Source of the DNA: Octopus sinensis
Taxonomy: Eukaryota
Direction of reading: 5' to 3'
DNA: 64,000 nt
Assembly (NCBI RefSeq): GCF_006345805.1
Contig: NC_043012.1
Span: 37,820,001 to 37,884,000, forward strand
The first letter of the stretch is position 1; every line of letters begins with the position of its first letter. The notes beneath the pieces are model-generated. The model saw only the letters and a list, made by a program, of their open reading frames with translations. It searched no databases and was not told where the DNA came from. Positions 1 through 64,000 of the stretch are shown here, piece after piece. The position numbers were made by a program, and so were the translations under genes.

Positions 1-130
1 TCTGCTGAAGTTGACTTTGCTTTTTGTCCTTTCGGGGTCGATAAATTAAGTACCAGTAAAACACTGGGGTCAATGTAATCAACTAGTCCCCTTCCCCCTA
101 ATTTCACGCCTTGTACCTTTAGCACAAAGG

Positions 131-166
<36 letters not shown>

Positions 167-1143
167 TTCATTATGAGTAAGATGGTAGGGCAGCAGAAAG
201 TGTAGCATTTCATCTCTATAGCATTCTGAGTTCGAATCTTGCCAAGGTCAATTTTGCTGGTCATTCCTGAAGACCTGTTAAAGACATTAAACCAAAATGT
301 TACACTGGTTAAACTATTATGTTGACCATTATCATAACCATATGTAAGGGCATGAAAATGCCATTTTTGAAATATAAAGTGCCTCAGAAAAATCACCCCA
401 GGTCCTTTATGTGAAGTTCCCCACCCCAGAAGGTAATTTTGTTCCTGATGCTGAATATGGGGTGTGTTTAATAGATCTATACATCTTTCAAGTTATTAAA
501 CATGCTGTGTTGTTTATATACCCAGTTCTTACAGAGTAAGAGATCAATTCCTGGTGAGCTATGGGGTCTGTAGTCTAAGTTTAATCCCCAGTTCAACAGG
601 TTTCACAGTTCATTTGCAATTATTCAATGTCCTCAGAAATGTATAAACATCACAACTTCCCATCTACTTAATATATAAAACAGTTGTGCCTAGTCAAAAG
701 AAAGGATTATTTTTCCATATCACCTTTTTCAATCTAAGATTATAAATCTCTCAAAATCTCCCACATTTTCTCCTCTGCTTTTTAAGTTTTCTTTCTTTCC
801 TTCCTTCCTTCCTTCTTTCTTTCTTTTCTTTCATCTCTATTTTTTATTCTATATTTCTTTCTCTCATTTCTTTATTTCTTATGTAACTTTAAAAAAAGTC
901 TTTTTTATTCCTTCTCTCTTTCTTTCTTTCTTTCTCTTAACCCTTTTGATACCAACCTACTTAAAAACCACCCTTGGTTCCACGATACAAATTCCTTGTT
1001 TGAAAGTGATTTTACTTAAAACCTTCCATCAAAGGTCCATGCTAATTTATGGTCCCAAACTACAGATCAATAATGACAAAGTTATTTCACTAATTTACAT
1101 TATTTACATTTGATGGATATTTCTCCTCATCTTGTTTGTTGTT

Positions 1144-1190
1144 AACACAATTGTTTTGGCTGATATACCTTCCAGCCTTCATCAGGTGTC
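1144..1190 (-). ncRNA. Decayed minimal type I hammerhead ribozyme (G12A)
   Basis: Reverse complement reads GACAC CUGAUGA A GGCUG gaagguauau CAGCC AAAAC AAUU GUGUU. Stems I and II pair, but GAAA is AAAA. Confidence 0.6.
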
Positions 1191-1240
1191 TTGGGGGAAT
1201 TTCGAACCTGGGTTCTCATCCCTAAGGTATTTTTCGATAT

Positions 1241-1284
<44 letters not shown>

Positions 1285-1307
1285 ACACCACCAACACCAC
1301 CACCCAA

Positions 1308-1353
1308 GACACCTGATGAAGGCTGGAGGGTATATCAGCCAAAATGTTGTGTT
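1308..1353 (+). ncRNA. Decayed minimal type I hammerhead ribozyme (G12A, C15.2U)
   Basis: GACAC CTGATGA A GGCTG gagggtatat CAGCC AAAAT GTT GTGTT. Both changes are CpG-type transitions. Confidence 0.6.
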
Positions 1354-2621
1354 ACTCGGATCATAACTCACTTTGGTCAAGGCTTAGTGGCATTTCTTCT
1401 GACTTGACGTTCTGAGTTCAAATACTGCTAGAGTCATCCTTACATTTCATCCTTTCAGGATGAATTAAATAAGTATCAGTTGAACACTGGGGTCATCCCT
1501 GAAATTGCTGGCCTTGTGCCGAAATTTGAAACCAATATTTTTTAATATTTAGATTAAAACACACCACAATGTTAAGTCCATATTTATTTTGTTTCAATGG
1601 TTTGGACATTTTCCTTCAGTCCATTCTTTTTCTTCGCAATCACTCATCTAATTACATTTTCATATTCATTCTCTGCTCTCTTTCCTCTTTATTTTGTTAT
1701 TTTGTTTATCAATTTAAGTATTATGGTCTCTTGATAGTATTACAAGCACAACATCGATTTTCCAGAACTTTCCGTTCCAAAGTCATTCTCGATTACTCAT
1801 TTTTTCCAAACCAGGGATGGACCACATTGGTCAACATACTCCAAATTAAACAAATATTAAAACTGATTAAATAATTTAATGAAATGAAGTACATTAATAT
1901 AAATGATACAAGTTTATTAATACTGTACTGTGCAAGGTATTAATTAGTGCATGGTACCAATAAACTAGTCTGGTGTCGACCGGAAACTGAAGTTCCTGCT
2001 TGTAAATTAACAAGTCAAGCAAATATTAAATTTACTAAGATAATTAAATGAAATATAGGTACCTGTGTTATTATACTTTACTGTGCACAGTACTAGTCTG
2101 TGCAAAGTACCAATCAACTAGTTTTGTGGCTACAGTAATTTGAAGTTCCTGGTTGTAAATTAGCGCCAAGAAAGTCGATGTTATATCTGTATATCAACAA
2201 AACTGATAATTTTGTATTACCAAATCGGTTTTATAAACTTGTCTTTATTTAAATTCTGCAAAAAGAAACAAACCAAAAAAAAAAAAACTGTTGTATCAAA
2301 AGTGTTGCTTAAATGTGTGGTTTTTTTTTCAAATTTTATATTTTTTCTTTTTTATATATCCTTGAAAACTTTATACCAGTTATACATTCATAAAATTGTT
2401 ATTTTTTTGTTTGAGATGAACTATCCTCAGCTAAAATCTAAATAAGATAATTTTTTCATAAAGTGTGTAAAATTTGCTCTTTTTTTTAACCCCCCCCCCC
2501 CAAAAAAAATTGCTCATTTGCTTTGGTTGTGAATTGGTAGAATGGTAAACTCTCAGACTGGAATATCATGAATCTAACTGGTTTTTAACTCTTGGTATTC
2601 TACTCCAAAGTCTTTCAAGAA

Positions 2622-2780
2622 TTAAGACTTTCTTCCTTCTTTTTCCATCTTGCCATGATGTTGCGGAGGTGGGTGGCATAGTGACAGAATATGTACCAAA
2701 AGTAAAGCAGCATTTAACATGCAAACGACTGCTAAAATGATGACAGACTTATGGGACACATGGTGCTTGGATGTTGTGCA
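2622..2780 (-). CDS. Candidate terminal exon of an unidentified membrane-protein gene (52 aa + stop)
   Basis: Acceptor T13-AG at 2782-2781. Phase-0 frame CTTSKHHVSHKSVIILAVVCMLNAALLLVHILSLCHPPPQHHGKMEKEGRKS* has a hydrophobic helix and basic tail. Minus-strand AATAAA at 2244-2249 and 1913-1918. No homology recognised. Confidence 0.45.
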   Translation of the reverse strand, partial: CTTSKHHVSHKSVIILAVVCMLNAALLLVHILSLCHPPPQHHGKMEKEGRKS

Positions 2781-2844
2781 CTAAAAAAAAAAAATGATTG
2801 AATTAATGATGTTTTTTTCTCTTTGTAATTAATTTAATCATTAG

Positions 2845-5205
2845 TTGGTGGAATCGTTAGCATGACAGACAAAATGCTCAGTCATATTTCTCTTGGCTCT
2901 TAACATTCTGTTTTCAAATTCTGCCAAGCTTGACTTAGCCTTTCATCCTTTTGGAGTCAATAACATAAGTACCAGTCAGACACTGGGGTCTATGTAATCA
3001 ACTATCCCCCTCTCCCAAAATTTCAGGCCTTGGTGCCTATAGTAGAAAGGATTATTATTATTATTATCATCATACTGGAGGCAGTGAGCTTGTGGAATCG
3101 TTAGCACGCTGGGCGAAATGCTTAGCAGTATCTTGCCCATCACTATATTCTGAGTTTAAATTCCACTGAGGTCGACTTCACCTTTCATCCTTTCAGGGTT
3201 GATAAATTAAGTACCAGTTGCGTACTGGGACCGGTCTAATAGACTGGCCCCCTCCCCTCAAATTTAAGGCCTTGTGATTCCTGTAGAAAGGATTATTATT
3301 ATTATTATTATTGTTGTTGTTGTTAAGGTGGCATACTTGCAAAATCATTAGCATGCCGGGCGAAATGCTTAGCTATATTTGGTCTGTCACTATGTTATGA
3401 GTTCAAATTCTGCTGAGATTGACTTCACCATCCTTTAGGAGTCGATAAATTAAGTACTAGTTGTGTACTGGGGTATATCTAATTGACTAGCCCTCCCTCC
3501 CCTAAAATTTCCGGCCTTGTGCCTATAATAGAAAGGATTATTATTATTATTATTATTAAGGGGGTGAGCTGGCAGAATCGTTAGTACACGAGACGAAATT
3601 CTTAGCTGTATTTTTGCCTGTTGCTATGTTCTGAGTTCAAATTCTGCCAAGGTCAACTTTGCCTTTCATCTTTTAGTAAACTAAGTACCAGTGAAACACT
3701 AGGGTCAATGTGATTGACTGTCCCCCTCCCCACAAAATCCAGGCCTTGTGCCTTTAGTAGAAAGGATTATTATTATTAGGGTTGTGACTTGGTACAGTTG
3801 TTCGAGTGCCACACAAAGTGTTTAGCAGCATTTTAGCTGGTTTTACATTCTGAGTTCAAATGCTGAGCAAAGTCAGTTTTGTCTTTCATCCTTTTGGGGT
3901 CAATATAATGAATACCAGAATCGATGACATATATTTAACTGACTCCCTTAAAATTGCTGGCTCTGTGCCAAAATTTGAAGCCATTATTGTGGCTGTTGTT
4001 CTGTCTATGAATGAGATCTTGAAACTGGATCAGCAGCATGTTGGCTGTAGGTTCAATCCTTCAGCTGGTCTTCCATATCTTCATGATTGCTTCCCTCCCA
4101 CCCGACGCTGGTGGATTGGGGTGGAATGCATGGAGAAAGATACCTTCAGTCATTAGAGATTTATTCTGACTGTTTACAACAGACTGGACTCCACTGAAGG
4201 TACCCAAGGGTAGCTGGGTACGGTGTTGTCGACTGTGTGTGTGAGTGTTGTGGAGGAGTATGCCCAACCCATGACAAAACAAACGCCAAACTTTTCTGGG
4301 ATTGTCTGACACCCTGTCCAGGGCAAGAATATTCCTCATCTGTTTTAACACAAGGTAAACCTGATTTAAATCCAAATTAATTTAAAACTTTAGTCAGCCA
4401 CGACCTGTTATTGTTAAAGTTTGCCAAACAAAACCCAAATACTGAACATTAAAAACACTGAATTTAATGACATTATTTAATACTTATTATTATTTATATT
4501 GTTATTGTTATTATTCTTGTTTTTGTTGTTGTTATTATTATTATCATGGTATGGTGAGCTTGCAGGATCATCAGCATGCTGGACAAAATACCACTGAGCA
4601 TTGCTCCATTCTGAGTTCAAATTCTGCCAAGGTGGACTTTGCATTTCATCCTTTTGGGGTCATTGAAATAAGTACCAACTGAGTATTGGAGTCAATGTAA
4701 TCGACTATTCCCCTCCCCCAAAATTTCAGGCCTTGTGCCTTTATCAGAAAGGAATATTATTATTATTATTGTTGTTGTTGTTAAGGCAGTGAGCTGACAG
4801 AATGGTTAGCACGCCAGGTGAAATGCTTCGCGGTATTTTGTCTGCCGTTATGTTCTGAGTTCAAATTCCGCCAAGGTCGACTTTGCCTTTCATCCTCTCG
4901 AGGTCAATAAATTAAGTACCAGTTGCGTAGAGGGTCGATGCGATCGACTATCCCCTCCCCCAAAATTCAGGCCTTGTGTCTATAGTAGAAAGGATTATTA
5001 TTATTACTAAGGCTACAAGCTACCAGAAGCCTTAGCATGCTGGACAAAATGCTCTACAGCTTTTATTCCAGTTCTTTACATTCTGAGTTCAAAATCTGTT
5101 GAGGTCAGCTTTGCTTTTCATTCTTTCAGGATCAGTAAAATAAGTGCCAGTTGAGCAACCCAATAAAATCTCAGGCCTTGTGCCTATATTAAGAAGAATT
5201 ATTAA
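2845..5205 (+). mobile_element. Head-to-tail cluster of about 8 tRNA-derived SINE copies with (ATT)n tails (non-SINE gap about 3990-4545)
   Basis: Repeated unit GGCGGYGAGCTGGCAGAATCGTTAGC...TTCTGAGTTCAAATTC (B-box-like)...GCCTTTCATCCTTT...AAGTACCAG...GGCCTTGTGCC...GAAAGGATTATTATT. Confidence 0.85.
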
Positions 5206-6759
5206 TATTATTATTTTGCTCCCTTTTGTTATAACAGTTTACATTTTCTTTTTAAACCAAATACATTCATTTGTGACACGATTAATAACATACCTGAAAT
5301 TCATTCATTTATTTGGGATTTCTATTACAAACACCGTCTAAGTTCAACATCAGTATAGTGCATGCTTTTGTTCTGTTCTGTTTGCCTCAGCGATGATGAT
5401 GATGATGATCATCAACATTATCGTTTTACCTCTGTTTAACCATGTTAGCCTAAATTGGATGGGTTTATCGAAGCAGTGTTGTATGACCAACCTCATTATT
5501 TACCTCTAATGATACTATTCTACAGCCAGGTTACACACACACACACACACACACACCATATCAAATCAGCATCATTTAAAGTCTACTTTTCCAAGCTTGA
5601 ATGGGTCAGGTGGAGTTTTATTGAGGCAGATTTTCTACAGCCATGTGCCCTTCCTGTTGCCAAGCCTCATCTATTTCCAAGCAGTGTTATAATAATAATA
5701 ATAATAATGAAATTGTGTATATTGCTCAGGTGCACTACAGCTCATCAACTCAACGAATATTGGAAATGAATGATACTGCTTACATGATAGTGACAATCAT
5801 TTTACAACTGTCACATGATGTTATGACCAGGGGACACATGTGTACAGTCGCATACGCACACACACACACACACTATCACATATACACACGTGTTTATATG
5901 ATGGGCTTCTTTCGGTGTCTGTCTGCCAGATCCAGTTGCAAGGCTTTGGTCAGCCCGTGGCTATAGCAGATAACACTTGTCCAAGGTGCCATGCAGTGGG
6001 ACCAAACCCAGAACCATGTGGTTTGGAAGTAGAGTTCTTACCACCCAGCCACACATACATACAAATATGTGTGTGTGTGTTTTACACAGTAAATTTACAT
6101 AAACGTAGGCTCAAATATACCAGCATATACATATACATTTACACACACACACACACACATGCATGTTGACATCTACCCAAATTCTACGCATATGGCACTT
6201 GTCAAGCTGGGGCTGTGGTAGAAGACACTTGCCTTCTCATACTAGAATTGAATAAGTGGCACCTTATGGTTGTGAAGCAAACGTTTTAAAATTAAACAGC
6301 CCAATCCTCACTCACTTTCACCAGACATACAAGGCATTGGTTGTAATCATTCTGACAATAATATAAAAGATGGCAGAAACTTGTGAGGCTGATCCTGTTG
6401 GGATGAGGTTCTATGAAGGCCATGTTATTTGAAGGGAGGTAACTCAAAGCAAGTGCTCGATGAGGTTGAGACTGATTGCTTGGAACTGGTTTCTCAGAGT
6501 TGTAGTCCTTTTTATCTTTTACTTGTTTCACTCAGTGGACTGCGGCCATGCTGGGGCCCTGCCTTGAAGAGTTTGCAAATGCTTATTCTATTGGTCACTA
6601 AGTATGGGGACGTAAACAAACCAACACTGGTATGTGTGTGTAAAACGAGAGAAAAGAACACGCGATTGAACTTGGTATTCCTTTATGTTTCAGTATTCAG
6701 TAATAAATTATGTCACACTTTAAATGCGATCCAACGATACACCTCTTCAGAGCTGAAAC

Positions 6760-6785
6760 CTGAATTACACTAAGCATATCCTTTC
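6760..6785 (-). CDS. Candidate 26-nt internal exon of the minus-strand gene
   Basis: Acceptor (TG)nTTTAG, frame (G)KDMLSVIQ. Phase-compatible with both neighbouring candidate exons. Donor GTTTCA is weak. Confidence 0.25.
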
Positions 6786-6965
6786 CTAAACACACACACA
6801 CGTGTGTGTATGTACAAATGTGTATGTATATATATATATATATACATATAAATATATAATATATGTGTGTGTGTATATATAAATATATACATGTATGTGT
6901 GCATTACTAGATAGATAAGAAGGACAGATTGCTGGACAGACTGATTGATAGATATTAGTTCTTAC

Positions 6966-7091
6966 CATTATATATTTCATTATTCAGATTTTCAAGCCCA
7001 GAGACAATCCTCACACTTGATATAATATAGCCCAAGGTAATATATGCAATAGATTTACTCTCAGAAAGGAACTGAGTTTTCTTTACTTTTC
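6966..7091 (-). CDS. Candidate 126-nt internal exon of the minus-strand gene
   Basis: TTTATAG acceptor and GTAAG donor. Open frame KVKKTQFLSESKSIAYITLGYIISSVRIVSGLENLNNEIYN. Confidence 0.4.
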
Positions 7092-7945
7092 CTATAAATT
7101 TAATTTCTAAATAAATATATTTGCAAGTACAACATTGCAGTTCTATCTATATTTATGAAATTTATGCAGAATTTCTACTTAAAAATCTGTAGTGTCTCTG
7201 AGGTAGTTAATACCTATATAGACATAAAGAGACAAATTCAAAGAGAAAATCTGAAAGTCTGTGTCTTTCTTGAGATTTCTGTCTTCCGTTCTCTCCTGAA
7301 GAATATTGAATGCCAACAGACTCTCTCTCTCTCTCTCCCTCTCAATCTCCTTCTTTCATTTGTCTCTGTCTCCTGCTTCTTTCTCTCTCTCTCTCTCTTT
7401 CACTCGTTTATCTCCCTCTTCTTCCTCTTTCTCTTGTTTGTCTCTTTGTCTTTCTCACTTGTCTCACTCCCTTTCTCTCTTTTCTTCATCTTTGCCCTCT
7501 TTCTTCTTTCATTCCCCTTCTCTCCTCCTCCCCCTCTCTATTTTTGGTTTATAAAAAGATGAAGAAAATGCTGCAGTCTGGAACAATAAATTCATCAACA
7601 ACAACAATAAAAGTATACAAAAACTGCAAAATTAATAAAAAAAACTGCATGACACGTCTTACGATTTTGGAATGTTATTTTTTTGTAAAAGTTTTATGAG
7701 TTAAAAAAATATATTTGAATTCTTTACAAAAATAAAAATTAACTTTTAAAAAATGCTTTTCTTTTTGTTATTTTTAAAATTACAACTTTTTAATATTTTT
7801 CTCTGAATTATAAATTTATTCAATAACTCATTGCATAATACAGTAATCCCTCGACTATCACAGGTGTTATGTTAAAAAACCCTTCTGTGATAGGTGAAAA
7901 TCCTTGAAGTAGAAACAATACTGTACTGTATATTTCTTTTTATCG

Positions 7946-8298
7946 TTTTTACCTCCACCTTAGTGAAGGCAGGGGTATTATTTTCTGTCATGTTTGTTTG
8001 TCCATGGACAAGATAACTCAAGAACCACTGGATGGATTCGAATGAAACTTTCAGAGATATTTGACCTCATGACTGGCATGAACTGATTAGATCTGGTACC
8101 GGACAAGGATTCTGGATTATTTTTTCCATTTTTTTTACTTAATTTTTGAGGGTGGTCTGGTTCATTTTTAGTATTCTCATTTGTGAGAGCATTCGAGTTT
8201 ATTTCGATATTCTCATTTTAAAAATTATCTCTGGCCAATCATTGAGAGGATGTTGGTGTTGCCTTGGCGGAGGTTTGCACTCTCTCAGTGCTCTTGTT
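7946..8298 (+). mobile_element. Non-autonomous Helentron/HINE-like element
   Basis: 5' TTTTTACCTCCACC and subterminal inverted GGCGGAGGT near 8267-8273, followed by TTGCACTCTCTCAGTGC. Confidence 0.5.
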
Positions 8299-8428
8299 AT
8301 AATTTGCATATATTCATTTTATTATAAATGCAAAACAACACAATGGAGGAATCGATGTAGGCTTGAATTATAAACTGTGATTTGGTGAGGAATTACTGTA
8401 TTTTCTGGCATACAATTTCATACGACAT

Positions 8429-10659
8429 CTTGCTTTTAATGTTGGTGAAAAGAAAGAGGCTTGGAGAAGCCATTATGAAAGACTGCTGAATGTGGAGAAT
8501 GAATGGGAAGAGGAGAGCCTGCCAAATGTTGACCCAGTAGAGGGACCAGCTATCCAAATAGACAGCTCCCTTGTAGTTAAGGCAATTAAAGGTATGAAAC
8601 CAGGTAAAGCCCCCGGCCCATCAGGTATCACTGCTGAGATGCTTAAAACAGCTGGTTATGTGGGCTATGGCCTAGTCACCCGCATTGTAAACCAGGTAGT
8701 TCATAATGGAGTCATACCCAATGACTGGCGTAGCAGCACCATAGTCAACTGCTACAAGGGTAAGGGTGATGCTCTAGATAGAAATAACTACAGGGGTATT
8801 AAACTGTTGGATCAGGTGATGAAAGTCACAGAGAGGGTCATAACCCATCTCATTAGGGAGAGGATTTGCTTAGATGAGATGCAGTTCGGTTTTGTGCCAG
8901 GTAGAAGCACCACTGATGCTATATTCCTGGTCTGACAACTGCAGGAGAAGTACCTAGCTAAAGATAAACCCCTCTACATAGCTTTTGTGGACTTGGAGAA
9001 AGCCTTTGACAGGGTTCCCCGATCCCTTATCTGGTGGTCGATGAGGAAACTGGAGATTGACGAATGGCTAATAAGGGCTGTACAGGCTCTATACAGAGAG
9101 GCTGTCAGCAAGGTTAGGATTGGCAGCGAATATAGTGAAGAATTCCGGGTGGAAGTAGGTGTACACCAAGGCTCAGTCCTCAGTCCCCTTTTATTCATCA
9201 TAGTCCTCCAGGCAATAACAGAGGAATTCAAAACAGGTTGCCCCTGGGAGCTCCTCTATGCTGATGACCTGGCTCTCATAGCAGAATCACTACTGGAACT
9301 AGAAAAGAAATTTCGGGTGTGGAAACAAGGGTTAGAATCAAAGGGCCTTAGAGTAAATGTAGCAAAGACCAAAGTTATAGTAAGCAGAAAGGCGAACTCA
9401 TCACACACCCCATCGGGCAGGTGGCCCTGTTCAATCTGTAGGAAAGGTGTAGGTAGAAACTCCATAAGATGCACCCAGTGTAAGCTATGGACGCATAAGA
9501 GGTGCAGCAACATCAAAGGGAAATTAACTGATAAGATAGCTTTCATGTGCGGCAGATGCACAGGGACAATAGACACCACAAATACTCAGAAAACAGATTC
9601 CATCACATTCCAGGGGAAGAAACTAGAAGTAGTTGATAGTTTCCGCTACCTAGGTGACCAAGTTAGTAGTGGAGGTGGATGCTCAGAGAGTGTCATCACT
9701 AGAATACGAATAGCCTGGGCAAAGTTTAGAAAGCTCCTACCCCTACTGGCGACAAAGGGTCTCTCACTCAGAGTGAAAGGTAGATTGTATGATGCATGTG
9801 TGCGAACTGCCATGCTTCACGGCAGTGAAACATGGGCTGTGACTGCAGAGGACATGCGTAGACTTGAAAGGAATGAAGCTAGCATGATCCGCTGGTTGTG
9901 TAATGTTAGTGTGAATGCACGACAGAGTGTAAGCACCCTGAGAGAAATGCTAGACATAGGAAGCATCAGATGCGGTGTGTAAGAGCGACCCTGCGATGGT
10001 ATGGTCATGGACTGTGGATGGATGAGGAGAGATGTGTGAAGAAGTGCCACTCCCAAACAGTTGAAGGAATCAGGGGGAGAGGTAGACCCAGGAAGACATG
10101 AGATGAGGTAGTCAAGCATGACCTCAGAGCGTTGGGCCTCACAGAGGCAGTGGCGAAGGACCAAGATCTCTGGAGATGTGCTGTGACTACAAAGACCCGG
10201 GATGTTTCCGGCACCAGTTCCCTGCCCATTCAAAGTACCTTGGATCCCGGAACATCTCACTGTGCTTGAGGAAACCTGTTGAGTCAAGTGCACGTACATG
10301 AACATCGAAACAAATATCAATGGAAATAGTAGTTGTGATTCCTGTGCCGGTGGCACATAAAAAGGACCATCCGAACGTAGCCGTTGCCAGCGCCACCTCG
10401 ACTGGCCTCTGTGCCGGTGGCACGTAAAAAGCACCAACCGATCGTGGCCAATGCCAGACCCCCCTGGCACCTGTGCAGGTGGCACGTAAAAAGCACCCAC
10501 TACACTCGCGGAGTGGTTGGCGTTAGGAAGGGCATCCAGCTGTAGAAACACTGCCAGATCAGACTGGAGCCTGGTGCAGCCCTGGCTTCCCAGACCCCGG
10601 TCGAACCGTCCAACCCGTGCTAGCGCGGAAAACGGACGTTAAACGATGATGATGATGAT
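8429..10659 (+). mobile_element. 5'-truncated RTE-clade LINE (copy 1), inactive
   Basis: RT motifs GKAPGPSGI, NYRGIKLL, QFGF, DLEKAFD, GVHQGSVLSPLLF, YADD. Premature stops at 8933-8935 and 9980-9982. Modular 3' UTR ending GTTAAAC(GAT)n. Confidence 0.95.
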
Positions 10660-11699
10660 CGCTAAGGAAAATGGGATTTTTTTCTAGCAGTGTCAAATGA
10701 AAATGTCACCCATAATTATAACCCTAGTATCGATCTATTGCATTTCAATCTATTTTAGGGTTAGGGTTAGAGGTGGGGGAAGGGTATCTTTTTTCTTTGC
10801 AAATGTAAATAAACCCAATCTGTTTCTTAAACAAGGGACATATTCATACAGCACGGAATCTTTTCACCCCAAATGGAGGTGAGCGATTGGTTAAAATTGC
10901 CGAAATGCTCGATTTTAAAGTGGAAATATGTTACAACATATAGAATTTTCTCAATAAAGCCAAGAAAAAATGATGTTTTATAAACACTTTCTAGCAGTAT
11001 ACGAAGTTTGAAAGTGTTTAGTTAACTAGAAATTGTGTTGACATCTGCCGTTCAAAATGAAAAGATCCGAAAGGATTATTGTTATTATTATTGATAAGAC
11101 AGAAAAGATGGTGATCCAGCAGAATAGCAAACCAGACAAAATGCTCAGCGGCATTTCGTTGGTCTTTACATCTTGACTTTGCCTTTCATGATCCACTGCT
11201 GTGTTCAGGTCTGATTGCAATAGAGATCTATAGCGTACAGGATCTGACCTCTTTATTTATTATCGTTTCATTCACAACTAGGATGCCTTAAATTGACCTC
11301 CTTACATTACTGGTCCTTTATTTTAATCGAACCCCGAAGAAAAGCAAAATTGACCACGGGAAGATTTGAACTCGGTAGCAGGCATGATATCGGTTTAAGG
11401 TTTCAAAGCCAGAACACTGCTCCGCTATAAGAAAAGAACAGATAATATATCCATCTGGTCCCTGAGTTTGTCCCATGAAATCAGGTTCGAAGCTTAACCG
11501 ATTCTTCTTTTCACTAAATCCAACGAGGGAGCTCGATTTACTAGAAATAGCAACCAACTCCCCTTCAGATCACTCGCTACAGTTTTAAAAATAATCGAAG
11601 CCACTGGATTAGTAAACCCCAATACATTTGATGGTAATCGGTTTCCTTGATTAAGATCAATCGGGTGTGAATCACAACTAAAACAACAATAGCAGCAAC

Positions 11700-11800
11700 A
11701 ACAACAATCACGCGCTCTGAGGCACGTGTCACGTTAGAGTTATTCCCCTTGCATCTTTTAGATAACAGGTGGCGCTAGTGAACATGGCGGCAAATTCAAA
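11700..11800 (+). promoter_or_regulatory. Putative GEN1 promoter/TSS region (possibly bidirectional)
   Basis: Locally CpG-rich unique sequence with E-box CACGTG (11723-11728), CTCF-like CAGGTGGCGCTA (11766-11777) and YY1-like AACATGGCGGC (11781-11791), upstream of a strong donor at 11868. Confidence 0.4.
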
Positions 11801-11867
11801 AATGTCTTTGGTCAGGTTTTTACTTTCATAATATTTAGGAAAACCCAGCGGGAAGCTTGTTTTACAG
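11770..11867 (+). other. GEN1: Putative non-coding exon 1 of GEN1 (5' boundary unknown)
   Basis: Strong donor CAG/GTGAGT at 11867/11868. The first coding exon is preceded by an acceptor 12 nt upstream of the ATG, so a 5' exon is required. Confidence 0.5.
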
Positions 11868-13059
11868 GTGAGTATCTCTAAACGACACTTGCACCCATTA
11901 GACTGTGTAATTAAATGATTTGTTCTATTCGTTAAAACACAACCTCTGCGGGTGTCTCACTTTCTTTCCTCAGAAATTTTATACAAAAAACGGATTTTTT
12001 AAAATGAAAATTTCTACATTTCTGTTTCAGATGATTTAGATTACGATCGCATCCGAATTTCATGTTAAAAAGCACACGGTGGGCGCGAACGTGCATTTAC
12101 GGTTTGCAAATTCTCGTTATTGGATCTGTTGAGTATATAAACAGTTCGATCAAGCAATTTAGACACATCTGAGGTTCGAAAATCGATTAAAGCTGTTCGT
12201 TTTTGTTTCCAGCATACAGAGAAAAACTTAAATTTGCCTGCCTTGTTTATATATCTACTATATATATATGTATATAGTAGATATATATATATGTATATAT
12301 ATATGCTGCATATATGTAAACTTGAATTTTTTCGAAAATGTGATGTCAGTATGTAAGTGTGTGCGCCGACCAGTTTGTATTTTTTCCATATTAAATTTCG
12401 ATATAATCACAATCAACTCCATATAAAAGGTGTTTGTTGAAAATTTCATAACATGATACCCATTTTCTTGAAAGTTATGAGGAAAGAAAGTCGGCGGTGG
12501 TGGCCATACTGGTGTATATAAGCTCAGTTTAGTTGTTTAGCCGGGGGCCATCCATGACCAACCTACCTTACTTAGACATCTACCAAAGATTTCATCATTA
12601 TGTGTCTTATCGTGGTAGTATGGGGATATAAGATTTGGTATTTATTTCCCGTTTCAGTAAAACGGTAGGTTGATTTGGCTGTTATTTCTAGCAGTTTTTG
12701 TAATCGCGTAAAGGTTCCCTCGCTTTGTCTCGATGCAATGTAAAATAGGCTCTTGAGTCTTTCATTAATATCTGATGATTATTATTAATACGTATACACA
12801 CACATACACATGTATTCTTTTACTTGTTTCAGTTATTGGACTGTGGCCAAGCTGGGGCAGCACATCGACGAGTTTAGTCGGTCAAATCGATTCCTATTCA
12901 TAGTGTAGTACTTTTAATTTTCGTTATCGGTACCTTTTTTACCAAATCGCTAATTCATGGAAACTTAAACAAATCATAGACATTAAAATTATGGATCGCG
13001 CCCTGAAAGTGTCAGAAAGTTATAGCATAGCTTTTTGTTAATTTTTTTTAATGGTTTCA

Positions 13060-13645
13060 TATGCGAAGGGGTGCTGGAAAGTTCCTGACGAAAAACCTGG
13101 TTGGGGGCCCAACCTTCCGAGTTCTTTTACAGGGCTTAGGAAAACTGAAGGACCGCTGCAATAAGTGTGTGAATCTGAGAGGGGAATATCTATTATATAA
13201 AATCCGTTCTGTCTTTCTGTGTGTGTGTCTTCTAGGATCTCGGGCATCCTCCATCCGTTTGCGCTCAAATTTGATATGTAGATACCGACGGTATCAGGGC
13301 GTGTATAAGTCTTGAAAAAATTACAAAAATCGATTCCAGGTGAGAATGCTATCGATAAAGCCGTGGGAACGTGCATTTGTAAAATCGTTTTTCTTGGAAT
13401 AGAAAAAAGTCTGTCTTTATTTCTTTTCCTGGTGTCTCAAATTTTGGTTAAATCAGTGTTTCTCAAAGGGGTGGCCCATGGGACGGTCGGACAAGTTGTT
13501 TTGAGAAAATTTGGCTTAAATGCTTGACAACTCAGCACCGTCCATTGCACGGGGGGCGTTTTGCTCGTGTTGAATAAAATCATAATTAACAGAAGGATCT
13601 GTATTTTCTTTTATCCATAGCCAGGAACTTTTCGGCACCCATCCT
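13060..13645. mobile_element. Degenerate Tc1/mariner-like TIR element
   Basis: GGGTGCTGGAAAGTTCCTG (13068-13086) is inverted to CAGGAACTTTTCGGCACCC (13622-13640). TA lies close to both ends. Confidence 0.45.
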
Positions 13646-13675
13646 ATTTTCGCTTGTTTTCAGCTTGTATTTACC

Positions 13676-13836
13676 ATGGGGGTCACGGATTTATGGTCAG
13701 TGCTTGATCCAGTTAAGAAACATTTGCCATTGAGCAGCTTACGTGGACAGAGGCTTGCTGTGGATCTTAGTATTTGGATTTGTGAATCTCAAGGTGTCGT
13801 GCAGATGGAGAGGGTTATCTCAAAACCGTACCTCAG
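13676..13836 (+). CDS. GEN1: GEN1 coding exon 1 (XPG-N start; acceptor at 13663/13664)
   Basis: MGVTDLWSVLDPVKKHLPLSSLRGQRLAVDLSIWICESQGVVQMERVISKPYL-R. MGV start and AVDLSIW (catalytic Asp30 equivalent). Donor GTAAGT. 161 nt. Confidence 0.95.
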
Positions 13837-14911
13837 GTAAGTAGTTTTTCTCAGATTATCACACTCATACAACCACAACACACACGGTCTGATATGCCTG
13901 CAAATTTATGGATTCTGAATCTCAACTATGATGTGTTTACATCATTTTGCCATGTAAACAAATATGTCATGTGAGAATTGCTGTCATAAATTTCGTCGGA
14001 TTAACTTTTATGACTGACTTAACACCTTGTCAATCATATTGAATTGAATTGAACTAGTTTCAGCTCATGAGCTGTGGCCATGCTGGGGCACTGTAATAAT
14101 AATAATAATTGTAGGCGCGGGCATGGCTGTGTGGTTAGGGAGCTTGCTTCCTAGCTACATGGTTTCGGGTTCAGTCCCACTGCGTGGCACTTTGGGTAGG
14201 TGTCTTCCGCCACAGCCCCGAGCCGACCGAAGCTTTGTGATTGAATTCGGTAGGCGGAAGTTACTGCCGTGTGTGTGTGTGTGCGTGTAGGTGCTTGTGC
14301 CTCTCCGAAAGAGAGAGAGGGAATCCTTTCTACTATAGGCACAAAGCCTGAAATTTTGGGGGAGGTAATAAGTCAATTACATCGACTCCAGTGTTCAACT
14401 GGTACTTATTTTATCAATCCCCAAAAGGACAAAAGGCTGACCCTAGCAGCATTGGGATCTTGAATGTAAAGAGCTAGAAGAAATGCTGCTAATCATTTTG
14501 TCTGGCACAGTAAGGGTTGGCTGGGTCCTTGCATTTCAGACTGAACCCAAAAGTGTAATTGTGAAAACAAACTTCTTAACCATACACCTTTGTCTGTATA
14601 CCATGACTACTCACACACACACATGCAGACACACACATGCAGACACACACATCATCATCATCAATATCGTCGTCATCGTTTAACGTCTGCTTTCCATGCT
14701 AGCATGGGTTAGACGGTTTGACTAAGGACTGGCAAGCCAGTAGGCTGCACCAGGCTCCAGTCTAATCTGGCAAGGTTTCTACAGCTAGATGCCCTTCCTA
14801 GCTTCAACCACTCTAAGAGTGTAGCGGGTGCTTTTTACATACCACTGGCACAGGAGCCAGTCAAGGGGCACTGACATTAATATAAATATATATATATATA
14901 TATAAAACTAT

Positions 14912-15305
14912 CTGTGGAGGTGCAATGGCCCAGTGGTTAGGGCAGCACTTGTGGTCATAGGATTGCGGTTTTGATTCCCAGGTCGGGCGTTGTGAGTGTT
15001 TATTGAGCGAAAACACCTAAAATCTCCACGAGGCTCTGGCAGGGGGTGGTGGTGAACTCTGCTGTACTCTTTCGCCACAACTTTCTCTCACTCTTTATTC
15101 CAGTTTCTGTTGTACCTGTATTTCAAAAGGGCCAGCTTTGTCACACTCTGTGTCATGCTGAATCTCCCCAAAAACTACGTTAAGGGTACACATGTCTGTG
15201 GAGTGCTCAGCCTCTTGCATGTCAATTTCATGAGCAGGCTGTTCCGTTGGTTTGGATGAACTGGAACCCTCGTCGTCGTAACCAACGGAGTGCCACGACA
15301 ACGAT
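14912..15305 (+). mobile_element. Full-length tRNA-derived SINE of a second family
   Basis: Head GGAGGTGCAATGGCCCAGTGGTTAGG (A box)...GGTTTTGATTCCC (B-box-like). A partial reverse copy lies near 60330-60520. Confidence 0.65.
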
Positions 15306-15525
15306 ATAACTATCTTCTTGAGATTTTACAACTAGCTATTTTGCGTATATTAGACCCCCTTTGGTCATGAATGACCATGGGATTGCACCTAGAAAGTTAC
15401 CTTCCAAGGCACAAGTTCAGGTGAGGTTGTTTGTGGAACTCATAACCTCATGATCGTAAGCTCAAAACTTTAACTACTGAGCCATGTGCCTTCACTATAT
15501 ATATATATATGTGTGTGTGTATATA

Positions 15526-15656
<131 letters not shown>

Positions 15657-15902
15657 TTTTATATATATATATATATATATTAGAAATATTGAATTTCTAA
15701 ATGTCTGAGAGAGACATGAGCGGTGGTGGAGCGATGGAGTGGTTGTATACTGTGACCATAACGTGACAGTCCCATAAAGGGAATTACACCACCGTTATTT
15801 AGCCCTAGGAAGCATCAACGCTTCCTGTCGGCCATGACACATTTCCTGTGTCCTTATATTTGCAAAGGGGAGGCGAGCACCCCCACTAGTTAGGACTAGC
15901 AA

Positions 15903-15948
15903 CCTGAAGACATGCATGTTTCTGGGTATTGCCCATCATCAGTCCAGG
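15903..15948 (-). ncRNA. Type I hammerhead ribozyme with complete core (H1); predicted cleavage after GUC, between 15909 and 15908
   Basis: CCUGGA CUGAUGA UGGG CAAUA CCCA GAAA C AUGCAU GUC^UUCAGG. Stem I 6 bp, stem II 4 bp, palindromic stem III ACAUGCAUGU. Stem I extends through AGGACU/AGUCCU past a CACUAC/UUGCU loop. Confidence 0.85.
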
Positions 15949-16239
15949 GTAGTGAGTCCTGCTGGCTGAGATGCCTGCCAAGGACACAGGAAATGTGTCA
16001 AGGCCAACAGGAAGCGTTGATGCTTCCTAGGGCTAAATGGTGGTGGTGTAATTCCCTTTATGGGACTGTCACGTTATGGTCACAGTATACAACCACTCCA
16101 TCGCTCCACCACCCCTCATGTCTCTCTCAGACATTTAGAAATTCAATATTTCTAATTACGGTGACCAGTGAATATATTTCACTGTAAATATATATATTTG
16201 CAAAGGCTTGGCAGGCATCTCAGCTAGCGGACTCACTAC

Positions 16240-16285
16240 CCTGGGGTGATGATGGGCAATACCCAGAAACATGCATGTTTTCAGG
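16240..16285 (+). ncRNA. Hammerhead paralogue of H1 with core mutation C3G (probably inactive)
   Basis: CCTGGG GTGATGA TGGG CAATA CCCA GAAAC ATGCAT GTT TTCAGG. Confidence 0.7.
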
Positions 16286-16910
16286 TTGCTAGTCCTAACT
16301 GGTGGGGGTGCTTGCCTCACCTTTGCAAATATAAGGACACAGAAAATGTGTGAAAGGAGACAGGAAGCGTCGATACTTCCTAGGGTTATATAGCGGTGGA
16401 GTAATTCCCTCTACGGGACTGTCACGTTATGTTGACATTATACAACCACTCTATATATATATATATATGTGTGTGTGGGTGTATATATATATGTATCTAT
16501 ATATAAATTGGCGTTAGGAAGGCCATCCAGCTGTAGAAACTCTGCCAGGTCAATATTGGAGCCTGGTGCAGCCATCTGGCTCGCAAGCCCTCAGTCAAAA
16601 TCGTCCAACCCATGCTAGCATGGAAAGCGGACGTTAAACGATGATGATGATACACCACTTCATCCCGGTGGCACGTAAAAAGCATCCACTACACTCACAG
16701 AGTGGTTGGCATTAGGAAGGGCATCCAGCTGTAGAAGCATTGCCAGACCAGACTGGGGTTGGTGCAGCCTTCTGGCTTCCCAGACCCCAGTTGAACCGTC
16801 CAACCCATGCTAGCATGGAAAGCGGATGTTAAACGATGATGATGATGATGATGATATATATATATATATATATAATATATATATATATATATTATATATA
16901 TATATATATG

Positions 16911-16950
<40 letters not shown>

Positions 16951-17009
16951 TGTGTGTATGTATATATATGTATATATATATATATATATGTATATATATG
17001 TATGTATAT

Positions 17010-17040
<31 letters not shown>

Positions 17041-17239
17041 AATTACTGCCTCGGTTCTCGCGGTTAAAATATAATGTTTGCTAGATAGACCACGTGGGTG
17101 GAATGGGGAGTGCAGAATTTTACGCTTGCGCATTTTGAATTTGTTGACACTGTTAGTTGGAGTGGTTCATCTGAAGCGACAAGTTTGCTGATAGGTAAAG
17201 TTCCTTCTTTTTAGTGTTTCCAAATCCAAATTAAGAAAT

Positions 17240-17302
17240 TTTGAGCTGACGAAAGAAATGCTGATTTTATTTGGCTAATCTTGAAACGTTGACGTACTCA
17301 AA
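17240..17302 (+). ncRNA. Type I hammerhead ribozyme with complete core (H2), sense in GEN1 intron 2; predicted cleavage after 17296
   Basis: UUUGAG CUGACGA AAGA aau GCUGA uuuuau UUGGC uaa UCUU GAAA C GUUGAC GUA^CUCAAA. Stem I is 6/6 Watson-Crick. Confidence 0.8.
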
Positions 17303-17599
17303 CGATCTATGTACTTGTGATATTTTTCTGTATTTACCCCCAAACCTTCGTGAGCTGTCTAGAGTAAACATTATCTGAGAGAAATTTTCTTTAAGTAGTA
17401 GAAATGCTAAGAAAATTTTTTTTGGCTGCTATTTCTACTAAGTTCAGTATGTGGCAAAGTAATTTATTTTACTAAGCCCTAATTATATAATGTAATATTT
17501 TGAATTCGCCTTAAATGGTCCTTTTACATACTGAACACTTGGTGAAATTGATTAATTAATTAATTTTACCCTCAATTGTTGATATATATATATGTATGT

Positions 17600-20056
17600 A
17601 TCATCATCATCGTTTAACATCCGCTTTCCATGCTAGCATGGGTTGGACGATTTTGACAGGACTTGCGAGCCAGATGGCTGCACCAGGCTCCAGTCTTGAT
17701 CTGGCAGAGTTTCTACAGCTGGATGCCTTTCCTAACGCCAACCACACCAAGAGTGTAGTGGGTGCTTTTTACATGCCACTGGCACGAGGGCCAGTCAGGC
17801 AGTACTAGCAATGACCTCGCTCGAATCTTTTTACACGTGCCAGTGAAGCGACATTAGTAACAATCACACTCGAATTGTGCACTTGTACGTGCCATGGGTA
17901 TGGAAGCCAGTTGGCTGCTCTGGCAATGATCACGCTCGGATGGTGCTCTTGGCACCCTACTAGCACAGGCATGAGTGCCAATAAGGCGACGCTGGTAACG
18001 ATCATACTCGAATAGCCGCTCTGTCAACGATCACACTCGTATGGTGCGCTTTGAACCCTGCTAGCACCAATGCCAGTCATCGAATTGATTTTGATTTCAC
18101 TTGCCTCAACAGGTCTTCACAAGCAGAGTTTAGTGATCAAAGAAGGAAAAGGTACGCATAAGTGGGTTGGTTACGCTCCTGGCATAGGCCACGAGGTTAT
18201 GGTCTCATTTGGCTTGCTGTATCTTCTCAAGCACAGCATATTTCCAAAAGTCTTGGTCACTAGTTATTTCCTTGGTGAGGCCTAATGTCCGAAGGTCATG
18301 ATTCACCACTTCATCCCAGGTCTTCCTGGGTCTACCTCTTCCACAGGTTCCCTCAACCGCTAGGGTGTGGCACTTTTTCACACAACTATCTTCATACATT
18401 CTCGCCACATGACCATACCCGCGCAAACGTCTCTCTTGCACACCATAACTGATGCTTCTTAGGTCCAACTTTTCTCTCAAGGTACTTACACTCTGTCGAG
18501 TATGCACATCCAATGGAACATACTGGCTTCATTCCTTGCAAGCTTACGCATGTCCTCAGCAGTCACAGCCCATGTTTCACTGCTGTGTGGCATGGCTGTT
18601 CGTCCACATGCATCATACAGTCTACCTTTTACTCTGAGCGAGAGGCCCTTTGTCACCAGCAGAGGTAAGAGCTCTCTGAACTTTGCCCAAGCTATTCTTA
18701 TTCTAGCAGCTACACTTTCAGTGCACCCTCCTTCGCTACTGACTTGGTCACCTAAGTAATGGAAGCTATCAACTACTTGTAGTTTTTCCACCTGGAATGT
18801 GGCAGAAGTTGGTCTCTGCATATTTCCAGTGTTTAATCCCCCCTGAGCATCTGCCACATACAAAACTATCTTCCCAGTTAGCCTTCCTTTGATATTACTG
18901 CACCTCTTATGTGTCCATAGCTTACACTGGGTTTCTACCTACGCCTCTTCTACAGATCGAGCAGGGCCATCTACCTGAAGGGATTTGTGGTTTGCCTGCC
19001 TTCCTACTTATTAGGACTTTGGTTTTCGCTAGGTTGATTTTAAGGCCCTTTGATTCTAATCCTTGTTTCCACACTTGAAACTTCTCCTCTAGTTCTGATA
19101 GTGACTCAACAATTAGAGCAAGGTCATCAGCATAGAGGAGCTCCCAGGGGCATCCTGTCTTGAATTCCTCCGTTATTGCCTGCAGGACTATGATAAATAG
19201 GAGGGGGCTGAGGACTGAACCCTGGTGGACCCCAACCTCTACCTTGAATTTTTCAGTGTACATGTTGCCAACCCTCACCTTACTAGCAGCGTCCCTGTAC
19301 ATGGCTTGCATAGCTCTCACTAACCATCTATCCCTAGTTTCCTCATTGACCACCAGATAAGGGATCGGGGGACCCTGTCAAAGGCTTTCTCCATGTCAAT
19401 GAAAGCCAGGTACAGGGGCTTATCTTTGGCTAGGTATTTCTCCTGCAGCTGTCTCACCAGAGATATGGCATCAGTGGTGCTTTTCCCTGGCACGAAACCA
19501 AACTGCATCTCGTCCAAGTTGACTCTCTCCCTAATCAGTTGGGCTATGAGCCTCTCTGTAACCTTCATTACCTGATCCAAGAGCTTTATACCTCTGTAAT
19601 TAGTTGTATCTAGGGTGTCACCTTTACCTTTGTAGCAGTTGACTATTATGCTGCTACACCAGTCATTGGGTATGACTCCTTCGTGTATCACCTGGTTAAC
19701 TAAACGGCTGACTAGGCTGTAGCCGACACTACCAGATATTTTGAGCATCTCTGCAGTAATTCCTGATGGGCCTGGGGCTTTCCCTGTCTTCATGCTTCTA
19801 ATTGCCTTAACTACCAAGGAACTGTCAACTCGGATAGCTGGTCCCTCTGTTGGGTCGACATTCGGCAGACTCTCTTTATCCCATTCATTTTCTTTATTCA
19901 GCAACCTTTCATAGTGTCGTCTCCAAACCTCTCTCTTTGCATCCTCATTTCAGCACATATCGACAAATCTCCGTTCAAGCAACTCAACAATCTCACCGGA
20001 CCTACCTTTCAGTGTGCCGACGTTGAGAGTGCCAACCCTGAGGGTGTGGGAGGTTA
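17600..20056 (-). mobile_element. RTE-clade LINE (copy 2) with internal deletion of most of the endonuclease; frameshifted
   Basis: RT fragments 18205-19904. Tail (ATC)n at 17600. 19951-20050 encodes the endonuclease N-terminus TLRVGTLNVGTLKGRSGEIVELLERRFVDMC, joined directly to NEDAKREVW. Confidence 0.93.
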
Positions 20057-20068
20057 TATGTATATATA

Positions 20069-20122
<54 letters not shown>

Positions 20123-20127
20123 TATAT

Positions 20128-20520
20128 GTATATATCTTGTTTCAGTCATTAAACTGTGGCCATGTTGGAGCACTGCCTTGAAGAATTTTAGTCAAATGAA
20201 ATGGCTCTAGTACTTCCTTTTCTTTTTTTTAAGTCTGGTACTTATTCTATCAGTATCTTTAGCCGAGCCGCTATGTTATTGAGATGTGAACATTCTGGCA
20301 CCAGTTGTCAAGTGGTGGTGGGAGAGAAACTCAAATGCACATGCATGTATGCACTTGCATGCATGCACATGTATATATACACAAACGGGCTTCTTTAAGT
20401 TTCCATTTATCAAATCCACTCACAAGACTTAGGTTGACTCAAGGCTATAGTAGAGGACACTCACCCAGAGTGCTACACAGTGGGACTGAACCTGAACCAT
20501 GTGGTTGAGGAGCAAACCTC
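20128..20520 (-). mobile_element. CORE-like tRNA-derived SINE, near full length
   Basis: Head with GGTTCAGTCCCACTG and CCTTGGGCAAGTGTC-like segment, internal microsatellite, 3' half ending ATGACTGAAACAAG. Confidence 0.75.
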
Positions 20521-20659
20521 TTGTCCAATCCATGCCAGCATGGAAGATGCACTTTAAATGATGGTGATGATGATATGTATGTGTATCTATGACATGCACA
20601 CGCACATGATGAGCAGTTTTGATATATATACATATGTGCAAAAGAAGCATCATATGTGG

Positions 20660-21215
20660 TGTGCAAGAGAGACAACTGCACTGGTATGGTCATGTGTTGC
20701 GTATGGATGAAGACAGCTGTGTGAAAAAGTGTCACACCCTATTAGTAGAGGGAACCTGTGGAAGAGGAAGACCTGGGATGAGGTGGTGAAGCACAACCTT
20801 TGAATGTTGGGCCTCGTGGAGAGGAGGATGAGTGAGTGAGGCCTCTGGAGAGATATGCTGTGCTTGAGAAGATCCACCAAGCCAAGCGAGACCGTAACCA
20901 TGGCCTATGCCAGTGCAGCATAACCAGCCCGTTTAAGAGTACTCTTCAGTTATTGGACAATAAACTGTTCTTGCGAAGACCTGTTGAGTCAAGTGAAGTC
21001 CTTGTGGCCATTGCCAGTACTGCCTGACTGGCTCCCGTGCCGGTGGCATATAAGAAGCACCCACTACACTCTCGGAGTGGTTGGCAATAGGAAGAGCATC
21101 CAGCTGTAGAAACCTTGCCACATCAGATTGGAGCCTGGTGCAGCCTCCTGGCTTACCAATTCTCAGTCAAGCCGTCCAACCCATGCCAGCATGGAAAGCG
21201 GATGTTAAACAATGA
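20660..21215 (+). mobile_element. RTE 3' fragment with tail
   Basis: Encodes QERQLHWYGHVLRMDEDSCVKKC-like sequence, followed by the same 3' UTR as the large RTE copies. Confidence 0.75.
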
Positions 21216-21503
21216 CGAATTGCATGTGTGTGTGTATAAGAATTAAGTACAGTTTTCCTAAAAATGCATTAACCCTTACAAGACAACAGGGCTGAGCTGT
21301 CGGCCGAAAAGTTGAAGGACAGAGATTGCATTAGTTCATTCAATTTCCTATATATGTAAAGTAATTATTTTTTATAATTTATTTTGAGAAATGAGTGCAT
21401 GTATTTTGTAGGGCTTATGAAAAGCTCTCCTGCTTCTTGACACTGAAATTTCCAGTGAGACTCTGTCCCCAAAGTGTTAAATATCTTTTATCTTGAATCA
21501 CAG

Positions 21504-21705
21504 AAACCTGTTCTTCCGTGTGAACCACTTATTACTCAGTGGAATAGATTTAGTATTTATTATCGATGGTCGTGCTCCTGAAATGAAGGCAGAGACAATG
21601 CGAAAACGCCAAAAGGAGTGTTTCTTGTATAGAAAATCATCTCAGAATAACTTCTGGACATGCAAGAATACCAAAAGATCACATTTGAATGCATTTGTTA
21701 AAAAG
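21504..21705 (+). CDS. GEN1: GEN1 coding exon 2
   Basis: CAG acceptor, NLFFRVNHLLLSGIDLVFIIDGRAPEMKAETMRKRQ...RSHLNAFVKK, donor GTAAAA. 202 nt, phase-compatible. Confidence 0.95.
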
Positions 21706-22144
21706 GTAAAAATTTACTTCAAATTTTTTATTTTCCCTCCATTTTTTATATAATATTTGGCCATTTTCTCCTTGTTTTATATAATTTTTTTGCTTAATCT
21801 GTGCTTCTCATTTTCTTTCATAATTATGATTTATCTTATTTGTGTGTGACTTTGGTTGTACATGTCCCCAAGGTTTAAAGATATATGTACCAGTAATATT
21901 TTCGTGTCAATCCAGTCAGCTTTGCCCTACACTGTGGCCTCGAGCCAAAGATGACACTCAGTACCTAAAATACATAAATTGATAGAGTTATATCTATATG
22001 CTCTATGTTCAAATCCTGTTGATTTTTACTTATTCTGTCATTTTCATTGGGTCCATAAAATAAGTACCAGTTAAATACTGGTGTTGATTTAATTGAATGT
22101 ACCTTCCCCTAAATTATTCCTCTTAAGACTCTATACCTTCTCTG

Positions 22145-22274
22145 CAAATTTGACCACTTACACCTCTGTAGCCTCTTCCCAAATTTGACCACTTACACCT
22201 CTGTAGCCTCTTCCCAAATTTGACCACTTACACCTCTGTAGCCTCTTCCCAAATTTCTCTCCTTACACCTCTGT
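22145..22274 (+). repeat. 35-bp minisatellite, 3 identical copies plus a partial
   Basis: Unit CAAATTTGACCACTTACACCTCTGTAGCCTCTTCC starts at 22145, 22180, 22215 and 22250. Confidence 0.9.
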
Positions 22275-23984
22275 TAGAAATCATTATGAGCCAACAAAAC
22301 AACCTCTGTGCAATCACTCATTATGCTAGAATTAGCAGCCAAATCTCCCTCAAATTTAACCTTTTCTCCTTTAAAAATGGATGAATATCTTGGATAAGTT
22401 TATCCTGTATATTCTAGTCATAATTATAATCAAGAAGCTGGAAAGAAAGAAATTGGGGAGCTTATGGGTCAGTATGAATGGAACAATGTCAGAATGACAC
22501 ACAAATATATTTCAATGATATCCAGAAATGACAAATGTAGTATCATCTTTGATGAAGTGCTGCTTTTGGCACAGACCACATTAACCTTTTTCTTACCGTA
22601 TTTCTTTTGGAATACACTGCCTTTATTTCAAATACCTTTGAAAATATTGAAGGGTTTAGTAAAATAATTTTATTATTAATCCAGTGTTTGGTATGTAAAT
22701 TAAGAGGCAACTTTGATGGGAAATTTAAATTTGGATCCTTTTAAAATGAGAAGTTTGTGTGATAGTCCCAGGTAGGTTTGTATCAGAAGGTTGCAGGCAT
22801 TGCTTCGAGGTTAAGAAGTTTACTTTGTAACTGATTAGTTTTAGGTTTAATCTCATTGCGCAGCACTTTGGGCAAGAGTTGGGAAAGCCCTGTGAGTGAA
22901 ATTTGGTAGACAGAAACTGCATGGAAGCCCATTAGAAAGAGTTCACTTTTTTCTTGGGTGTTAGACTTAATCCATTGCCCAGATAAACAATGTAGTGCTT
23001 GCCTTGGGTACCTTCAGTGGAAGACATCCTCTAAAGGTGCCTGGGTATTCAGGTCAGGTCTCCCATGTGATGGTCAGTCTTAGAGGCCCTGGAAATGTCC
23101 ATGAGTGCTGCTGTCTTTCCTGCCCTCGCTCAGTCATATATTATCATCGTTGTTGTCATTGTTTAATGTCTTCCTTCCAGGCTGGTTGTCATAGAAGCAG
23201 TGTCATTCATCCTCCTCTTCATCATCATCATTTAACGTCCGTTTTCCATGCTGGCATGGGTTTGATGGTTTGACTGAAGGCTAGCAAGCCAGTAGGCTGC
23301 ACCAGGCTCCAGTCTGATGTGGCAAGGTTTCTACAGCTGGATGCCCTTCCTATCACCAACCACTCCGAGAGTGTAGTGGGGTGCTTTTTATGTGCCACCG
23401 GCACGGGAGCCAGTCAGGTAGCAATGGCATCGACCACTTTCAGAAGGTGCTTTTTACATGCCACTGGCATGGGAGCCAGTCGGTGGTGGGGAGGTGCACT
23501 TCCAGTAATTCTGTAAGAACATGTCTGGCCAGGGGAAAATATCACCTTACTTGGAAACAGGTGAGGGTTAATAACAAGGAGAGCATCCAGCTGTAGAAAA
23601 TATGCTTCAAACTCTGTCTGATTCATACAAATATGGAAAACTGGATGTAAATGATGTTAGTAATCATGCCTTATTATCATCTTCATGATTCTGTGTCCAT
23701 TTTCCATACTGGTATAGGTTGGATGTGTCTCACAATATCTCATCACTCATCACCATATTCCATGCCATCTAATATTAAAAACCAGCAGAAACCAGTCAAC
23801 ATCATTGCATGTGTTCTGGGTGTATACTCTAGTGCCACCACCACTGCAAGGAAACTCCTCTTAACTCCTAAATGTTCAAGCTGGTCGTATCGGGCCCACA
23901 TATCCTGCCTATTTTATGTTCAAACTGTCCAGGTCTCTCTCATCTACCCTACAATGTCATTCTTCAAATAAACAATTACAATTA

Positions 23985-24255
23985 CACCTTTCAAGCGTTG
24001 GGCCTCATGGAGGCAATGGCAAGTGACCAAGACCTTTGGCAATATGCTGTGCTTGAGCAGAAGACCCGTCAAGCCAAGTGAAATCATAGTCGTGGCAAAT
24101 ACAGGTGTCACACAACTGGCACCCTTGCTGGTGGCGTATAAAAGCTATTACACTCTCAGAGTGGTTGGTGTTAGGAAGGGCATCCGACAAAATCAGACCG
24201 GAGTCTGGTGCAGCCCCTCAGCTGGAAGATAAATGATGATGATAATGATGACGAC
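23985..24255 (+). mobile_element. RTE 3' fragment
   Basis: LQALGLMEAMASDQDLWQYAVLE-like ORF end plus a (GAT)n-type tail. Confidence 0.65.
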
Positions 24256-24602
24256 GATGGCATATTTCTATCCTTATCCATGTGCATACAAAGCATGCTT
24301 CTTAAACTACATGGGTATGCCTGTACCTCAAAGCTACATGAAAAGAAAAATGTTCTGTTTTCATTCATTAATTCTTGGATTAAATATTTCAGTCAGTTAT
24401 TTAAATGAAATGCAAGGTGAGATTTCCTCTGAGCTGCAACTCTAAAATTCCTTCTTCCGTATCTTTTGTTGCAAATATTGAACACTCGACTGAATGCCAA
24501 AACGTTGACAGAACGAGAACAGTGAAGAAGTTTCAATAAAAATAGTAAATAGTCGAGTGTATTGGCATGGATGTGGCAACATTTGAAATATTGTCGAGGT
24601 AT

Positions 24603-24674
24603 ATGTGGCTGATGAAGATAAATCAAATATATGTGGGCAGACATATTTTGAAGAATCTGAAACCGGTACCACAT
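24603..24674 (+). ncRNA. Type I hammerhead ribozyme with complete core (H3), sense in GEN1 intron 3; predicted cleavage after 24668
   Basis: AUGUGG CUGAUGA AGAU aaau CAAAUAUAUGU gggcag ACAUAUUUUG aaga AUCU GAAA C CG GUA^CCACAU. Stem I is 6/6. Stem III is the palindrome ACCGGU (dimer type). Confidence 0.8.
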
Positions 24675-24860
24675 TATCCCTTTCTAGGTATTTCATTTTT
24701 CAGATGTTCTCCCTAGAGGTAAGACAATTTTTTTCATGTTTGTTGCACACACGCATTTTTGCTAGTACATACGCAGTGAAGCTATACATTAACGTCGTAT
24801 TTATTATGTTCGCTATTTTCCAGTAAATATCGGTACTTTGTTGTGCCATTTATTTACTTT

Positions 24861-24898
<38 letters not shown>

Positions 24899-25096
24899 AC
24901 GGGCTTCTTTCAGTTTCTGTCTACCAGATCCACTCACAAGACTTTGGTCGTCCCGAGGCTATAGTAGAAGACACTTGCCCAAGATGCCACGCAGTGGGAC
25001 TGAATTGGAACCATGTGGTTGGTAAGCAAGCTACTTACCACACAGCCACTCCTGCACCTATAATTTTAATTTTCTCTTTTTTTTGTTGGTTTTCAG

Positions 25097-25186
25097 TGTT
25101 GTGAGTTGCTGGATTGTCTTGGAGTGCCATATTTGGAAAGTCAAGGAGAAGCAGAGGCCTATTGTGCTTTCCTTAATAAACATGGT
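25097..25186 (+). CDS. GEN1: GEN1 coding exon 3 (XPG-I, EAEA motif)
   Basis: CCELLDCLGVPYLESQGEAEAYCAFLNKHG. TTTCAG acceptor, GTAAGT donor. 90 nt. Confidence 0.95.
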
Positions 25187-25313
25187 GTAAGTTATATCTT
25201 TTATCTTATGGGTGAGAGCATATCTTTTGATGTGGGTCATCCCTGTTTAAGCATGGTTATGAAGACTGTCCTGTCTTTTAAAAATATCTTGGATTATATT
25301 ATAATATTATAAT

Positions 25314-28300
25314 ATAAGAGTAAGTGATAGAGTACTTAAGATTAGATTAGTGCTTCACCATAGGTCAGCTACTATCATCTCGGCATATGCCCCTCAACCA
25401 GGGCTACTGGAAGGACAAAAAGACCAATTCTATGACACCCTATTGCGGACTACCTCGTTGACAAATGCCAGTGACCTTCTCTTCGTGGCAGGTGATTTCA
25501 ATGGACATGCTGGACGGCATGTCGGGGGCTTCCATGGCGTGCATGGAGGCTACGGTTTTGGCTCTCGTAATGAGGAGGGAACCAGGCTGCTGGAGTTCTG
25601 CGATGCAAATGACCTTATGGTCTGCAATACCAACTTCAGGAAACCCACCTCTCACCTAGTCACCTACCGTTCTGGCAGACACACTAGCCAGATTGACTAC
25701 ATCCTTGCCAGAAAAAGGGAAAGAGGGCTGCTTATAAATGCCAAAACCTTTCCAGGCGAAGAATGCACTCCTCAACATAGATTAGTAGTTAGCGACTTCA
25801 GGATCAGAGCTAAATGGTTGCCAGAAGAAGACCTGCTTGGAGGAGAAGGGTCTGGAAGCTTAAAGATCCTGCAAATGGACAGAGATTTAGAGACATACTA
25901 CTCGAAGCCTTTGACGAAATAGAAGGGGATATAGCTTCACTTAATGTGGAAAGCAACTGGAGATTTCTACGGGACAATCTGCTGACAGCCACTGACCAGA
26001 TCTGTGGATGGAGCAAAGTACCGTCTCGACCCAGAGTAACATGGTAGTGGAACACTGTGGTTGACAGGGCTATTAGACAAAAGAGACAGGCTTGGAAGGA
26101 CTGGAAGAACGGTGGTAGCAGGGAATTGTATCAGACAGCCAGAAGGGAAGCTAGGAGACAGGTTTATTTAGCCAGAGGGGAAGCGGATAAGAAAAAATTT
26201 GCCAATGTTCTGAGCCGTGAGGATGAAAGACTTGAGGTATTTCGTGTTGCAAGACAGTTTGTGAGAGAGAATCGTGATGTGGTAGGAGAGAAGTGTGTTC
26301 GCATGGATGATGGTTCACTTGCACTAAATGAGGATGCAAAGAGAGAGGTTTGGAGATGCCACTATGAAAGGTTGCTGAATGAAGAAAATGAATGGGATAA
26401 AGAGAGTCTGCCGAATGTTGACCCAACAGAGGGACCAGCTATCTGAGTTGATAGTTCCGTGGTAGCTAAGGCAATTAGAAGCATGAAGACAGGGAAAGCC
26501 CCAGGCCCATCAGGAATTGCTGCAGAGATGCTCAAAATATCTGGCAGTGTCGGCTATAACCTAGTCACCTGTATAGTCAACCAGGTGATACACGAAGGAG
26601 TCATACCCAATGACTGGTGCAGCAGCATACTAGTCAACTGATACAAAGGTAAAGGTGATGCCCTAGATACAAATAATTACAGAGGTATCAAGCTGCTGGA
26701 TCAAGTAATGAAGGTTACGGAGAGGGTCATAGCCCAACTAATTAGAGAGAGAGTTAGTTTAGATGAGATGCAGTTTGGGTTCGTGCCAGGGAAAAGTACC
26801 ACACTGATGCTATATTCCTGGTAAGGCAGCTGCAGGAGAAATACCTAGCCAAAGATAAGCCCCTGTACCTGGCTTTCGTTGACATGGAGAAAGCTTTTGA
26901 TAGGGTCCCCCGATCCCTTATCTGGTGGTCAATGAGGAAACTAGGGATAGATGAATGGCTGGTGAGGACTGGGCAAGCCATGTACAGAGATGCCGTAAGT
27001 AAGGTTAGGGTTGGCAACATGTACACAGAAGAATTCAAAGTAGAGGTTGGGGTCCACCAGGGTTCAGTACTCAGCCCCCTCCTATTTATCATAGTACTCC
27101 AGGCAATTACGGAGGAATTCAAGACAGGCTGTCCCTGAGAGCTCCTCTACGCTGACGACCTTGCTCTTATTGCTGAGTCACTATCAGAACTGGAGGAGAA
27201 GTTCCAGGTGTGGAAGGAGGGTTTAGAATCGAGGGGCCTTAGAGTCAACCTAGCTAAAACCAAAGTACTAATAAGTAGGAAGGTAGACAATCCACAAATG
27301 TCTTCAGGAAGATGGCCCTGCTCGATCTGTAGAAAAGGTGTAGGTAGAAACTCTATAAGATGTACCCAGTGTAAGCTATGGACACATAAGAGGTGCAGCA
27401 ATGTCAAAGGTAGGCTAACTGGGAAGATAGTTTTTGTATGTGGCAGATGCTCGGGAGCATTAACCTCCGAAAATCTGCAGAAAACAACTTCCGTCACTTT
27501 CCAGGGGGAAAAACTAGAAGTAGTTGATAGCTTCCGTTATCTAGGTGACCAAGTCAGTAGTGGGGGTGGGTGCGCTGAAAGTGTAACTGCTAGAATAAGA
27601 ATAGCCTGGGCAAAGTTTAGGGAGCTCTTACCTCTGCTGGTGACTAAAGGCCTCTCGCTCAGAGTAAAAGGCAGACTGTATGATGCGTGTGTACGAACAG
27701 CCATACTACATGGCAGTGAAACATGGGCCGTGACTGCTGAGGACATGCGTAAGCTCGTGAGGAATGAAGCCAGTATGCTCCGATGGATGTGTAATGTCAG
27801 TGTACATACTCGACAGAGCGTTAGCACCTTGAGAGAAATGTTGTACCTAAGAAGCATCAGTTGTGGTGTGCAAGAGAGACGATTGCGCTGGTATGGTCAT
27901 GTGGTGAGAATGGATGAAGATAGGTGTGTGAGAAAGTGCCAATCCCTAGCAGTTGAGGGAACCCGTGGAAGAGGTAGACCCAAGAAAACCTGGGACGAGG
28001 TGGTGAAGCACGACCTTCGAACTTTAGGCCTCACTGAGTAAATGACCAGCGACCGAAACCTTTGGAAATATTCTGTACGTGAGAAGACCAGGCAGGACAA
28101 GTGAGCCCAGCCCACTTATGAATGCCTTTCCTCCCTTGGACACAAAGACCTGTTGAGGCAGCGAAGTCGATATAGAACCTCATCCGACGACAGACACCCA
28201 TGCCAACCCCCTCTGCTTGCGAAGACATGTTGGGGCAAGCGAAATCGAAATCGAATTGAACCAGCCAGGATCCCTGGTCTGGTGGTACGTAAAAAGCACT

Positions 28301-28790
28301 ATCCGACTCGTGGCCGATGCCAGCGCCGCTTCGACTGGCTTCCGTGCCGGTGGCACGTAAAATACTCCAATCCGACCGTACGACAGGCACCCATGCCAAC
28401 CCCCTTTGCTTGTGAAGACATGTTGGGGCAAGCGAAATCGAAATCGAATTGAACCAGCCAGGATCCCTGGTCTGGTGGTACGTAAAAAGCACTATCCGAC
28501 TCGTGGCCGATGCCAGCACCGCCTCGACTGGCTTCCGTGCCGGTGGCACATAAAATACACCAATCCGACCGTGGCCATTGCCAGCCTCGCCTGGCACCTG
28601 TGCAAGTGGCACGTAAAAAGCACCCACTACACTCATGGAGTGGTTGGCGTTAGGAAGGGCATCCAGCTGTAGAAACATTGCCAGATAAGACTGGAGCCTG
28701 GTGCAGCCTTCTGGCTTCCCAGAACCCCGGTCGAACCGTCCAACCCATGCTAGCATGGAGAACGGACGTTAAACGATGATGATGATGATG
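25314..28790 (+). mobile_element. Longest RTE-clade LINE (copy 3): partial APE endonuclease, RT and 3' UTR; inactive
   Basis: IRVSDRV...IISAYAPQ, GDFNGH, SQIDYIL, RT motifs with YADD. Frameshifts near 25820 and 26810. Stops at 26045, 26444, 26639, 27136 and 28039. (GAT)n tail. Confidence 0.95.
28188..28572 (+). repeat. 193-bp tandem duplication in the 3' UTR of RTE copy 3
   Basis: CGACAG(A/G)CACCCATGCCAACC starts at 28188 and at 28381. Confidence 0.9.
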
Positions 28791-29688
28791 AACTTATTGT
28801 ATATGGTGCTCAGGTTACACTACAACTCATCAGAAAAAGTCACCAAACCCGCATGAACAGTACATAGAATATGCACAGGAAGTGAACAGTGAATAAGTCT
28901 CATTTAAAAAAAAACCCAAAATGGGTGGGGAGCATCAGGTGTATTGTCAGTGTACTTAAGGAAGCATTGAAGTTTGGAAGGATGTAGTGTCTTGACAGCT
29001 AACACCTGATGCAGGTAGTTTATTCTGTGCTTCAGCATGCAATGTATTTTCTCTTTTTTGCATCATCATCATCATGAAGCTGTCATGGGTTGGACAGTTT
29101 GACTTCCGTCTGATTTGGCATGGTTTCTATGGCTGGATACTTTTCCTAACGCCAACCTCTCTAAGAGTGTAATGGGTGCTTTTACATGCCAGTTGTGTAA
29201 CACCAGTATCTGCTACAGTTTTCACACTTTACACTAGATTAAACCACAGGTAAGAACTACATTCTGCCTCTACAGAAAGCAAAAAGAAATTATATACATG
29301 CGCAAGAATTCTAATCATTCTCTATCCATAATGATGAATCATGTAGGTGTTCTAACTAAAAAAGTTTCTTATTAAATGGGAACAGTTCTTACAGTACTTA
29401 ATTACTATTGTTAATTGTTATAGCCTCTATTCATGTCAGTCAGCCCTGTTCAAGTATGGCTATGAGAAAAGGCATTCCAGACAGGACCATTCCTCTCTTA
29501 AAATTATGTTCATATTGTCTAATGTGTCTTTGCTTTTTTGCAACCTAACAATGAATGTTCACATACTACACTAGATTAAACCACAGGTAAATGCTACTTT
29601 TTACCTCTACAGAAAGCAGAAAAAAGAAATTGTATACATTTGCAAGAATTCTAGTCACTCTCTAGCCGTAATTATGAATAATTTAAAT

Positions 29689-30081
29689 CAGTGGTTCTCA
29701 CCAGGGGCTATGTAAGATTTTTGGGGGTCCACGTAACAAAATAGGAAAATGGGGATCCACAATAGTCTTTGAAGGGTCCCCGAAAAAATGTTGCATTAGA
29801 TGTATGTATTGGTATGTATTGCAAGAAACAGCTAGGTTTCTTTCTCTAACATTTCTGGGGTCACCCAGGATAAAATAGTAATCGAAGGGGATCCACTCAA
29901 GAAAATAGTAAATTGGGGATACTCTTTTACTTGTTTCAGTCATTTGACTGCGGCCATGCTGGAGCACCGCCTTTAGTCGAGCAAATCGACCCCAGGACTT
30001 ATTCTTTGGAAGCCTAGTACTTATCCTATTGGTCTCTTTTGCCAAACCGCTAAGTTACGGGGACAAACACAGACACACAAG

Positions 30082-30119
<38 letters not shown>

Positions 30120-30462
30120 CATACATATATACGACGAGTTTCTTTCAGTTTCCGTCTACCAAATCCACTCACAAAGCTTTGGTTGGCCTGAGGCTATAAT
30201 AGAAGACTCTTGCCCAAGGTGCCATGCAATGGGACTGAACCTGGAACCATGTGGTTGGTAAGTAAGCTACTTACCACACAGCCACTTCTGTGCCTATTCA
30301 CAAGACTATATTAAGGGCCTCTGAAAAAATGTTGCTTTGGATGTATGTATTGATACGTATTGCAAAAAACAGCTAGGTTTCTTTCTCTAATATTTCTGGG
30401 GTCCACCAGAATAAAATAGTAATCGAAGGGGTCCATAGGTAAAAAATGATTGAGAACCCTTG
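29689..30462. mobile_element. hAT-type MITE interrupted by a SINE; a related copy lies at about 39033-39285
   Basis: Termini CAGTGGTTCTCA ... TGAGAACCCTTG. The internal segment is duplicated on both sides of the SINE. Confidence 0.55.
29923..30295 (-). mobile_element. CORE-like tRNA-derived SINE, full length
   Basis: Same family as 20128-20520. Confidence 0.8.
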
Positions 30463-30577
30463 ATTTTGGTGCTATAACTGGGAAGAATTGCAGTAGTGCT
30501 GTATAACCTGTTGATAATTGTTATATGCTCTTAATGCAACATGTCACCTGTCTGTCGTTATGTCTATCTCTTTACAG

Positions 30578-30664
30578 GTAGTCGATGCCTGCATCACTAA
30601 CGATGGAGATGCTTTCCTTTATGGAGCCCCAAAAATTTATCGAAACTTCACCATGGACCGAAAG
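30578..30664 (+). CDS. GEN1: GEN1 coding exon 4 (TNDGD motif)
   Basis: VVDACITNDGDAFLYGAPKIYRNFTMDRK. TTTACAG acceptor, weak GTTTTT donor. 87 nt. Confidence 0.93.
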
Positions 30665-31027
30665 GTTTTTCGTTTTATCTTTATTTCGAAATTTTCTTCA
30701 CTCTTTTCTTCACTTTCTCTCTTCTTGCATACATTCTCTCTTTCAATCTCTCAAATACTATCAATTTGACTGGCTCTCTTCTCTTCCCCTCTCTCACTCC
30801 CTCTCTCTTACCTTATCTCTTTCTCTTTCACTCACTATCAGTTTTACTCTCTCTCTCTCTCAATTTTACTCTCTCTTACCATCATTGTTTCTCTTTCTCA
30901 CCCTGTTAGTGTTACTCTCTTACCTGCTCTCTTTCTGTCACTCACATCATTTCACTCTATCGTTCTTCCTCATTCCCTCACAGTCTGTGCCAGTTCCTTA
31001 TGCTCACACTCAATCTCTTCCTACCAG

Positions 31028-31212
31028 GACCCCCACGTTGAGAGCTACACAGTGCAAGACATCGAACAACAGCTGTCCCTTACCCAAGAGAAACTTGTGG
31101 CCTTTGCTCTGCTTACTGGCTGTGATTACCAACCAAAGGGCATTCCACAAGTTGGAGTGGAAACAGCACTAAAGTTACTTAGGGCCCTCACCAACAGAGA
31201 TCTACTTTTAAG
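31028..31212 (+). CDS. GEN1: GEN1 coding exon 5 (H2TH motif, GCDY)
   Basis: DPHVESYTVQDIEQQLSLTQEKLVAFALLTGCDYQPKGIPQVGVETALKLLRALTNRDLLL-R. 185 nt, donor GTCGGT. Confidence 0.95.
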
Positions 31213-34122
31213 GTCGGTAGCTGATCTACATTTGGGATGGCACATATTCCTCCTCCTCCTCTTCTTCTTCTTCATAATAATAATAATAATAATAATAAAA
31301 ATCATCATCATCAGTGTTGTGGTAACTCATTATCATCATCAATGATTAGCAGCTCCCTTCTCACCCTTGCCTCTTTATCTCTACTCCCACTGATTACATT
31401 TTGTCACCTTGTGTTATCGTCATTGCCACTGGATCGTGTCTTCAATTCCTGGACCCAGCAGTACATTGTGTCTTTGACCAAAACATTTCGTTTCACATTG
31501 CTCTGCGATAGTCATGTGGCACACTTGTGCACCCGTGCAGGCAATGTCGATCTAATGGTGGGAGTGAGCTTGTGTAAACACAAACATTTAATCAACATCA
31601 ACATTTAACATCCGTTTTCCATGCTGGCATGAGTCAGATGGCTTAACAGGAACTGTCAAGGCCAGCTTCTGTAGACTGTTTCAGCTTCGTTTCTCTGGCT
31701 TCATCTGTCATCTAATGATGAGAAAGTCCTTAATGTATAGAAGTGCAGGCATGGCTGTGTGGGTAAGGAGATTGCTTCCCAACCGTATGGTTTTAGGTTC
31801 AATCGCATTCCTGGCTACCTTGGGCAAGTGTTTTCTACTATAGCCCCAGGCCAATCAAAGCCTTGTGAATGGATTTGTTAGACAAGAACTGAAAGAAGCC
31901 TGTTATATATATGAATGTATAATTATATTAAAGGGATCGGAAGAACCTCTCCAACACGTTAAAAATAGACACCAGATGGCACTAAAAACCACCTTATTTC
32001 TCCTACAGCACAGGTTGTAAACAAGCAAATGAAAAATAATAAATACAGCTTTCCAGTTAATTGTATATTGGACCAATATCATCATCGTTTAATGTCTGTT
32101 ATCCATGCTGGCATGGGTTGGATAGTTTGACCAGGACTGGCAGGCTGGAAGACTGCACCAGACTCCAGTCTGACTTGGCATGGTTTCTACAGCTGTATGC
32201 CCTTCCTAATGCCAGCCACTCTGAGAGTGTAATAGGTGCTTTTATGTGCCATTGGCATGACACCAGTATCTGCCACGACTGCAATTTTACTTGGCTTGAT
32301 GGGTCTTCTTCTCAAGCCCAACATAATGCCAAAGGACTTGGTCATTCGTCATTGCTCCCATGAGGCTCGACACTCGAAGGATGCTTTTCACATGCTACTG
32401 GCATCGGCCAATTTGCCTATACACACACACACACACGCACATGCATATATATGTGTGTGTGTATTTATATATCATCAACATTTAACATCCGCTTTCCATG
32501 CTGACATGAGTTGAATGGGGTTTGACAGGAGTTGGTAAACCAGAGTACTGGACCAGGCTTCATTGTCTACTTTGGCATGGTTTCTATGGCTAGGGGTCCT
32601 TCTTAACAACAACCACTTTACAAAGTGCATTTTATATGGTACCAACACTAGTTGAGTCTTTCCTATCCCCTTCTTAGGTCAGCAGATGTACATACTCTAG
32701 AACTGACATGAACAACCCTTTTTTTTTTGAGAAACAGGCCCCACGAGACCTTGTTCATCATCAGGTGCACTACACAGCTAAAAAAATTTAAAGGTAATTA
32801 ATTTTTCAATAGGTAGGTAGGGGGGTCTCAGGGGGTAGTGTCCCTGCCTTCGTGTGCTAGTTTTCCACCACATTTCTTAAAAATCATGGTAGAGGCCTTA
32901 GTCTTGGGACCACTCATGTCTAGAAACTGAGGTTGGGGGTAAGCAAGGGCATGCTCCCCGCAGAAAATCCAGCTCCAAAAAAGCCACATGACAGCCAAGG
33001 AGAATGGACACCTGCCAGCCAGCCCAAAGGTTGGGGTGGGATGCACCTACCTACCTCGGTTGCTATGGCATTGAAGTAGATCTGGCCACCCCTGTTAACA
33101 GGGACAAAACCAAGATTAAGGAGTAAGTCATCACTGCTGATCCCCACCATGACCTTCTGCAAGAACTCTGGGGCTGGTAGGGGTAAGGGAGCAAGAAGCT
33201 AGGGTTCCTAATGGTCAGCATTGAGGTAGATCTGGCCACCCCTGTTAATGAAGACAAAATCCAAATTTAAGACACTAGATATGCCGTCCAAGGGGTCCTG
33301 CAAGCTACAGGACTTGACCCAAGGGCTGCCATTCGCCCCTGACTGCTCGAGGCCATTAACTACGCTTGACCCAAGGGCTGCCATTCGCCCCTGACTGCTC
33401 CAGGCCATTAACTACGCTTTACACTTGCATTCCTATCTCTTCCTTTCAAATCTCCATTTTTAGTCTTTGTGTCATCATTGACAACCGATGCTGGTGTGTT
33501 TACATCTTCGTAACTTCAGATTTTAGCAAAAGAGACCGATAGAATAAGTACTAGGCTTACAGGGAATGAGTCCTGGGGTCGATTTGCTTGACTAAAGGCG
33601 GTGCTCCAGCATGGCCACAGTCAAATGACTGAAACAAGTAAAAGAGTAAAGAGTATTCTACTGGTCTCTTTCGCCGACTGCTAAGTTATGGGGACGTAAA
33701 CACACCACCATGAGTTTTCAAGCGATGGTGGGGGACAAACACACACACACACACATATATACATGTGGCATGCTTCTTTCAGTTTCCGTCTACCAAATCC
33801 ACTCAAAAGGCTTTGGTTGGCCCGAGGCCATAGTAGAAAACACTTGCCCAAGGTGCCATGCAGTGGGACTGAACCCGGAACCATGAGGTTGGTAAGCAAG
33901 CTACTTACCCCACAGCCGCTTGTGTGTGCTATGATTGTGTATATGTGTTTGATTATATATTTCTTTAACTCATAATATGAGTAAATCTATGTGTGTGTGT
34001 GTGTGTGTGTTTAAATATACAAGTGTGAGTATGTTTGATTTTTCAGTCTGTGTGTGTGTGTTTATACGACAGTTAGAGATGTGTCTACATGTTTGTTTAT
34101 ATATATACATTCTGTTTTGTAG

Positions 34123-34225
34123 ATTTCGTCAGTGGCGCTCCATGAAATCTTCAGACTGCTGTTGTGATATTGAGAGGACAGTCTGGGAGAAAGCCTGCAA
34201 GTTACCCGGCTTTCCATCTGAACAG
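34123..34225 (+). CDS. GEN1: GEN1 coding exon 6
   Basis: FRQWRSMKSSDCCCDIERTVWEKACKLPGFPSEQ. TTGTAG acceptor, GTACAA donor. 103 nt, phase-compatible. Confidence 0.85.
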
Positions 34226-34414
34226 GTACAATCGGATATTTGGTATTTCTAAACCATTACCAAACAATTAACCTTATTTTGAAAGTGGATATATATTTGA
34301 AATATATTTTAATCGGTTTGACCTTTCATCATGCTCAAAGCTACTTTATTCCTGGATATACAAACATACAAAACACTAAGCATATACATACATGCATGTA
34401 AGCACACACACACA

Positions 34415-34449
<35 letters not shown>

Positions 34450-34599
34450 GCGCGCGCGCGGCAAATGAAAGACAGAAAAATTCATTATTATTCACAACAA
34501 TTGTTTCGGCACATCTAGCATCGATTCCTCTCGGGTTGGACACTCAACAACTGGTTCAGGAGCATCCGGTGGCACAGATGTATCTCATCGGGTGATAAA

Positions 34600-34948
34600 T
34601 AAATACAACTCATTAAAATAACTGTGTTTCCCATTCTTGTATACCCTCATATACACCTTTTCACCAACTTAAAAATGTTTTGCTATGTCTTGCCGAGTAG
34701 CAATTTATCAAAGACTGATTTTACTTTCCTTACAAGCATCTGCTCTGCTGGAGTATTCAGATTTGGTGTCACATGGTACACTCTTAAAAATTGTTGTAGA
34801 GCTACCTCATCCATGATTCTTTATTCAATTTTCTAAGGGCTCTCTTGATGGTATCAACAAAGCCTTCTACCTGTCGGTTAGATCTGGGATGGTATGGCCT
34901 CGTTGTTATATGTTCTACCGTGAATGTTTCACTTTCGAAATTGCACAG
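34600..34948 (-). pseudogene. Ty3/Gypsy-type integrase relic
   Basis: EHITTRPYHPRSNRQVEGFVDTIKRALRK then, after a frameshift, ALQQFLRVYHVTPN. Matches the retroviral integrase core C-terminal motif. Confidence 0.75.
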
Positions 34949-35225
34949 AACTCAGACTGGACTTGAAATGTGAATGTGGAGGGTCACACCTACATGCTGT
35001 AAACTAATTTCTCCATGTTCTACTCTCTTTACTGCTCTACATGTGATTACAACAACAATAACAATTATAATTTCTATCATAGACACAAAGCCACACATTT
35101 TGAAGTAAGAATAGCAGAGTTATATTGACTTCCATTTTTTATTGACCCTTGAAAGACAGAATGCAAAATCAGCCTCAGTGAGATTTGAACTGACAATATA
35201 CGGAAATCTAATTAAATGCTACATT

Positions 35226-35950
35226 TGTGCTGGACAAAGCACATCTCTAAAATTGTCAAGAAGGCCGAGGGTATCTTGACATCATTCAGCAAGATCTTTG
35301 TCAGCAGCTCTCCAGTTATCTATTTAAGGCTGTATATGGCTATGGTGTAGCCACACTTGCATCATCAGTCTGGAACCCCTATCTTGCTCAGGACATCAAC
35401 CTCCTGGATACTGTTCAGAGACATGCAACCAAGCAAATACCCTCCATCAGGCATCTACCATACTCTGAATGCCTTGCTTCCCTGGGCATAGATACATTGA
35501 AGCTCCGATGTCTGGCAACTGACTTGGTAAACACCCACAAAATTAATAACCATCGTGCCAACAACCACCCTGAGCACCTTTTTGAGCTCCATGTGTCTAA
35601 CACATGTGGGCATGGCTACAAAGTCAGGAAACAGCATACCTCCCATGACTTTCTGAACATTTTTTCACACTCAAGAGTTGCTGAAGCATGGCACAAACTG
35701 CCTGCATCAGTTGTTAGTTGCTGAGACATTGCATCCTTTAAAACCTCCATGTTTCCTGAAATTCGCCAACACTACACTTGATATCCCCTCCTGCTCCATA
35801 CGCATGCACACATGTATATCGTGGCTCATACACTGTTCACTTTCCTGACTTTGGTACATAATTCTATGTACTCTACATGCACCTTTGAGGAGTTGTAGTG
35901 CACCTGAGCACTGTGCACAATAGTTTCATTATTATTATATTATATTATTT
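35226..35950 (+). mobile_element. CR1/L2-group LINE 3' relic
   Basis: ASSVWNPYLAQDINLLDTVQRHATK...GHGYKV...FSHSRVAEAWHKLP, followed by an (ATT)n-like tail. Confidence 0.75.
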
Positions 35951-36229
35951 TATGTCGTTCTCCTCATTCTGTCACAAAAACACCAAAGCAAAATAGCCGC
36001 CATCATCATTATAAAACTGTTTTTCCATGCAAATATGAGCGAGATGATAATGCCATATTTTCCGGCATACAAGCTGATATTGTGTTATAGTGTAAACATG
36101 TAGTGTAAACATTCAAACATTGTTGCTGTCTTTCCAAATCCTCCTGCATTTCACATGGATTTTTGGTCGTCCAAAATCGTCTTTGTGTAGAAGCTGACCT
36201 GCCATTTTTTAACTACAAGTTTTGCTCTT

Positions 36230-36615
36230 TTACTCTTTTACTTGTTTTAGTCATGTGACTGTGGCCATGCTGGAGCACTGCCTTTAGTCGAGTAAATCGA
36301 CCCCAAGACTTATTCTTTGTAAGCCTAGTACTTATTCTATCAGTCTCTTTTGTTAAACCACTAAGTTACGGGGATGTAAGCACACCAGCATCGGTTGTCA
36401 AGCGATGTTGGGGGGGACAAACACAGACACATAAACATATATATATATATACGACGGGCTTCTTTCAGTTTCTGTCTGCCAAATCCACTCATAAGGCTTT
36501 GGTCGGCCTGAGGCTATAGTAGAAGACGCTTGCCCAAGGTTCCACGCAGTGGGACTGAACCCGGAACCATGTGGTTGGTAAGCAAGCTACTTACCACACA
36601 GCCACTCCTGCGCCT
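36230..36615 (-). mobile_element. CORE-like tRNA-derived SINE, full length and well preserved
   Basis: Head GGCGCAGGAGTGGCTGTGTGGTAAG...GGTTCAGTCCC on the reverse complement. Confidence 0.85.
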
Positions 36616-36785
36616 ATAAGAATTAATGCTGTGAACAGGATCTGAAAACTTCAACTTGTGTGCCAGAAAATATGATAATGACAGCGGTCATGATGAAAAG
36701 GAAGACAATGAAACAGTTGATGATACCAAGAATAATAATATTCTTCTTTTGTTGTTACGTTTTTATTTACTCATCTATATTGTAG

Positions 36786-36869
36786 ATAATTGAAGAATTC
36801 TTAGTTTCTAAAGATGTTTTACCAAAGAACAATCTTCAGTGGAAAAGTCCAAATATGAAGAAATTCGAG
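36786..36869 (+). CDS. GEN1: GEN1 coding exon 7
   Basis: IIEEFLVSKDVLPKNNLQWKSPNMKKFE. TGTAG acceptor, GTGAGA donor. 84 nt. Confidence 0.9.
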
Positions 36870-38176
36870 GTGAGATTTCTACTAATCACAACATAATTGT
36901 TTTGTTCATGAATGTGTGTGAGTCTCTACAGAACCACCTCATCCATTAGAAATAACTGCCAAATCACAGCTTTTATTATTTGTGTAGTACCATTGGCTGG
37001 GCTTGAACCATGTATCATGGCACTCCACATTATAGACACAAAACAGAACAATACCATTAGTTATTACAAACATAACATGAGGCAGAACAATAGTACCACT
37101 GGTAGGATTTGAACTATGTATCTATCACTTGCTATTTGACTATGTCACCAATAATTCTACAGACTTCCTGCCATTACCAATTCTTAAGTTCATCATCATC
37201 ATTCAGTGTCCGTTTTCCATGTTAGTATGGACTGGATAGGTCGACAGGAGCTGGCAAGGCTGGAGGGCTGACCAGGCTCCAGTCGTCTGTTTTGGCATGG
37301 TTTCTATAGCTGGATGCCTTTCCTAACACCAACCTCTTTACAGAATGTACCAAGTGCTTTTTATGTGGCACCATCCATTGACAGAGTCACCAAGTGTCTT
37401 GCAAGACAAAAGTTGTTGATGTAGTTTCAACTTAACAATTTTATGAAAGCAACACTTTCTTTATTGTGTAATTGGTAAATCGGCTGACAGGTGTGCAACA
37501 CAGGTAGTTCAAGTGCCAGCTGCAGATTCATCACTATTTTCTGTTTCAGGCAGCTTCTTATGGCAACTCCTCCTGCTAGAAATAACAGCCAGATCTCTCT
37601 TAAATCACACTCTACTTTCTTTAAAGAAGAAAATGAAGAATCGTCTGGTGATCATAATATGAATTTGTTCTCATTTGGAGTCACTGTCCTCCTCAGTATG
37701 ATCAGAGTACCACACCTGACTCACACATTTTATTTGAGGCTTAGTTTTTTGCAGCTGTCTGCCCTTCTTACCACTGGGTGTTCTGGGTGCCTTTTGGCAC
37801 CAGCACAAGTAAGGTAGTTGTGTCCTCAATAAGATTAAAGGGTTTTCTTGACCGAACAGTACATATTGGGTAACATCATCAACATTTAATGTCCATTTGA
37901 CTGGATCTGGTGAGCCACATGGCTGCATTGTGCTTCATGTTAGCTTTGGCATGGTTTCTATGTTAGGATGGCTCTTTCTAACACCAAATCTGAAATAGAA
38001 TATGTCTAAAAAGACAGGACAGTCAAGGCTAGATTGTCTTTGATCATAGGTATTGTTAATCAGGATGAACCCAGTGCTAAACAACATTAAAATTTTATAA
38101 ATTATTTTTTCATTCATGTTTTTCTTGTTATTCTAGAGATAATTATATAAGTACTTGTTTCATGTTACTTTTATAG

Positions 38177-38316
38177 AATTTCATGGCTGTCAATCTGGAA
38201 TGGCCCAAAGATTATGCTGTGCAGAAAGTTCTACCACTTCTTACAAGATGGATTATGTTGGAGATAGTCGGTCTGGTCACAACTAAAACTCGTGGACTTT
38301 ATCTCACCCCTGTAAA
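38177..38316 (+). CDS. GEN1: GEN1 coding exon 8
   Basis: NFMAVNLEWPKDYAVQKVLPLLTRWIMLEIVGLVTTKTRGLYLTPV-K (EWPxxYA motif). Donor GTGAGT. 140 nt. Confidence 0.92.
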
Positions 38317-39482
38317 GTGAGTACCCTTTTCCAACACTACCACCATCACATTTACTACCAGTCCATATTTTATCACAAACGAACAACCACCACTACCACC
38401 ACCATCACATACCATTGACAAGACAAGGGAAAAAGTTATGTTCTGTGTTTGGTGAGACATGAAGAGTAGCAGCTGTCATGAAATGTGAAACCAAAATGTG
38501 GAGAAGCATTGTTGATTGTTGGAAGCATTGCAGCAGAAAAGGTGCTTCTCCTTGATCAGTTGTAAATGGAGGTTGCTCTTAAAATCTGGTACCCCGTTGG
38601 TTACATCAGTCTGGTCAATGGAAAAACCTGCTTGAAAAATTAATGTGCAAGTGGTTGAGCGTTCCACAGACATGCATGCCCCTAACATAGTCCTCAGAGA
38701 GATTCGGTGTGATACGAAATGTGTCAAAGCCAGCCCTTTGAAATACAGCTACAACTCATTTTTGCCAGCTGAGTGGACTGGAGCAATAAAGTGAAATAAT
38801 GTGTCTTGCTCAAGGACACAATGCCTTTGGCAATCGAACCCGCAACCTTACAAATGTGATCCAAAATACTTGAGCCACAGGTGTTGCTCTTACACGGTAA
38901 CGTACGACCACATATCGCCCAAGTCACTCAGGAAAAGCATTTGGCAGTGAATTTAGAAGTTTTGCCTCATCAGCCTCGTTCTCTTCATCTGACTCAATTT
39001 TTCAGAACATTGCAACATTATTTTATTTAGAAAAGTGGCTCTCAACTGGGGTCCATATGACCTTTGGCGGGGTCCATATAAGATTTTGTCGTTAAAGTTT
39101 ACATGAAATAAATTGATTATATTTCTAAAGTTAACAAAATATTAAAAAATTTTTTTGATACAATTCCTAATAATATTATATAGATGATACATAAAAAAAA
39201 AAACAACAGCAGACGTTTTTTTAAGCATCAAATGGCTGTGGGGATTCAGTAGGGGTTCATAGGCAAAAAATGGTTGCAGACCACTGATTTCGAGAGAAAA
39301 CAGTTAATTAATTGTGATGAGGTTAGAAATGATATTTAGTGTTTTGTTGCTTCCAAAGCTGAAGAATTTTATGCGCAAGTGATCAATGATATGCTAAATA
39401 GTTGGGATTTTACAGTTCTATATTTAAGAGATGAGGAATTATTTACATTTGACGGATATTTGTCCTCATCTTCTTTGTTGTT

Positions 39483-39528
39483 AACACAATGTTTTGGCTG
39501 ATATACCCTCCAGCCTTCATCAGGTGAC
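39483..39528 (-). ncRNA. Decayed hammerhead (G12A, G16.2A)
   Basis: GUCAC CUGAUGA A GGCUG gaggguauau CAGCC AAAAC AUU GUGUU. Confidence 0.6.
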
Positions 39529-39683
39529 TTGGGGAAATTTTGAACCTGGGTTCTCATTCTTAAGGTATTTTTCGATGTTGTTGTTGTTCAGGTCACTGCC
39601 AGGAATCGAACTCAGAATCTTGGGGTTAGTAGCCTGCACTCTTAACCACTACACCATATGCCAAGTTTGATTTCAGGCAGTGA

Positions 39684-39720
<37 letters not shown>

Positions 39721-40006
39721 CATCGTTTAGCATCCGCTTTCCATGCTGGCATGGGTTGGACTGTCCAACTGGGGTCTGGGAAGCCAGAAGGCTGCACCAG
39801 GCCCAGTCTGACCTGGCAATGTTTCTACAGCTGATATGCTCTTCCTAACGCCAACCACTCCATGAGTGTAGTGGGTGCATTTTACGTGCCACCGGCACGG
39901 AGGCCAGGCGAGGCTGGCAATGGCCATGATCGGATGGTGCTTTTTACGTGCCAATAATATCGCAAAATACCTTAGGAATGAAAACGCAGGTTCGAAATTT
40001 CCCCGA

Positions 40007-40052
40007 GACACCTGATGAAGGCTGAAGGGTATATCAGCCGAAACATTTTGTT
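40007..40052 (+). ncRNA. Hammerhead with CUGAUGA and GAAAC intact but stems I and III damaged
   Basis: GACAC CTGATGA A GGCTG aagggtatat CAGCC GAAAC ATT TTGTT. Confidence 0.65.
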
Positions 40053-41180
40053 AACAACAAACAAGATGAGGACAAATATCCATCAAATGTAAATAATATA
40101 AGATGGGATTTTGTTATGAAATAATGAGGGAAATATCTTGATGAAATCAATTAAAATCCTAGAAGCATTTATCCTCACTACCCCCCCCCACTCCATCTTG
40201 AAATGCGACACAACTTTCTTTCCAACCTAATTTATGTAGTATATATATCTGTTTCTCTATCAGCCAATCAATCAATCAATCATCATCATTTAACATCCGT
40301 TTTTCCATGCTGGTATGAGTTGGACAGTTTGATGGGAGCTGGTAAAGCCAGGAGGGTGGGGAGGGCACACCAGACTCCATTGTCTGTGGTTTCTATGGTT
40401 AGATGTCCTTCCTAACACCAAACACTTTGCAATCAATCATCAATATATATCATCATCATCATTTAATGTCCATCTTCCATGCATTCATGGGTAGGATGGT
40501 TGACAGGAGCTAGCCAGGTAGAAGACTACCCCAGGCTACTCTGTCTGTTTTGGCAGGGTTTTTACAGCTGGATGCCCTTCCTAACACCAACCACTCTGCA
40601 GAGTTGACTCAGTGCTTTTCACTTGGCACTAGCACAGGTGAGGTTAGTTTCAGCATGATTTTTACAGCTGGATACCCTTCCAAACACCAACCACATTACA
40701 GTGGGGACTGGATTTTTTAAATGTGGCATCAGCAATGGCAGGGCAACCAAGAAGTAACTCGCAAGACAAGGAATTATGAGAGAAGGAACTTGTGTCAGAG
40801 GATGAAAAGTTAGTGTTGTGACAGAGAGACAGAAAGAAACAGAAGCAGATGTCTTGCCACAACAGAGTGGGGGGTGGGGCATTAGAAGAGGAGGTGATCC
40901 AGTATCACATGATGAAAGGTTAGACTATAACAGAGAAAGAGGGAGGCGCAAATAGGTGTCTTGCTATAGAGAAGCTACATATTAGGCTTCTGTGTGGTTT
41001 CTGCTTATTGCATTACACTCATACAACCCATGGGTACGATCAAAGACACCTGCCTAAGTTTTTGCACTGCAGTCTTAAACCTAAGAACATTTGGTTACAA
41101 ATCAAACTTCATAAACCACATAACCATACCTGAACCATACCTGAACCATTTTTAGCTCAGTAAATTTCTTGACATTGTAG

Positions 41181-41242
41181 AATCCTAAAGAATCGAGTTT
41201 GTAAAGGTGTACAATCTGTTGAAGTGGAATGGAAAATTTCAG
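41181..41242 (+). CDS. GEN1: GEN1 coding exon 9 (chromodomain)
   Basis: ILKNRVCKGVQSVEVEWKIS-G. TTGTAG acceptor, GTGAGT donor. 62 nt. Confidence 0.92.
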
Positions 41243-41734
41243 GTGAGTTATTTTATTTATGTATATATTTTTTTGTTTCTAATTCCTGTCTTGTGGACAG
41301 AGGTCAGTGTCGGTTGAGTTGCTTAGCTCTAGGTCAGGCCACGCTGAATATATTCATGATCAAAGATTTTTCAACTATGATAATTTTTTTTTTCTTTTTC
41401 GATAAAATCAGCTTTCTAGAATTATATTATCTAAACTTTTCTCCTTTTGGAAGTCTAAAATGAGAATTGATGGAGATAATTGATGCTTACTATCTGTGTG
41501 TGTGTGTGTGTGTGTTTGAATACATGTGTGAGTGTATGACTGCGTGTGTGTATGTCTGAATATACATGTGAGTGTATGACTGTGTGTGTGTTTGAATATG
41601 TGAATGCATGACTGTGTGTGTTTGAATATGTGTGAGTGTATGATGATGTGTGTGTGTGTTCGAATACATGTGAGTGTATGGCTGTGTGTGTCTGTGTTCT
41701 TGTGTTCATCTCTATGCATGTGTATGTCTGTGTT

Positions 41735-42110
41735 CTCTTATTCTTTTACTTGTTTCAGTCTTTTGGAGCACTGCCTTAAAGGGTTTTAGTCGAACAGATC
41801 GACCCCAGGACTTTGTAAGCCTAGTACTTATTCTATCGGCCTCTTTTTGCCAAACTGCTAATTTACAAGGACATAAACACACCACCGCCAGTTGTCAAGC
41901 AGTGATGGTGGTGGTGGGGAGAAACACAGACACATTTACATATATACATACATACACATATATATATACGACTTGCTTCTTTCAGCTTTCCGTCTACCAA
42001 ATCCATTCACAAGGCTTTGGTTGGCCGGAGGCTATAGAAGACACTTGCCCAAGGTGCCACGCAGTGGGACTGAACTCAGAACCAAGTTTCTTAGCACACA
42101 GCCATGCCTG
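41735..42110 (-). mobile_element. CORE-like tRNA-derived SINE, near full length
   Basis: Same family as 36230-36615. Confidence 0.75.
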
Positions 42111-42471
42111 TGCCTGTATATATATATAAATATATATCATCATCATCATTTTCTGTTTTCTATGCTGGCATGGGTTGGACACTTTGATAGGAACTATCCA
42201 GCCAAAGATCTGTCCAGGCTCCAGTTATCTGTTGATTTCTACAGCTGGATGCCCTTCCTAACGCTGCCACTCCAAACGTGTAATGGGTGCTTTTTACATA
42301 CCACTTACATGACACCAGCATCGGCCACAGCTATGCTTTCACTTGGATTGACAAATCTTCTCAAGCACAGCACATCACCAAGGTCTCAGTCACTTGTCAT
42401 TGCCTCATATGTATGTCACTGGATGGAGTACTTTTTAAGTTGAACTTACCTCAGTGGAACAGATATATATA

Positions 42472-42514
<43 letters not shown>

Positions 42515-42757
42515 TTCATATACATATATTTTGGATGATGCTGTATCAGTTTTGCTAGTTATATTTTTAATTATTTGATTATTTGATGTCCACCCACCAA
42601 TAGGAATTCATCATGTAGAATTTTAGCTGAACCTTACCACAAGCAGTGAACCCTGAAGAAGGAAATATCATTCGATGGAATTGAATAAGGACTGTTCCTA
42701 CAGCCCCTTAACATTTACTGAAACAGCCATAGGTTTTAACTGACTTTTACCTACCTG

Positions 42758-43033
42758 CAGTGGCAGACTGGCCAGGTTGCCAGCTTGCCTGATGGCATGT
42801 GGGCCCCTGCACCATTAGAATCCATTTATGGTGGCCCATGTTAGTATCTCCTCAAATTTGAGAATTTTTTATTCACTCCTCAAAGGATGCATTATTCCAG
42901 CCTGGCTGTGTTTGTAGACAGTTGAAAAGAATACTTTAAACAAAAAGAATAAAATTAAATGATAGCATTGGAGTTGCGGGTGGGCCCCCTTACTCTCCTG
43001 GCAACTAATATTTTTAGACCCAGTCTGCCACTG
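42758..43033. mobile_element. hAT-type MITE
   Basis: 14-bp perfect TIR CAGTGGCAGACTGG. 8-bp flanks CCTACCTG and CTTACATG match at 6/8. Confidence 0.7.
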
Positions 43034-43483
43034 CTTACATGATATCGTGTATTACTGAACTCTCTTTATTCTCCCTTGAATACATGTATCTACACACGCA
43101 TACATGGTTTTCATGTTATATCTTAATTCATTTACACTTTATATCTTATTATTCTTATTTTTATATTATCTTTTATTCAAATTTTTAATATAAACAGGTA
43201 TCCCATCCAAGCCTTATAAATCACTAAAAGCAGGATTTCATTTTCGGATGTAAAATACTGACAACTGAAATATTTAGGTTCTACAAAGAAAATTTTATAT
43301 ATATATATATATACATACATATATATTTAAAATTGCAATTCAGAAATGTGCTTTCCTCCACTATTATCAAAGAAAGGAAATGAAAGTAAAACCAAATGTC
43401 AAAATAGAATGGGTGATTCTATTGGGGTAAATTATAAGTTATATATTATAGGTAGATTATAAAAAAAATTTGCCCTATATAGT

Positions 43484-43855
43484 AGGAGTGACTGTGTGGT
43501 AAGTAGCTTGCTTACCAAGCGCATGGTTCCAGGTTCAGTCCCACTGCATAGCATCTTGGACAAGTATCTTCTACTGCAGCCTCGGGCTGTCCAAAGCTTT
43601 GTGAATGGATATGGTAGGCAGAAACTGAAAGAAGCCTGTCATGTGTGTGTGTGTATGTTTGTGTGTCTGTTGACAACTGATGTTGGTATGTTTACGTCCC
43701 CATAATTTTGCAGTCCAGCAAAAGGGACCAAAAGATTAAGTACCTGGCTTACAAAGAATAAGTCCTGGGTTTGATTATTTTGACTTAAAGTGTAGTGCTC
43801 CAGCATGGCCACAGTTGAATGACTGAAACAAATAAAAGAGTAAAGGAGTATAACA
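43484..43855 (+). mobile_element. CORE-like tRNA-derived SINE, full length
   Basis: Starts GGAGTGACTGTGTGGTAAGTAGC and ends AAATAAAAGAGTAAAGG. Confidence 0.8.
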
Positions 43856-43987
43856 AAGCATGCTAAAGTGAAACCGTACAAAATGAATAGTGTGAAAACT
43901 GAAGACTGTTTTCCCCATACATGCTTGCATGTATGTATATATAATATATACATACATGCTTGCATGTATGTATATATAATATATATA

Positions 43988-44230
43988 CAGGGTTGGGCAA
44001 AAGTCACCTGACAGTAAATCGAAACCATTTAATTCCAAGATTAAAACAAAAAAATTAGTTTACATGTGACTTCAGTAATAAATAAATGGTGGGGGGGGGG
44101 AAGAAATGGTGATTTTTAACTCACAACATTCAATTATTAAACATTCATAATTGGAATGAATAAATAAAATTGAATATTAAGTATTTATGGAATTTTTGAT
44201 TTACTGTTGGGTGACTTTTGGCCAACCCTG
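43988..44230. mobile_element. Tc1/mariner-type MITE
   Basis: About 33-bp imperfect TIR CAGGGTTGGGCAAAAGTCACC...AGTAAATC, flanked by TA on both sides. Confidence 0.8.
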
Positions 44231-44474
44231 TATATGTTTTATATACATATATATATTAAAAGAAATGAGGTAATCAGAAGATCGGATGGTTCATATTTAT
44301 AGATATTTATTTATATATTACATTTTTTACATATATATATATCATATCATTCAGATTATTAGCGCTTTCTCCCATTCTAGAGGGGTTTTCAAATCAAATT
44401 GGTCAGCCTGAGGCTATAGTAGAAAAAACTTGCCCAAGGTTCCACACAGTGGGACTGAACCCAGTGGGACTGAC

Positions 44475-44903
44475 CAATCAAGGAACGGCCATAATAGGCC
44501 ATTCACCCACTAGAAATAACAGCCAAAACTGGTTAGTTCCGTAATGGAATCGGCGGCTTATATTTATTTGCTGCCGATAAATTTGGCGCGAGTGCGACGA
44601 TTTGAAAATTTTAGGTCAGATATTGGCGAGGCATGGACGTGAATGCCTCGTGAAAAATATCTGTTCCGATTTGGCTATTCCTTACTGATGAATCTAAGGG
44701 CCTATGGTAGATTGGCTTGATTTAATTTAATCAGGTTAGTTTACCATTAAACAGTAGACGAAACGGTGCATCGTATAAGGAATTTCAGGGTAATGTTTTT
44801 TTAATTTTCTCCTGGTTTACAGAATTAATGTTATTTTGCGGTTGAAGCTTTTTGGCTGTTATTTCTAGTGGGTGAATGGCCTATTATGGCCGTTCCTTGA
44901 TTG
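44475..44903 (+). mobile_element. 429-bp element with perfect 54-bp terminal inverted repeats enclosing hammerhead H4
   Basis: 44475-44528 is the exact reverse complement of 44850-44903. The repeat includes TTTGGCTGTTATTTCTAG, a motif that recurs downstream of other hammerheads. Confidence 0.85.
44677..44783 (+). ncRNA. Type I hammerhead ribozyme with complete core and extended stem II (H4), sense in GEN1 intron 10; predicted cleavage after 44775
   Basis: AUUCCUUA CUGAUGA A UCUA [7x7 loop + 19-bp hairpin 44704-44747] UAGA C GAAA C GG UGCA UC GUA^UAAGGAAU. Stem I is 8/8. A10.1-C11.1 mismatch. Confidence 0.8.
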
Positions 44904-45003
44904 TGATATTGAACTTAAAAATGGTTTATGACTATTTAATTTTTTCCCACTAGGCCGCTGGGGGCAAAAGAATTCTACAAAATTTTTTGCCTCCCTATAT
45001 TGA

Positions 45004-45050
<47 letters not shown>

Positions 45051-45098
45051 ATATATATATTATGTATATGTTTATACAGTGTTTATTTTTTCTCCAAG

Positions 45099-45218
45099 GA
45101 TCTTCTGAAAATGAAGCTTATGTTACTGTTGAGGACAGAGAAATGGTTGGCCAGTGTTTTCCTGATCTCTTGGAGCAATTTTCACAGGAATTAAAGAAGA
45201 AAACAAAGACAAAACCTG
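45099..45218 (+). CDS. GEN1: GEN1 coding exon 10 (chromodomain end, basic patch)
   Basis: SSENEAYVTVEDREMVGQCFPDLLEQFSQELKKKTKTKP. CCAAG acceptor, GTTGGT donor. 120 nt. Confidence 0.88.
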
Positions 45219-45682
45219 GTTGGTTGATGTTTATTTCTTAAATGAACTCCTGTCATTTAGTGATGTGTTGCAATGTTGCTTGTAGCTAGGTTAGCGATTT
45301 ACTATATCACTCTATATTGTTTTAACAGACTTATGCCATGTAGTGATGTGTCATAGCTTAATAGCTAGGTTAGGGTTCTATGCAGCACGACAGAACTCAT
45401 TAGAATATTCAGTAAAATAATTAATATCTTGGTTTCAAATTTTGACACAAGATCAGTAAAATTAATTAAATAATTAAAGTGATAGGTCAACTCAGGCATT
45501 TATATGTGGCTGTGTGGTAAGTAGCTTGTTAACCAACCACATGGTTCTGGGTTCAGTCCCACTGTGTGGAACCTTGGGCAAGTTTTTTCTACTATAGCCT
45601 CAGGCTGACCAAAGCCTTGTGAGCGGATTTGGTAGATGGAAACTGAAAGAAGCCCATTGTATATATAATATATATATATATA

Positions 45683-46704
45683 TCTTTATATATAAAACTG
45701 AGAATGTGTGCCTGTCTGTCTGTGTGTTTCCCTAAAACTTGAGAACTACACAACCAATTTCATTCAAATTTTACACATGCCTTACTTAGGGTCCATGTAG
45801 TTTCATGGGCAAAAAAAAAAGTTCAACTTCTTGCCTAGAGCGAGCCCATAGCAATATCATATCTTCTCCACTATTTCGGTATTACGTGTTAAAAGTGAAA
45901 CAAAAACATTTCTCTATTTTATGTCAGATACTTTCACTTTAACAATAAAAATAATAATAACAATTGAATTATATGTCGTAAGTAATAATTAAAATCAAAC
46001 TAAAGTATAATATAATCGTAACATAACAAAAAATAAAAATAGCAATGTGTATAAAATTGCATCAATGACTTGAATTTGAATAAGTGGTTTCACATGAATG
46101 GGAATAAATTAAAAATAAAATTAGCATGCAGAAATGGAATAGTCCAGATGGATAATAAAAAATTAAATTAAAGAAAAGACTATTGTCTATAAAGTATACA
46201 ATGTACAGAAAAAAGAAGATTCGAAGACTTGGAGGAAAGCACCTTCGAAAAGTGTCTTGGTGCGACTATGAAAGATATCTAATCAGAGGCAGTAAATTCG
46301 TCACAATAGAAGCAAGGTTCGAGTCAACGGAGCGTGCAAGGGAGTACTCGACTCGAACTTGCAAAGTGGAAATATTTTATTTTACCTTTATATCTGGGAC
46401 GAAGGATGTCCGGGAAAAAAATTTAAAATGTCCCTCCAGAAGTAGGCTGGATTGTAGCCACACTTCTATACAAGAGGGAGGACAAGATACAATTGATCGA
46501 AATTACAAGAGTTGGGCTAACAATTCCAGTCTGTTATATATTTTGAGTATTGTTATCACTAGTGATATCAAGATATAACTTTGTATTTTGTATTTTATGT
46601 GTAGATGTATTTATATAGTTGTACATGTAATATGTACACATATACACGCACATATATACATGCACTAGCACTATGACCCGGCAACGACAGGTCTTTAATG
46701 CTAG
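45683..46704 (+). mobile_element. Non-autonomous Helitron
   Basis: A/TC...ATATATAAAA start. 3' GC hairpin GACCCGGCAACGACAGGTC followed by CTAG/T at 46701-46705. Confidence 0.65.
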
Positions 46705-47236
46705 TGAGTATATATATATATATATATGTGCGTGTGTGTGTGTGTGTATATTTTGTATGTGTGTGTGTGTGTGTATATATATATATAGTCTGACTCAGAC
46801 TACTTTTTATGTCTCTCCTTTTCCCTTAAGTTATTTTCCTGTCATCTTAGAGGAGGGAGTAGGTTAAGCCAGTCTTGTGTTTATACTAGCTTTGTACACC
46901 CCCTCTAGTATATATAGCTATGATGTTGTAGGTACAACATGTTCTTTGTGTATCTCTTTAACTTATTGGAGATCTTAGGTAAAATTATACTAATGTGTTC
47001 ATCTGTTCTAATTTAATTAAATTCCATGTCTTTGTGCAGCTGAAGGTTGCTCTACATTTTAAATTGATGTAATGAAATGATTGCATTGTTCAATTAAATG
47101 GAGTTGCATGAAACGATTGTACTGCATTACCTCTGGATATCCTTGTTGCTTATTTTGATTATAATGACCTCATTGTAAGGATAATACCGTACAAATTCTG
47201 GTGCCTCAACTTACGTACCATATTCATCTGAATCTA

Positions 47237-47272
<36 letters not shown>

Positions 47273-47502
47273 GCATACATATGTAGGGATCTAGATTGGC
47301 CCTGCTTGAGATTTGAAACCAAATCCACCTGCTTGTCGCAGGAAATCCTCTCCACACCAGGACTTGTGCTCCCCCTAGGACATGTGCTGGTCAAGGAAAG
47401 GTCAGTCCTTTGTTTAGGGTTTGACCTACATTACTGACCATAGTCTATATAACAGAGAGAATTTCCTATCTCCTTCTCTTTTGTGTCAGCCATGACCAAT
47501 AG

Positions 47503-47587
<85 letters not shown>

Positions 47588-48311
47588 TATATCATCATCA
47601 TCATTTAGCGTCCGCTTTCCATGCTAGCATGGGTTGGACGGTTCAACTGGGGTCTGTGAAGCTGGAAGGCTTCGTCAGGCCCAGTCAGATCTGGCAGTGT
47701 TTCTACGGCTGGATGCCCTTCCTAACGCCAATGTGTAGATGTATATATATAGATATACATGTAATATGTACACGTATATATACGCATATATACATGCACT
47801 AGCACATAATGCTAGTATGAATATATAAATGTGTGTGTGTGTATATATATATATTTTTATTTATTAATTGTATTTCTATTCATTTGTATATGTTAAGTAA
47901 GATTATAGTGATGATATAGAGTATCATGGAGGTATATAAGAGTTAGGGGTAGTGGAAAATGTTGAGGAATCCAGACCTGAAGATTGGGAGTATGTCGACC
48001 CAATTAAGTATTGAAACTAGATACCTCGTATCTAATCAATACCGACGTATTTTCATGAAACACGAGTAGTCTTTTAAACGGAAAATACAGGATTCAGAAT
48101 AGATATAGTTAGTATAAGATTTAATTTTTAACATTTTATGGAATAGTCGGGTATAAAATCTTTGAGTGTTGATTGAGTTGAAGGTGGTTCTGTCTTTAAA
48201 ATTACTTTTATATATACGAATTAAACATTGAGAGATGTTCATTTTAGTACGTCTAATTTGAATGTCTTTTTTCTGTGTACTCGGAAGTAATATTCCCTAA
48301 TAATAATAATG

Positions 48312-48372
<61 letters not shown>

Positions 48373-48422
48373 TATATTTCATGAAGTGTATGTAGCTGGT
48401 GTTTATCAATTTCTCCTTTCAG

Positions 48423-51400
48423 CCTCCAGAATTAGCAGCAAGACAAAAAAGAGCCAACCAGAGGCAAACTCAGCCGAGTCCCAACAAGTTTTGTTGCTGA
48501 GTATGGAAGGACTTACTCTGAAACCAAACGAAGCAGCTGCTACACAGAAGACTGTGAAAGGGACCAGTGAGGAATTCCCTGCCAAAAGAGAGAAACACAC
48601 AGCAAGATTTGCATGTGAACCAGTTCTTACGGCTTTTAATGAAGAATCTATAAGAAATTGTTTATCTTCTGTTTCTCAGAATGAGGAACCTTCTTCTGGT
48701 GCTGGGCTGACCAATTTAAGGTGTAACAGTACTGAGTCTTCTGAGCCAGACATTTCTGATGATGAATATTTACCTCTTAAAGAAAGAATAAAGAACTCTT
48801 GTGTACAAATTCAAAACCATAAACCAAAGAAGGAAATGTCTAGAACATCATTATTACCATCATTTACCAATTCCATTAAATCAGAAACTAACTCTGAAAC
48901 AGACTCCAAAAGCAGGAGTCAAATCCGAAACTCTGCAAGTGTATCAATGTGTTCTGATCAACAGACCAATACCATCGGTCACGGTGCCAGTATTATTGAG
49001 TCAATTGATTTAACAGGAAATTCTTATTCCTCTTGTCCAGAGATAGACTCTTCCAATGATGAAGACTCTGATGATAGCCTATATCTTCCTGTTTCTCACA
49101 AACTGCTTAACCGTTACCAAATTTCTGGTGAGTCTCAAAACGAAGATAACTTTCAGTCTAACCAATGCCTCCCATTAGATTCCTCTCAGTTTCCATGTGA
49201 TGACAGCATCAAAATAAACCATTGTGAAAGAATGGAAGAACTGAATAAATCAATAGAGTTTTCTCAAAAATTTCCAGATAATTCTGCTGAACCCTTTGAC
49301 AATTCTCAGTTATCCAAAATGGCTGAAATAACTGAACAGTTCTTCCTGTTGAATGTAAATGAAGTAGAAGCCTTGTCATCAAATCTTTCTGGAATGGTAT
49401 CAATGGCTACACTTCAACAGTGTAAGGACACTGTCGAGAGGTCATTTGGTACAGATGCCAAGCAGCTATATACGGATGCTATGAAGAGGTCATGTAGTAC
49501 AGATGCTACACAAGTGTGTACAGACACTGTTGAGAAGTCTACAGATGCTACACAAGTGTGTACAGACACTGTTGAGAGGTCATTCAGTACAGATGCTACA
49601 CAGCTGTCTACAGACACTATCAAGAGATCATTTAGTACAGATGCTACACAGCTGTGTACTGACCCTGTTGAGGGGTCATTCTGTACAGATGCTACACGAC
49701 TGTATACAGATATTATCGAGAGATCATTTAGTACAGATGCTACACAACTGTGTATGGACATTGTTGAGAGGTCATTCAGTACAGATGCTACACAGCTGTC
49801 TACAGACACTATCGAGAAGTCATTTAATACAGATGCTACACAGCTGTGTACTGACCCTGTTGAGGGGTCATTTAATACAGATGCTACACAGCTGTGTACT
49901 GACCCTGTTGAGGGGTCATTTAATACAGATGCTACACAGCTGTGTACTGACCCTGTTAAGGGGTCATTTAATACAGATGCTACACAGCTGTGTACTGACC
50001 CTGTTGAGGGGTCATTCTGTACAGATGCCACACTGCTATGTACAGATATTGTTACTGATGCGACCCAACTTTGCACTAATACTCTTGAAGTTCCATCCCA
50101 GACAGATGCCATTCAACTTTTAGCTGAAAATCAATCACTACACCCACCCATAAAAGATGGAAGCAGATTGTCGACCAAAGACACAAAATTCTATTCTGCT
50201 GGAGACTTTTCCCTCCATGATGTACAGGAGGGTCCATGCTGTTCCTTGCCACCCAGTTTGAAGACGTCTTTCAATGAATCTCTTCAACATAGAAACTGTA
50301 GCAACACAATTTCAAACTATTCTATAAACGGAGAAGACAATGCATCCCTTCTTTTTTGTAATTCCACTTCTGTTAGTAATACTATTTCTGACATAAGTAA
50401 CCATTCTCAGACCCCCGAAGACAGTTCTATGCTGTTTATGAATGACAAAAACTCTGTAAGTCCTGATCATGTTCTCAAAAATAGTTCCTTGATATCAAAT
50501 CATTGTTTAAATCCAACCAAAACTGAAACTGCTTCTCAGCATCTTGAGAATTTGTCTGAAAGTGTGTCAGACATCACAGTTTCAGAGAACACAGTAGTAG
50601 AGTTTCATGGATCAAAGACGCCAGGAGGTGCTTTAGCCATGCAAGAATTCCCTGTCTCTAACAAGGATCCTGAAGAAGATGCAATTCCATACTCATCGTT
50701 TGAAGATTATTCTTCAATTATGGATGCTGTTTATAACTTAACACCTGACTCTCTGAATTCTTTCAGTGAAAGCAGGGTGGGGAATTTTGAACTCATCTCT
50801 TCTCTTTTAGACAATTCTTCTGAATTCAAGTTGGATTCTGATTCTCCTAAAATTTCTGAAAACATGAAGACTCATATATTCAACTCGACAACTAATTCTG
50901 GTTATAAAAACCAGATGGAAATTAAATATTCTTGTAGAAAGAACTCTCTGACCAATTTGCAAAAGAATTCATGTTTTATTTTGTCTCCTTACATCAGTTC
51001 TGTAGAGAAGACATCAAGTCTTCTGAAATCTCCAAATAATGATGCCAGTTTTTCTTACAATACAACAGTTGGTTCACATGAAATGTCTGGTGCAGTACCA
51101 AATTCTTCTGCTTCTGTTCTTCAAGAAAATTTAAGAACTGGATTAAATGATAAATTGATTTTTAAATCTTCAAAAGAGTCTGCAGGTTTAGAGAATGAGA
51201 ACACTAAAGTCAAGTCTCCGCATGAAGGATATATAAGTTCATTGTCTTGTGAAAATATTCATAGTAGTCCAAAGCAAACGTCATTTCAGCAGGGAGGTTC
51301 TTCAACGTTTGAAGAGATGAGTTACCTTTCTGGTTTCGATGATTCTTTCTCCCCATTTGATGTCACCAAAACAATAACTCCGAGATCAATTAATCAGAAT

Positions 51401-51640
51401 AATCCAGTAAAATGTTGTTGGGATTATCTAAATCTTTCTCCTAATTCTTCAGATAACTCTGATGATACATTCGATAATTACAAGAGCAGTGTTAAGATGA
51501 ACACAGATATTGATCTCAAAGACCGTTATACAGATGACGCCAAACTAGAATCAAAACCAAACCCTGCATCACCACTTCCTCTTGTAATGAGGCTGGGAAA
51601 ACATTTCAATGCACAACGCATAAAGAACTTCAAGAAATAA
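48423..51640 (+). CDS. GEN1: GEN1 terminal coding exon: about 1070-aa low-complexity Ser/Thr/Asp-rich tail
   Basis: Pyrimidine tract plus AG at 48421-48422, phase-compatible with the previous exon (G/CC = Ala). Uninterrupted frame to TAA at 51638-51640. Ends SPLPLVMRL..., resembling the human GEN1 C-terminus as I recall it. Confidence 0.85.
49403..50120 (+). repeat. Coding 48-bp (16-aa) tandem repeat, about 14 units, consensus TDATQLCTDPVEGSFN
   Basis: ACAGATGCTACACAGCTGTGTACTGAC recurs every 48 nt. Two shortened units (14 and 11 aa) keep the frame. Confidence 0.95.
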
Positions 51641-52479
51641 TATTTATTTTGCAAGTATTCTTTGGTGATCACTACCACAGTTACACAATGTTGGAGCCAC
51701 CACCAGCATCTCCACCCTTATACTACCCACAATATAGTCTCTGTGACAAGGCCTGGAACAAATTCAATGAACCCGTAAAACGACTGTATGGTGCAAAGGT
51801 CACTTCAAAGCCATGTTTTCAGCTTCAACAGAACTGTGCCTCACCTTCAGCTGTTGTCGTCTACTTTAACCCCCGGTCAACCAAAGCCTCATGATTGAAA
51901 TTTAATAGACAGAAACTGTTTGGCTGCCCATCAGAGATCATTTCTGTGCTTTTGGTGTGGTAGTGTTTAGTCTCTTGGTTAAACACCATCACCTCTTCTT
52001 TCACTACTCTCCATGGAATCTGCTCAGTTGCCAGCCTTTGAGAACGGCTTCTTTCTATTAGTCTCAGAGCTCAAGAGTACCACTCTTCTTCTTATAAGTA
52101 AGTAAATCCAAAAAGAAAAACAACAACAAAAAAAGCCAAAGAAAAAAACACAAATATTGTCATAACCACTAACCCACACCATCATCTTCATCATCATCAT
52201 CATCTTCATCATCATTATCATTATCATTTTGTATTTACATTCATATTATTTAATATGACTTTATTAAGTCTGTAAAATGTATTTTCTTAATTCCAATTAT
52301 TTCTTTTGGATTTTGGGGGTTAATTAATTAGTAATTGCATGATTTTAATAAGTGTTTTCTCCAATAAGCTTCTCTTGCCAGATGGACTTTACACTCAGTT
52401 TTTAATATTTACTGTCTCTGTTCTGATATCTAGACTGCCGTACTCTAATTACCAGCGAGTCTATGTTACCAGGATCAAT

Positions 52480-52830
52480 CTCTCTCACATAGTATCTTCA
52501 TCTTTATGTTTGTTGTGAATGGGGTTGTCAATGCCTGAGGCTGTCAGCCCCTTCACCTTGCTCAGGCACAACTACAGCTTTCCTTACGAATACTGCATCA
52601 GGTCAATCTTCCAGCAGCAACCCTGATTAGATAAAAGCCCGAGAGCTTTCAGGGAGGCCTTAAAACTATCCCTGTAGTATTTGCCCTGAATGTTACTGAC
52701 TACCATCACACTCACCAAGACGCTGTAGAAAAGACATTTCAGAAATGGTTTCTGGTTCATTTTGACAATGTGATCAATCTGATCCAGCTGGGCTATAAAT
52801 AGCGGAATGGATGCTGGGTTAACACTGAAT
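52480..52830 (-). pseudogene. Old RTE-like LINE C-terminal relic
   Basis: QLDQIDHIVKMNQKPFLKCLFYSVL...KYYRDSFKASLKALGL resembles the RTE QLRWxGHxxRM...LPKxLFY...RYKDxLKASLK motif. Confidence 0.5.
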
Positions 52831-52957
52831 AACTGAGCATCTCAACCGGGCAAGTTGTCCTGCCAAAACATGGATAGCATCTGACAGTTCAGGTGGAACC
52901 TATTAAGGTTTTTGCTGTAAAGTATACATTTCACTTGTTTACATGTGTGTGCTGTAG

Positions 52958-53538
52958 AAGGTCTACCTTATGTGGTGGCTACCATATTTATATTCAAGAC
53001 CTAGTTCTCATCTAGTAACCAATAAGGTCTGTCTCACATGTAGTAGCTACCATATCTATTATACCAAGGTCTCTTTACCATGTGGCAACAACCATGTCTA
53101 TTCATTAAGGTCTATCTTACATGTTGTAGCCATGTATATACTTCATGTGGCAACCACCATGTTAATAGCCCTTAGGTCTACCTCATGTGGTAACCACCAC
53201 GTCTATAGACCTGAGTCATACCTCTCATGTGATAACCATGTCTATAATACCAAAGTGTCATGTGGTAACTATCATGTTTATACTTGCAAGGTCTGCTCAT
53301 GGGTATAATAGCAAGGTCTACCTCACATGTGGTAGTCACCATGTCTATACCTCTAAGGTATACCTTACATGTGGTAACCACCATATTTATATCCCTATGA
53401 TCTATGTTGTGGTAACTATGTATATACTACCAAGGTCTAGCTCATGTGGTAACCACTATGTCTGTAGCCCTAAGGTCTACCTCATGTGGTGACCATGATG
53501 TCTATCCTACTAAGGTCTATTTCGCATGTGGTAACTCC
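52958..53538 (+). repeat. Degenerate minisatellite of about 40-bp units, roughly 14 copies
   Basis: Recurring AAGGTCTACCTCA(CA)TGTGGTAACCACCATGTCTATA. Confidence 0.8.
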
Positions 53539-54368
53539 AAATAACTGGCTTGTCAACAGTATGTATACATTAGGTATGATACATAGATGGCTATTTTAGT
53601 TAAATACTGCCTCAGTTGTATATGCTGGTAATTTACAACATTTTTTTGACCCCACAGGTCCTGATTTCGAATCCCATCCTGACTGAATTTATCTTGTTAT
53701 GGGTCCATCAGCTAAGTACCAGTAATAGACTATACACATCATGGCCCCTGTACAGAGTTCAAATTTGAACACAGCATGACAAATTTAAAAAAAACCTCTA
53801 AATGGTTACTTGATCTGCTAAAAATAGCAGCCACTTTCATTTGGATCACATTCAAGAATTTCATTAAAAAAACAAAAAAAAAACAAAATAAAAATAAAGG
53901 GTAGATTATTCTGGATACAGTTATCATTATCACTGTAATCATCATCATCATCATCATCATCTACTTTTTCCATGCTGGCATGTGTTGGACAAGGCTTTCT
54001 CAATCAGTATTCTACACCCGGATACCCTTCCTTATTAGCAATGAAGTTGGTAATCCATTACAAATGTTCAAAGTGTTGGCCATGTAGCTCTAGATAAGTC
54101 TTTATATGGAATCTGAAATTGTGATGAACTCTCTCAAATATCTCTCACACGCTTCAACAATTCTTTGAAGAAAGTTCTTGGTCATGAATTTTTCAGAATG
54201 CACAAGTGGGGGAGTGGCTGTGTGGTCAGTAGCTTGCTTACCAACCACATGGTTCTGGGTTCAGTCCCACTGTGTGGCACCTTGGGCAAGTGTCTTCTAC
54301 TATAGACTTGGGCTGACCAAAGCCTTGTGAGTGGATTTGGTAGACGGAAACTGAAAGAAGCTTGTATA

Positions 54369-54432
<64 letters not shown>

Positions 54433-54435
<3 letters not shown>

Positions 54436-54965
54436 ATCCAGCCTTGTCTGGCCCCCGTGCTGGTGGCACGTAAAAAGCACCATCCGATCATGGCCATTTG
54501 CCAGCCTCGTCTGGCACCTGTCCAGGTGGCACATAAAAAGCACCCACTACACTCTCGAAGTGGTTGGCGTTAGGAAGGGCATTCAGCTGTAGAAACACTG
54601 CTAGATCAGACTGGACCTGGCACAGCCTTCTGGCTTCCCAGACCCCAGTTGAACCATCCAACCCATGCTAGCATGGAAAACGGACGTTAAACGATGATGA
54701 TGATGATGATGATCATCATCATCATCGTTTAACGCCCGCTTTCCATGCTAGCATGGGTTGGATGATTTGACTGAAGTCTGGCGAACCCGATGGCTGCACT
54801 AGGCTTCAATCTTGATCTGGCAGAGTTTCTACAGCTGGATGCCCTTCCTAATGCCAACCACTCTGAGAGTGTAGTGGGTGCTTTTACGTGCCACCGGCAA
54901 GGGGTCAGTCAGGCGGTAGTGGTAATGACCTCACTCAAATCTTTTTACACATGCCACTGGCACAG
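54433..54965. mobile_element. Two RTE 3'-tail elements joined tail-to-tail
   Basis: ...GTTAAAC(GAT)n directly followed by (CAT)nCGTTTAAC..., centred on 54711-54714. Confidence 0.85.
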
Positions 54966-55229
54966 GTGCCAGTAAGGTATATATATATGTTTGTGTGTCT
55001 GTGTTTGTCTCCCCAACATCGCTTGATAACTGATGCTGGTGTGTTTAAGTCCCCGTCACTTAGCAGTTTGGCAAGAGTGACTGATAGAATAAGTACTAGG
55101 CTTACAAAGAATAAGTCCTGGGGCCGATTTGATTGACTAAAAGCAGTCCTCCAGCATGGCCACAGCCAAATGACTGAAACAAATAAAAGAATAAAGGGAT
55201 TTAATATAGCCCCAGAAGAAAAAAGTCCA

Positions 55230-55660
55230 TGGGAATTAAGTCTGGTGACTGTGGTGCCCATTCAATTGGCTTGCGACACCTGAGCCGTCTCCATGGAAAC
55301 TTCATTCAGAAAATCATGAACCTGTAATGTATAATGGAGGCCGAGTCCCATCCTGCTGAAACCAGACAGGATTTCCCCTTCCAGGTGAATGCAGGTGAGG
55401 CATCATCTTGTTGCCAAACATATCCAGATACGAATCACCTGTCACAGAGCCTTCAAAATAAAACGGTCCAATTACTTGATTGTGCCAAATTCCACACCAC
55501 ACCATTACCTTGCCCCCACCTTGTTGATTATTTGCCTCCATCCAATAAGGATTGGTTTGTGAGTAATACCGGCAGTTGTGAAAAGAGATAAAAAAAAAAA
55601 AAAGAGAATGTTAGCCATTTCACATATTGCAGGATGGTGCGTGACTTTATGGCCACCCTG
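55230..55660 (-). pseudogene. Tc1/mariner transposase relic with one TIR
   Basis: KVMVWCGIW...IGPFYFEGSVTGDSYLDM...WFQQDG. TIR TA-CAGGGTGGCCATAAAGTC at 55643-55662. Confidence 0.8.
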
Positions 55661-56634
55661 TATATATAATGGCATAAAAGTGACATCAGATACCATATAT
55701 GCCATTCCTGTACGTTGTGATAAGAAAATGGAAGTAGAATGGTCCTATCTGGAATGTCTTGATCAAGTTTGACCTAGGGTTAAACAACAATGGCAGCATC
55801 TGGTGACCAAAAGAGACGGAAATGATAGGAAGAAGGATTTATGAAATACTGGTTTCAAATTTTGGCACAAGGTCAGTAATTTTGTTGGGAGGGGTAAGTT
55901 GATTACATCGACCCCAGTATTCAACTGGTACTTATTTTATTGACACAGAAAGATGAAAGGCAAAGTCGACCTTGGTGGAATTTGAACTCAGAACATACAG
56001 ACATGAAATGCCACTCTTCATTTTGCCCAGCATGCGAATGAGGTCAGTAGCATTTATATTTTATTTCTTTTTTTGATTAGGTTACAAATAATGAGTGGTG
56101 GGCTATTGTAGAGAGCCACAGATTTGGAGGACATAAATAAGATTTGTATACTGCTCTCTTCCTTTTTAATGATCATAAATAATTAGCATAAAATGAAATG
56201 AAACCAGACCAACTCATCTGAGACCATCCTCACTGGTTGTTCTCGGACACAAACTTCCTGTCCTAAAGGAATCAGAATTAAAAGCTCCCACGAAAATTTC
56301 ATGTCAGTTGGCAACAAAAGCCAGCTTAATAATTGACAAAGTTATTTTACCAAGTTCCTCCTTTATAGGTGTAGTTGGGAGTGTGTGGTTAGACGTCTGC
56401 ATCCCAACCACATGGTTCCAGGATCAGTCCCTCTGTGTGGCGCCTTGGGCAAGTGTCTTCGACTATAACTCTGGGCTGATCAAAGCCTTGTGAATGGATT
56501 TGGTAAACAAAAGCTATATACACCCATATATATACATTTTAGTTGGAATTTACAAAAATAAAAACAAAAGACGAAGACAGGTGTGTAAACAACAAACAGG
56601 TGTATTAGTTTAATGCTCGGGAAGGTGAGAAAGT

Positions 56635-56670
56635 CTTTTACGTTTCAAGTCTATGCTCTTCAATAGAAAG
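56635..56670 (-). ncRNA. Minimal hammerhead-like motif with a non-canonical core
   Basis: CUUU CUAUUGA A GAGC AUAG ACUU GAAAC GUA^AAAG. Topology is intact, but the core differs at positions 5 and 6. Confidence 0.45.
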
Positions 56671-57971
56671 GAACATGAAAAAATAGGGAATAAAAAAAGG
56701 TTTAGTGGTTAGTGATCTTTCATGGCAAATGTCAGACAGGAGAGCTAGGAAGGAGGGGAGATAATAAAGTAGTGGTGATCCCAAAACAAAGGTGCGCATG
56801 CATATGTGAGAGCCTGTATGTGTGTGTGGGTAGGGGCTGATGACCTTGACGTGTACATGTGTGGGTGCTGGGAAGTGGTCAGTGCTAGTGTGTGCAGGGT
56901 GGTGTAATGTGATGATAGCAGTTGCAATGTTTCAACAAAAAAGAGAATTACAAATGTCACTAAATGTAGTTAGGGTTTTAGAAAACACCTACATTGCTAG
57001 AAATAAGAGCTAAACTGCTCTAATGTTGTAGTTAATGCACATGAATGGAAGCATATACACTAACAGGGAGCATAATTATCCGAAAAATGCTGATTGAGAA
57101 TTCATCATACTGACATCACTTTTGGCAATCTCCGTTGCTTCATCAGTTAAGACTCCTCGATTGTTCGGCTCTCTCCAGACTTGCTTCGCCATTAGTATTT
57201 ATGGTTTTGTCACCCAAATAATTGGATGATTTAATGATTCGCTAATCTGTGTATATAAAATTAATATAAATAGAATCAATTCCAAACTTAAAGAAAAAAA
57301 TAAATTGTGGAGTTCATTTGTTTAACTAAAACCCTTTAAGATAGTGCCCACCTCCTGACCACATGGCTGCAGTCCAATGACTGAAACATAAAATATAGAA
57401 GATAAATGTGTTGCAAAAAAATAAATAAATATATTGGTGCCGCATAAAAGCACCTGTGTGACAATATGTAAAAGCATTTGTGCAGTGATGCATAAAAGCT
57501 TCATGCAGCAACACATAAAAGCATCAGTGCTGTGACACATAAAAGTGCCTGTGTGGTGTTATGTAAACGTGGCTCTGCAGTGCCATGTAAAACACATCCA
57601 GCACACTCTGTAAAGTGGTTGGCATGTTAGGAAGGGTATCCAGCTGTAGAAACGATGCTGAATCAGAATGAAGTCTGGTGCAGCCTCCTAGCTTGCCAGT
57701 TCCAGTCACACCAACCAACCAACCAACCCATGCCAGCGTGGACAACAAACGTTAAATGATGATTGAAGTTATGATTTTGAAATCCTGACCAGAACTACTT
57801 ACCATTTTAATTTTCAAAGTCGATAAAAAAAAAGTATTGCTGTAAAATAAATCAAAGTAATCAACTATGCTCTTGGAGATGTTACTCCAGCATGGTCATG
57901 GTCCAAGCACTGACACCAGGTAAAGAATTAACTGAACAAAAATGTCAGAAACAAAAGTCAAAACTCAATTT

Positions 57972-58241
57972 ACATTATTTACATTCGACAGATTTGTTCT
58001 CCTCTTGTTTGTTGTTAACATGTTTCAGCTGATATACACCTCCAGCCTTCATCAGGTGTCTTGGGGAAATTTTGAACCTGAGTTCTCATTCCTAAGCTAT
58101 TTTTCGATGTTATTATTATTATTCAGGTCACTGCCTGGGGTTAGTAGCCTGTGCTCTTAATACTACGCCATATGCCCACAGGCATGTGGCGTCAAATGTA
58201 AATAATGTACATAATTCCTCATCTCTCAAATACACAACTGT
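57972..58241. mobile_element. tRNA-headed hammerhead SINE in inverted arrangement with a 12-bp target-site duplication
   Basis: AAAACTCAATTT at 57960-57971 and 58242-58253. Minus arm runs 58176->57972 (B box deleted, hammerhead 58016-58060). Plus arm is the 3' end ending AACTGT. Confidence 0.85.
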
Positions 58242-58489
58242 AAAACTCAATTTGTAGGAAATAGCTTGAAGTTTTATTGAAATATGTAACTCAACGAAAC
58301 GGAGGAAAAAAAAAAGTAAAAGACAAACTGTTTGGTTCCTGAAAATATTTCAGCAGAAAAAGAAAAAAAATATACGAGAAATTAATAATAATAATAATAA
58401 TGATAATGATTTAGGGTTCATGAAATTGAATCATACAGTAATAAGAATTGATTATATACATGTATCTATATATATATCTACGTGTATAT

Positions 58490-58522
<33 letters not shown>

Positions 58523-58809
58523 CACACACACATATTCTGTAGTATATTATAATTATCATCAGCTATGTTATCCGTTACAGTGCTTTCGGTTTTTGGTGTT
58601 TCACCAATAATCATGTTTATTGCAAATTAAACTTTTAAAACCTGTTTTGTTTACAATCTGGTGAAAAGAAATTTTACTGCCCCACTCTTCTCTCTAAAAT
58701 TCTTTGTGACCTCAGTTATGGTTAAATCTTGACCCTGATCAGTAATAAATGGTTTCTATTTCTCAAGTGCATCTGCCAAAAAAACTTTATCATGCAACAG
58801 GGCTAATAA

Positions 58810-59770
58810 TAATAATAATAATTTTCCTTTCTACTATAGGTACAAGGCATGAAATTTGGTGGGAAGGGGACAGTCGATTAGATCAACCCCAAAAGCATGA
58901 AAGGCAAAGTCAACTGTGGTAGAATTTGAACTCAATGTAAAGACAGATGAAATATCGCTAAGCATTTCACCCGGTGTGCTAACGATTCTGCCAGCTCGCC
59001 GTCTTAATAATAATAATAATCCTTTCTACTATAGGCACAATGCTTGAAATTTTTGGGGAAGGGCCAGTCCATTAGATCGACTCCTGTGCTTGACTGGTAC
59101 TTAATTTATCGACCCTAAAAGGATGAAAGGCAAAGTTGACTTTGGCAGAATTTGAACTCAGAATGCAGAGATGGATGAAATGCTGCTCAAGATTCTGCCT
59201 TAATAATAATAATAATCTTTTCTAATATAGGCACAAAGCCTGAAATTTCGGGGAATGGGGTAAGTCAACTGGTACTTATTTCATCGCCCCACAAAAGGAT
59301 GAAAGGTAAAGTTGGCCTCGGCGGAATTTGAACTCAGACCGTAATGACAGGTGAAATGCCACTAAGCGTTTCACCTGGCTTGCTAATGATTCTGCCAGTT
59401 TGCCACCTTCTTAATAATAATAATGGTTTCAAATTTTGGCACAAGGCCAGCAATTTGGGGAGAGGGGCCAGGTTGATTACATCAATCCTATTGTTTCACT
59501 GGTACTTAATTTATCGACCCCAAAAGGATGAAAAGCAAAGTCTACCTTTGCAGAATTTGAACTCAAAATGTAAACCCGGAGAAAATGTTGCTAAGAATTC
59601 TGTCTGGCATGCTAACATTTCTACCAGCTTGCCACTTTTGTTATAATAGTAATATTAATTTAAATACAAGGCCAGCAGTTTCGAGGGGATTGGCATAGTT
59701 GATATAATTGACCCCAGGAGGGGTCAATTAGGTAAAGTTAACATTGGTGGGAATTGAGCTCAGAATATAA
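58810..59770 (-). mobile_element. Head-to-tail cluster of about 5 (ATT)n-tailed tRNA SINE copies
   Basis: Reverse complement of the family at 2845-5205, with units separated by (AAT)n. Confidence 0.8.
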
Positions 59771-60619
59771 AAAACAGGAACAAATCAAAGCTCCTACCTT
59801 TTTTTTATAAAATATTTCTGAATAATTCTGTCACCTCCCTACCATCATAGAATATTCTTAACAGACACAATGATCTGACAAACTTGTCTGTTTGCTAATG
59901 TGAGATTCCGTTTCAAATAGATAATTCTATAATTAAAATTGTAAAGTCAAGAATTTTGATAATTAAACTACTTAGTTGCATTTCTTCTGACTCTCCACTT
60001 TCTGAGTTCAAATTCCGCTGAGGTCGACTTTGTCTTTTATTTTTTGGGGTTGATTAAAGAAATACCAGTCGAGCATTGCAATGGACATAACCAACTTTTC
60101 GTCTTTGCTCAAAATTGCTGGCCTTGAGTCAAAATTTAAAAAGAATTATTTCTAAGGTTATTAGTTGATGAAATTGTTAGTGTGTTGGACAAAATACTTA
60201 TTACCGTTATATAAAGTGTTAGACAAAACGTTGTTTGTTCCTTCTCAAGCCATACTTGGCTCATAAGGGCTGCTTTCCTGGTTTCATTGTCATATAAGTT
60301 CCCCACCGGGAAAGGATGCCTGTCCATTGCAGGTGAGCTGCTAGATGCAGGAGGAAAGAGTGAGAGAAAACTGTGGTGAAAGAGTCAGCAGAAGTTCGCC
60401 ATTACCTTCTACCAGAGCCATGTGGAGCTTAGGTGTTTTGCTCATAAACACACGCATTGCCCGGTCTGAGATTCGAACAGTTGACCATGAGTCCACAGCT
60501 CTAACCACTTGGCCATGTGCCTCCATTAGACAAAATGCTCTACAATGATTTTTTTTAGCTCTTCTGAATTTAAGTTTGTCCTTCATGAAATCGGAGACCG
60601 TGCTTCGGTCACGAATGGC

Positions 60620-60870
60620 CATGGGATGTACTTAGAAATTTACCCTCCAAGGCACAAGTCTGGGCAACGTTTGTGGAAGGCCGCAGTCGCCCATGTATAC
60701 CACGCCACTGATGTAAGGGGCCAATACAACTTGGCACCAGTGATGTCACAATTCATTTCTACAGCTGGGTGAACTAGAGCAACGTGAAATAAAGTGTCTT
60801 GCTCAAGAACACAACATGCAGCCCGATCCGGGTTTTGAACTCCCAACCTCTAACCACTGAACCAGGCGCC
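60620..60870 (-). mobile_element. tRNA-derived SINE of another family
   Basis: The reverse complement has GGCGCCTGGTTCAGTGGTTAGAG...GAGTTCAAAACCC (A/B boxes) and TTGAGCAAGACAC. Confidence 0.6.
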
Positions 60871-63800
60871 TTCACTGTCATATGTCGATGAAATATAAAG
60901 TATATAACGGATATTGAGTTGCATGATATTGACTAAGTTCCTGTCAAATGGCTGGCTATGTGTCCCGATTGTTATTAAGGGTGGCAAGCTGTCAGAATTG
61001 TGATATTTCTTTGAGCTCTTTACATTCTGGTTTCAAATCCTGCCAAAGTCAACTTCCTTTCATCCTTTTGGGTCAATAAAATGACAACTACTGGAGTTCA
61101 TGGTATCTGCTACTTCCGCTCAGAATTGTTAGTTTCATGCCTAAATCAGAAACTCTTATTATTATTATCATTATTAAGGCAGCACGCTGGTAGAATCGAT
61201 AAAATGCTGGACAAAATACTCAGTGGCATTTCAAATGTATGTTCTGAGTTCAAGTTCCGCCAATGCTAACTCTGCCTTTCAACCTTTCGGGGGTCATGTG
61301 CTAACAGTAAAAAGCATTATCATTATTAACAGTCATCTATGTTCTGAGTTCAACTTTGCCTTTCATCCTTTCGGGGTCAATGAAACAAGTACCAGTTACG
61401 CACTGGGGTTGATGTAATTGACTAGCCCCCTTTCCCCCAAATTTTCAAAGACTTGTGCCTAGAGTAGAAACAACTATTAACAGACATCTACGTGTGAGCC
61501 AGGTAAAAACGAAATCACTTAGCTCTGAAGTATACTGCATTTCTTTAACACATCTCTAAAAGGATTTTTCCTGGACGAAAGCCAGTCTCTGGCTTTTCAA
61601 CCAAAACACATTTGTTACATGTGTCATACGGAAAAAGGTTTATAAAATAATTAGATTCTTCTGCCTGATTATTATTTATACTTTTTAGGTTTTCAGCCTG
61701 ATGCCATTATGAGAAAATATTATTATTATTTGTCAAGGGCAACTTTACTATTTCAAAATTAGCTGTATACAGGTGTGTATGAATGTACATGTATAAGAAG
61801 CTAGCTTCTCAGCTACATGGTTCTGGGTTCAATCCCACTCTGTAGCACCTCTTGGGCATGTATCTACTATTATAGCCCTGTACAGGGAAACTGAATATGT
61901 GTGTGTATACGGTTGGTTGTGTGTAATATTGTAAATGAACATCACTGTCATAGAAGCGAGGTGGTTCATTTCTAGTCTTGTGTGAAAAACATGCTTAATA
62001 ATGGGGGAAATATTACTTTGCTTAGAAACAATGATTGGCAACAGAAATGGTATCTGGGCATAGAAAAGTCTGCTTCAGTAAATTCTGTCCAGTCCATGCA
62101 AGTATGGGACGGTGGACATTAATAATAAATACAAAGAAGGCAATCGACCATCCGCTTGAATTGGATCTCCAGCAAGGCCACAGTCCAGTGTATGAAAGCA
62201 GTAAAATATTTTCTTATTTTAGAGCGGTGACGTCAAAATGTAAGCCCAAGTTATGTCCCTTTGTGTTCCGTGCTTTCTTTTTGATGAAATAAAATATCAG
62301 CAGTCGACATTATGTTGGTTCAACCTCATTAATCGCAACCATGTTTGTACCAAAGGGACAACATATTTGTTGTTTTACACTTCTGGGCTTTCATAAATTA
62401 ACTACATTAATTAATTATTGTAATAAAGATATAATAGTAACAGTAAACGACAGTTTTGCCTCTGTGGGTTCTTTTTATTATCTTTTTTTTTTTATTAATC
62501 CTTGTCTGGCATTTAGCCATAAAAGAAAAAAAAAATTGTTTCTTGAGATTCAGGTTTTGTTTCCAATTTAAAGAACAGAGCTCATTCTTTTGTACCTCAT
62601 ACAAATGGCTCCATCTTAACCAGGGAAGAATCAACTTTAAGATTTCATAAATGCAAGCAATATGCCTGAGACGGTTACGATAGTTCTCTTTGGAAAATTT
62701 CTCCATCTTTCTTGTCAGAAAATATCTCTCTTTATTGTCTCACATCCTGTCTATTGCATAGCTACAGTGAAACAAGTTTCTTTTTGCAAAGTGAGTAAAG
62801 GTGCCACAGGACAGTTAAATTGCCTTGTTGAATGTGACACACATAATTTTGAGACAAGAAAACAGTTTGTGCATGTGTGTGTGTGTATTTAGCATTTTTC
62901 TTACGTCCATTTTTTCCCTACTAGCATGGGTTAGATGAATGTTTTATTAAAGCATTGTCTTACAGTCACATACCCTTCCTGGTGTAATCTTTACGAGTTC
63001 TTCAAGTAAGCATTCTCTAACAATAACAACACCGCTTGTAGCTGGAGACTTTCAGAGATGCCAAATGTACACAGGCACACAAAGAATTTCTTCCAGTTCC
63101 TGCCCACCAAATTCATAGAATAAAGGCTTGGCTGGCCTGGGACTATCATAGAAGACACTCACTTGCTCGGGCTACCATGAATTTGACACCATGTGGTTGG
63201 GAAGCAAACTTCTTAATTAAGGTCATGTCTGCACCCACCTCCAAGACACCTTCCTTCGTTAGCATTGATTTGCAATTAGAAGGGTTCAGCTAATGCACTG
63301 ATGGTGTTTGAACATGAGTATTTATTGCTTTCAAGAGAAAGTATGGGAGGGAAACCAAACTCAGTAAGGTATAAGTGGTGTAATTAGTTGAGACAGGTTC
63401 AAGTCCCACCACTGACTTTACTGTTCATCAGGTTTAATACTGTTTACATATAGCAGTGTGTCTGTATGTGTGTGTGTATATATATATATATATATACACA
63501 CACATACATAAATACACACCTTAACCCTTTAGCATTCAGATTACTTTCTTTAGAATTTTCTGTTTGTTTTCAGATTTCAACAATGTGATTGCTTATCTCT
63601 AGGCTAGGTGCAAGAGGTCAGATCTGGCTGGTTTAAATATAAAACAGGCTGAACATTTGGGCTTGGTCTGCCCATTTTAAATGTCAAAGGGTGAACTGCT
63701 TTCACTTATAAGACTCCAGCCACGCTGTGGCAGTACCTTGTTCATCCACCCGTGATGGGTTCCTTAGAAAATAAAACAAAACAGAACACAAAAATAAAGC

Positions 63801-64000
63801 ACGAAGTGGGTGGGGTGAGGTGTAATGTATTAGGACCCTTGGATTTGGCATTGCATAATAAGGTTATAATACTGTTTCTGGAAGAGAAATGTTGTATAAT
63901 ACTGCTTTTAATGAGAAATGCTTGTGGTTGGTTAAGAGGAAGAATCAAGTCAGAAAATAGAAATAAAAAAATATGAAGCTCTTCCTACATTATTAGACTT

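What the first reader, a model, noticed from the sequence alone, without database searches (positions are those of the whole stretch)
17240..44783. A DNA-repair gene whose pre-mRNA carries three independent, core-intact self-cleaving ribozymes
Seen: H2 (intron 2), H3 (intron 3) and H4 (intron 10) are all sense-strand and come from different families. Two more sense copies (16240, 40007) are mutated. Known: PLE-associated hammerheads are widespread in animals, and intronic ribozymes can cut nascent RNA and compete with splicing. Inference: GEN1 output, and perhaps that of many long cephalopod genes, may be tuned by a race between splicing and intronic self-cleavage. Alternatively, the retained sense copies are only slow or dimer-dependent variants (A-U, A-C closing pairs) that selection tolerates.
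Basis: partly seen in the sequence, partly recalled or inferred. Interest (0 to 1): 0.85.

Follow-up and report, generated by a model that had tools for sequence, protein, structure and literature searches.

The report
Retroelement hammerhead relics in octopus introns
Three (probably four) hammerhead-ribozyme motifs do lie in the sense strand of introns of the octopus GEN DNA-repair gene, but they look like young leftovers of Penelope-like retroelements and nothing suggests they regulate the gene.

Summary
A structural descriptor finds core-intact type I hammerhead motifs on the + strand at 17240-17302, 24603-24674 and 44677-44783. It also finds one on the - strand (15948-15903) and a weaker + strand one (47973-48072). 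Two null models give 0.03-0.04 hits per window against 4 observed. The host is Octopus sinensis flap endonuclease GEN on the + strand, so the motifs are intronic and sense.

The regulatory reading is not supported. H2 and H3 are absent from the gap-free orthologous introns of O. bimaculoides, and no intronic motif occurs in Argonauta. H4 is missing even from O. vulgaris, which is 98% identical. H1 has a dead core in O. vulgaris. H2 and H3 show no excess conservation.

Every motif is followed 160-280 nt downstream by a (TA)n tract, and several lie in inverted duplications. That matches published 5'-truncated Penelope-like element insertions, which carry the hammerhead near their 3' end.

All copies are solitary, lack the usual G10.1-C11.1 pair, and have weak or palindromic helix III. 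Published data show such motifs cleave poorly as monomers, and that slow intronic hammerheads do not block splicing. This is an ordinary finding: new members of a known kind.

The parts
17240..17302 (+). H2: type I hammerhead motif. Helix I 6 bp, CUGACGA, helix II of 30 nt closed by A10.1-U11.1, GAAA, helix III ACGUUGACGU, cleavage after GUA. Lies in CDS intron 1.
   Evidence: Identical in O. vulgaris. Absent from gap-free O. bimaculoides intron 1.
24603..24674 (+). H3: type I hammerhead motif. Helix I 6 bp, CUGAUGA, structured 43-nt helix II closed by A-U, GAAA, helix III reduced to the perfect palindrome ACCGGU, GUA. Lies in CDS intron 2.
   Evidence: z -3.0. Identical in O. vulgaris, which also has an inverted second copy. 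Absent from the 283-bp O. bimaculoides intron 2.
44677..44783 (+). H4: type I hammerhead motif. Helix I 8 bp, CUGAUGA, 68-nt helix II with a 19-bp inner stem and an A10.1.C11.1 mismatch at its base, GAAA, helix III ACGGUGCAUCGU, GUA. Lies in CDS intron 9, 315 nt upstream of cassette exon 10.
   Evidence: z -5.1. Missing at the orthologous O. vulgaris site.
47973..48072 (+). H5 (probable, weaker): CUGAAGA, 12-bp helix II with U.U at its base, GAAA, C-G plus ACGA loop, GUA. Helix I is only 4 bp. Lies in CDS intron 10.
   Evidence: decoy null at helix I >=4 is 0.075 against 5 observed; z -3.35. Present in O. vulgaris with 1 substitution. A (TA)n tract lies 270 nt downstream.
15903..15948 (-). H1: compact hammerhead, antisense to GEN. 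Helix II UGGG/CCCA, helix III is the perfect palindrome ACAUGCAUGU, GUC.
   Evidence: It is one arm of an inverted duplication (I8/I10). The core is GUGAUGA (dead) in O. vulgaris.
16240..16285 (+). Inverted sister copy of H1 with C3-to-G (GUGAUGA) and a GUU triplet. The core is inactive.
44475..44903 (.). 429-bp carrier unit of H4, bounded by perfect 54-nt inverted repeats (44475-44528 and 44850-44903). No target-site duplication. It is part of a 608-bp segment (44402-45009) absent from O. vulgaris.
24560..24864 (+). Carrier unit of H3, about 305 bp: 43 nt, the hammerhead, then 190 nt, ending at (TA)n. Present as a palindromic pair in O. vulgaris.
17040..17581 (+). Carrier unit of H2, about 540 bp, flanked on both sides by (TA)n-type microsatellite.
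24865..24896 (.). (TA)n tract 191 nt downstream of H3. Equivalent tracts lie at 17582-17593 (H2, 280 nt), 45009-45060 (H4, 226 nt), 48342-48370 (H5, 270 nt) and 15660-15680 (H1 on the - strand, 223 nt).
   Evidence: A random site has such a tract within 300 nt with P=0.114. All four of H1-H4 together: about 1.7e-4.
13676..51640 (+). Host gene: O. sinensis flap endonuclease GEN homologue. CDS exons at about 13676-13864, 21502-21705, 25094-25189, 30578-30664, 31025-31213, 34112-34228, 36786-36869, 38177-38317, 41179-41244, 45092-45220 and 48422-51640.

Best explanation
H2, H3, H4 and probably H5 are genuine hammerhead-type sequences carried into the GEN introns by heavily 5'-truncated Penelope-like retroelement (PLE) copies, or non-autonomous derivatives of them. 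The insertions went into (TA)n microsatellites in the O. sinensis/O. vulgaris lineage.

In the parent element the hammerhead lies near the 3' end, inside the pseudo-LTR. It is thought to process multimeric element transcripts, and its palindromic helix III lets two neighbouring copies pair into an active dimer.

In the GEN pre-mRNA each motif is a solitary relic. No partner copy is present to form a dimer, the usual G10.1-C11.1 pair is missing, and no loop-loop contact is recognisable. Self-cleavage should therefore be slow or negligible, and the introns should be spliced normally. The motifs are neutral passengers of intron expansion, not regulators of GEN.

Shown: the motifs, their sense orientation, their youth and lack of conservation, the (TA)n and inverted-copy insertion signature.
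Inferred: the PLE parentage, the low activity, and the absence of an effect on GEN.
For: - The motifs are real. The two null models give 0.037 and 0.025 hits per window against 4 observed.
- The insertions are lineage-specific. GEN spans 38 kb here, 14 kb in O. bimaculoides and 10 kb in Argonauta. Window 14435-21168 (H1, H2) and 21935-25064 (H3) have no counterpart in the gap-free O. bimaculoides introns 1 and 2. Argonauta introns are all 170-600 bp and hold no hammerhead.
- H4 and about 600 bp around it are missing from O. vulgaris.
- H1 is dead in O. vulgaris.
- There is no excess conservation. P(0 substitutions) is 0.27 for H2 and 0.22 for H3 at 2.1% divergence. The two O. vulgaris H3 arms differ at 1.6% outside the motif and 0 of 72 inside it.
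- The insertion signature fits PLEs. Every motif has (TA)n 160-280 nt downstream in its own orientation (P about 1.7e-4 for H1-H4). Inverted duplicates occur at H1, at H3 in O. vulgaris and at H4. This matches published PLE features: 5' truncation, an adjacent inverted truncated copy, the hammerhead near the 3' end in the pLTR, and microsatellite/(TA)n targets (PMC8557442).
- PLEs are counted among recently active TE orders in O. vulgaris (PMC13282606).
- Solitary PLE hammerheads, and pairs 100-700 bp apart on opposite strands, are the norm. A single motif showed no detectable cleavage in vitro (PMC4209133).
- A hammerhead with a 1-bp helix III and a palindromic tetraloop cleaves about 6% per hour as a monomer (PMC7229834).
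- Introns cut by a hammerhead are still spliced. Only a fast ribozyme blocks splicing (PMC2995048).
Against: - No PLE reverse transcriptase or GIY-YIG ORF lies next to any unit.
- No second copy of any carrier unit exists in the roughly 140 kb of octopod DNA available, so family membership and copy number are unproven.
- H2 and H4 have helix III stems of 3-4 bp that could support monomeric cleavage.
- H3, H4 and H5 are unusually well structured (z -3 to -5).
- Four of five motifs in the gene are sense.
- H4 lies just upstream of an annotated cassette exon.
- No activity data exist.
Confidence: 0.77

Rival explanations
1. The sense hammerheads cut nascent GEN pre-mRNA fast enough to compete with splicing, so that GEN output (or inclusion of exon 10) is tuned by a kinetic race.
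For: - The cores are intact and in sense orientation.
- Helix III of H2 and H4 is long enough for a monomer.
- H4 lies 315 nt upstream of exon 10, which isoform X2 skips.
- Fast ribozymes in introns can abort splicing (Fong 2009, as cited in PMC2995048).
Against: - None of the motifs is conserved outside the O. sinensis/O. vulgaris pair, and H4 is absent from O. vulgaris.
- H2 and H3 show no excess conservation.
- The helix II closing pairs are non-canonical, and no tertiary loop contacts are recognisable.
- PLE-type single motifs cleave poorly in vitro (PMC4209133, PMC7229834).
- Slow hammerheads leave splicing intact (PMC2995048).
- A count of 4 sense to 1 antisense is not significant (one-sided P about 0.19).
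Confidence: 0.07
2. The motifs do self-cleave at an appreciable rate in the nascent intron, but without consequence. The upstream exon stays tethered to the polymerase and spliceosome, and the cut intron is simply degraded.
For: - The cores are intact.
- Helices I and II appear in the minimum-free-energy folds of all motifs.
- Exon-tethering experiments show normal splicing of hammerhead-cut introns (PMC2995048).
Against: The same structural weaknesses apply: A-U or A.C at 10.1-11.1, and solitary copies of a dimer-type helix III, especially in H3. The hammerhead-compatible fold is 0.3-3.4 kcal/mol above the MFE. No RNA data exist.
Confidence: 0.12
3. The motifs are chance matches to a permissive consensus and are not hammerhead-derived at all.
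For: - Rfam hammerhead models do not score them at any threshold.
- The helix II inserts are unusually long, and the closing pairs are non-canonical.
Against: - Both null models give 0.03-0.04 hits against 4 observed, and no decoy core gives 2 or more hits.
- Rfam also misses the textbook H1.
- The motifs share idiosyncrasies (GAAAC, GUA, an A-first helix II, a long structured helix II) that recur in an Argonauta motif.
- They share a common downstream (TA)n spacing.
Confidence: 0.02
4. The elements are intronic box C/D snoRNAs: a UGAUGA C box near a terminal stem, in a sense intronic location.
For: Weak snoR12 hits fall at exactly the H2 and H3 coordinates (13.9 and 14.9 bits). A sense intronic position is typical of snoRNAs.
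Against: - The scores are far below the gathering threshold (39 bits).
- No CUGA D box lies next to the 3' strand of the terminal stem in H2, H3 or H4.
- The C box of H2 is UGACGA.
- The elements are not conserved in O. bimaculoides or Argonauta.
Confidence: 0.01

Closest known systems
Minimal type I hammerheads of Penelope-like elements (Cervera & de la Pena 2014, PMC4209133; Craig et al. 2021, PMC8557442)
   Same: - Type I topology with an intact core.
- Short or palindromic helix III (ACCGGU, ACAUGCAUGU).
- Larger than usual helix II.
- Mostly solitary genomic copies, or pairs on opposite strands a few hundred bp apart.
- Carried by 5'-truncated insertions with adjacent inverted copies at (TA)n microsatellites.
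   Different: - 10.1-11.1 is A-U, A.C or U-A instead of the highly conserved G-C.
[quoted passage not shown]
- Helix II is far longer (30-68 nt).
- The triplet is GUA.
- No RT/GIY-YIG ORF or direct pLTR lies nearby.
Metazoan non-LTR retrozymes (PMC7229834; bioRxiv 10.64898/2026.07.22.740005)
   Same: Type I hammerheads in short, AT-rich, non-coding units of a few hundred bp. Monomeric dispersed copies exist. Cleavage depends on dimers when helix III is 1 bp plus a palindromic tetraloop, as in H3.
   Different: There are no tandem repeats here, and circular RNA expression has not been examined. In Xenopus retrozymes are depleted from introns, although about 44% still overlap them.
Conserved intronic hammerheads of amniotes (HH9 and HH10; de la Pena & Garcia-Robles 2010, from my own knowledge) and the intronic CPEB3 HDV-like ribozyme
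   Same: A sense-strand self-cleaving motif inside an intron of a protein-coding gene.
   Different: Those are conserved at orthologous positions over tens to hundreds of millions of years and are scored by Rfam models. These are absent from congeneric or sibling species and are not scored.
Engineered intronic ribozyme reporters (Dye et al. 2006; Fong et al. 2009, as summarised in PMC2995048)
   Same: They provide the mechanistic frame for the proposed race between cleavage and splicing.
   Different: Those experiments show that only fast ribozymes block splicing, while standard hammerheads do not. The octopus motifs are predicted to be at the slow end.

Membership tests
Hammerhead ribozyme, type I | Conserved core C3 U4 G5 A6 N7 G8 A9, G12 A13 A14, the A15.1-U16.1 pair, and H17 at the cleavage site | tested here: met
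   H2, H3 and H4 (also H1 and H5) have every core position. The triplet is GUA, or GUC in H1.
Hammerhead ribozyme, type I | Three helices around the core, with helix I open and helices II and III capped | tested here: met
   Helix I is 6, 6 and 8 bp. Helices II and III are capped. Helices I and II are present in the unconstrained MFE folds.
Hammerhead ribozyme, type I | G10.1-C11.1 closing pair of helix II | tested here: not met
   A-U (H2), A-U (H3), A.C (H4), U-A (H1), U.U (H5). PMC4209133 calls this pair highly conserved.
Hammerhead ribozyme, type I | Loop 1 / loop 2 tertiary contacts needed for fast cleavage at physiological Mg2+ | tested here: inconclusive
   Helix I is open-ended with no loop or bulge that I could recognise. 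The loop 2 sequences are unrelated to each other. No tool here scores tertiary contacts.
Hammerhead ribozyme, type I | Match to the curated Rfam hammerhead covariance models | tested here: not met
   No hammerhead family was hit at gathering score or at E<=10, on the whole window or on 140-160 nt sub-regions. The test has low power, because the textbook H1 also fails.
Hammerhead ribozyme, type I | Demonstrated site-specific self-cleavage | not testable with these tools
   Needs in vitro transcription assays or mapping of RNA ends.
Penelope-like element pLTR hammerhead | Palindromic 15.2-16.2 / loop 3 that allows dimeric helix III | tested here: met
   H3 (ACCGGU) and H1 (ACAUGCAUGU) are perfect palindromes. 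H2 (ACGUUGACGU) and H4 (ACGGUGCAUCGU) are imperfect.
Penelope-like element pLTR hammerhead | Located in a pseudo-LTR flanking an RT plus GIY-YIG ORF | tested here: not met
   Only LINE-type RT and APE-type endonuclease ORFs are in the window. Stop-free frames of the carrier units hit no Pfam family. This is compatible with truncated copies but does not prove them.
Penelope-like element pLTR hammerhead | PLE insertion anatomy: 5' truncation, adjacent inverted copy, hammerhead near the 3' end, microsatellite/(TA)n target | tested here: met
   (TA)n lies 160-280 nt downstream of every motif. Inverted duplicates occur at H1, H3 (O. vulgaris) and H4. The features are as described in PMC8557442.
Penelope-like element pLTR hammerhead | Member of a multi-copy family with covarying helices across genomic copies | not testable with these tools
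   No octopus whole-genome collection is searchable here. No further copies were found in about 140 kb. The bait searches failed.
Non-LTR retrozyme | Head-to-tail tandem repeats of 150-450 bp, each with a hammerhead | tested here: not met
   No direct repeats of the units were found.
Conserved functional intronic ribozyme (HH9/HH10 or CPEB3 type) | Orthologous conservation across species, with constraint on the motif | tested here: not met
   H2 and H3 are absent from the gap-free O. bimaculoides introns 1 and 2, and no intronic motif occurs in Argonauta. H4 is absent in O. vulgaris; its O. bimaculoides intron is an assembly gap, so it cannot be judged there. H2 and H3 show no excess conservation.
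Box C/D snoRNA | C box (RUGAUGA) and D box (CUGA) juxtaposed by a terminal stem | tested here: not met
   No D box lies next to the 3' stem strand. The snoRNA model scores are 14-15 bits against a gathering score of 39.

The most novel reading that the evidence does not exclude
At least one of the monomer-competent sense copies (H2, or H4 with its 3-4 bp helix III) may cleave nascent GEN pre-mRNA fast enough to lower mRNA output or to favour skipping of the adjacent cassette exon 10. Presence or absence of H4 would then be a recent, TE-borne difference in regulation of a DNA-repair gene between O. sinensis and O. vulgaris.
Probability: 0.06. Interest if true: 0.65.

Novelty: new member of a known kind. 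Interest (0 to 1): 0.22.

Why it matters
If the regulatory idea were true, it would be a natural case of transposon-delivered ribozymes competing with the spliceosome, which so far has been shown only with engineered reporters.

As the evidence stands, the locus illustrates something already known. PLE-type hammerheads are scattered by the thousand through invertebrate genomes, and many land in introns.

Two modest points are useful.
- Rfam's hammerhead models miss this whole class, so genome annotations under-report them.
- The octopod copies share an unusual build: A-U at 10.1-11.1, a GUA triplet, a 30-80 nt structured helix II, and (TA)n about 200 nt downstream. That build could seed a proper octopus-wide model and an orientation test.

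The H4 presence/absence difference between two sibling octopus species offers a ready natural experiment.

Tried and rejected
- **Rfam.** I ran it at gathering score, at E<=10 on the whole window, and on three small sub-regions. There was no hammerhead hit, but it is uninformative because H1 is missed too.
- **C/D snoRNA reading.** Rejected.
- **LINE RT bait.** I used the window's LINE RT ORF to pull in random octopus loci for a density and orientation sample. Nearly all hits were from other phyla and only one was from O. vulgaris, so I abandoned it.
- **H3 frame bait.** I used the 79-aa stop-free frame across H3 to find other copies. It gave two irrelevant weak hits.
- **Pfam on stop-free frames of the four carrier units.** Nothing was found.
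- **Pairwise alignment of the carrier units and BLAST against all held loci.** No shared family and no further copies.
- **Target-site duplications around the H4 unit.** None. The segment is a complex rearrangement that includes a 63-nt piece 100% identical to an inverted SINE fragment at 45547-45609.
- **U3-A8 covariant core scan.** No hits.
- **Ensemble fraction in a hammerhead-compatible fold.** It was 0.1-13% for the bare motifs and lower in some flank contexts. This cannot be interpreted without a calibrated positive control, so I did not use it.
- **The apparent 7% divergence between the O. vulgaris H3 arms.** This seemed to make the identical hammerheads significant, but it was an artefact of alignment across the palindrome centre. 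The true arm divergence is 1.6%.
- **Absence of H4 in O. bimaculoides.** I cannot claim it, because that intron is an assembly gap.

Full report
**1. Observation**

I wrote a structural descriptor for a type I hammerhead. It requires a helix I 5' strand, CUGANGA, helix II of at least 3 bp (one closing mismatch allowed, up to 100 nt), GAAA, helix III of at least 1 bp, UH, and a helix I 3' strand of at least 5 bp.

On the + strand it returns 17240-17302 (H2), 24603-24674 (H3) and 44677-44783 (H4). On the - strand it returns 15948-15903 (H1). With helix I relaxed to 4 bp, one more + strand candidate appears at 47973-48072 (H5).

Two independent nulls show this is not chance.
- 300 dinucleotide-preserving shuffles give a mean of 0.037 hits per window on both strands, never more than 1.
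- 240 scrambled decoy core boxes, run on the real sequence so that its inverted repeats are kept, give a mean of 0.025 and a maximum of 1.

Rfam reports no hammerhead at gathering score, at E<=10 on the whole window, or on 140-160 nt sub-regions. It also misses H1, which is a textbook compact hammerhead. The negative result therefore reflects the models and not the sequences.

**2. Host gene and orientation**

The 1121-aa ORF at 48275-51640 is 100% identical to Octopus sinensis LOC115220307, 'flap endonuclease GEN homolog 1' (XPG_N, XPG_I and chromo-like domains). tblastn places 11 CDS exons on the + strand between 13676 and 51640.

H2, H3, H4 and H5 lie in CDS introns 1, 2, 9 and 10, all in the sense orientation. 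H1 is antisense in intron 1.

**3. Anatomy**

All core nucleotides are intact in H2, H3 and H4. The triplet is GUA in all three, and GAAA is followed by C.

Helix II is closed by A-U (H2, H3) or an A.C mismatch (H4) instead of the usual G10.1-C11.1. It is unusually long (30, 43 and 68 nt) and well structured. The folding z-scores are -3.0 (H3), -5.1 (H4), -3.35 (H5) and -0.9 (H2).

Helix III differs between the motifs.

| Motif | A15.1 to U16.1 segment | Form |
|---|---|---|
| H3 | ACCGGU | perfect palindrome, at best one or two pairs as a monomer |
| H2 | ACGUUGACGU | 3 bp plus tetraloop, imperfect palindrome |
| H4 | ACGGUGCAUCGU | 3-4 bp plus tetraloop, imperfect palindrome |

Helices I and II appear in the unconstrained MFE fold of every motif. 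The full hammerhead-compatible fold lies 0.3-3.4 kcal/mol above the MFE, because part of the CUGAUGA box can pair elsewhere.

The 16240 copy (16240-16285) is the inverted sister of H1 with C3-to-G.

The 40007 copy belongs to a 5-copy SINE-like family. That family conserves CUGAUGA, a hairpin and (G/A)AAAC, but it never has a cleavage triplet followed by a helix I 3' strand. It is not a decayed complete hammerhead in any copy seen here.

**4. Evolutionary test**

I fetched the orthologous loci of O. bimaculoides (L001), Argonauta hians (L002) and O. vulgaris (L003).

The gene spans 38 kb here, 14 kb in O. bimaculoides and 10 kb in Argonauta, where every intron is 170-600 bp.

- **H1, H2, H3.** Window 14435-21168 (H1, the 16240 copy and H2) and 21935-25064 (H3) have no counterpart in the gap-free O. 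bimaculoides introns 1 and 2. The flanks align at 87-90%.
- **O. bimaculoides intron 9.** It is mostly an N-run, so H4 cannot be judged there.
- **O. vulgaris.** It is about 98% identical and colinear. H2 and H3 are identical in it. At 2.1% divergence, zero substitutions has P=0.27 and P=0.22.
- **Second H3 copy.** O. vulgaris carries a second, inverted copy of the H3 unit. The arms differ at 1.6% outside the motif and 0 of 72 inside it, which is again unremarkable.
- **H1.** Its core reads GUGAUGA in O. vulgaris.
- **H4.** H4 and the 608 bp around it (44402-45009) are replaced in O. vulgaris by 172 bp of unrelated palindromic sequence.

None of the motifs is therefore old, conserved or under detectable constraint.

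**5. What carried them**

The carrier units are 300-550 bp and non-coding. They are unrelated to each other in sequence. They share an insertion signature.

- Every motif is followed, in its own orientation, by a (TA)n tract. A random site has such a tract within 300 nt with probability 0.114, so all four of H1-H4 together have P of about 1.7e-4.

| Motif | Distance to downstream (TA)n (nt) |
|---|---|
| H1 | 223 |
| H2 | 280 |
| H3 | 191 |
| H4 | 226 |
| H5 | 270 |
| 16240 copy | 162 |
| O. vulgaris inverted H3 | 271 |

- Inverted duplicates recur. H1 and the 16240 copy lie in arms of 226 nt at 89%. The H3 unit is a palindrome in O. vulgaris. H4 lies between perfect 54-nt inverted repeats with no target-site duplication.

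Craig et al. (PMC8557442) describe PLE insertions in these terms: heavily 5'-truncated, often with an adjacent inverted truncated copy, with the hammerhead near the 3' end in the pseudo-LTR, and with an insertion bias for microsatellites, (TA)n being given as a preferred target. Cervera & de la Pena (PMC4209133) report that most PLE hammerheads are solitary, or paired 100-700 bp apart on opposite strands. PLEs are listed among the TE orders with recently active copies in O. vulgaris (PMC13282606).

An Argonauta motif just downstream of GEN (L002 15574-15681) has the same build: an A-U closing pair, an 81-nt helix II, GAAAC, the palindrome ACAAUUGU and GUA. This points to an octopod lineage of such hammerheads.

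What is missing is a PLE ORF nearby and further copies of each unit. No octopus genome is searchable with these tools, and two bait searches failed.

**6. How it most likely works**

In the parent element the palindromic helix III lets two copies in a multimeric transcript form an active dimer that trims unit-length RNA. In the GEN pre-mRNA each motif is alone. The helix III sequences of H2, H3 and H4 are not complementary to one another.

Published data fit a low-activity prediction.
- A single PLE min-hammerhead showed no detectable cleavage, and dimers showed low cleavage (PMC4209133).
- An axolotl hammerhead with the same helix III design as H3 cleaved 6% in an hour as a monomer (PMC7229834).
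- The non-G:C 10.1-11.1 pairs and the lack of recognisable loop-loop contacts argue in the same direction. The quantitative penalty for the closing pair is from my own recollection of classical mutagenesis and was not checked here.
- Introns cut co-transcriptionally by a hammerhead are still spliced efficiently, and only a fast ribozyme prevents splicing (Dye 2006 and Fong 2009, as summarised in PMC2995048).

The best-supported reading is that these are neutral passengers of recent intron expansion.

**7.

The race between splicing and cleavage is a real, experimentally established concept, but nothing at this locus calls for it. The orientation count is 3-4 sense to 1 antisense (one-sided P of 0.19-0.31).

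The one suggestive coincidence is that H4 lies 315 nt upstream of the 120-nt exon 10. Annotated isoform X2 skips exactly that exon (residues 372-411). This is worth a look because O. vulgaris lacks H4, but cassette exons are common and no causal link is shown.

A 2026 preprint reports that retrozymes are depleted from introns in Xenopus, although about 44% still overlap them (10.64898/2026.07.22.740005). This is consistent with mild selection against genic insertion and not with recruitment.

**8. Verdict**

The identification as PLE-type hammerheads is well supported by insertion anatomy, but not proven by family membership. The regulatory interpretation is unsupported. Novelty: new members of a known kind. 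Interest is low.

Noticed in passing
window 45099-45218 (exon 10): Annotated isoform X2 (XP_029646271.2) lacks residues 372-411. That is exactly this 120-nt in-frame exon, so it is a cassette exon. H4 lies 315 nt upstream of it and H5 lies in the intron after it.
   Followed up: partly
window 44475-44528 / 44850-44903: Perfect 54-nt inverted repeats would form a 54-bp dsRNA stem in the GEN pre-mRNA. That is a likely ADAR or Dicer substrate in an animal with heavy RNA editing. The adjacent 44402-44464 is 100% identical to an inverted SINE piece at 45547-45609, so the whole 608-bp segment looks like a recent templated rearrangement.
   Followed up: partly
window 25307-28785: A 3.5-kb segment holding one of three copies of an RT+PHD LINE is absent from O. 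vulgaris, so it is a presence/absence difference between the sibling species. The three LINE copies are at 8438-10185 (+), 18200-19950 (-) and 26326-28109 (+).
   Followed up: partly
window 1185 (-), 1313 (+), 39523 (-), 40012 (+), 58055 (-): A SINE-like family with a tRNA-like B box (GGTTCGAAA) carries a conserved CUGAUGA, hairpin and (G/A)AAAC 'half hammerhead', followed by the palindrome UGUUAACA. It has no cleavage site and no helix I 3' strand. It is unclear whether this is a relic, a split ribozyme, or coincidence.
   Followed up: partly
window 49444-50115: The last GEN exon holds about 14 tandem 48-nt (16-aa) coding repeats of the type TDATQLCTDPVEGSF. The repeat region is only partly matched in O. 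bimaculoides and Argonauta.
   Followed up: no
window 54645-54773: A near-perfect hairpin of about 120 nt scores 72 bits against plant and insect miRNA families (below gathering score). It is formed by two inverted SINE tails around an (ATG)n tract, so it is most likely a repeat artefact and not a miRNA gene.
   Followed up: no
L003 47891-48585 and 64674-64845 (O. vulgaris): O. vulgaris has palindromic structures at both the H3 and the H4 sites where O. sinensis has single-copy sequence. These are either real hairpin-prone hotspots or assembly artefacts of the kind reported for PLE insertions.
   Followed up: partly
L003 3001-71449; proteins P0125 and P0127: The O. vulgaris gene model (CAI9734280.1, 1719 aa) fuses an upstream THAP-domain gene to GEN. 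In O. sinensis and O. bimaculoides the THAP protein (209 aa) is annotated separately. This is probably an annotation merge.
   Followed up: no
L002 15574-15681 (Argonauta hians): A core-intact hammerhead with the same unusual build as H2-H4 lies about 400 bp downstream of the Argonauta GEN stop codon, on the gene's strand. It has no nearby (TA)n tract.
   Followed up: partly
whole gene, window 13676-51640: GEN introns have expanded about 3-4 fold in the O. sinensis/O. vulgaris lineage through nested SINE, LINE and PLE-like insertions. The gene spans 38 kb here, 14 kb in O. bimaculoides and 10 kb in Argonauta.
   Followed up: yes

What the first reader, a model, noticed from the sequence alone, without database searches (positions are those of the whole stretch)
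49403..50120. GEN1 tail contains a tandem TQ-repeat array, a candidate ATM/ATR phospho-cluster
Seen: about 14 units of 16 aa, 11 with TQ and most with a second T-D-x-[VI]. All length variants keep the frame, and four consecutive units are nearly identical (recent expansion). The protein would be 1483 aa versus 908 aa in human (recalled). Known: ATM/ATR phosphorylate S/T-Q clusters; FHA domains read pT-x-x-[ILVD]; human GEN1 is controlled by nuclear export and yeast Yen1 by CDK/Cdc14. Inference: a lineage-specific, possibly length-polymorphic, damage-responsive scaffold on a resolvase.
Basis: partly seen in the sequence, partly recalled or inferred. Interest (0 to 1): 0.7.

Follow-up and report, generated by a model that had tools for sequence, protein, structure and literature searches.

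The report
Conserved TQ-motif repeat in octopus GEN1
The DNA-repair nuclease GEN1 of octopuses carries, in its long regulatory tail, 11 to 18 tandem copies of a 16-residue motif (SFxTxxTQLCxD) that selection has kept for a very long time; it looks like a multi-site kinase and docking platform, but nothing yet shows that it is phosphorylated.

Summary
The window is the Octopus sinensis GEN1 locus: 11 GT-AG exons reproduce the 1483-aa XP_036365911 exactly. The last exon holds a 48-bp, in-frame tandem array at about 49403-50140, with 14 units and 11 TQ.

The array is not a recent O. sinensis feature. It is 100% identical in DNA in O. vulgaris. It is present in O. bimaculoides (11 to at least 12 units) and in Argonauta hians (about 18 units), which is at synonymous saturation from Octopus.

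Eight positions are constrained: S1, F2, T4, T7, Q8, L9, C10 and D12 (pN/pS 0.12-0.25). They show as much synonymous variation as the other eight positions, which drift almost neutrally (0.6-0.84). TQ is therefore conserved, but as part of a longer motif.

A profile search of 1.84 billion proteins found the repeat only in octopod GEN1. 69 other GEN1 tails lack it.

AlphaFold gives a weak β-solenoid for the near-perfect Octopus units (pLDDT 67). For the more diverged Argonauta units it gives pLDDT 41, which favours disorder.

Best reading: a selected, multivalent linear-motif array that formally qualifies as an S/TQ cluster domain. ATM/ATR phosphorylation remains untested.

The parts
13676..51640 (+). 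Octopus sinensis GEN1 coding region, 11 exons: 13676-13836, 21504-21705, 25097-25186, 30578-30664, 31028-31212, 34123-34225, 36786-36869, 38177-38316, 41181-41242, 45099-45218, 48423-51640
   Evidence: A GT-AG exon chain found by script translates exactly to P0001 (1483 aa plus stop). tblastn mapping is. Pfam XPG_N covers aa 1-91, XPG_I 130-213 and Chromo_2 348-401. The best PDB match is human GEN1 5T9J at 2e-105.
48423..51640 (+). Last exon, encoding the whole non-catalytic tail (aa 412-1483)
   Evidence: It is a single open frame. Pfam finds no domain in it. Between Octopus and Argonauta only a few islands are conserved, and the array is the largest of them, at 50-70% identity against 0-25% in the flanks.
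49442..50092 (+). Core tandem array: 14 units of consensus SFSTDATQLCTD[TP]VE[RG] (aa 752-968), with 11 TQ at T774, 788, 804, 820, 852, 868, 884, 900, 916, 932 and 959
   Evidence: TRF gives period 48 and 13.3 copies.
49403..49441 (+). Degenerate leading partial unit (ATLQQCKDTVER)
   Evidence: Read from the translation. O. bimaculoides has the same edge, ATLQQSKDTVER.
50093..50140 (+). Degenerate trailing unit (PSQTDAIQLLAENQSL)
   Evidence: Read from the translation. O. bimaculoides has the orthologous edge PSQTDATQPLAENQSL.
49538..49579 (+). In-frame short unit of 14 aa (STDATQVCTDTVER), which lacks the F and x positions
   Evidence: O. bimaculoides has an orthologous 14-aa unit, STDTTQVCTDIIKR.
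49820..50011 (+). Four near-identical units, SFNTDATQLCTDPV[E/K]G
   Evidence: They are 98-100% identical pairwise in DNA. O. vulgaris has them unchanged. O. bimaculoides lacks them and instead has at least 3 copies of SFSTDATQLCTDTVER.
50012..50092 (+). Terminal unit pair SFCTDATLLCTDIV plus TDATQLCTNTLEV. The 'TL' unit seems positionally orthologous across species.
   Evidence: O. bimaculoides has SFCTDATLPCTGIV plus TDATQLCTNTLEV. Argonauta has SFSADVTLLCTDPLVR following a DPVEG unit.

Best explanation
The array is a selectively maintained tandem series of a short linear motif, S-F-x-T-x-x-T-Q-L-C-x-D followed by about four free residues. It sits in the long, probably disordered, regulatory tail of octopod GEN1. 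That much is shown.

The following is inferred. Each unit offers a Thr-Gln site, with no basic residue within four positions, that a PI3K-like kinase (ATM, ATR or DNA-PK) could phosphorylate. The conserved S1/T4/T7 spacing of three residues would allow further, primed phosphorylation. The 11-18 copies would then act together as a graded, multivalent switch or docking platform. A phospho-Thr reader could bind them, or the added charge could act in bulk. Either way the array would control where and when the nuclease acts, or couple it to damage signalling, as the C-terminus of C. elegans GEN-1 does.
For: **Shown**
- The array is coding, in frame, and in both annotated isoforms.
- It is present in O. 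vulgaris, O. bimaculoides and Argonauta hians.
- Octopus and Argonauta are at pS 0.60 (dS about 1.2) in the catalytic domain. Units within Argonauta are almost as diverged synonymously (pS 0.555). The array is therefore old and is not kept uniform by recent homogenisation.
- Core positions 1, 2, 4, 7, 8, 9, 10 and 12 have pN/pS of 0.12 in Argonauta, 0.25 in O. sinensis and 0.20 in O. bimaculoides, with pS as high as at the other eight positions. Those eight have pN/pS of 0.6-0.84.
- In Argonauta T7 is encoded by ACA, ACT and ACC in 17/17 units, and Q8 by CAG and CAA in 16/17.
- The array is the largest conserved island of the tail.
- The repeat occurs only in octopod GEN1 among 1.84 billion representative proteins.
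- AlphaFold confidence collapses for the diverged Argonauta units (pLDDT 40.6). This fits disorder and a linear-motif reading.

**Inferred from the literature**
- At least 3 S/TQ in 100 aa defines an SCD (PMC3564818).
- ATM-phosphorylated TQXF repeats in MDC1 dock FHA proteins (PMC11884936).
- The C. elegans GEN-1 C-terminus confers damage signalling (PMC2908289).
- Position 7 is Thr in 37/39 units and never Ser, as a pThr-specific reader would require. This is weak evidence.
Against: - There is no direct evidence of phosphorylation or of any binding partner.
- The loose SCD definition is met by over 25% of yeast proteins, so meeting it says little.
- S1, F2, C10 and D12 are as conserved as TQ. 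A kinase consensus alone does not explain that, and a phospho-independent motif would fit as well.
- Position +3 after T7 is Cys, which matches no characterised FHA preference that I know of (from memory).
- Human GEN1 is reported to be regulated independently of phosphorylation (PMC4172962).
- The 'core' positions were picked after seeing their conservation, so their low pN is partly circular. Only their undiminished pS is independent evidence.
- Transcript evidence could not be inspected directly.
Confidence: 0.4

Rival explanations
1. The array is a multivalent binding motif that does not depend on phosphorylation, or a repeat that folds (for example a β-solenoid or β-roll). On this reading the conserved F2, L9, C10 and the polar ladder S1/T4/T7/Q8/D12 serve structure or direct contact, and TQ is incidental.
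For: - Eight of 16 positions are conserved, including four consecutive residues (T7, Q8, L9, C10) and an invariant Cys. That is more than a kinase site needs.
- AlphaFold2 folds nine O. sinensis units into regular two-strand coils with pLDDT 67 and pTM 0.58.
- The charge-hydropathy value lies on the order/disorder boundary, 0.459 against 0.454.
Against: - The five AF2 models disagree (pLDDT 67, 56, 49, 27, 27).
- The more diverged Argonauta array gives pLDDT 40.6 and pTM 0.31.
- Foldseek finds no PDB relative better than E = 0.18, only generic β-helices.
- AF2 is documented to invent confident β-solenoids for near-perfect repeats (PMC11795689).
- The array is 30% Ser+Thr with a net charge of -25 over 220 aa.
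- There is no sequence relative in the PDB.
Confidence: 0.25
2. The array is a tolerated coding minisatellite. It arose by replication slippage or unequal exchange in a permissive disordered tail. Only the reading frame is selected, because the conserved C-terminal motifs lie downstream. The similarity between units would then reflect shared descent or homogenisation and not function.
For: - Copy number and unit types turn over between species: 14, 14, 11 to at least 12, and about 18 units.
- There are lineage-specific blocks, such as 4 x SFN..DPVEG in O. sinensis/O. vulgaris, at least 3 x TDTVER in O. bimaculoides, and a 6-unit segmental duplication in Argonauta.
- Half of each unit evolves almost neutrally (pN/pS 0.6-0.84).
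- Other animals' GEN1 proteins do without the array.
Against: - The array has been retained, with the same consensus, across a split that is saturated at synonymous sites.
- Core residues stay fixed while their own codons vary synonymously.
- Mean DNA identity between Argonauta units (0.679) is no higher than between Octopus and Argonauta units (0.704). Homogenisation therefore cannot explain the conserved residues.
- The neighbouring tail sequence has decayed to 0-25% identity over the same time.
Confidence: 0.1
3. The array is an annotation artefact. It would really be intronic or untranslated, or it would belong to an overlapping gene in one of the other open frames (49503-50123 + or 49414-50112 -).
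For: Two other frames are open across the array in O. sinensis, giving ORFs of 206 aa and 232 aa. Transcript reads could not be inspected.
Against: - The GEN1 frame is continuous with conserved coding sequence on both sides in four species.
- Annotations from different sources (RefSeq XP_ records for O. sinensis and O. bimaculoides, the deposited O. vulgaris and A. hians models) all include it.
- pN/pS is below 1 in this frame.
- In Argonauta the alternative frames break into ORFs of 96-179 aa, while the GEN1 frame stays open for 1498 aa.
Confidence: 0.03

Closest known systems
S/TQ cluster domains (SCDs) of ATM/ATR (Tel1/Mec1) substrates such as Rad9, Rad53/Chk2, Mrc1 and Hop1
   Same: The S/TQ density is high: 11 TQ in about 190 aa, one every 16 residues. 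That far exceeds the definitions of at least 3 in 100 aa or at least 3 in 50 aa (PMC3564818). The array lies in a non-catalytic region of a DNA-repair protein, and its S/TQ sites are conserved across orthologues.
   Different: Classical SCDs are irregular clusters whose flanks are not conserved. This array is a strict 16-residue tandem repeat in which six further positions are as conserved as TQ, and every site is TQ, never SQ. Phosphorylation is unproven.
MDC1 TQXF repeats (four in human MDC1, aa 699-768), phosphorylated by ATM and bound by the FHA domains of RNF8 and Pellino 1/2
   Same: Both have several copies of a conserved Thr-Gln motif with a conserved residue at +3, in a disordered part of a DNA-damage protein. 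Multivalency gives several docking sites (PMC11884936).
   Different: Position +3 is Cys (35/39 units) and not Phe. There are 11-18 copies rather than 4. The host is a nuclease, not a γH2AX-bound adaptor. No reader is known.
Regulatory C-terminal tails of GEN1/Yen1: human GEN1 NES 660-LLSGITDLCL-669, Yen1 CDK/Cdc14 sites, and the C. elegans GEN-1 C-terminus needed for checkpoint signalling
   Same: The position in the protein is the same: the unstructured tail after the chromodomain. The logic would also be the same, with the tail controlling when and where the nuclease acts (PMC4519697; PMC4172962; PMC2908289).
   Different: The array matches none of six CRM1 NES patterns and has no S/T-P sites. 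Nothing like it was found in the 69 other GEN1 sequences retrieved, including the full-length scallop, apple-snail, fish, Ciona and fly proteins; about half of the records are fragments with little or no tail. The octopod tail is about 1070 aa, against about 300 aa in other molluscs.
MDC1 PST repeats and similar in-frame coding minisatellites in DNA-damage proteins
   Same: Both are tandem, in-frame, Thr/Ser-rich units whose copy number differs between species, inside a disordered region (PMC6858307 is listed but I did not read it in detail; the repeat properties are from memory).
   Different: The unit length differs (16 aa against about 41 aa) and so does the motif. There is no sequence similarity.

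Membership tests
GEN1/Yen1 (Rad2/XPG family Holliday-junction resolvase) | XPG_N and XPG_I nuclease regions close together, without the long XPG spacer | tested here: met
   Pfam XPG_N covers aa 1-91 (44 bits, cut-off 22) and XPG_I aa 130-213 (91 bits, cut-off 24.9).
GEN1/Yen1 (Rad2/XPG family Holliday-junction resolvase) | GEN1-type chromodomain after the nuclease core | tested here: met
   Pfam Chromo_2 covers aa 348-401 (50 bits, cut-off 25). The second aligned stretch to human GEN1 5T9J covers this region.
GEN1/Yen1 (Rad2/XPG family Holliday-junction resolvase) | Closer to GEN1 than to FEN1, XPG or EXO1 | tested here: met
   Human GEN1 5T9J scores 2e-105, against 1e-37 for XPG, 1e-26 for FEN1 and 1e-14 for EXO1. 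The best database relatives are named GEN homolog 1, for example Pecten at 46% identity.
GEN1/Yen1 (Rad2/XPG family Holliday-junction resolvase) | Holliday-junction cleavage activity | not testable with these tools
   This needs biochemistry.
S/TQ cluster domain (SCD) | At least 3 S/TQ within 100 aa (stricter version: within 50 aa) | tested here: met
   TQ occurs at aa 774, 788, 804, 820, 852, 868, 884, 900, 916, 932 and 959. The definition comes from PMC3564818.
S/TQ cluster domain (SCD) | S/TQ sites conserved in orthologues | tested here: met
   T7 is conserved in 37/39 units and Q8 in 35/39 across three species. In Argonauta pN is 0.000 and 0.045 at these two positions, with pS of 0.66 and 1.24.
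S/TQ cluster domain (SCD) | Sites phosphorylated by ATM/ATR after DNA damage | not testable with these tools
   There are no phosphoproteomic data. This is the defining functional feature and remains open.
MDC1-type pTQXF FHA-docking repeat | T-Q-x-F/Y, with an aromatic residue at pT+3 | tested here: not met
   Position 10 is Cys in 35/39 units, Tyr in 2 and Ser in 2. The two Tyr units are the ones that lack TQ (KQLY and TRLY).
   T11 is present in 11/12 O. sinensis units and 7/10 O. bimaculoides units but only 5/17 Argonauta units, where Asn is commonest. V/I at position 14 is present in 10/17 Argonauta units.
β-solenoid / structured tandem repeat | A confident, reproducible repeat fold with structural relatives | tested here: inconclusive
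   AF2 gives pLDDT 67 for O. sinensis units, with models ranging from 27 to 67, and 40.6 for Argonauta units. The best Foldseek hit against the PDB has E = 0.18. AF2 has a known β-solenoid artefact for repeats (PMC11795689).
CRM1 nuclear export signal (as in human GEN1 660-669) | The Φ-spacing patterns of NES classes 1a-d, 2 and 3 | tested here: not met
   There is no match in the O. sinensis array and only two isolated matches in the Argonauta array. The human NES matches classes 1a and 1b. T[DEQ]LC is not found in other GEN1 tails.

The most novel reading that the evidence does not exclude
Octopods have, since before the Octopus/Argonauta split, equipped their Holliday-junction resolvase with 11-18 checkpoint-kinase (ATM/ATR) phospho-Thr docking sites of a new type, pT-Q-L-C in the context SFxTxxTQLCxD. 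This would make GEN1 itself a damage-signalling scaffold that recruits a pThr reader. It would be a built-in version of the signalling role that genetics assigns to the C. elegans GEN-1 C-terminus.
Probability: 0.2. Interest if true: 0.65.

Novelty: new variant of a known kind. Interest (0 to 1): 0.45.

Why it matters
GEN1/Yen1 must be kept away from replication intermediates. Yeast does this by CDK/Cdc14 phosphorylation and human cells by nuclear export, so the tail is where lineages invent their own control. Here a whole clade has kept a dense, regular TQ-motif array in that tail.

If the array is phosphorylated by checkpoint kinases, it would be a third, damage-linked mode of resolvase control. 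It would also be a natural example of a graded multi-site switch built by repeat amplification, and it would give a molecular handle on the unexplained signalling role of the GEN-1 C-terminus in worms.

The clean split of each unit into eight constrained and eight nearly neutral positions also makes the array a useful model for how linear motifs are maintained inside evolving tandem repeats.

If the array is not phosphorylated, it is still a clade-specific conserved motif with an unknown partner. That is of interest mainly to cephalopod and DNA-repair specialists.

Tried and rejected
1. **Amplification of an ancestral GEN1 motif.** A single-unit HMM and regular expressions run over 69 GEN1 homologues from molluscs, annelids, fish, tunicates, flies and flatworms found nothing (best E = 3.6, bit scores at or below zero). 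Rejected.

2. **Likeness to the human GEN1 NES (ITDLCL against ATQLCT).** The array fits no NES class, and the likeness is not shared by other GEN1 tails. Rejected as chance.

3. **Repeat shared with other proteins.** The profile search returned only octopod GEN1. The 13 weaker hits that passed E <= 0.001 (3e-13 to 7e-4) are unrelated low-complexity repeats, as seen in the six I inspected (bacterial adhesin-like and similar).

4. **Third word-indexed search with the repeat alignment.** It returned nothing, not even the known members, so it was uninformative.

5. **Transposon or minisatellite family.** There is no copy of the unit elsewhere in the 64-kb window.

6. **Overlapping gene in another frame.** Rejected, because those frames are broken in Argonauta.

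7. **β-solenoid fold.** Not supported once the diverged array was modelled.

8. **PDB sequence search with the array.** Only noise, with E of 0.09 or worse.

9. **Transcript evidence.** The exact-protein look-up found only the genome assemblies.

10. **Squid, cuttlefish, Vampyroteuthis and Nautilus.** No GEN1 from these animals was in the searchable protein sets. The origin of the array therefore cannot be dated more deeply than the Octopodidae/Argonautidae ancestor.
Full report
**What the window is.** The window is eukaryotic, with about 33-47% GC and many microsatellites and retrotransposon fragments. A search with the translated long open frame at 48458-51637 returned a 100% match to a 1483-aa Octopus sinensis protein, LOC115220307 isoform X1, which UniRef names 'Flap endonuclease GEN homolog 1'. 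A script that chained GT-AG splice sites around the tblastn hits gave 11 coding exons from 13676 to 51640, and their translation equals that protein residue for residue.

The protein carries XPG_N (aa 1-91), XPG_I (130-213) and the GEN1-type chromodomain Chromo_2 (348-401). All three score above Pfam's cut-offs. Its best solved relative is human GEN1 5T9J at 2e-105, well ahead of XPG at 1e-37, FEN1 at 1e-26 and EXO1 at 1e-14. Calling the gene GEN1 is therefore sound. The last exon (48423-51640) encodes the whole 1072-residue tail, in which Pfam finds nothing.

**The observation.** Tandem Repeats Finder reports a 48-bp period with 13.3 copies at 49420-50053, at 82% matches and a score of 715. 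In the GEN1 frame this gives 12 full 16-residue units, one 14-residue unit, and a terminal 14+13 pair, covering aa 752-968 (49442-50092). A decayed partial unit lies on each side (49403-49441 and 50093-50140). Eleven units carry TQ, and eleven carry T-D-x-[VI]. The four units at 49820-50011 are 98-100% identical in DNA. The unit occurs nowhere else in the window.

**Relatives.** The 90%-identity cluster of the protein also holds isoform X2 (1443 aa). X2 lacks only exon 10 (45099-45218) and keeps the array. The cluster also holds an O. vulgaris model that is fused to an upstream THAP gene. The O. vulgaris array is identical to the window over all 747 bases, while the whole last exon is 99.63% identical. 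The 'recent' four-unit block therefore predates that species split, and these two independent assemblies show no length difference.

O. bimaculoides has the array too. Its current assembly has a run of N inside it, which splits the gene model in two, leaving 7 units before the gap and 5 after. An older model has 11 units. The edges of the array correspond unit for unit with O. sinensis: the first SFGTDAKQ unit, the 14-residue unit, and the final TL unit plus TDATQLCTNTLEV. The interior differs, with at least 3 copies of SFSTDATQLCTDTVER in place of 4 copies of SFNTDATQLCTDPVEG.

Argonauta hians belongs to a different family of incirrate octopods. It has a 1480-aa GEN1 with about 18 units in two blocks separated by a poly-Ser insert.

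**How old, and is it selected?** Between Octopus and Argonauta the catalytic domain has pS 0.60 (dS about 1.2) and pN 0.13, so synonymous sites are near saturation. Along the tail, amino-acid identity falls to 0-25% except in a few islands. The array is the longest island, at 50-70%.

Within Argonauta the units differ from one another at pS 0.555. Their mean DNA identity (0.679) is no higher than between Octopus and Argonauta units (0.704). Apart from one 6-unit segmental duplication, the units are old and are not being homogenised.

Against that background, S1, F2, T7 and C10 are invariant in all 17 Argonauta units. Q8 is kept in 16, T4 in 15, and L9 and D12 in 13 each. The codons vary: T7 uses ACA, ACT and ACC, Q8 uses CAG and CAA, F2 uses TTC and TTT, and L9 uses five Leu codons.

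Taking these eight positions together, pN/pS is 0.12 in Argonauta, 0.25 in O. sinensis and 0.20 in O. bimaculoides, and their pS is as high as elsewhere. For the other eight positions pN/pS is 0.84, 0.79 and 0.60. The core set was chosen after seeing the data, so its low pN is partly circular. The undiminished pS is the independent point, because it rules out DNA-level conservation or gene conversion as the cause.

The selected object is therefore the motif S-F-x-T-x-x-T-Q-L-C-x-D plus a nearly free spacer. They are not more conserved than S1, F2 or C10.

**The second motif.** T-D-x-[VI] holds in Octopus, but position 11 is Thr in only 5 of 17 Argonauta units, where Asn is commonest. As a conserved FHA ligand it fails.

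**Distribution.** A profile of three-unit segments from the three species was searched against 1.84 billion representative proteins. It found only the two octopod GEN1 clusters (1.8e-137 and 8.3e-53). The remaining hits, at 3e-13 and weaker, were unrelated low-complexity repeats in the six I inspected. Other molluscan GEN1 proteins are about 700 aa long (scallop 713, apple snail 707). None of the 69 GEN1 sequences retrieved, about half of them fragments, contains the motif. No squid, cuttlefish or Nautilus GEN1 was available, so the origin can only be placed at or before the Octopodidae/Argonautidae ancestor.

**Folded or disordered?** AlphaFold2 on nine O. sinensis units, with a shallow alignment, gave a regular two-strand-per-unit coil with pLDDT 67 and pTM 0.58. 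The five models ranged from 27 to 67. Foldseek found only generic β-helices, at E of 0.18 or worse. AF2 is documented to give confident but unrealistic β-solenoids for near-perfect repeats (PMC11795689).

As a control I modelled the 11 more diverged Argonauta units. Confidence fell to pLDDT 40.6 and pTM 0.31. The array is 30% Ser+Thr, has a net charge of -25 over 220 residues, and sits on the charge-hydropathy boundary. I read this as favouring a disordered linear-motif array, although a fold is not excluded.

**Mechanism.** The array exceeds the SCD definition (at least 3 S/TQ in 100 aa, or in 50 aa) several-fold (PMC3564818). That paper also notes that over a quarter of yeast proteins meet the loose definition.

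The nearest worked example is MDC1. Its four TQXF motifs are phosphorylated by ATM and then bind the FHA domains of RNF8 and the Pellino proteins (PMC11884936). In octopod GEN1 the +3 residue is a conserved Cys rather than Phe, so this is not a TQXF motif. The logic of a pThr site with a conserved +3 residue and many copies is the same. Position 7 is never Ser in 39 units, which is what a pThr-specific reader would demand, though this evidence is weak.

The conserved S1, T4 and T7 are spaced three residues apart. That is the spacing used by primed, hierarchical phosphorylation (CK1 after a phosphate at -3, or CK2 before an acidic or phospho residue at +3). This point is from my own knowledge and is not tested here.

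There is precedent for GEN1 tails carrying regulation. Yen1 is controlled by CDK/Cdc14 (PMC4519697). Human GEN1 is controlled by a NES at 660-669 and explicitly not by phosphorylation (PMC4172962). In C. elegans the GEN-1 C-terminus is needed for damage signalling (PMC2908289).

I therefore commit to a phospho-regulated multivalent docking or switch array as the most likely function, at about 0.4. The main alternative is a phospho-independent binding or folded repeat (0.25). The minor alternatives are a merely tolerated coding minisatellite (0.1) and an annotation artefact (0.03). The remainder is left open.

**Verdict.** The gene is GEN1, and the array is clade-specific, coding and conserved at TQ. 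But the array is ancient rather than recent, is not shown to be length-polymorphic, is constrained as a 12-residue motif and not as bare TQ sites, and its proposed second FHA motif is not conserved. Phosphorylation is untested. I found no paper on it: no article in the library contains 'octopus', 'GEN1' and 'Holliday junction' together. I class it as a new variant of a known kind, namely S/TQ cluster or tandem linear-motif arrays in DNA-damage proteins, and rate it of moderate interest.

Noticed in passing
window 45099-45218 (exon 10): This 120-nt in-frame cassette (aa 372-411) is the only difference between isoform X1 and isoform X2 (XP_029646271.2, 1443 aa). Skipping it removes the last third of the Chromo_2 match (aa 348-401). 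X2 may therefore have an impaired chromodomain and weaker DNA recognition.
   Followed up: partly
window ~48482-48526 (aa 432-446, QQVLLLSMEGLTLKP): This is a candidate CRM1 nuclear export signal at the start of the tail. It fits NES classes 1a, 1b and 2 and is conserved in Argonauta (QQVLLLSMKGLSL) and O. bimaculoides (QQVLLLNMEGLTL). It lies at a different position from the human GEN1 NES (aa 660-669).
   Followed up: partly
window 51569-51637 (aa 1461-1483, SPLPLVMRLGKHFNAQRIKNFKK); also aa ~543-551 EYLPLKERI and ~653-661 LYLPVSHKL: GEN1 tails of distant animals end in an acidic patch followed by P-L-x-x-R-[LF]: scallop DYIPLSQRV, apple snail EHLPLFQRL, cyprinid fish RPLAERLKMRF, Ciona MTLAERLRL, Drosophila TPLERFKQ. 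The octopus tail has this motif at its end plus two further internal copies, each after an acidic Ser/Asp run. I know of no assigned function.
   Followed up: partly
window 25305-28038 (+), 8987-9982 (+), 19320-19904 (-): These are fragments of non-LTR retrotransposons (Exo_endo_phos_2, RVT_1 and a PHD finger) in GEN1 intron 3, upstream of exon 1, and in intron 1. Their frames are broken into several ORFs, so they are probably dead copies.
   Followed up: partly
L002 ~20124-20134 (O. bimaculoides GCA_001194135.2, CM046615.1): An assembly gap (run of N) lies inside the repeat array and shifts the frame. RefSeq therefore splits GEN1 into 'flap endonuclease 1, partial' (XP_014770736.2, 859 aa) and an 'uncharacterized' 625-aa protein (XP_052829126.1). 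The older model (1495 aa) has 11 units, so the true copy number is unresolved.
   Followed up: yes
L003 (O. vulgaris OX597828.1), protein CAI9734280.1: The O. vulgaris GEN1 model (1719 aa) is fused at its N-terminus to the neighbouring 209-aa THAP-domain gene, which is LOC115220526 in O. sinensis. This is probably a gene-model merge. The THAP gene itself lies outside this window.
   Followed up: partly
window 49414-50112 (-) and 49503-50123 (+): Two further long ORFs (232 aa and 206 aa) run through the array in other frames. They exist only because the unit has no stop codon in those frames. In Argonauta the same frames are broken.
   Followed up: yes
L001 10193-10533 (Argonauta hians GEN1 last exon): Argonauta has a second, unrelated tandem array just upstream of the TQ array, with period 39 and 8.5 copies. 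It overlaps the annotated GEN1 coding sequence only at its 3' end (about 10503-10533, roughly 10 residues); about 0.2 kb of this stretch is absent from the annotated protein. Octopus has no counterpart.
   Followed up: no
window 48298-48377 and many other sites: (TAA)n and (AT)n microsatellites lie directly upstream of the last exon's acceptor. A SINE-like element recurs throughout the introns on both strands; its translation reads ...HHHLTSVFHAGMGW....
   Followed up: no
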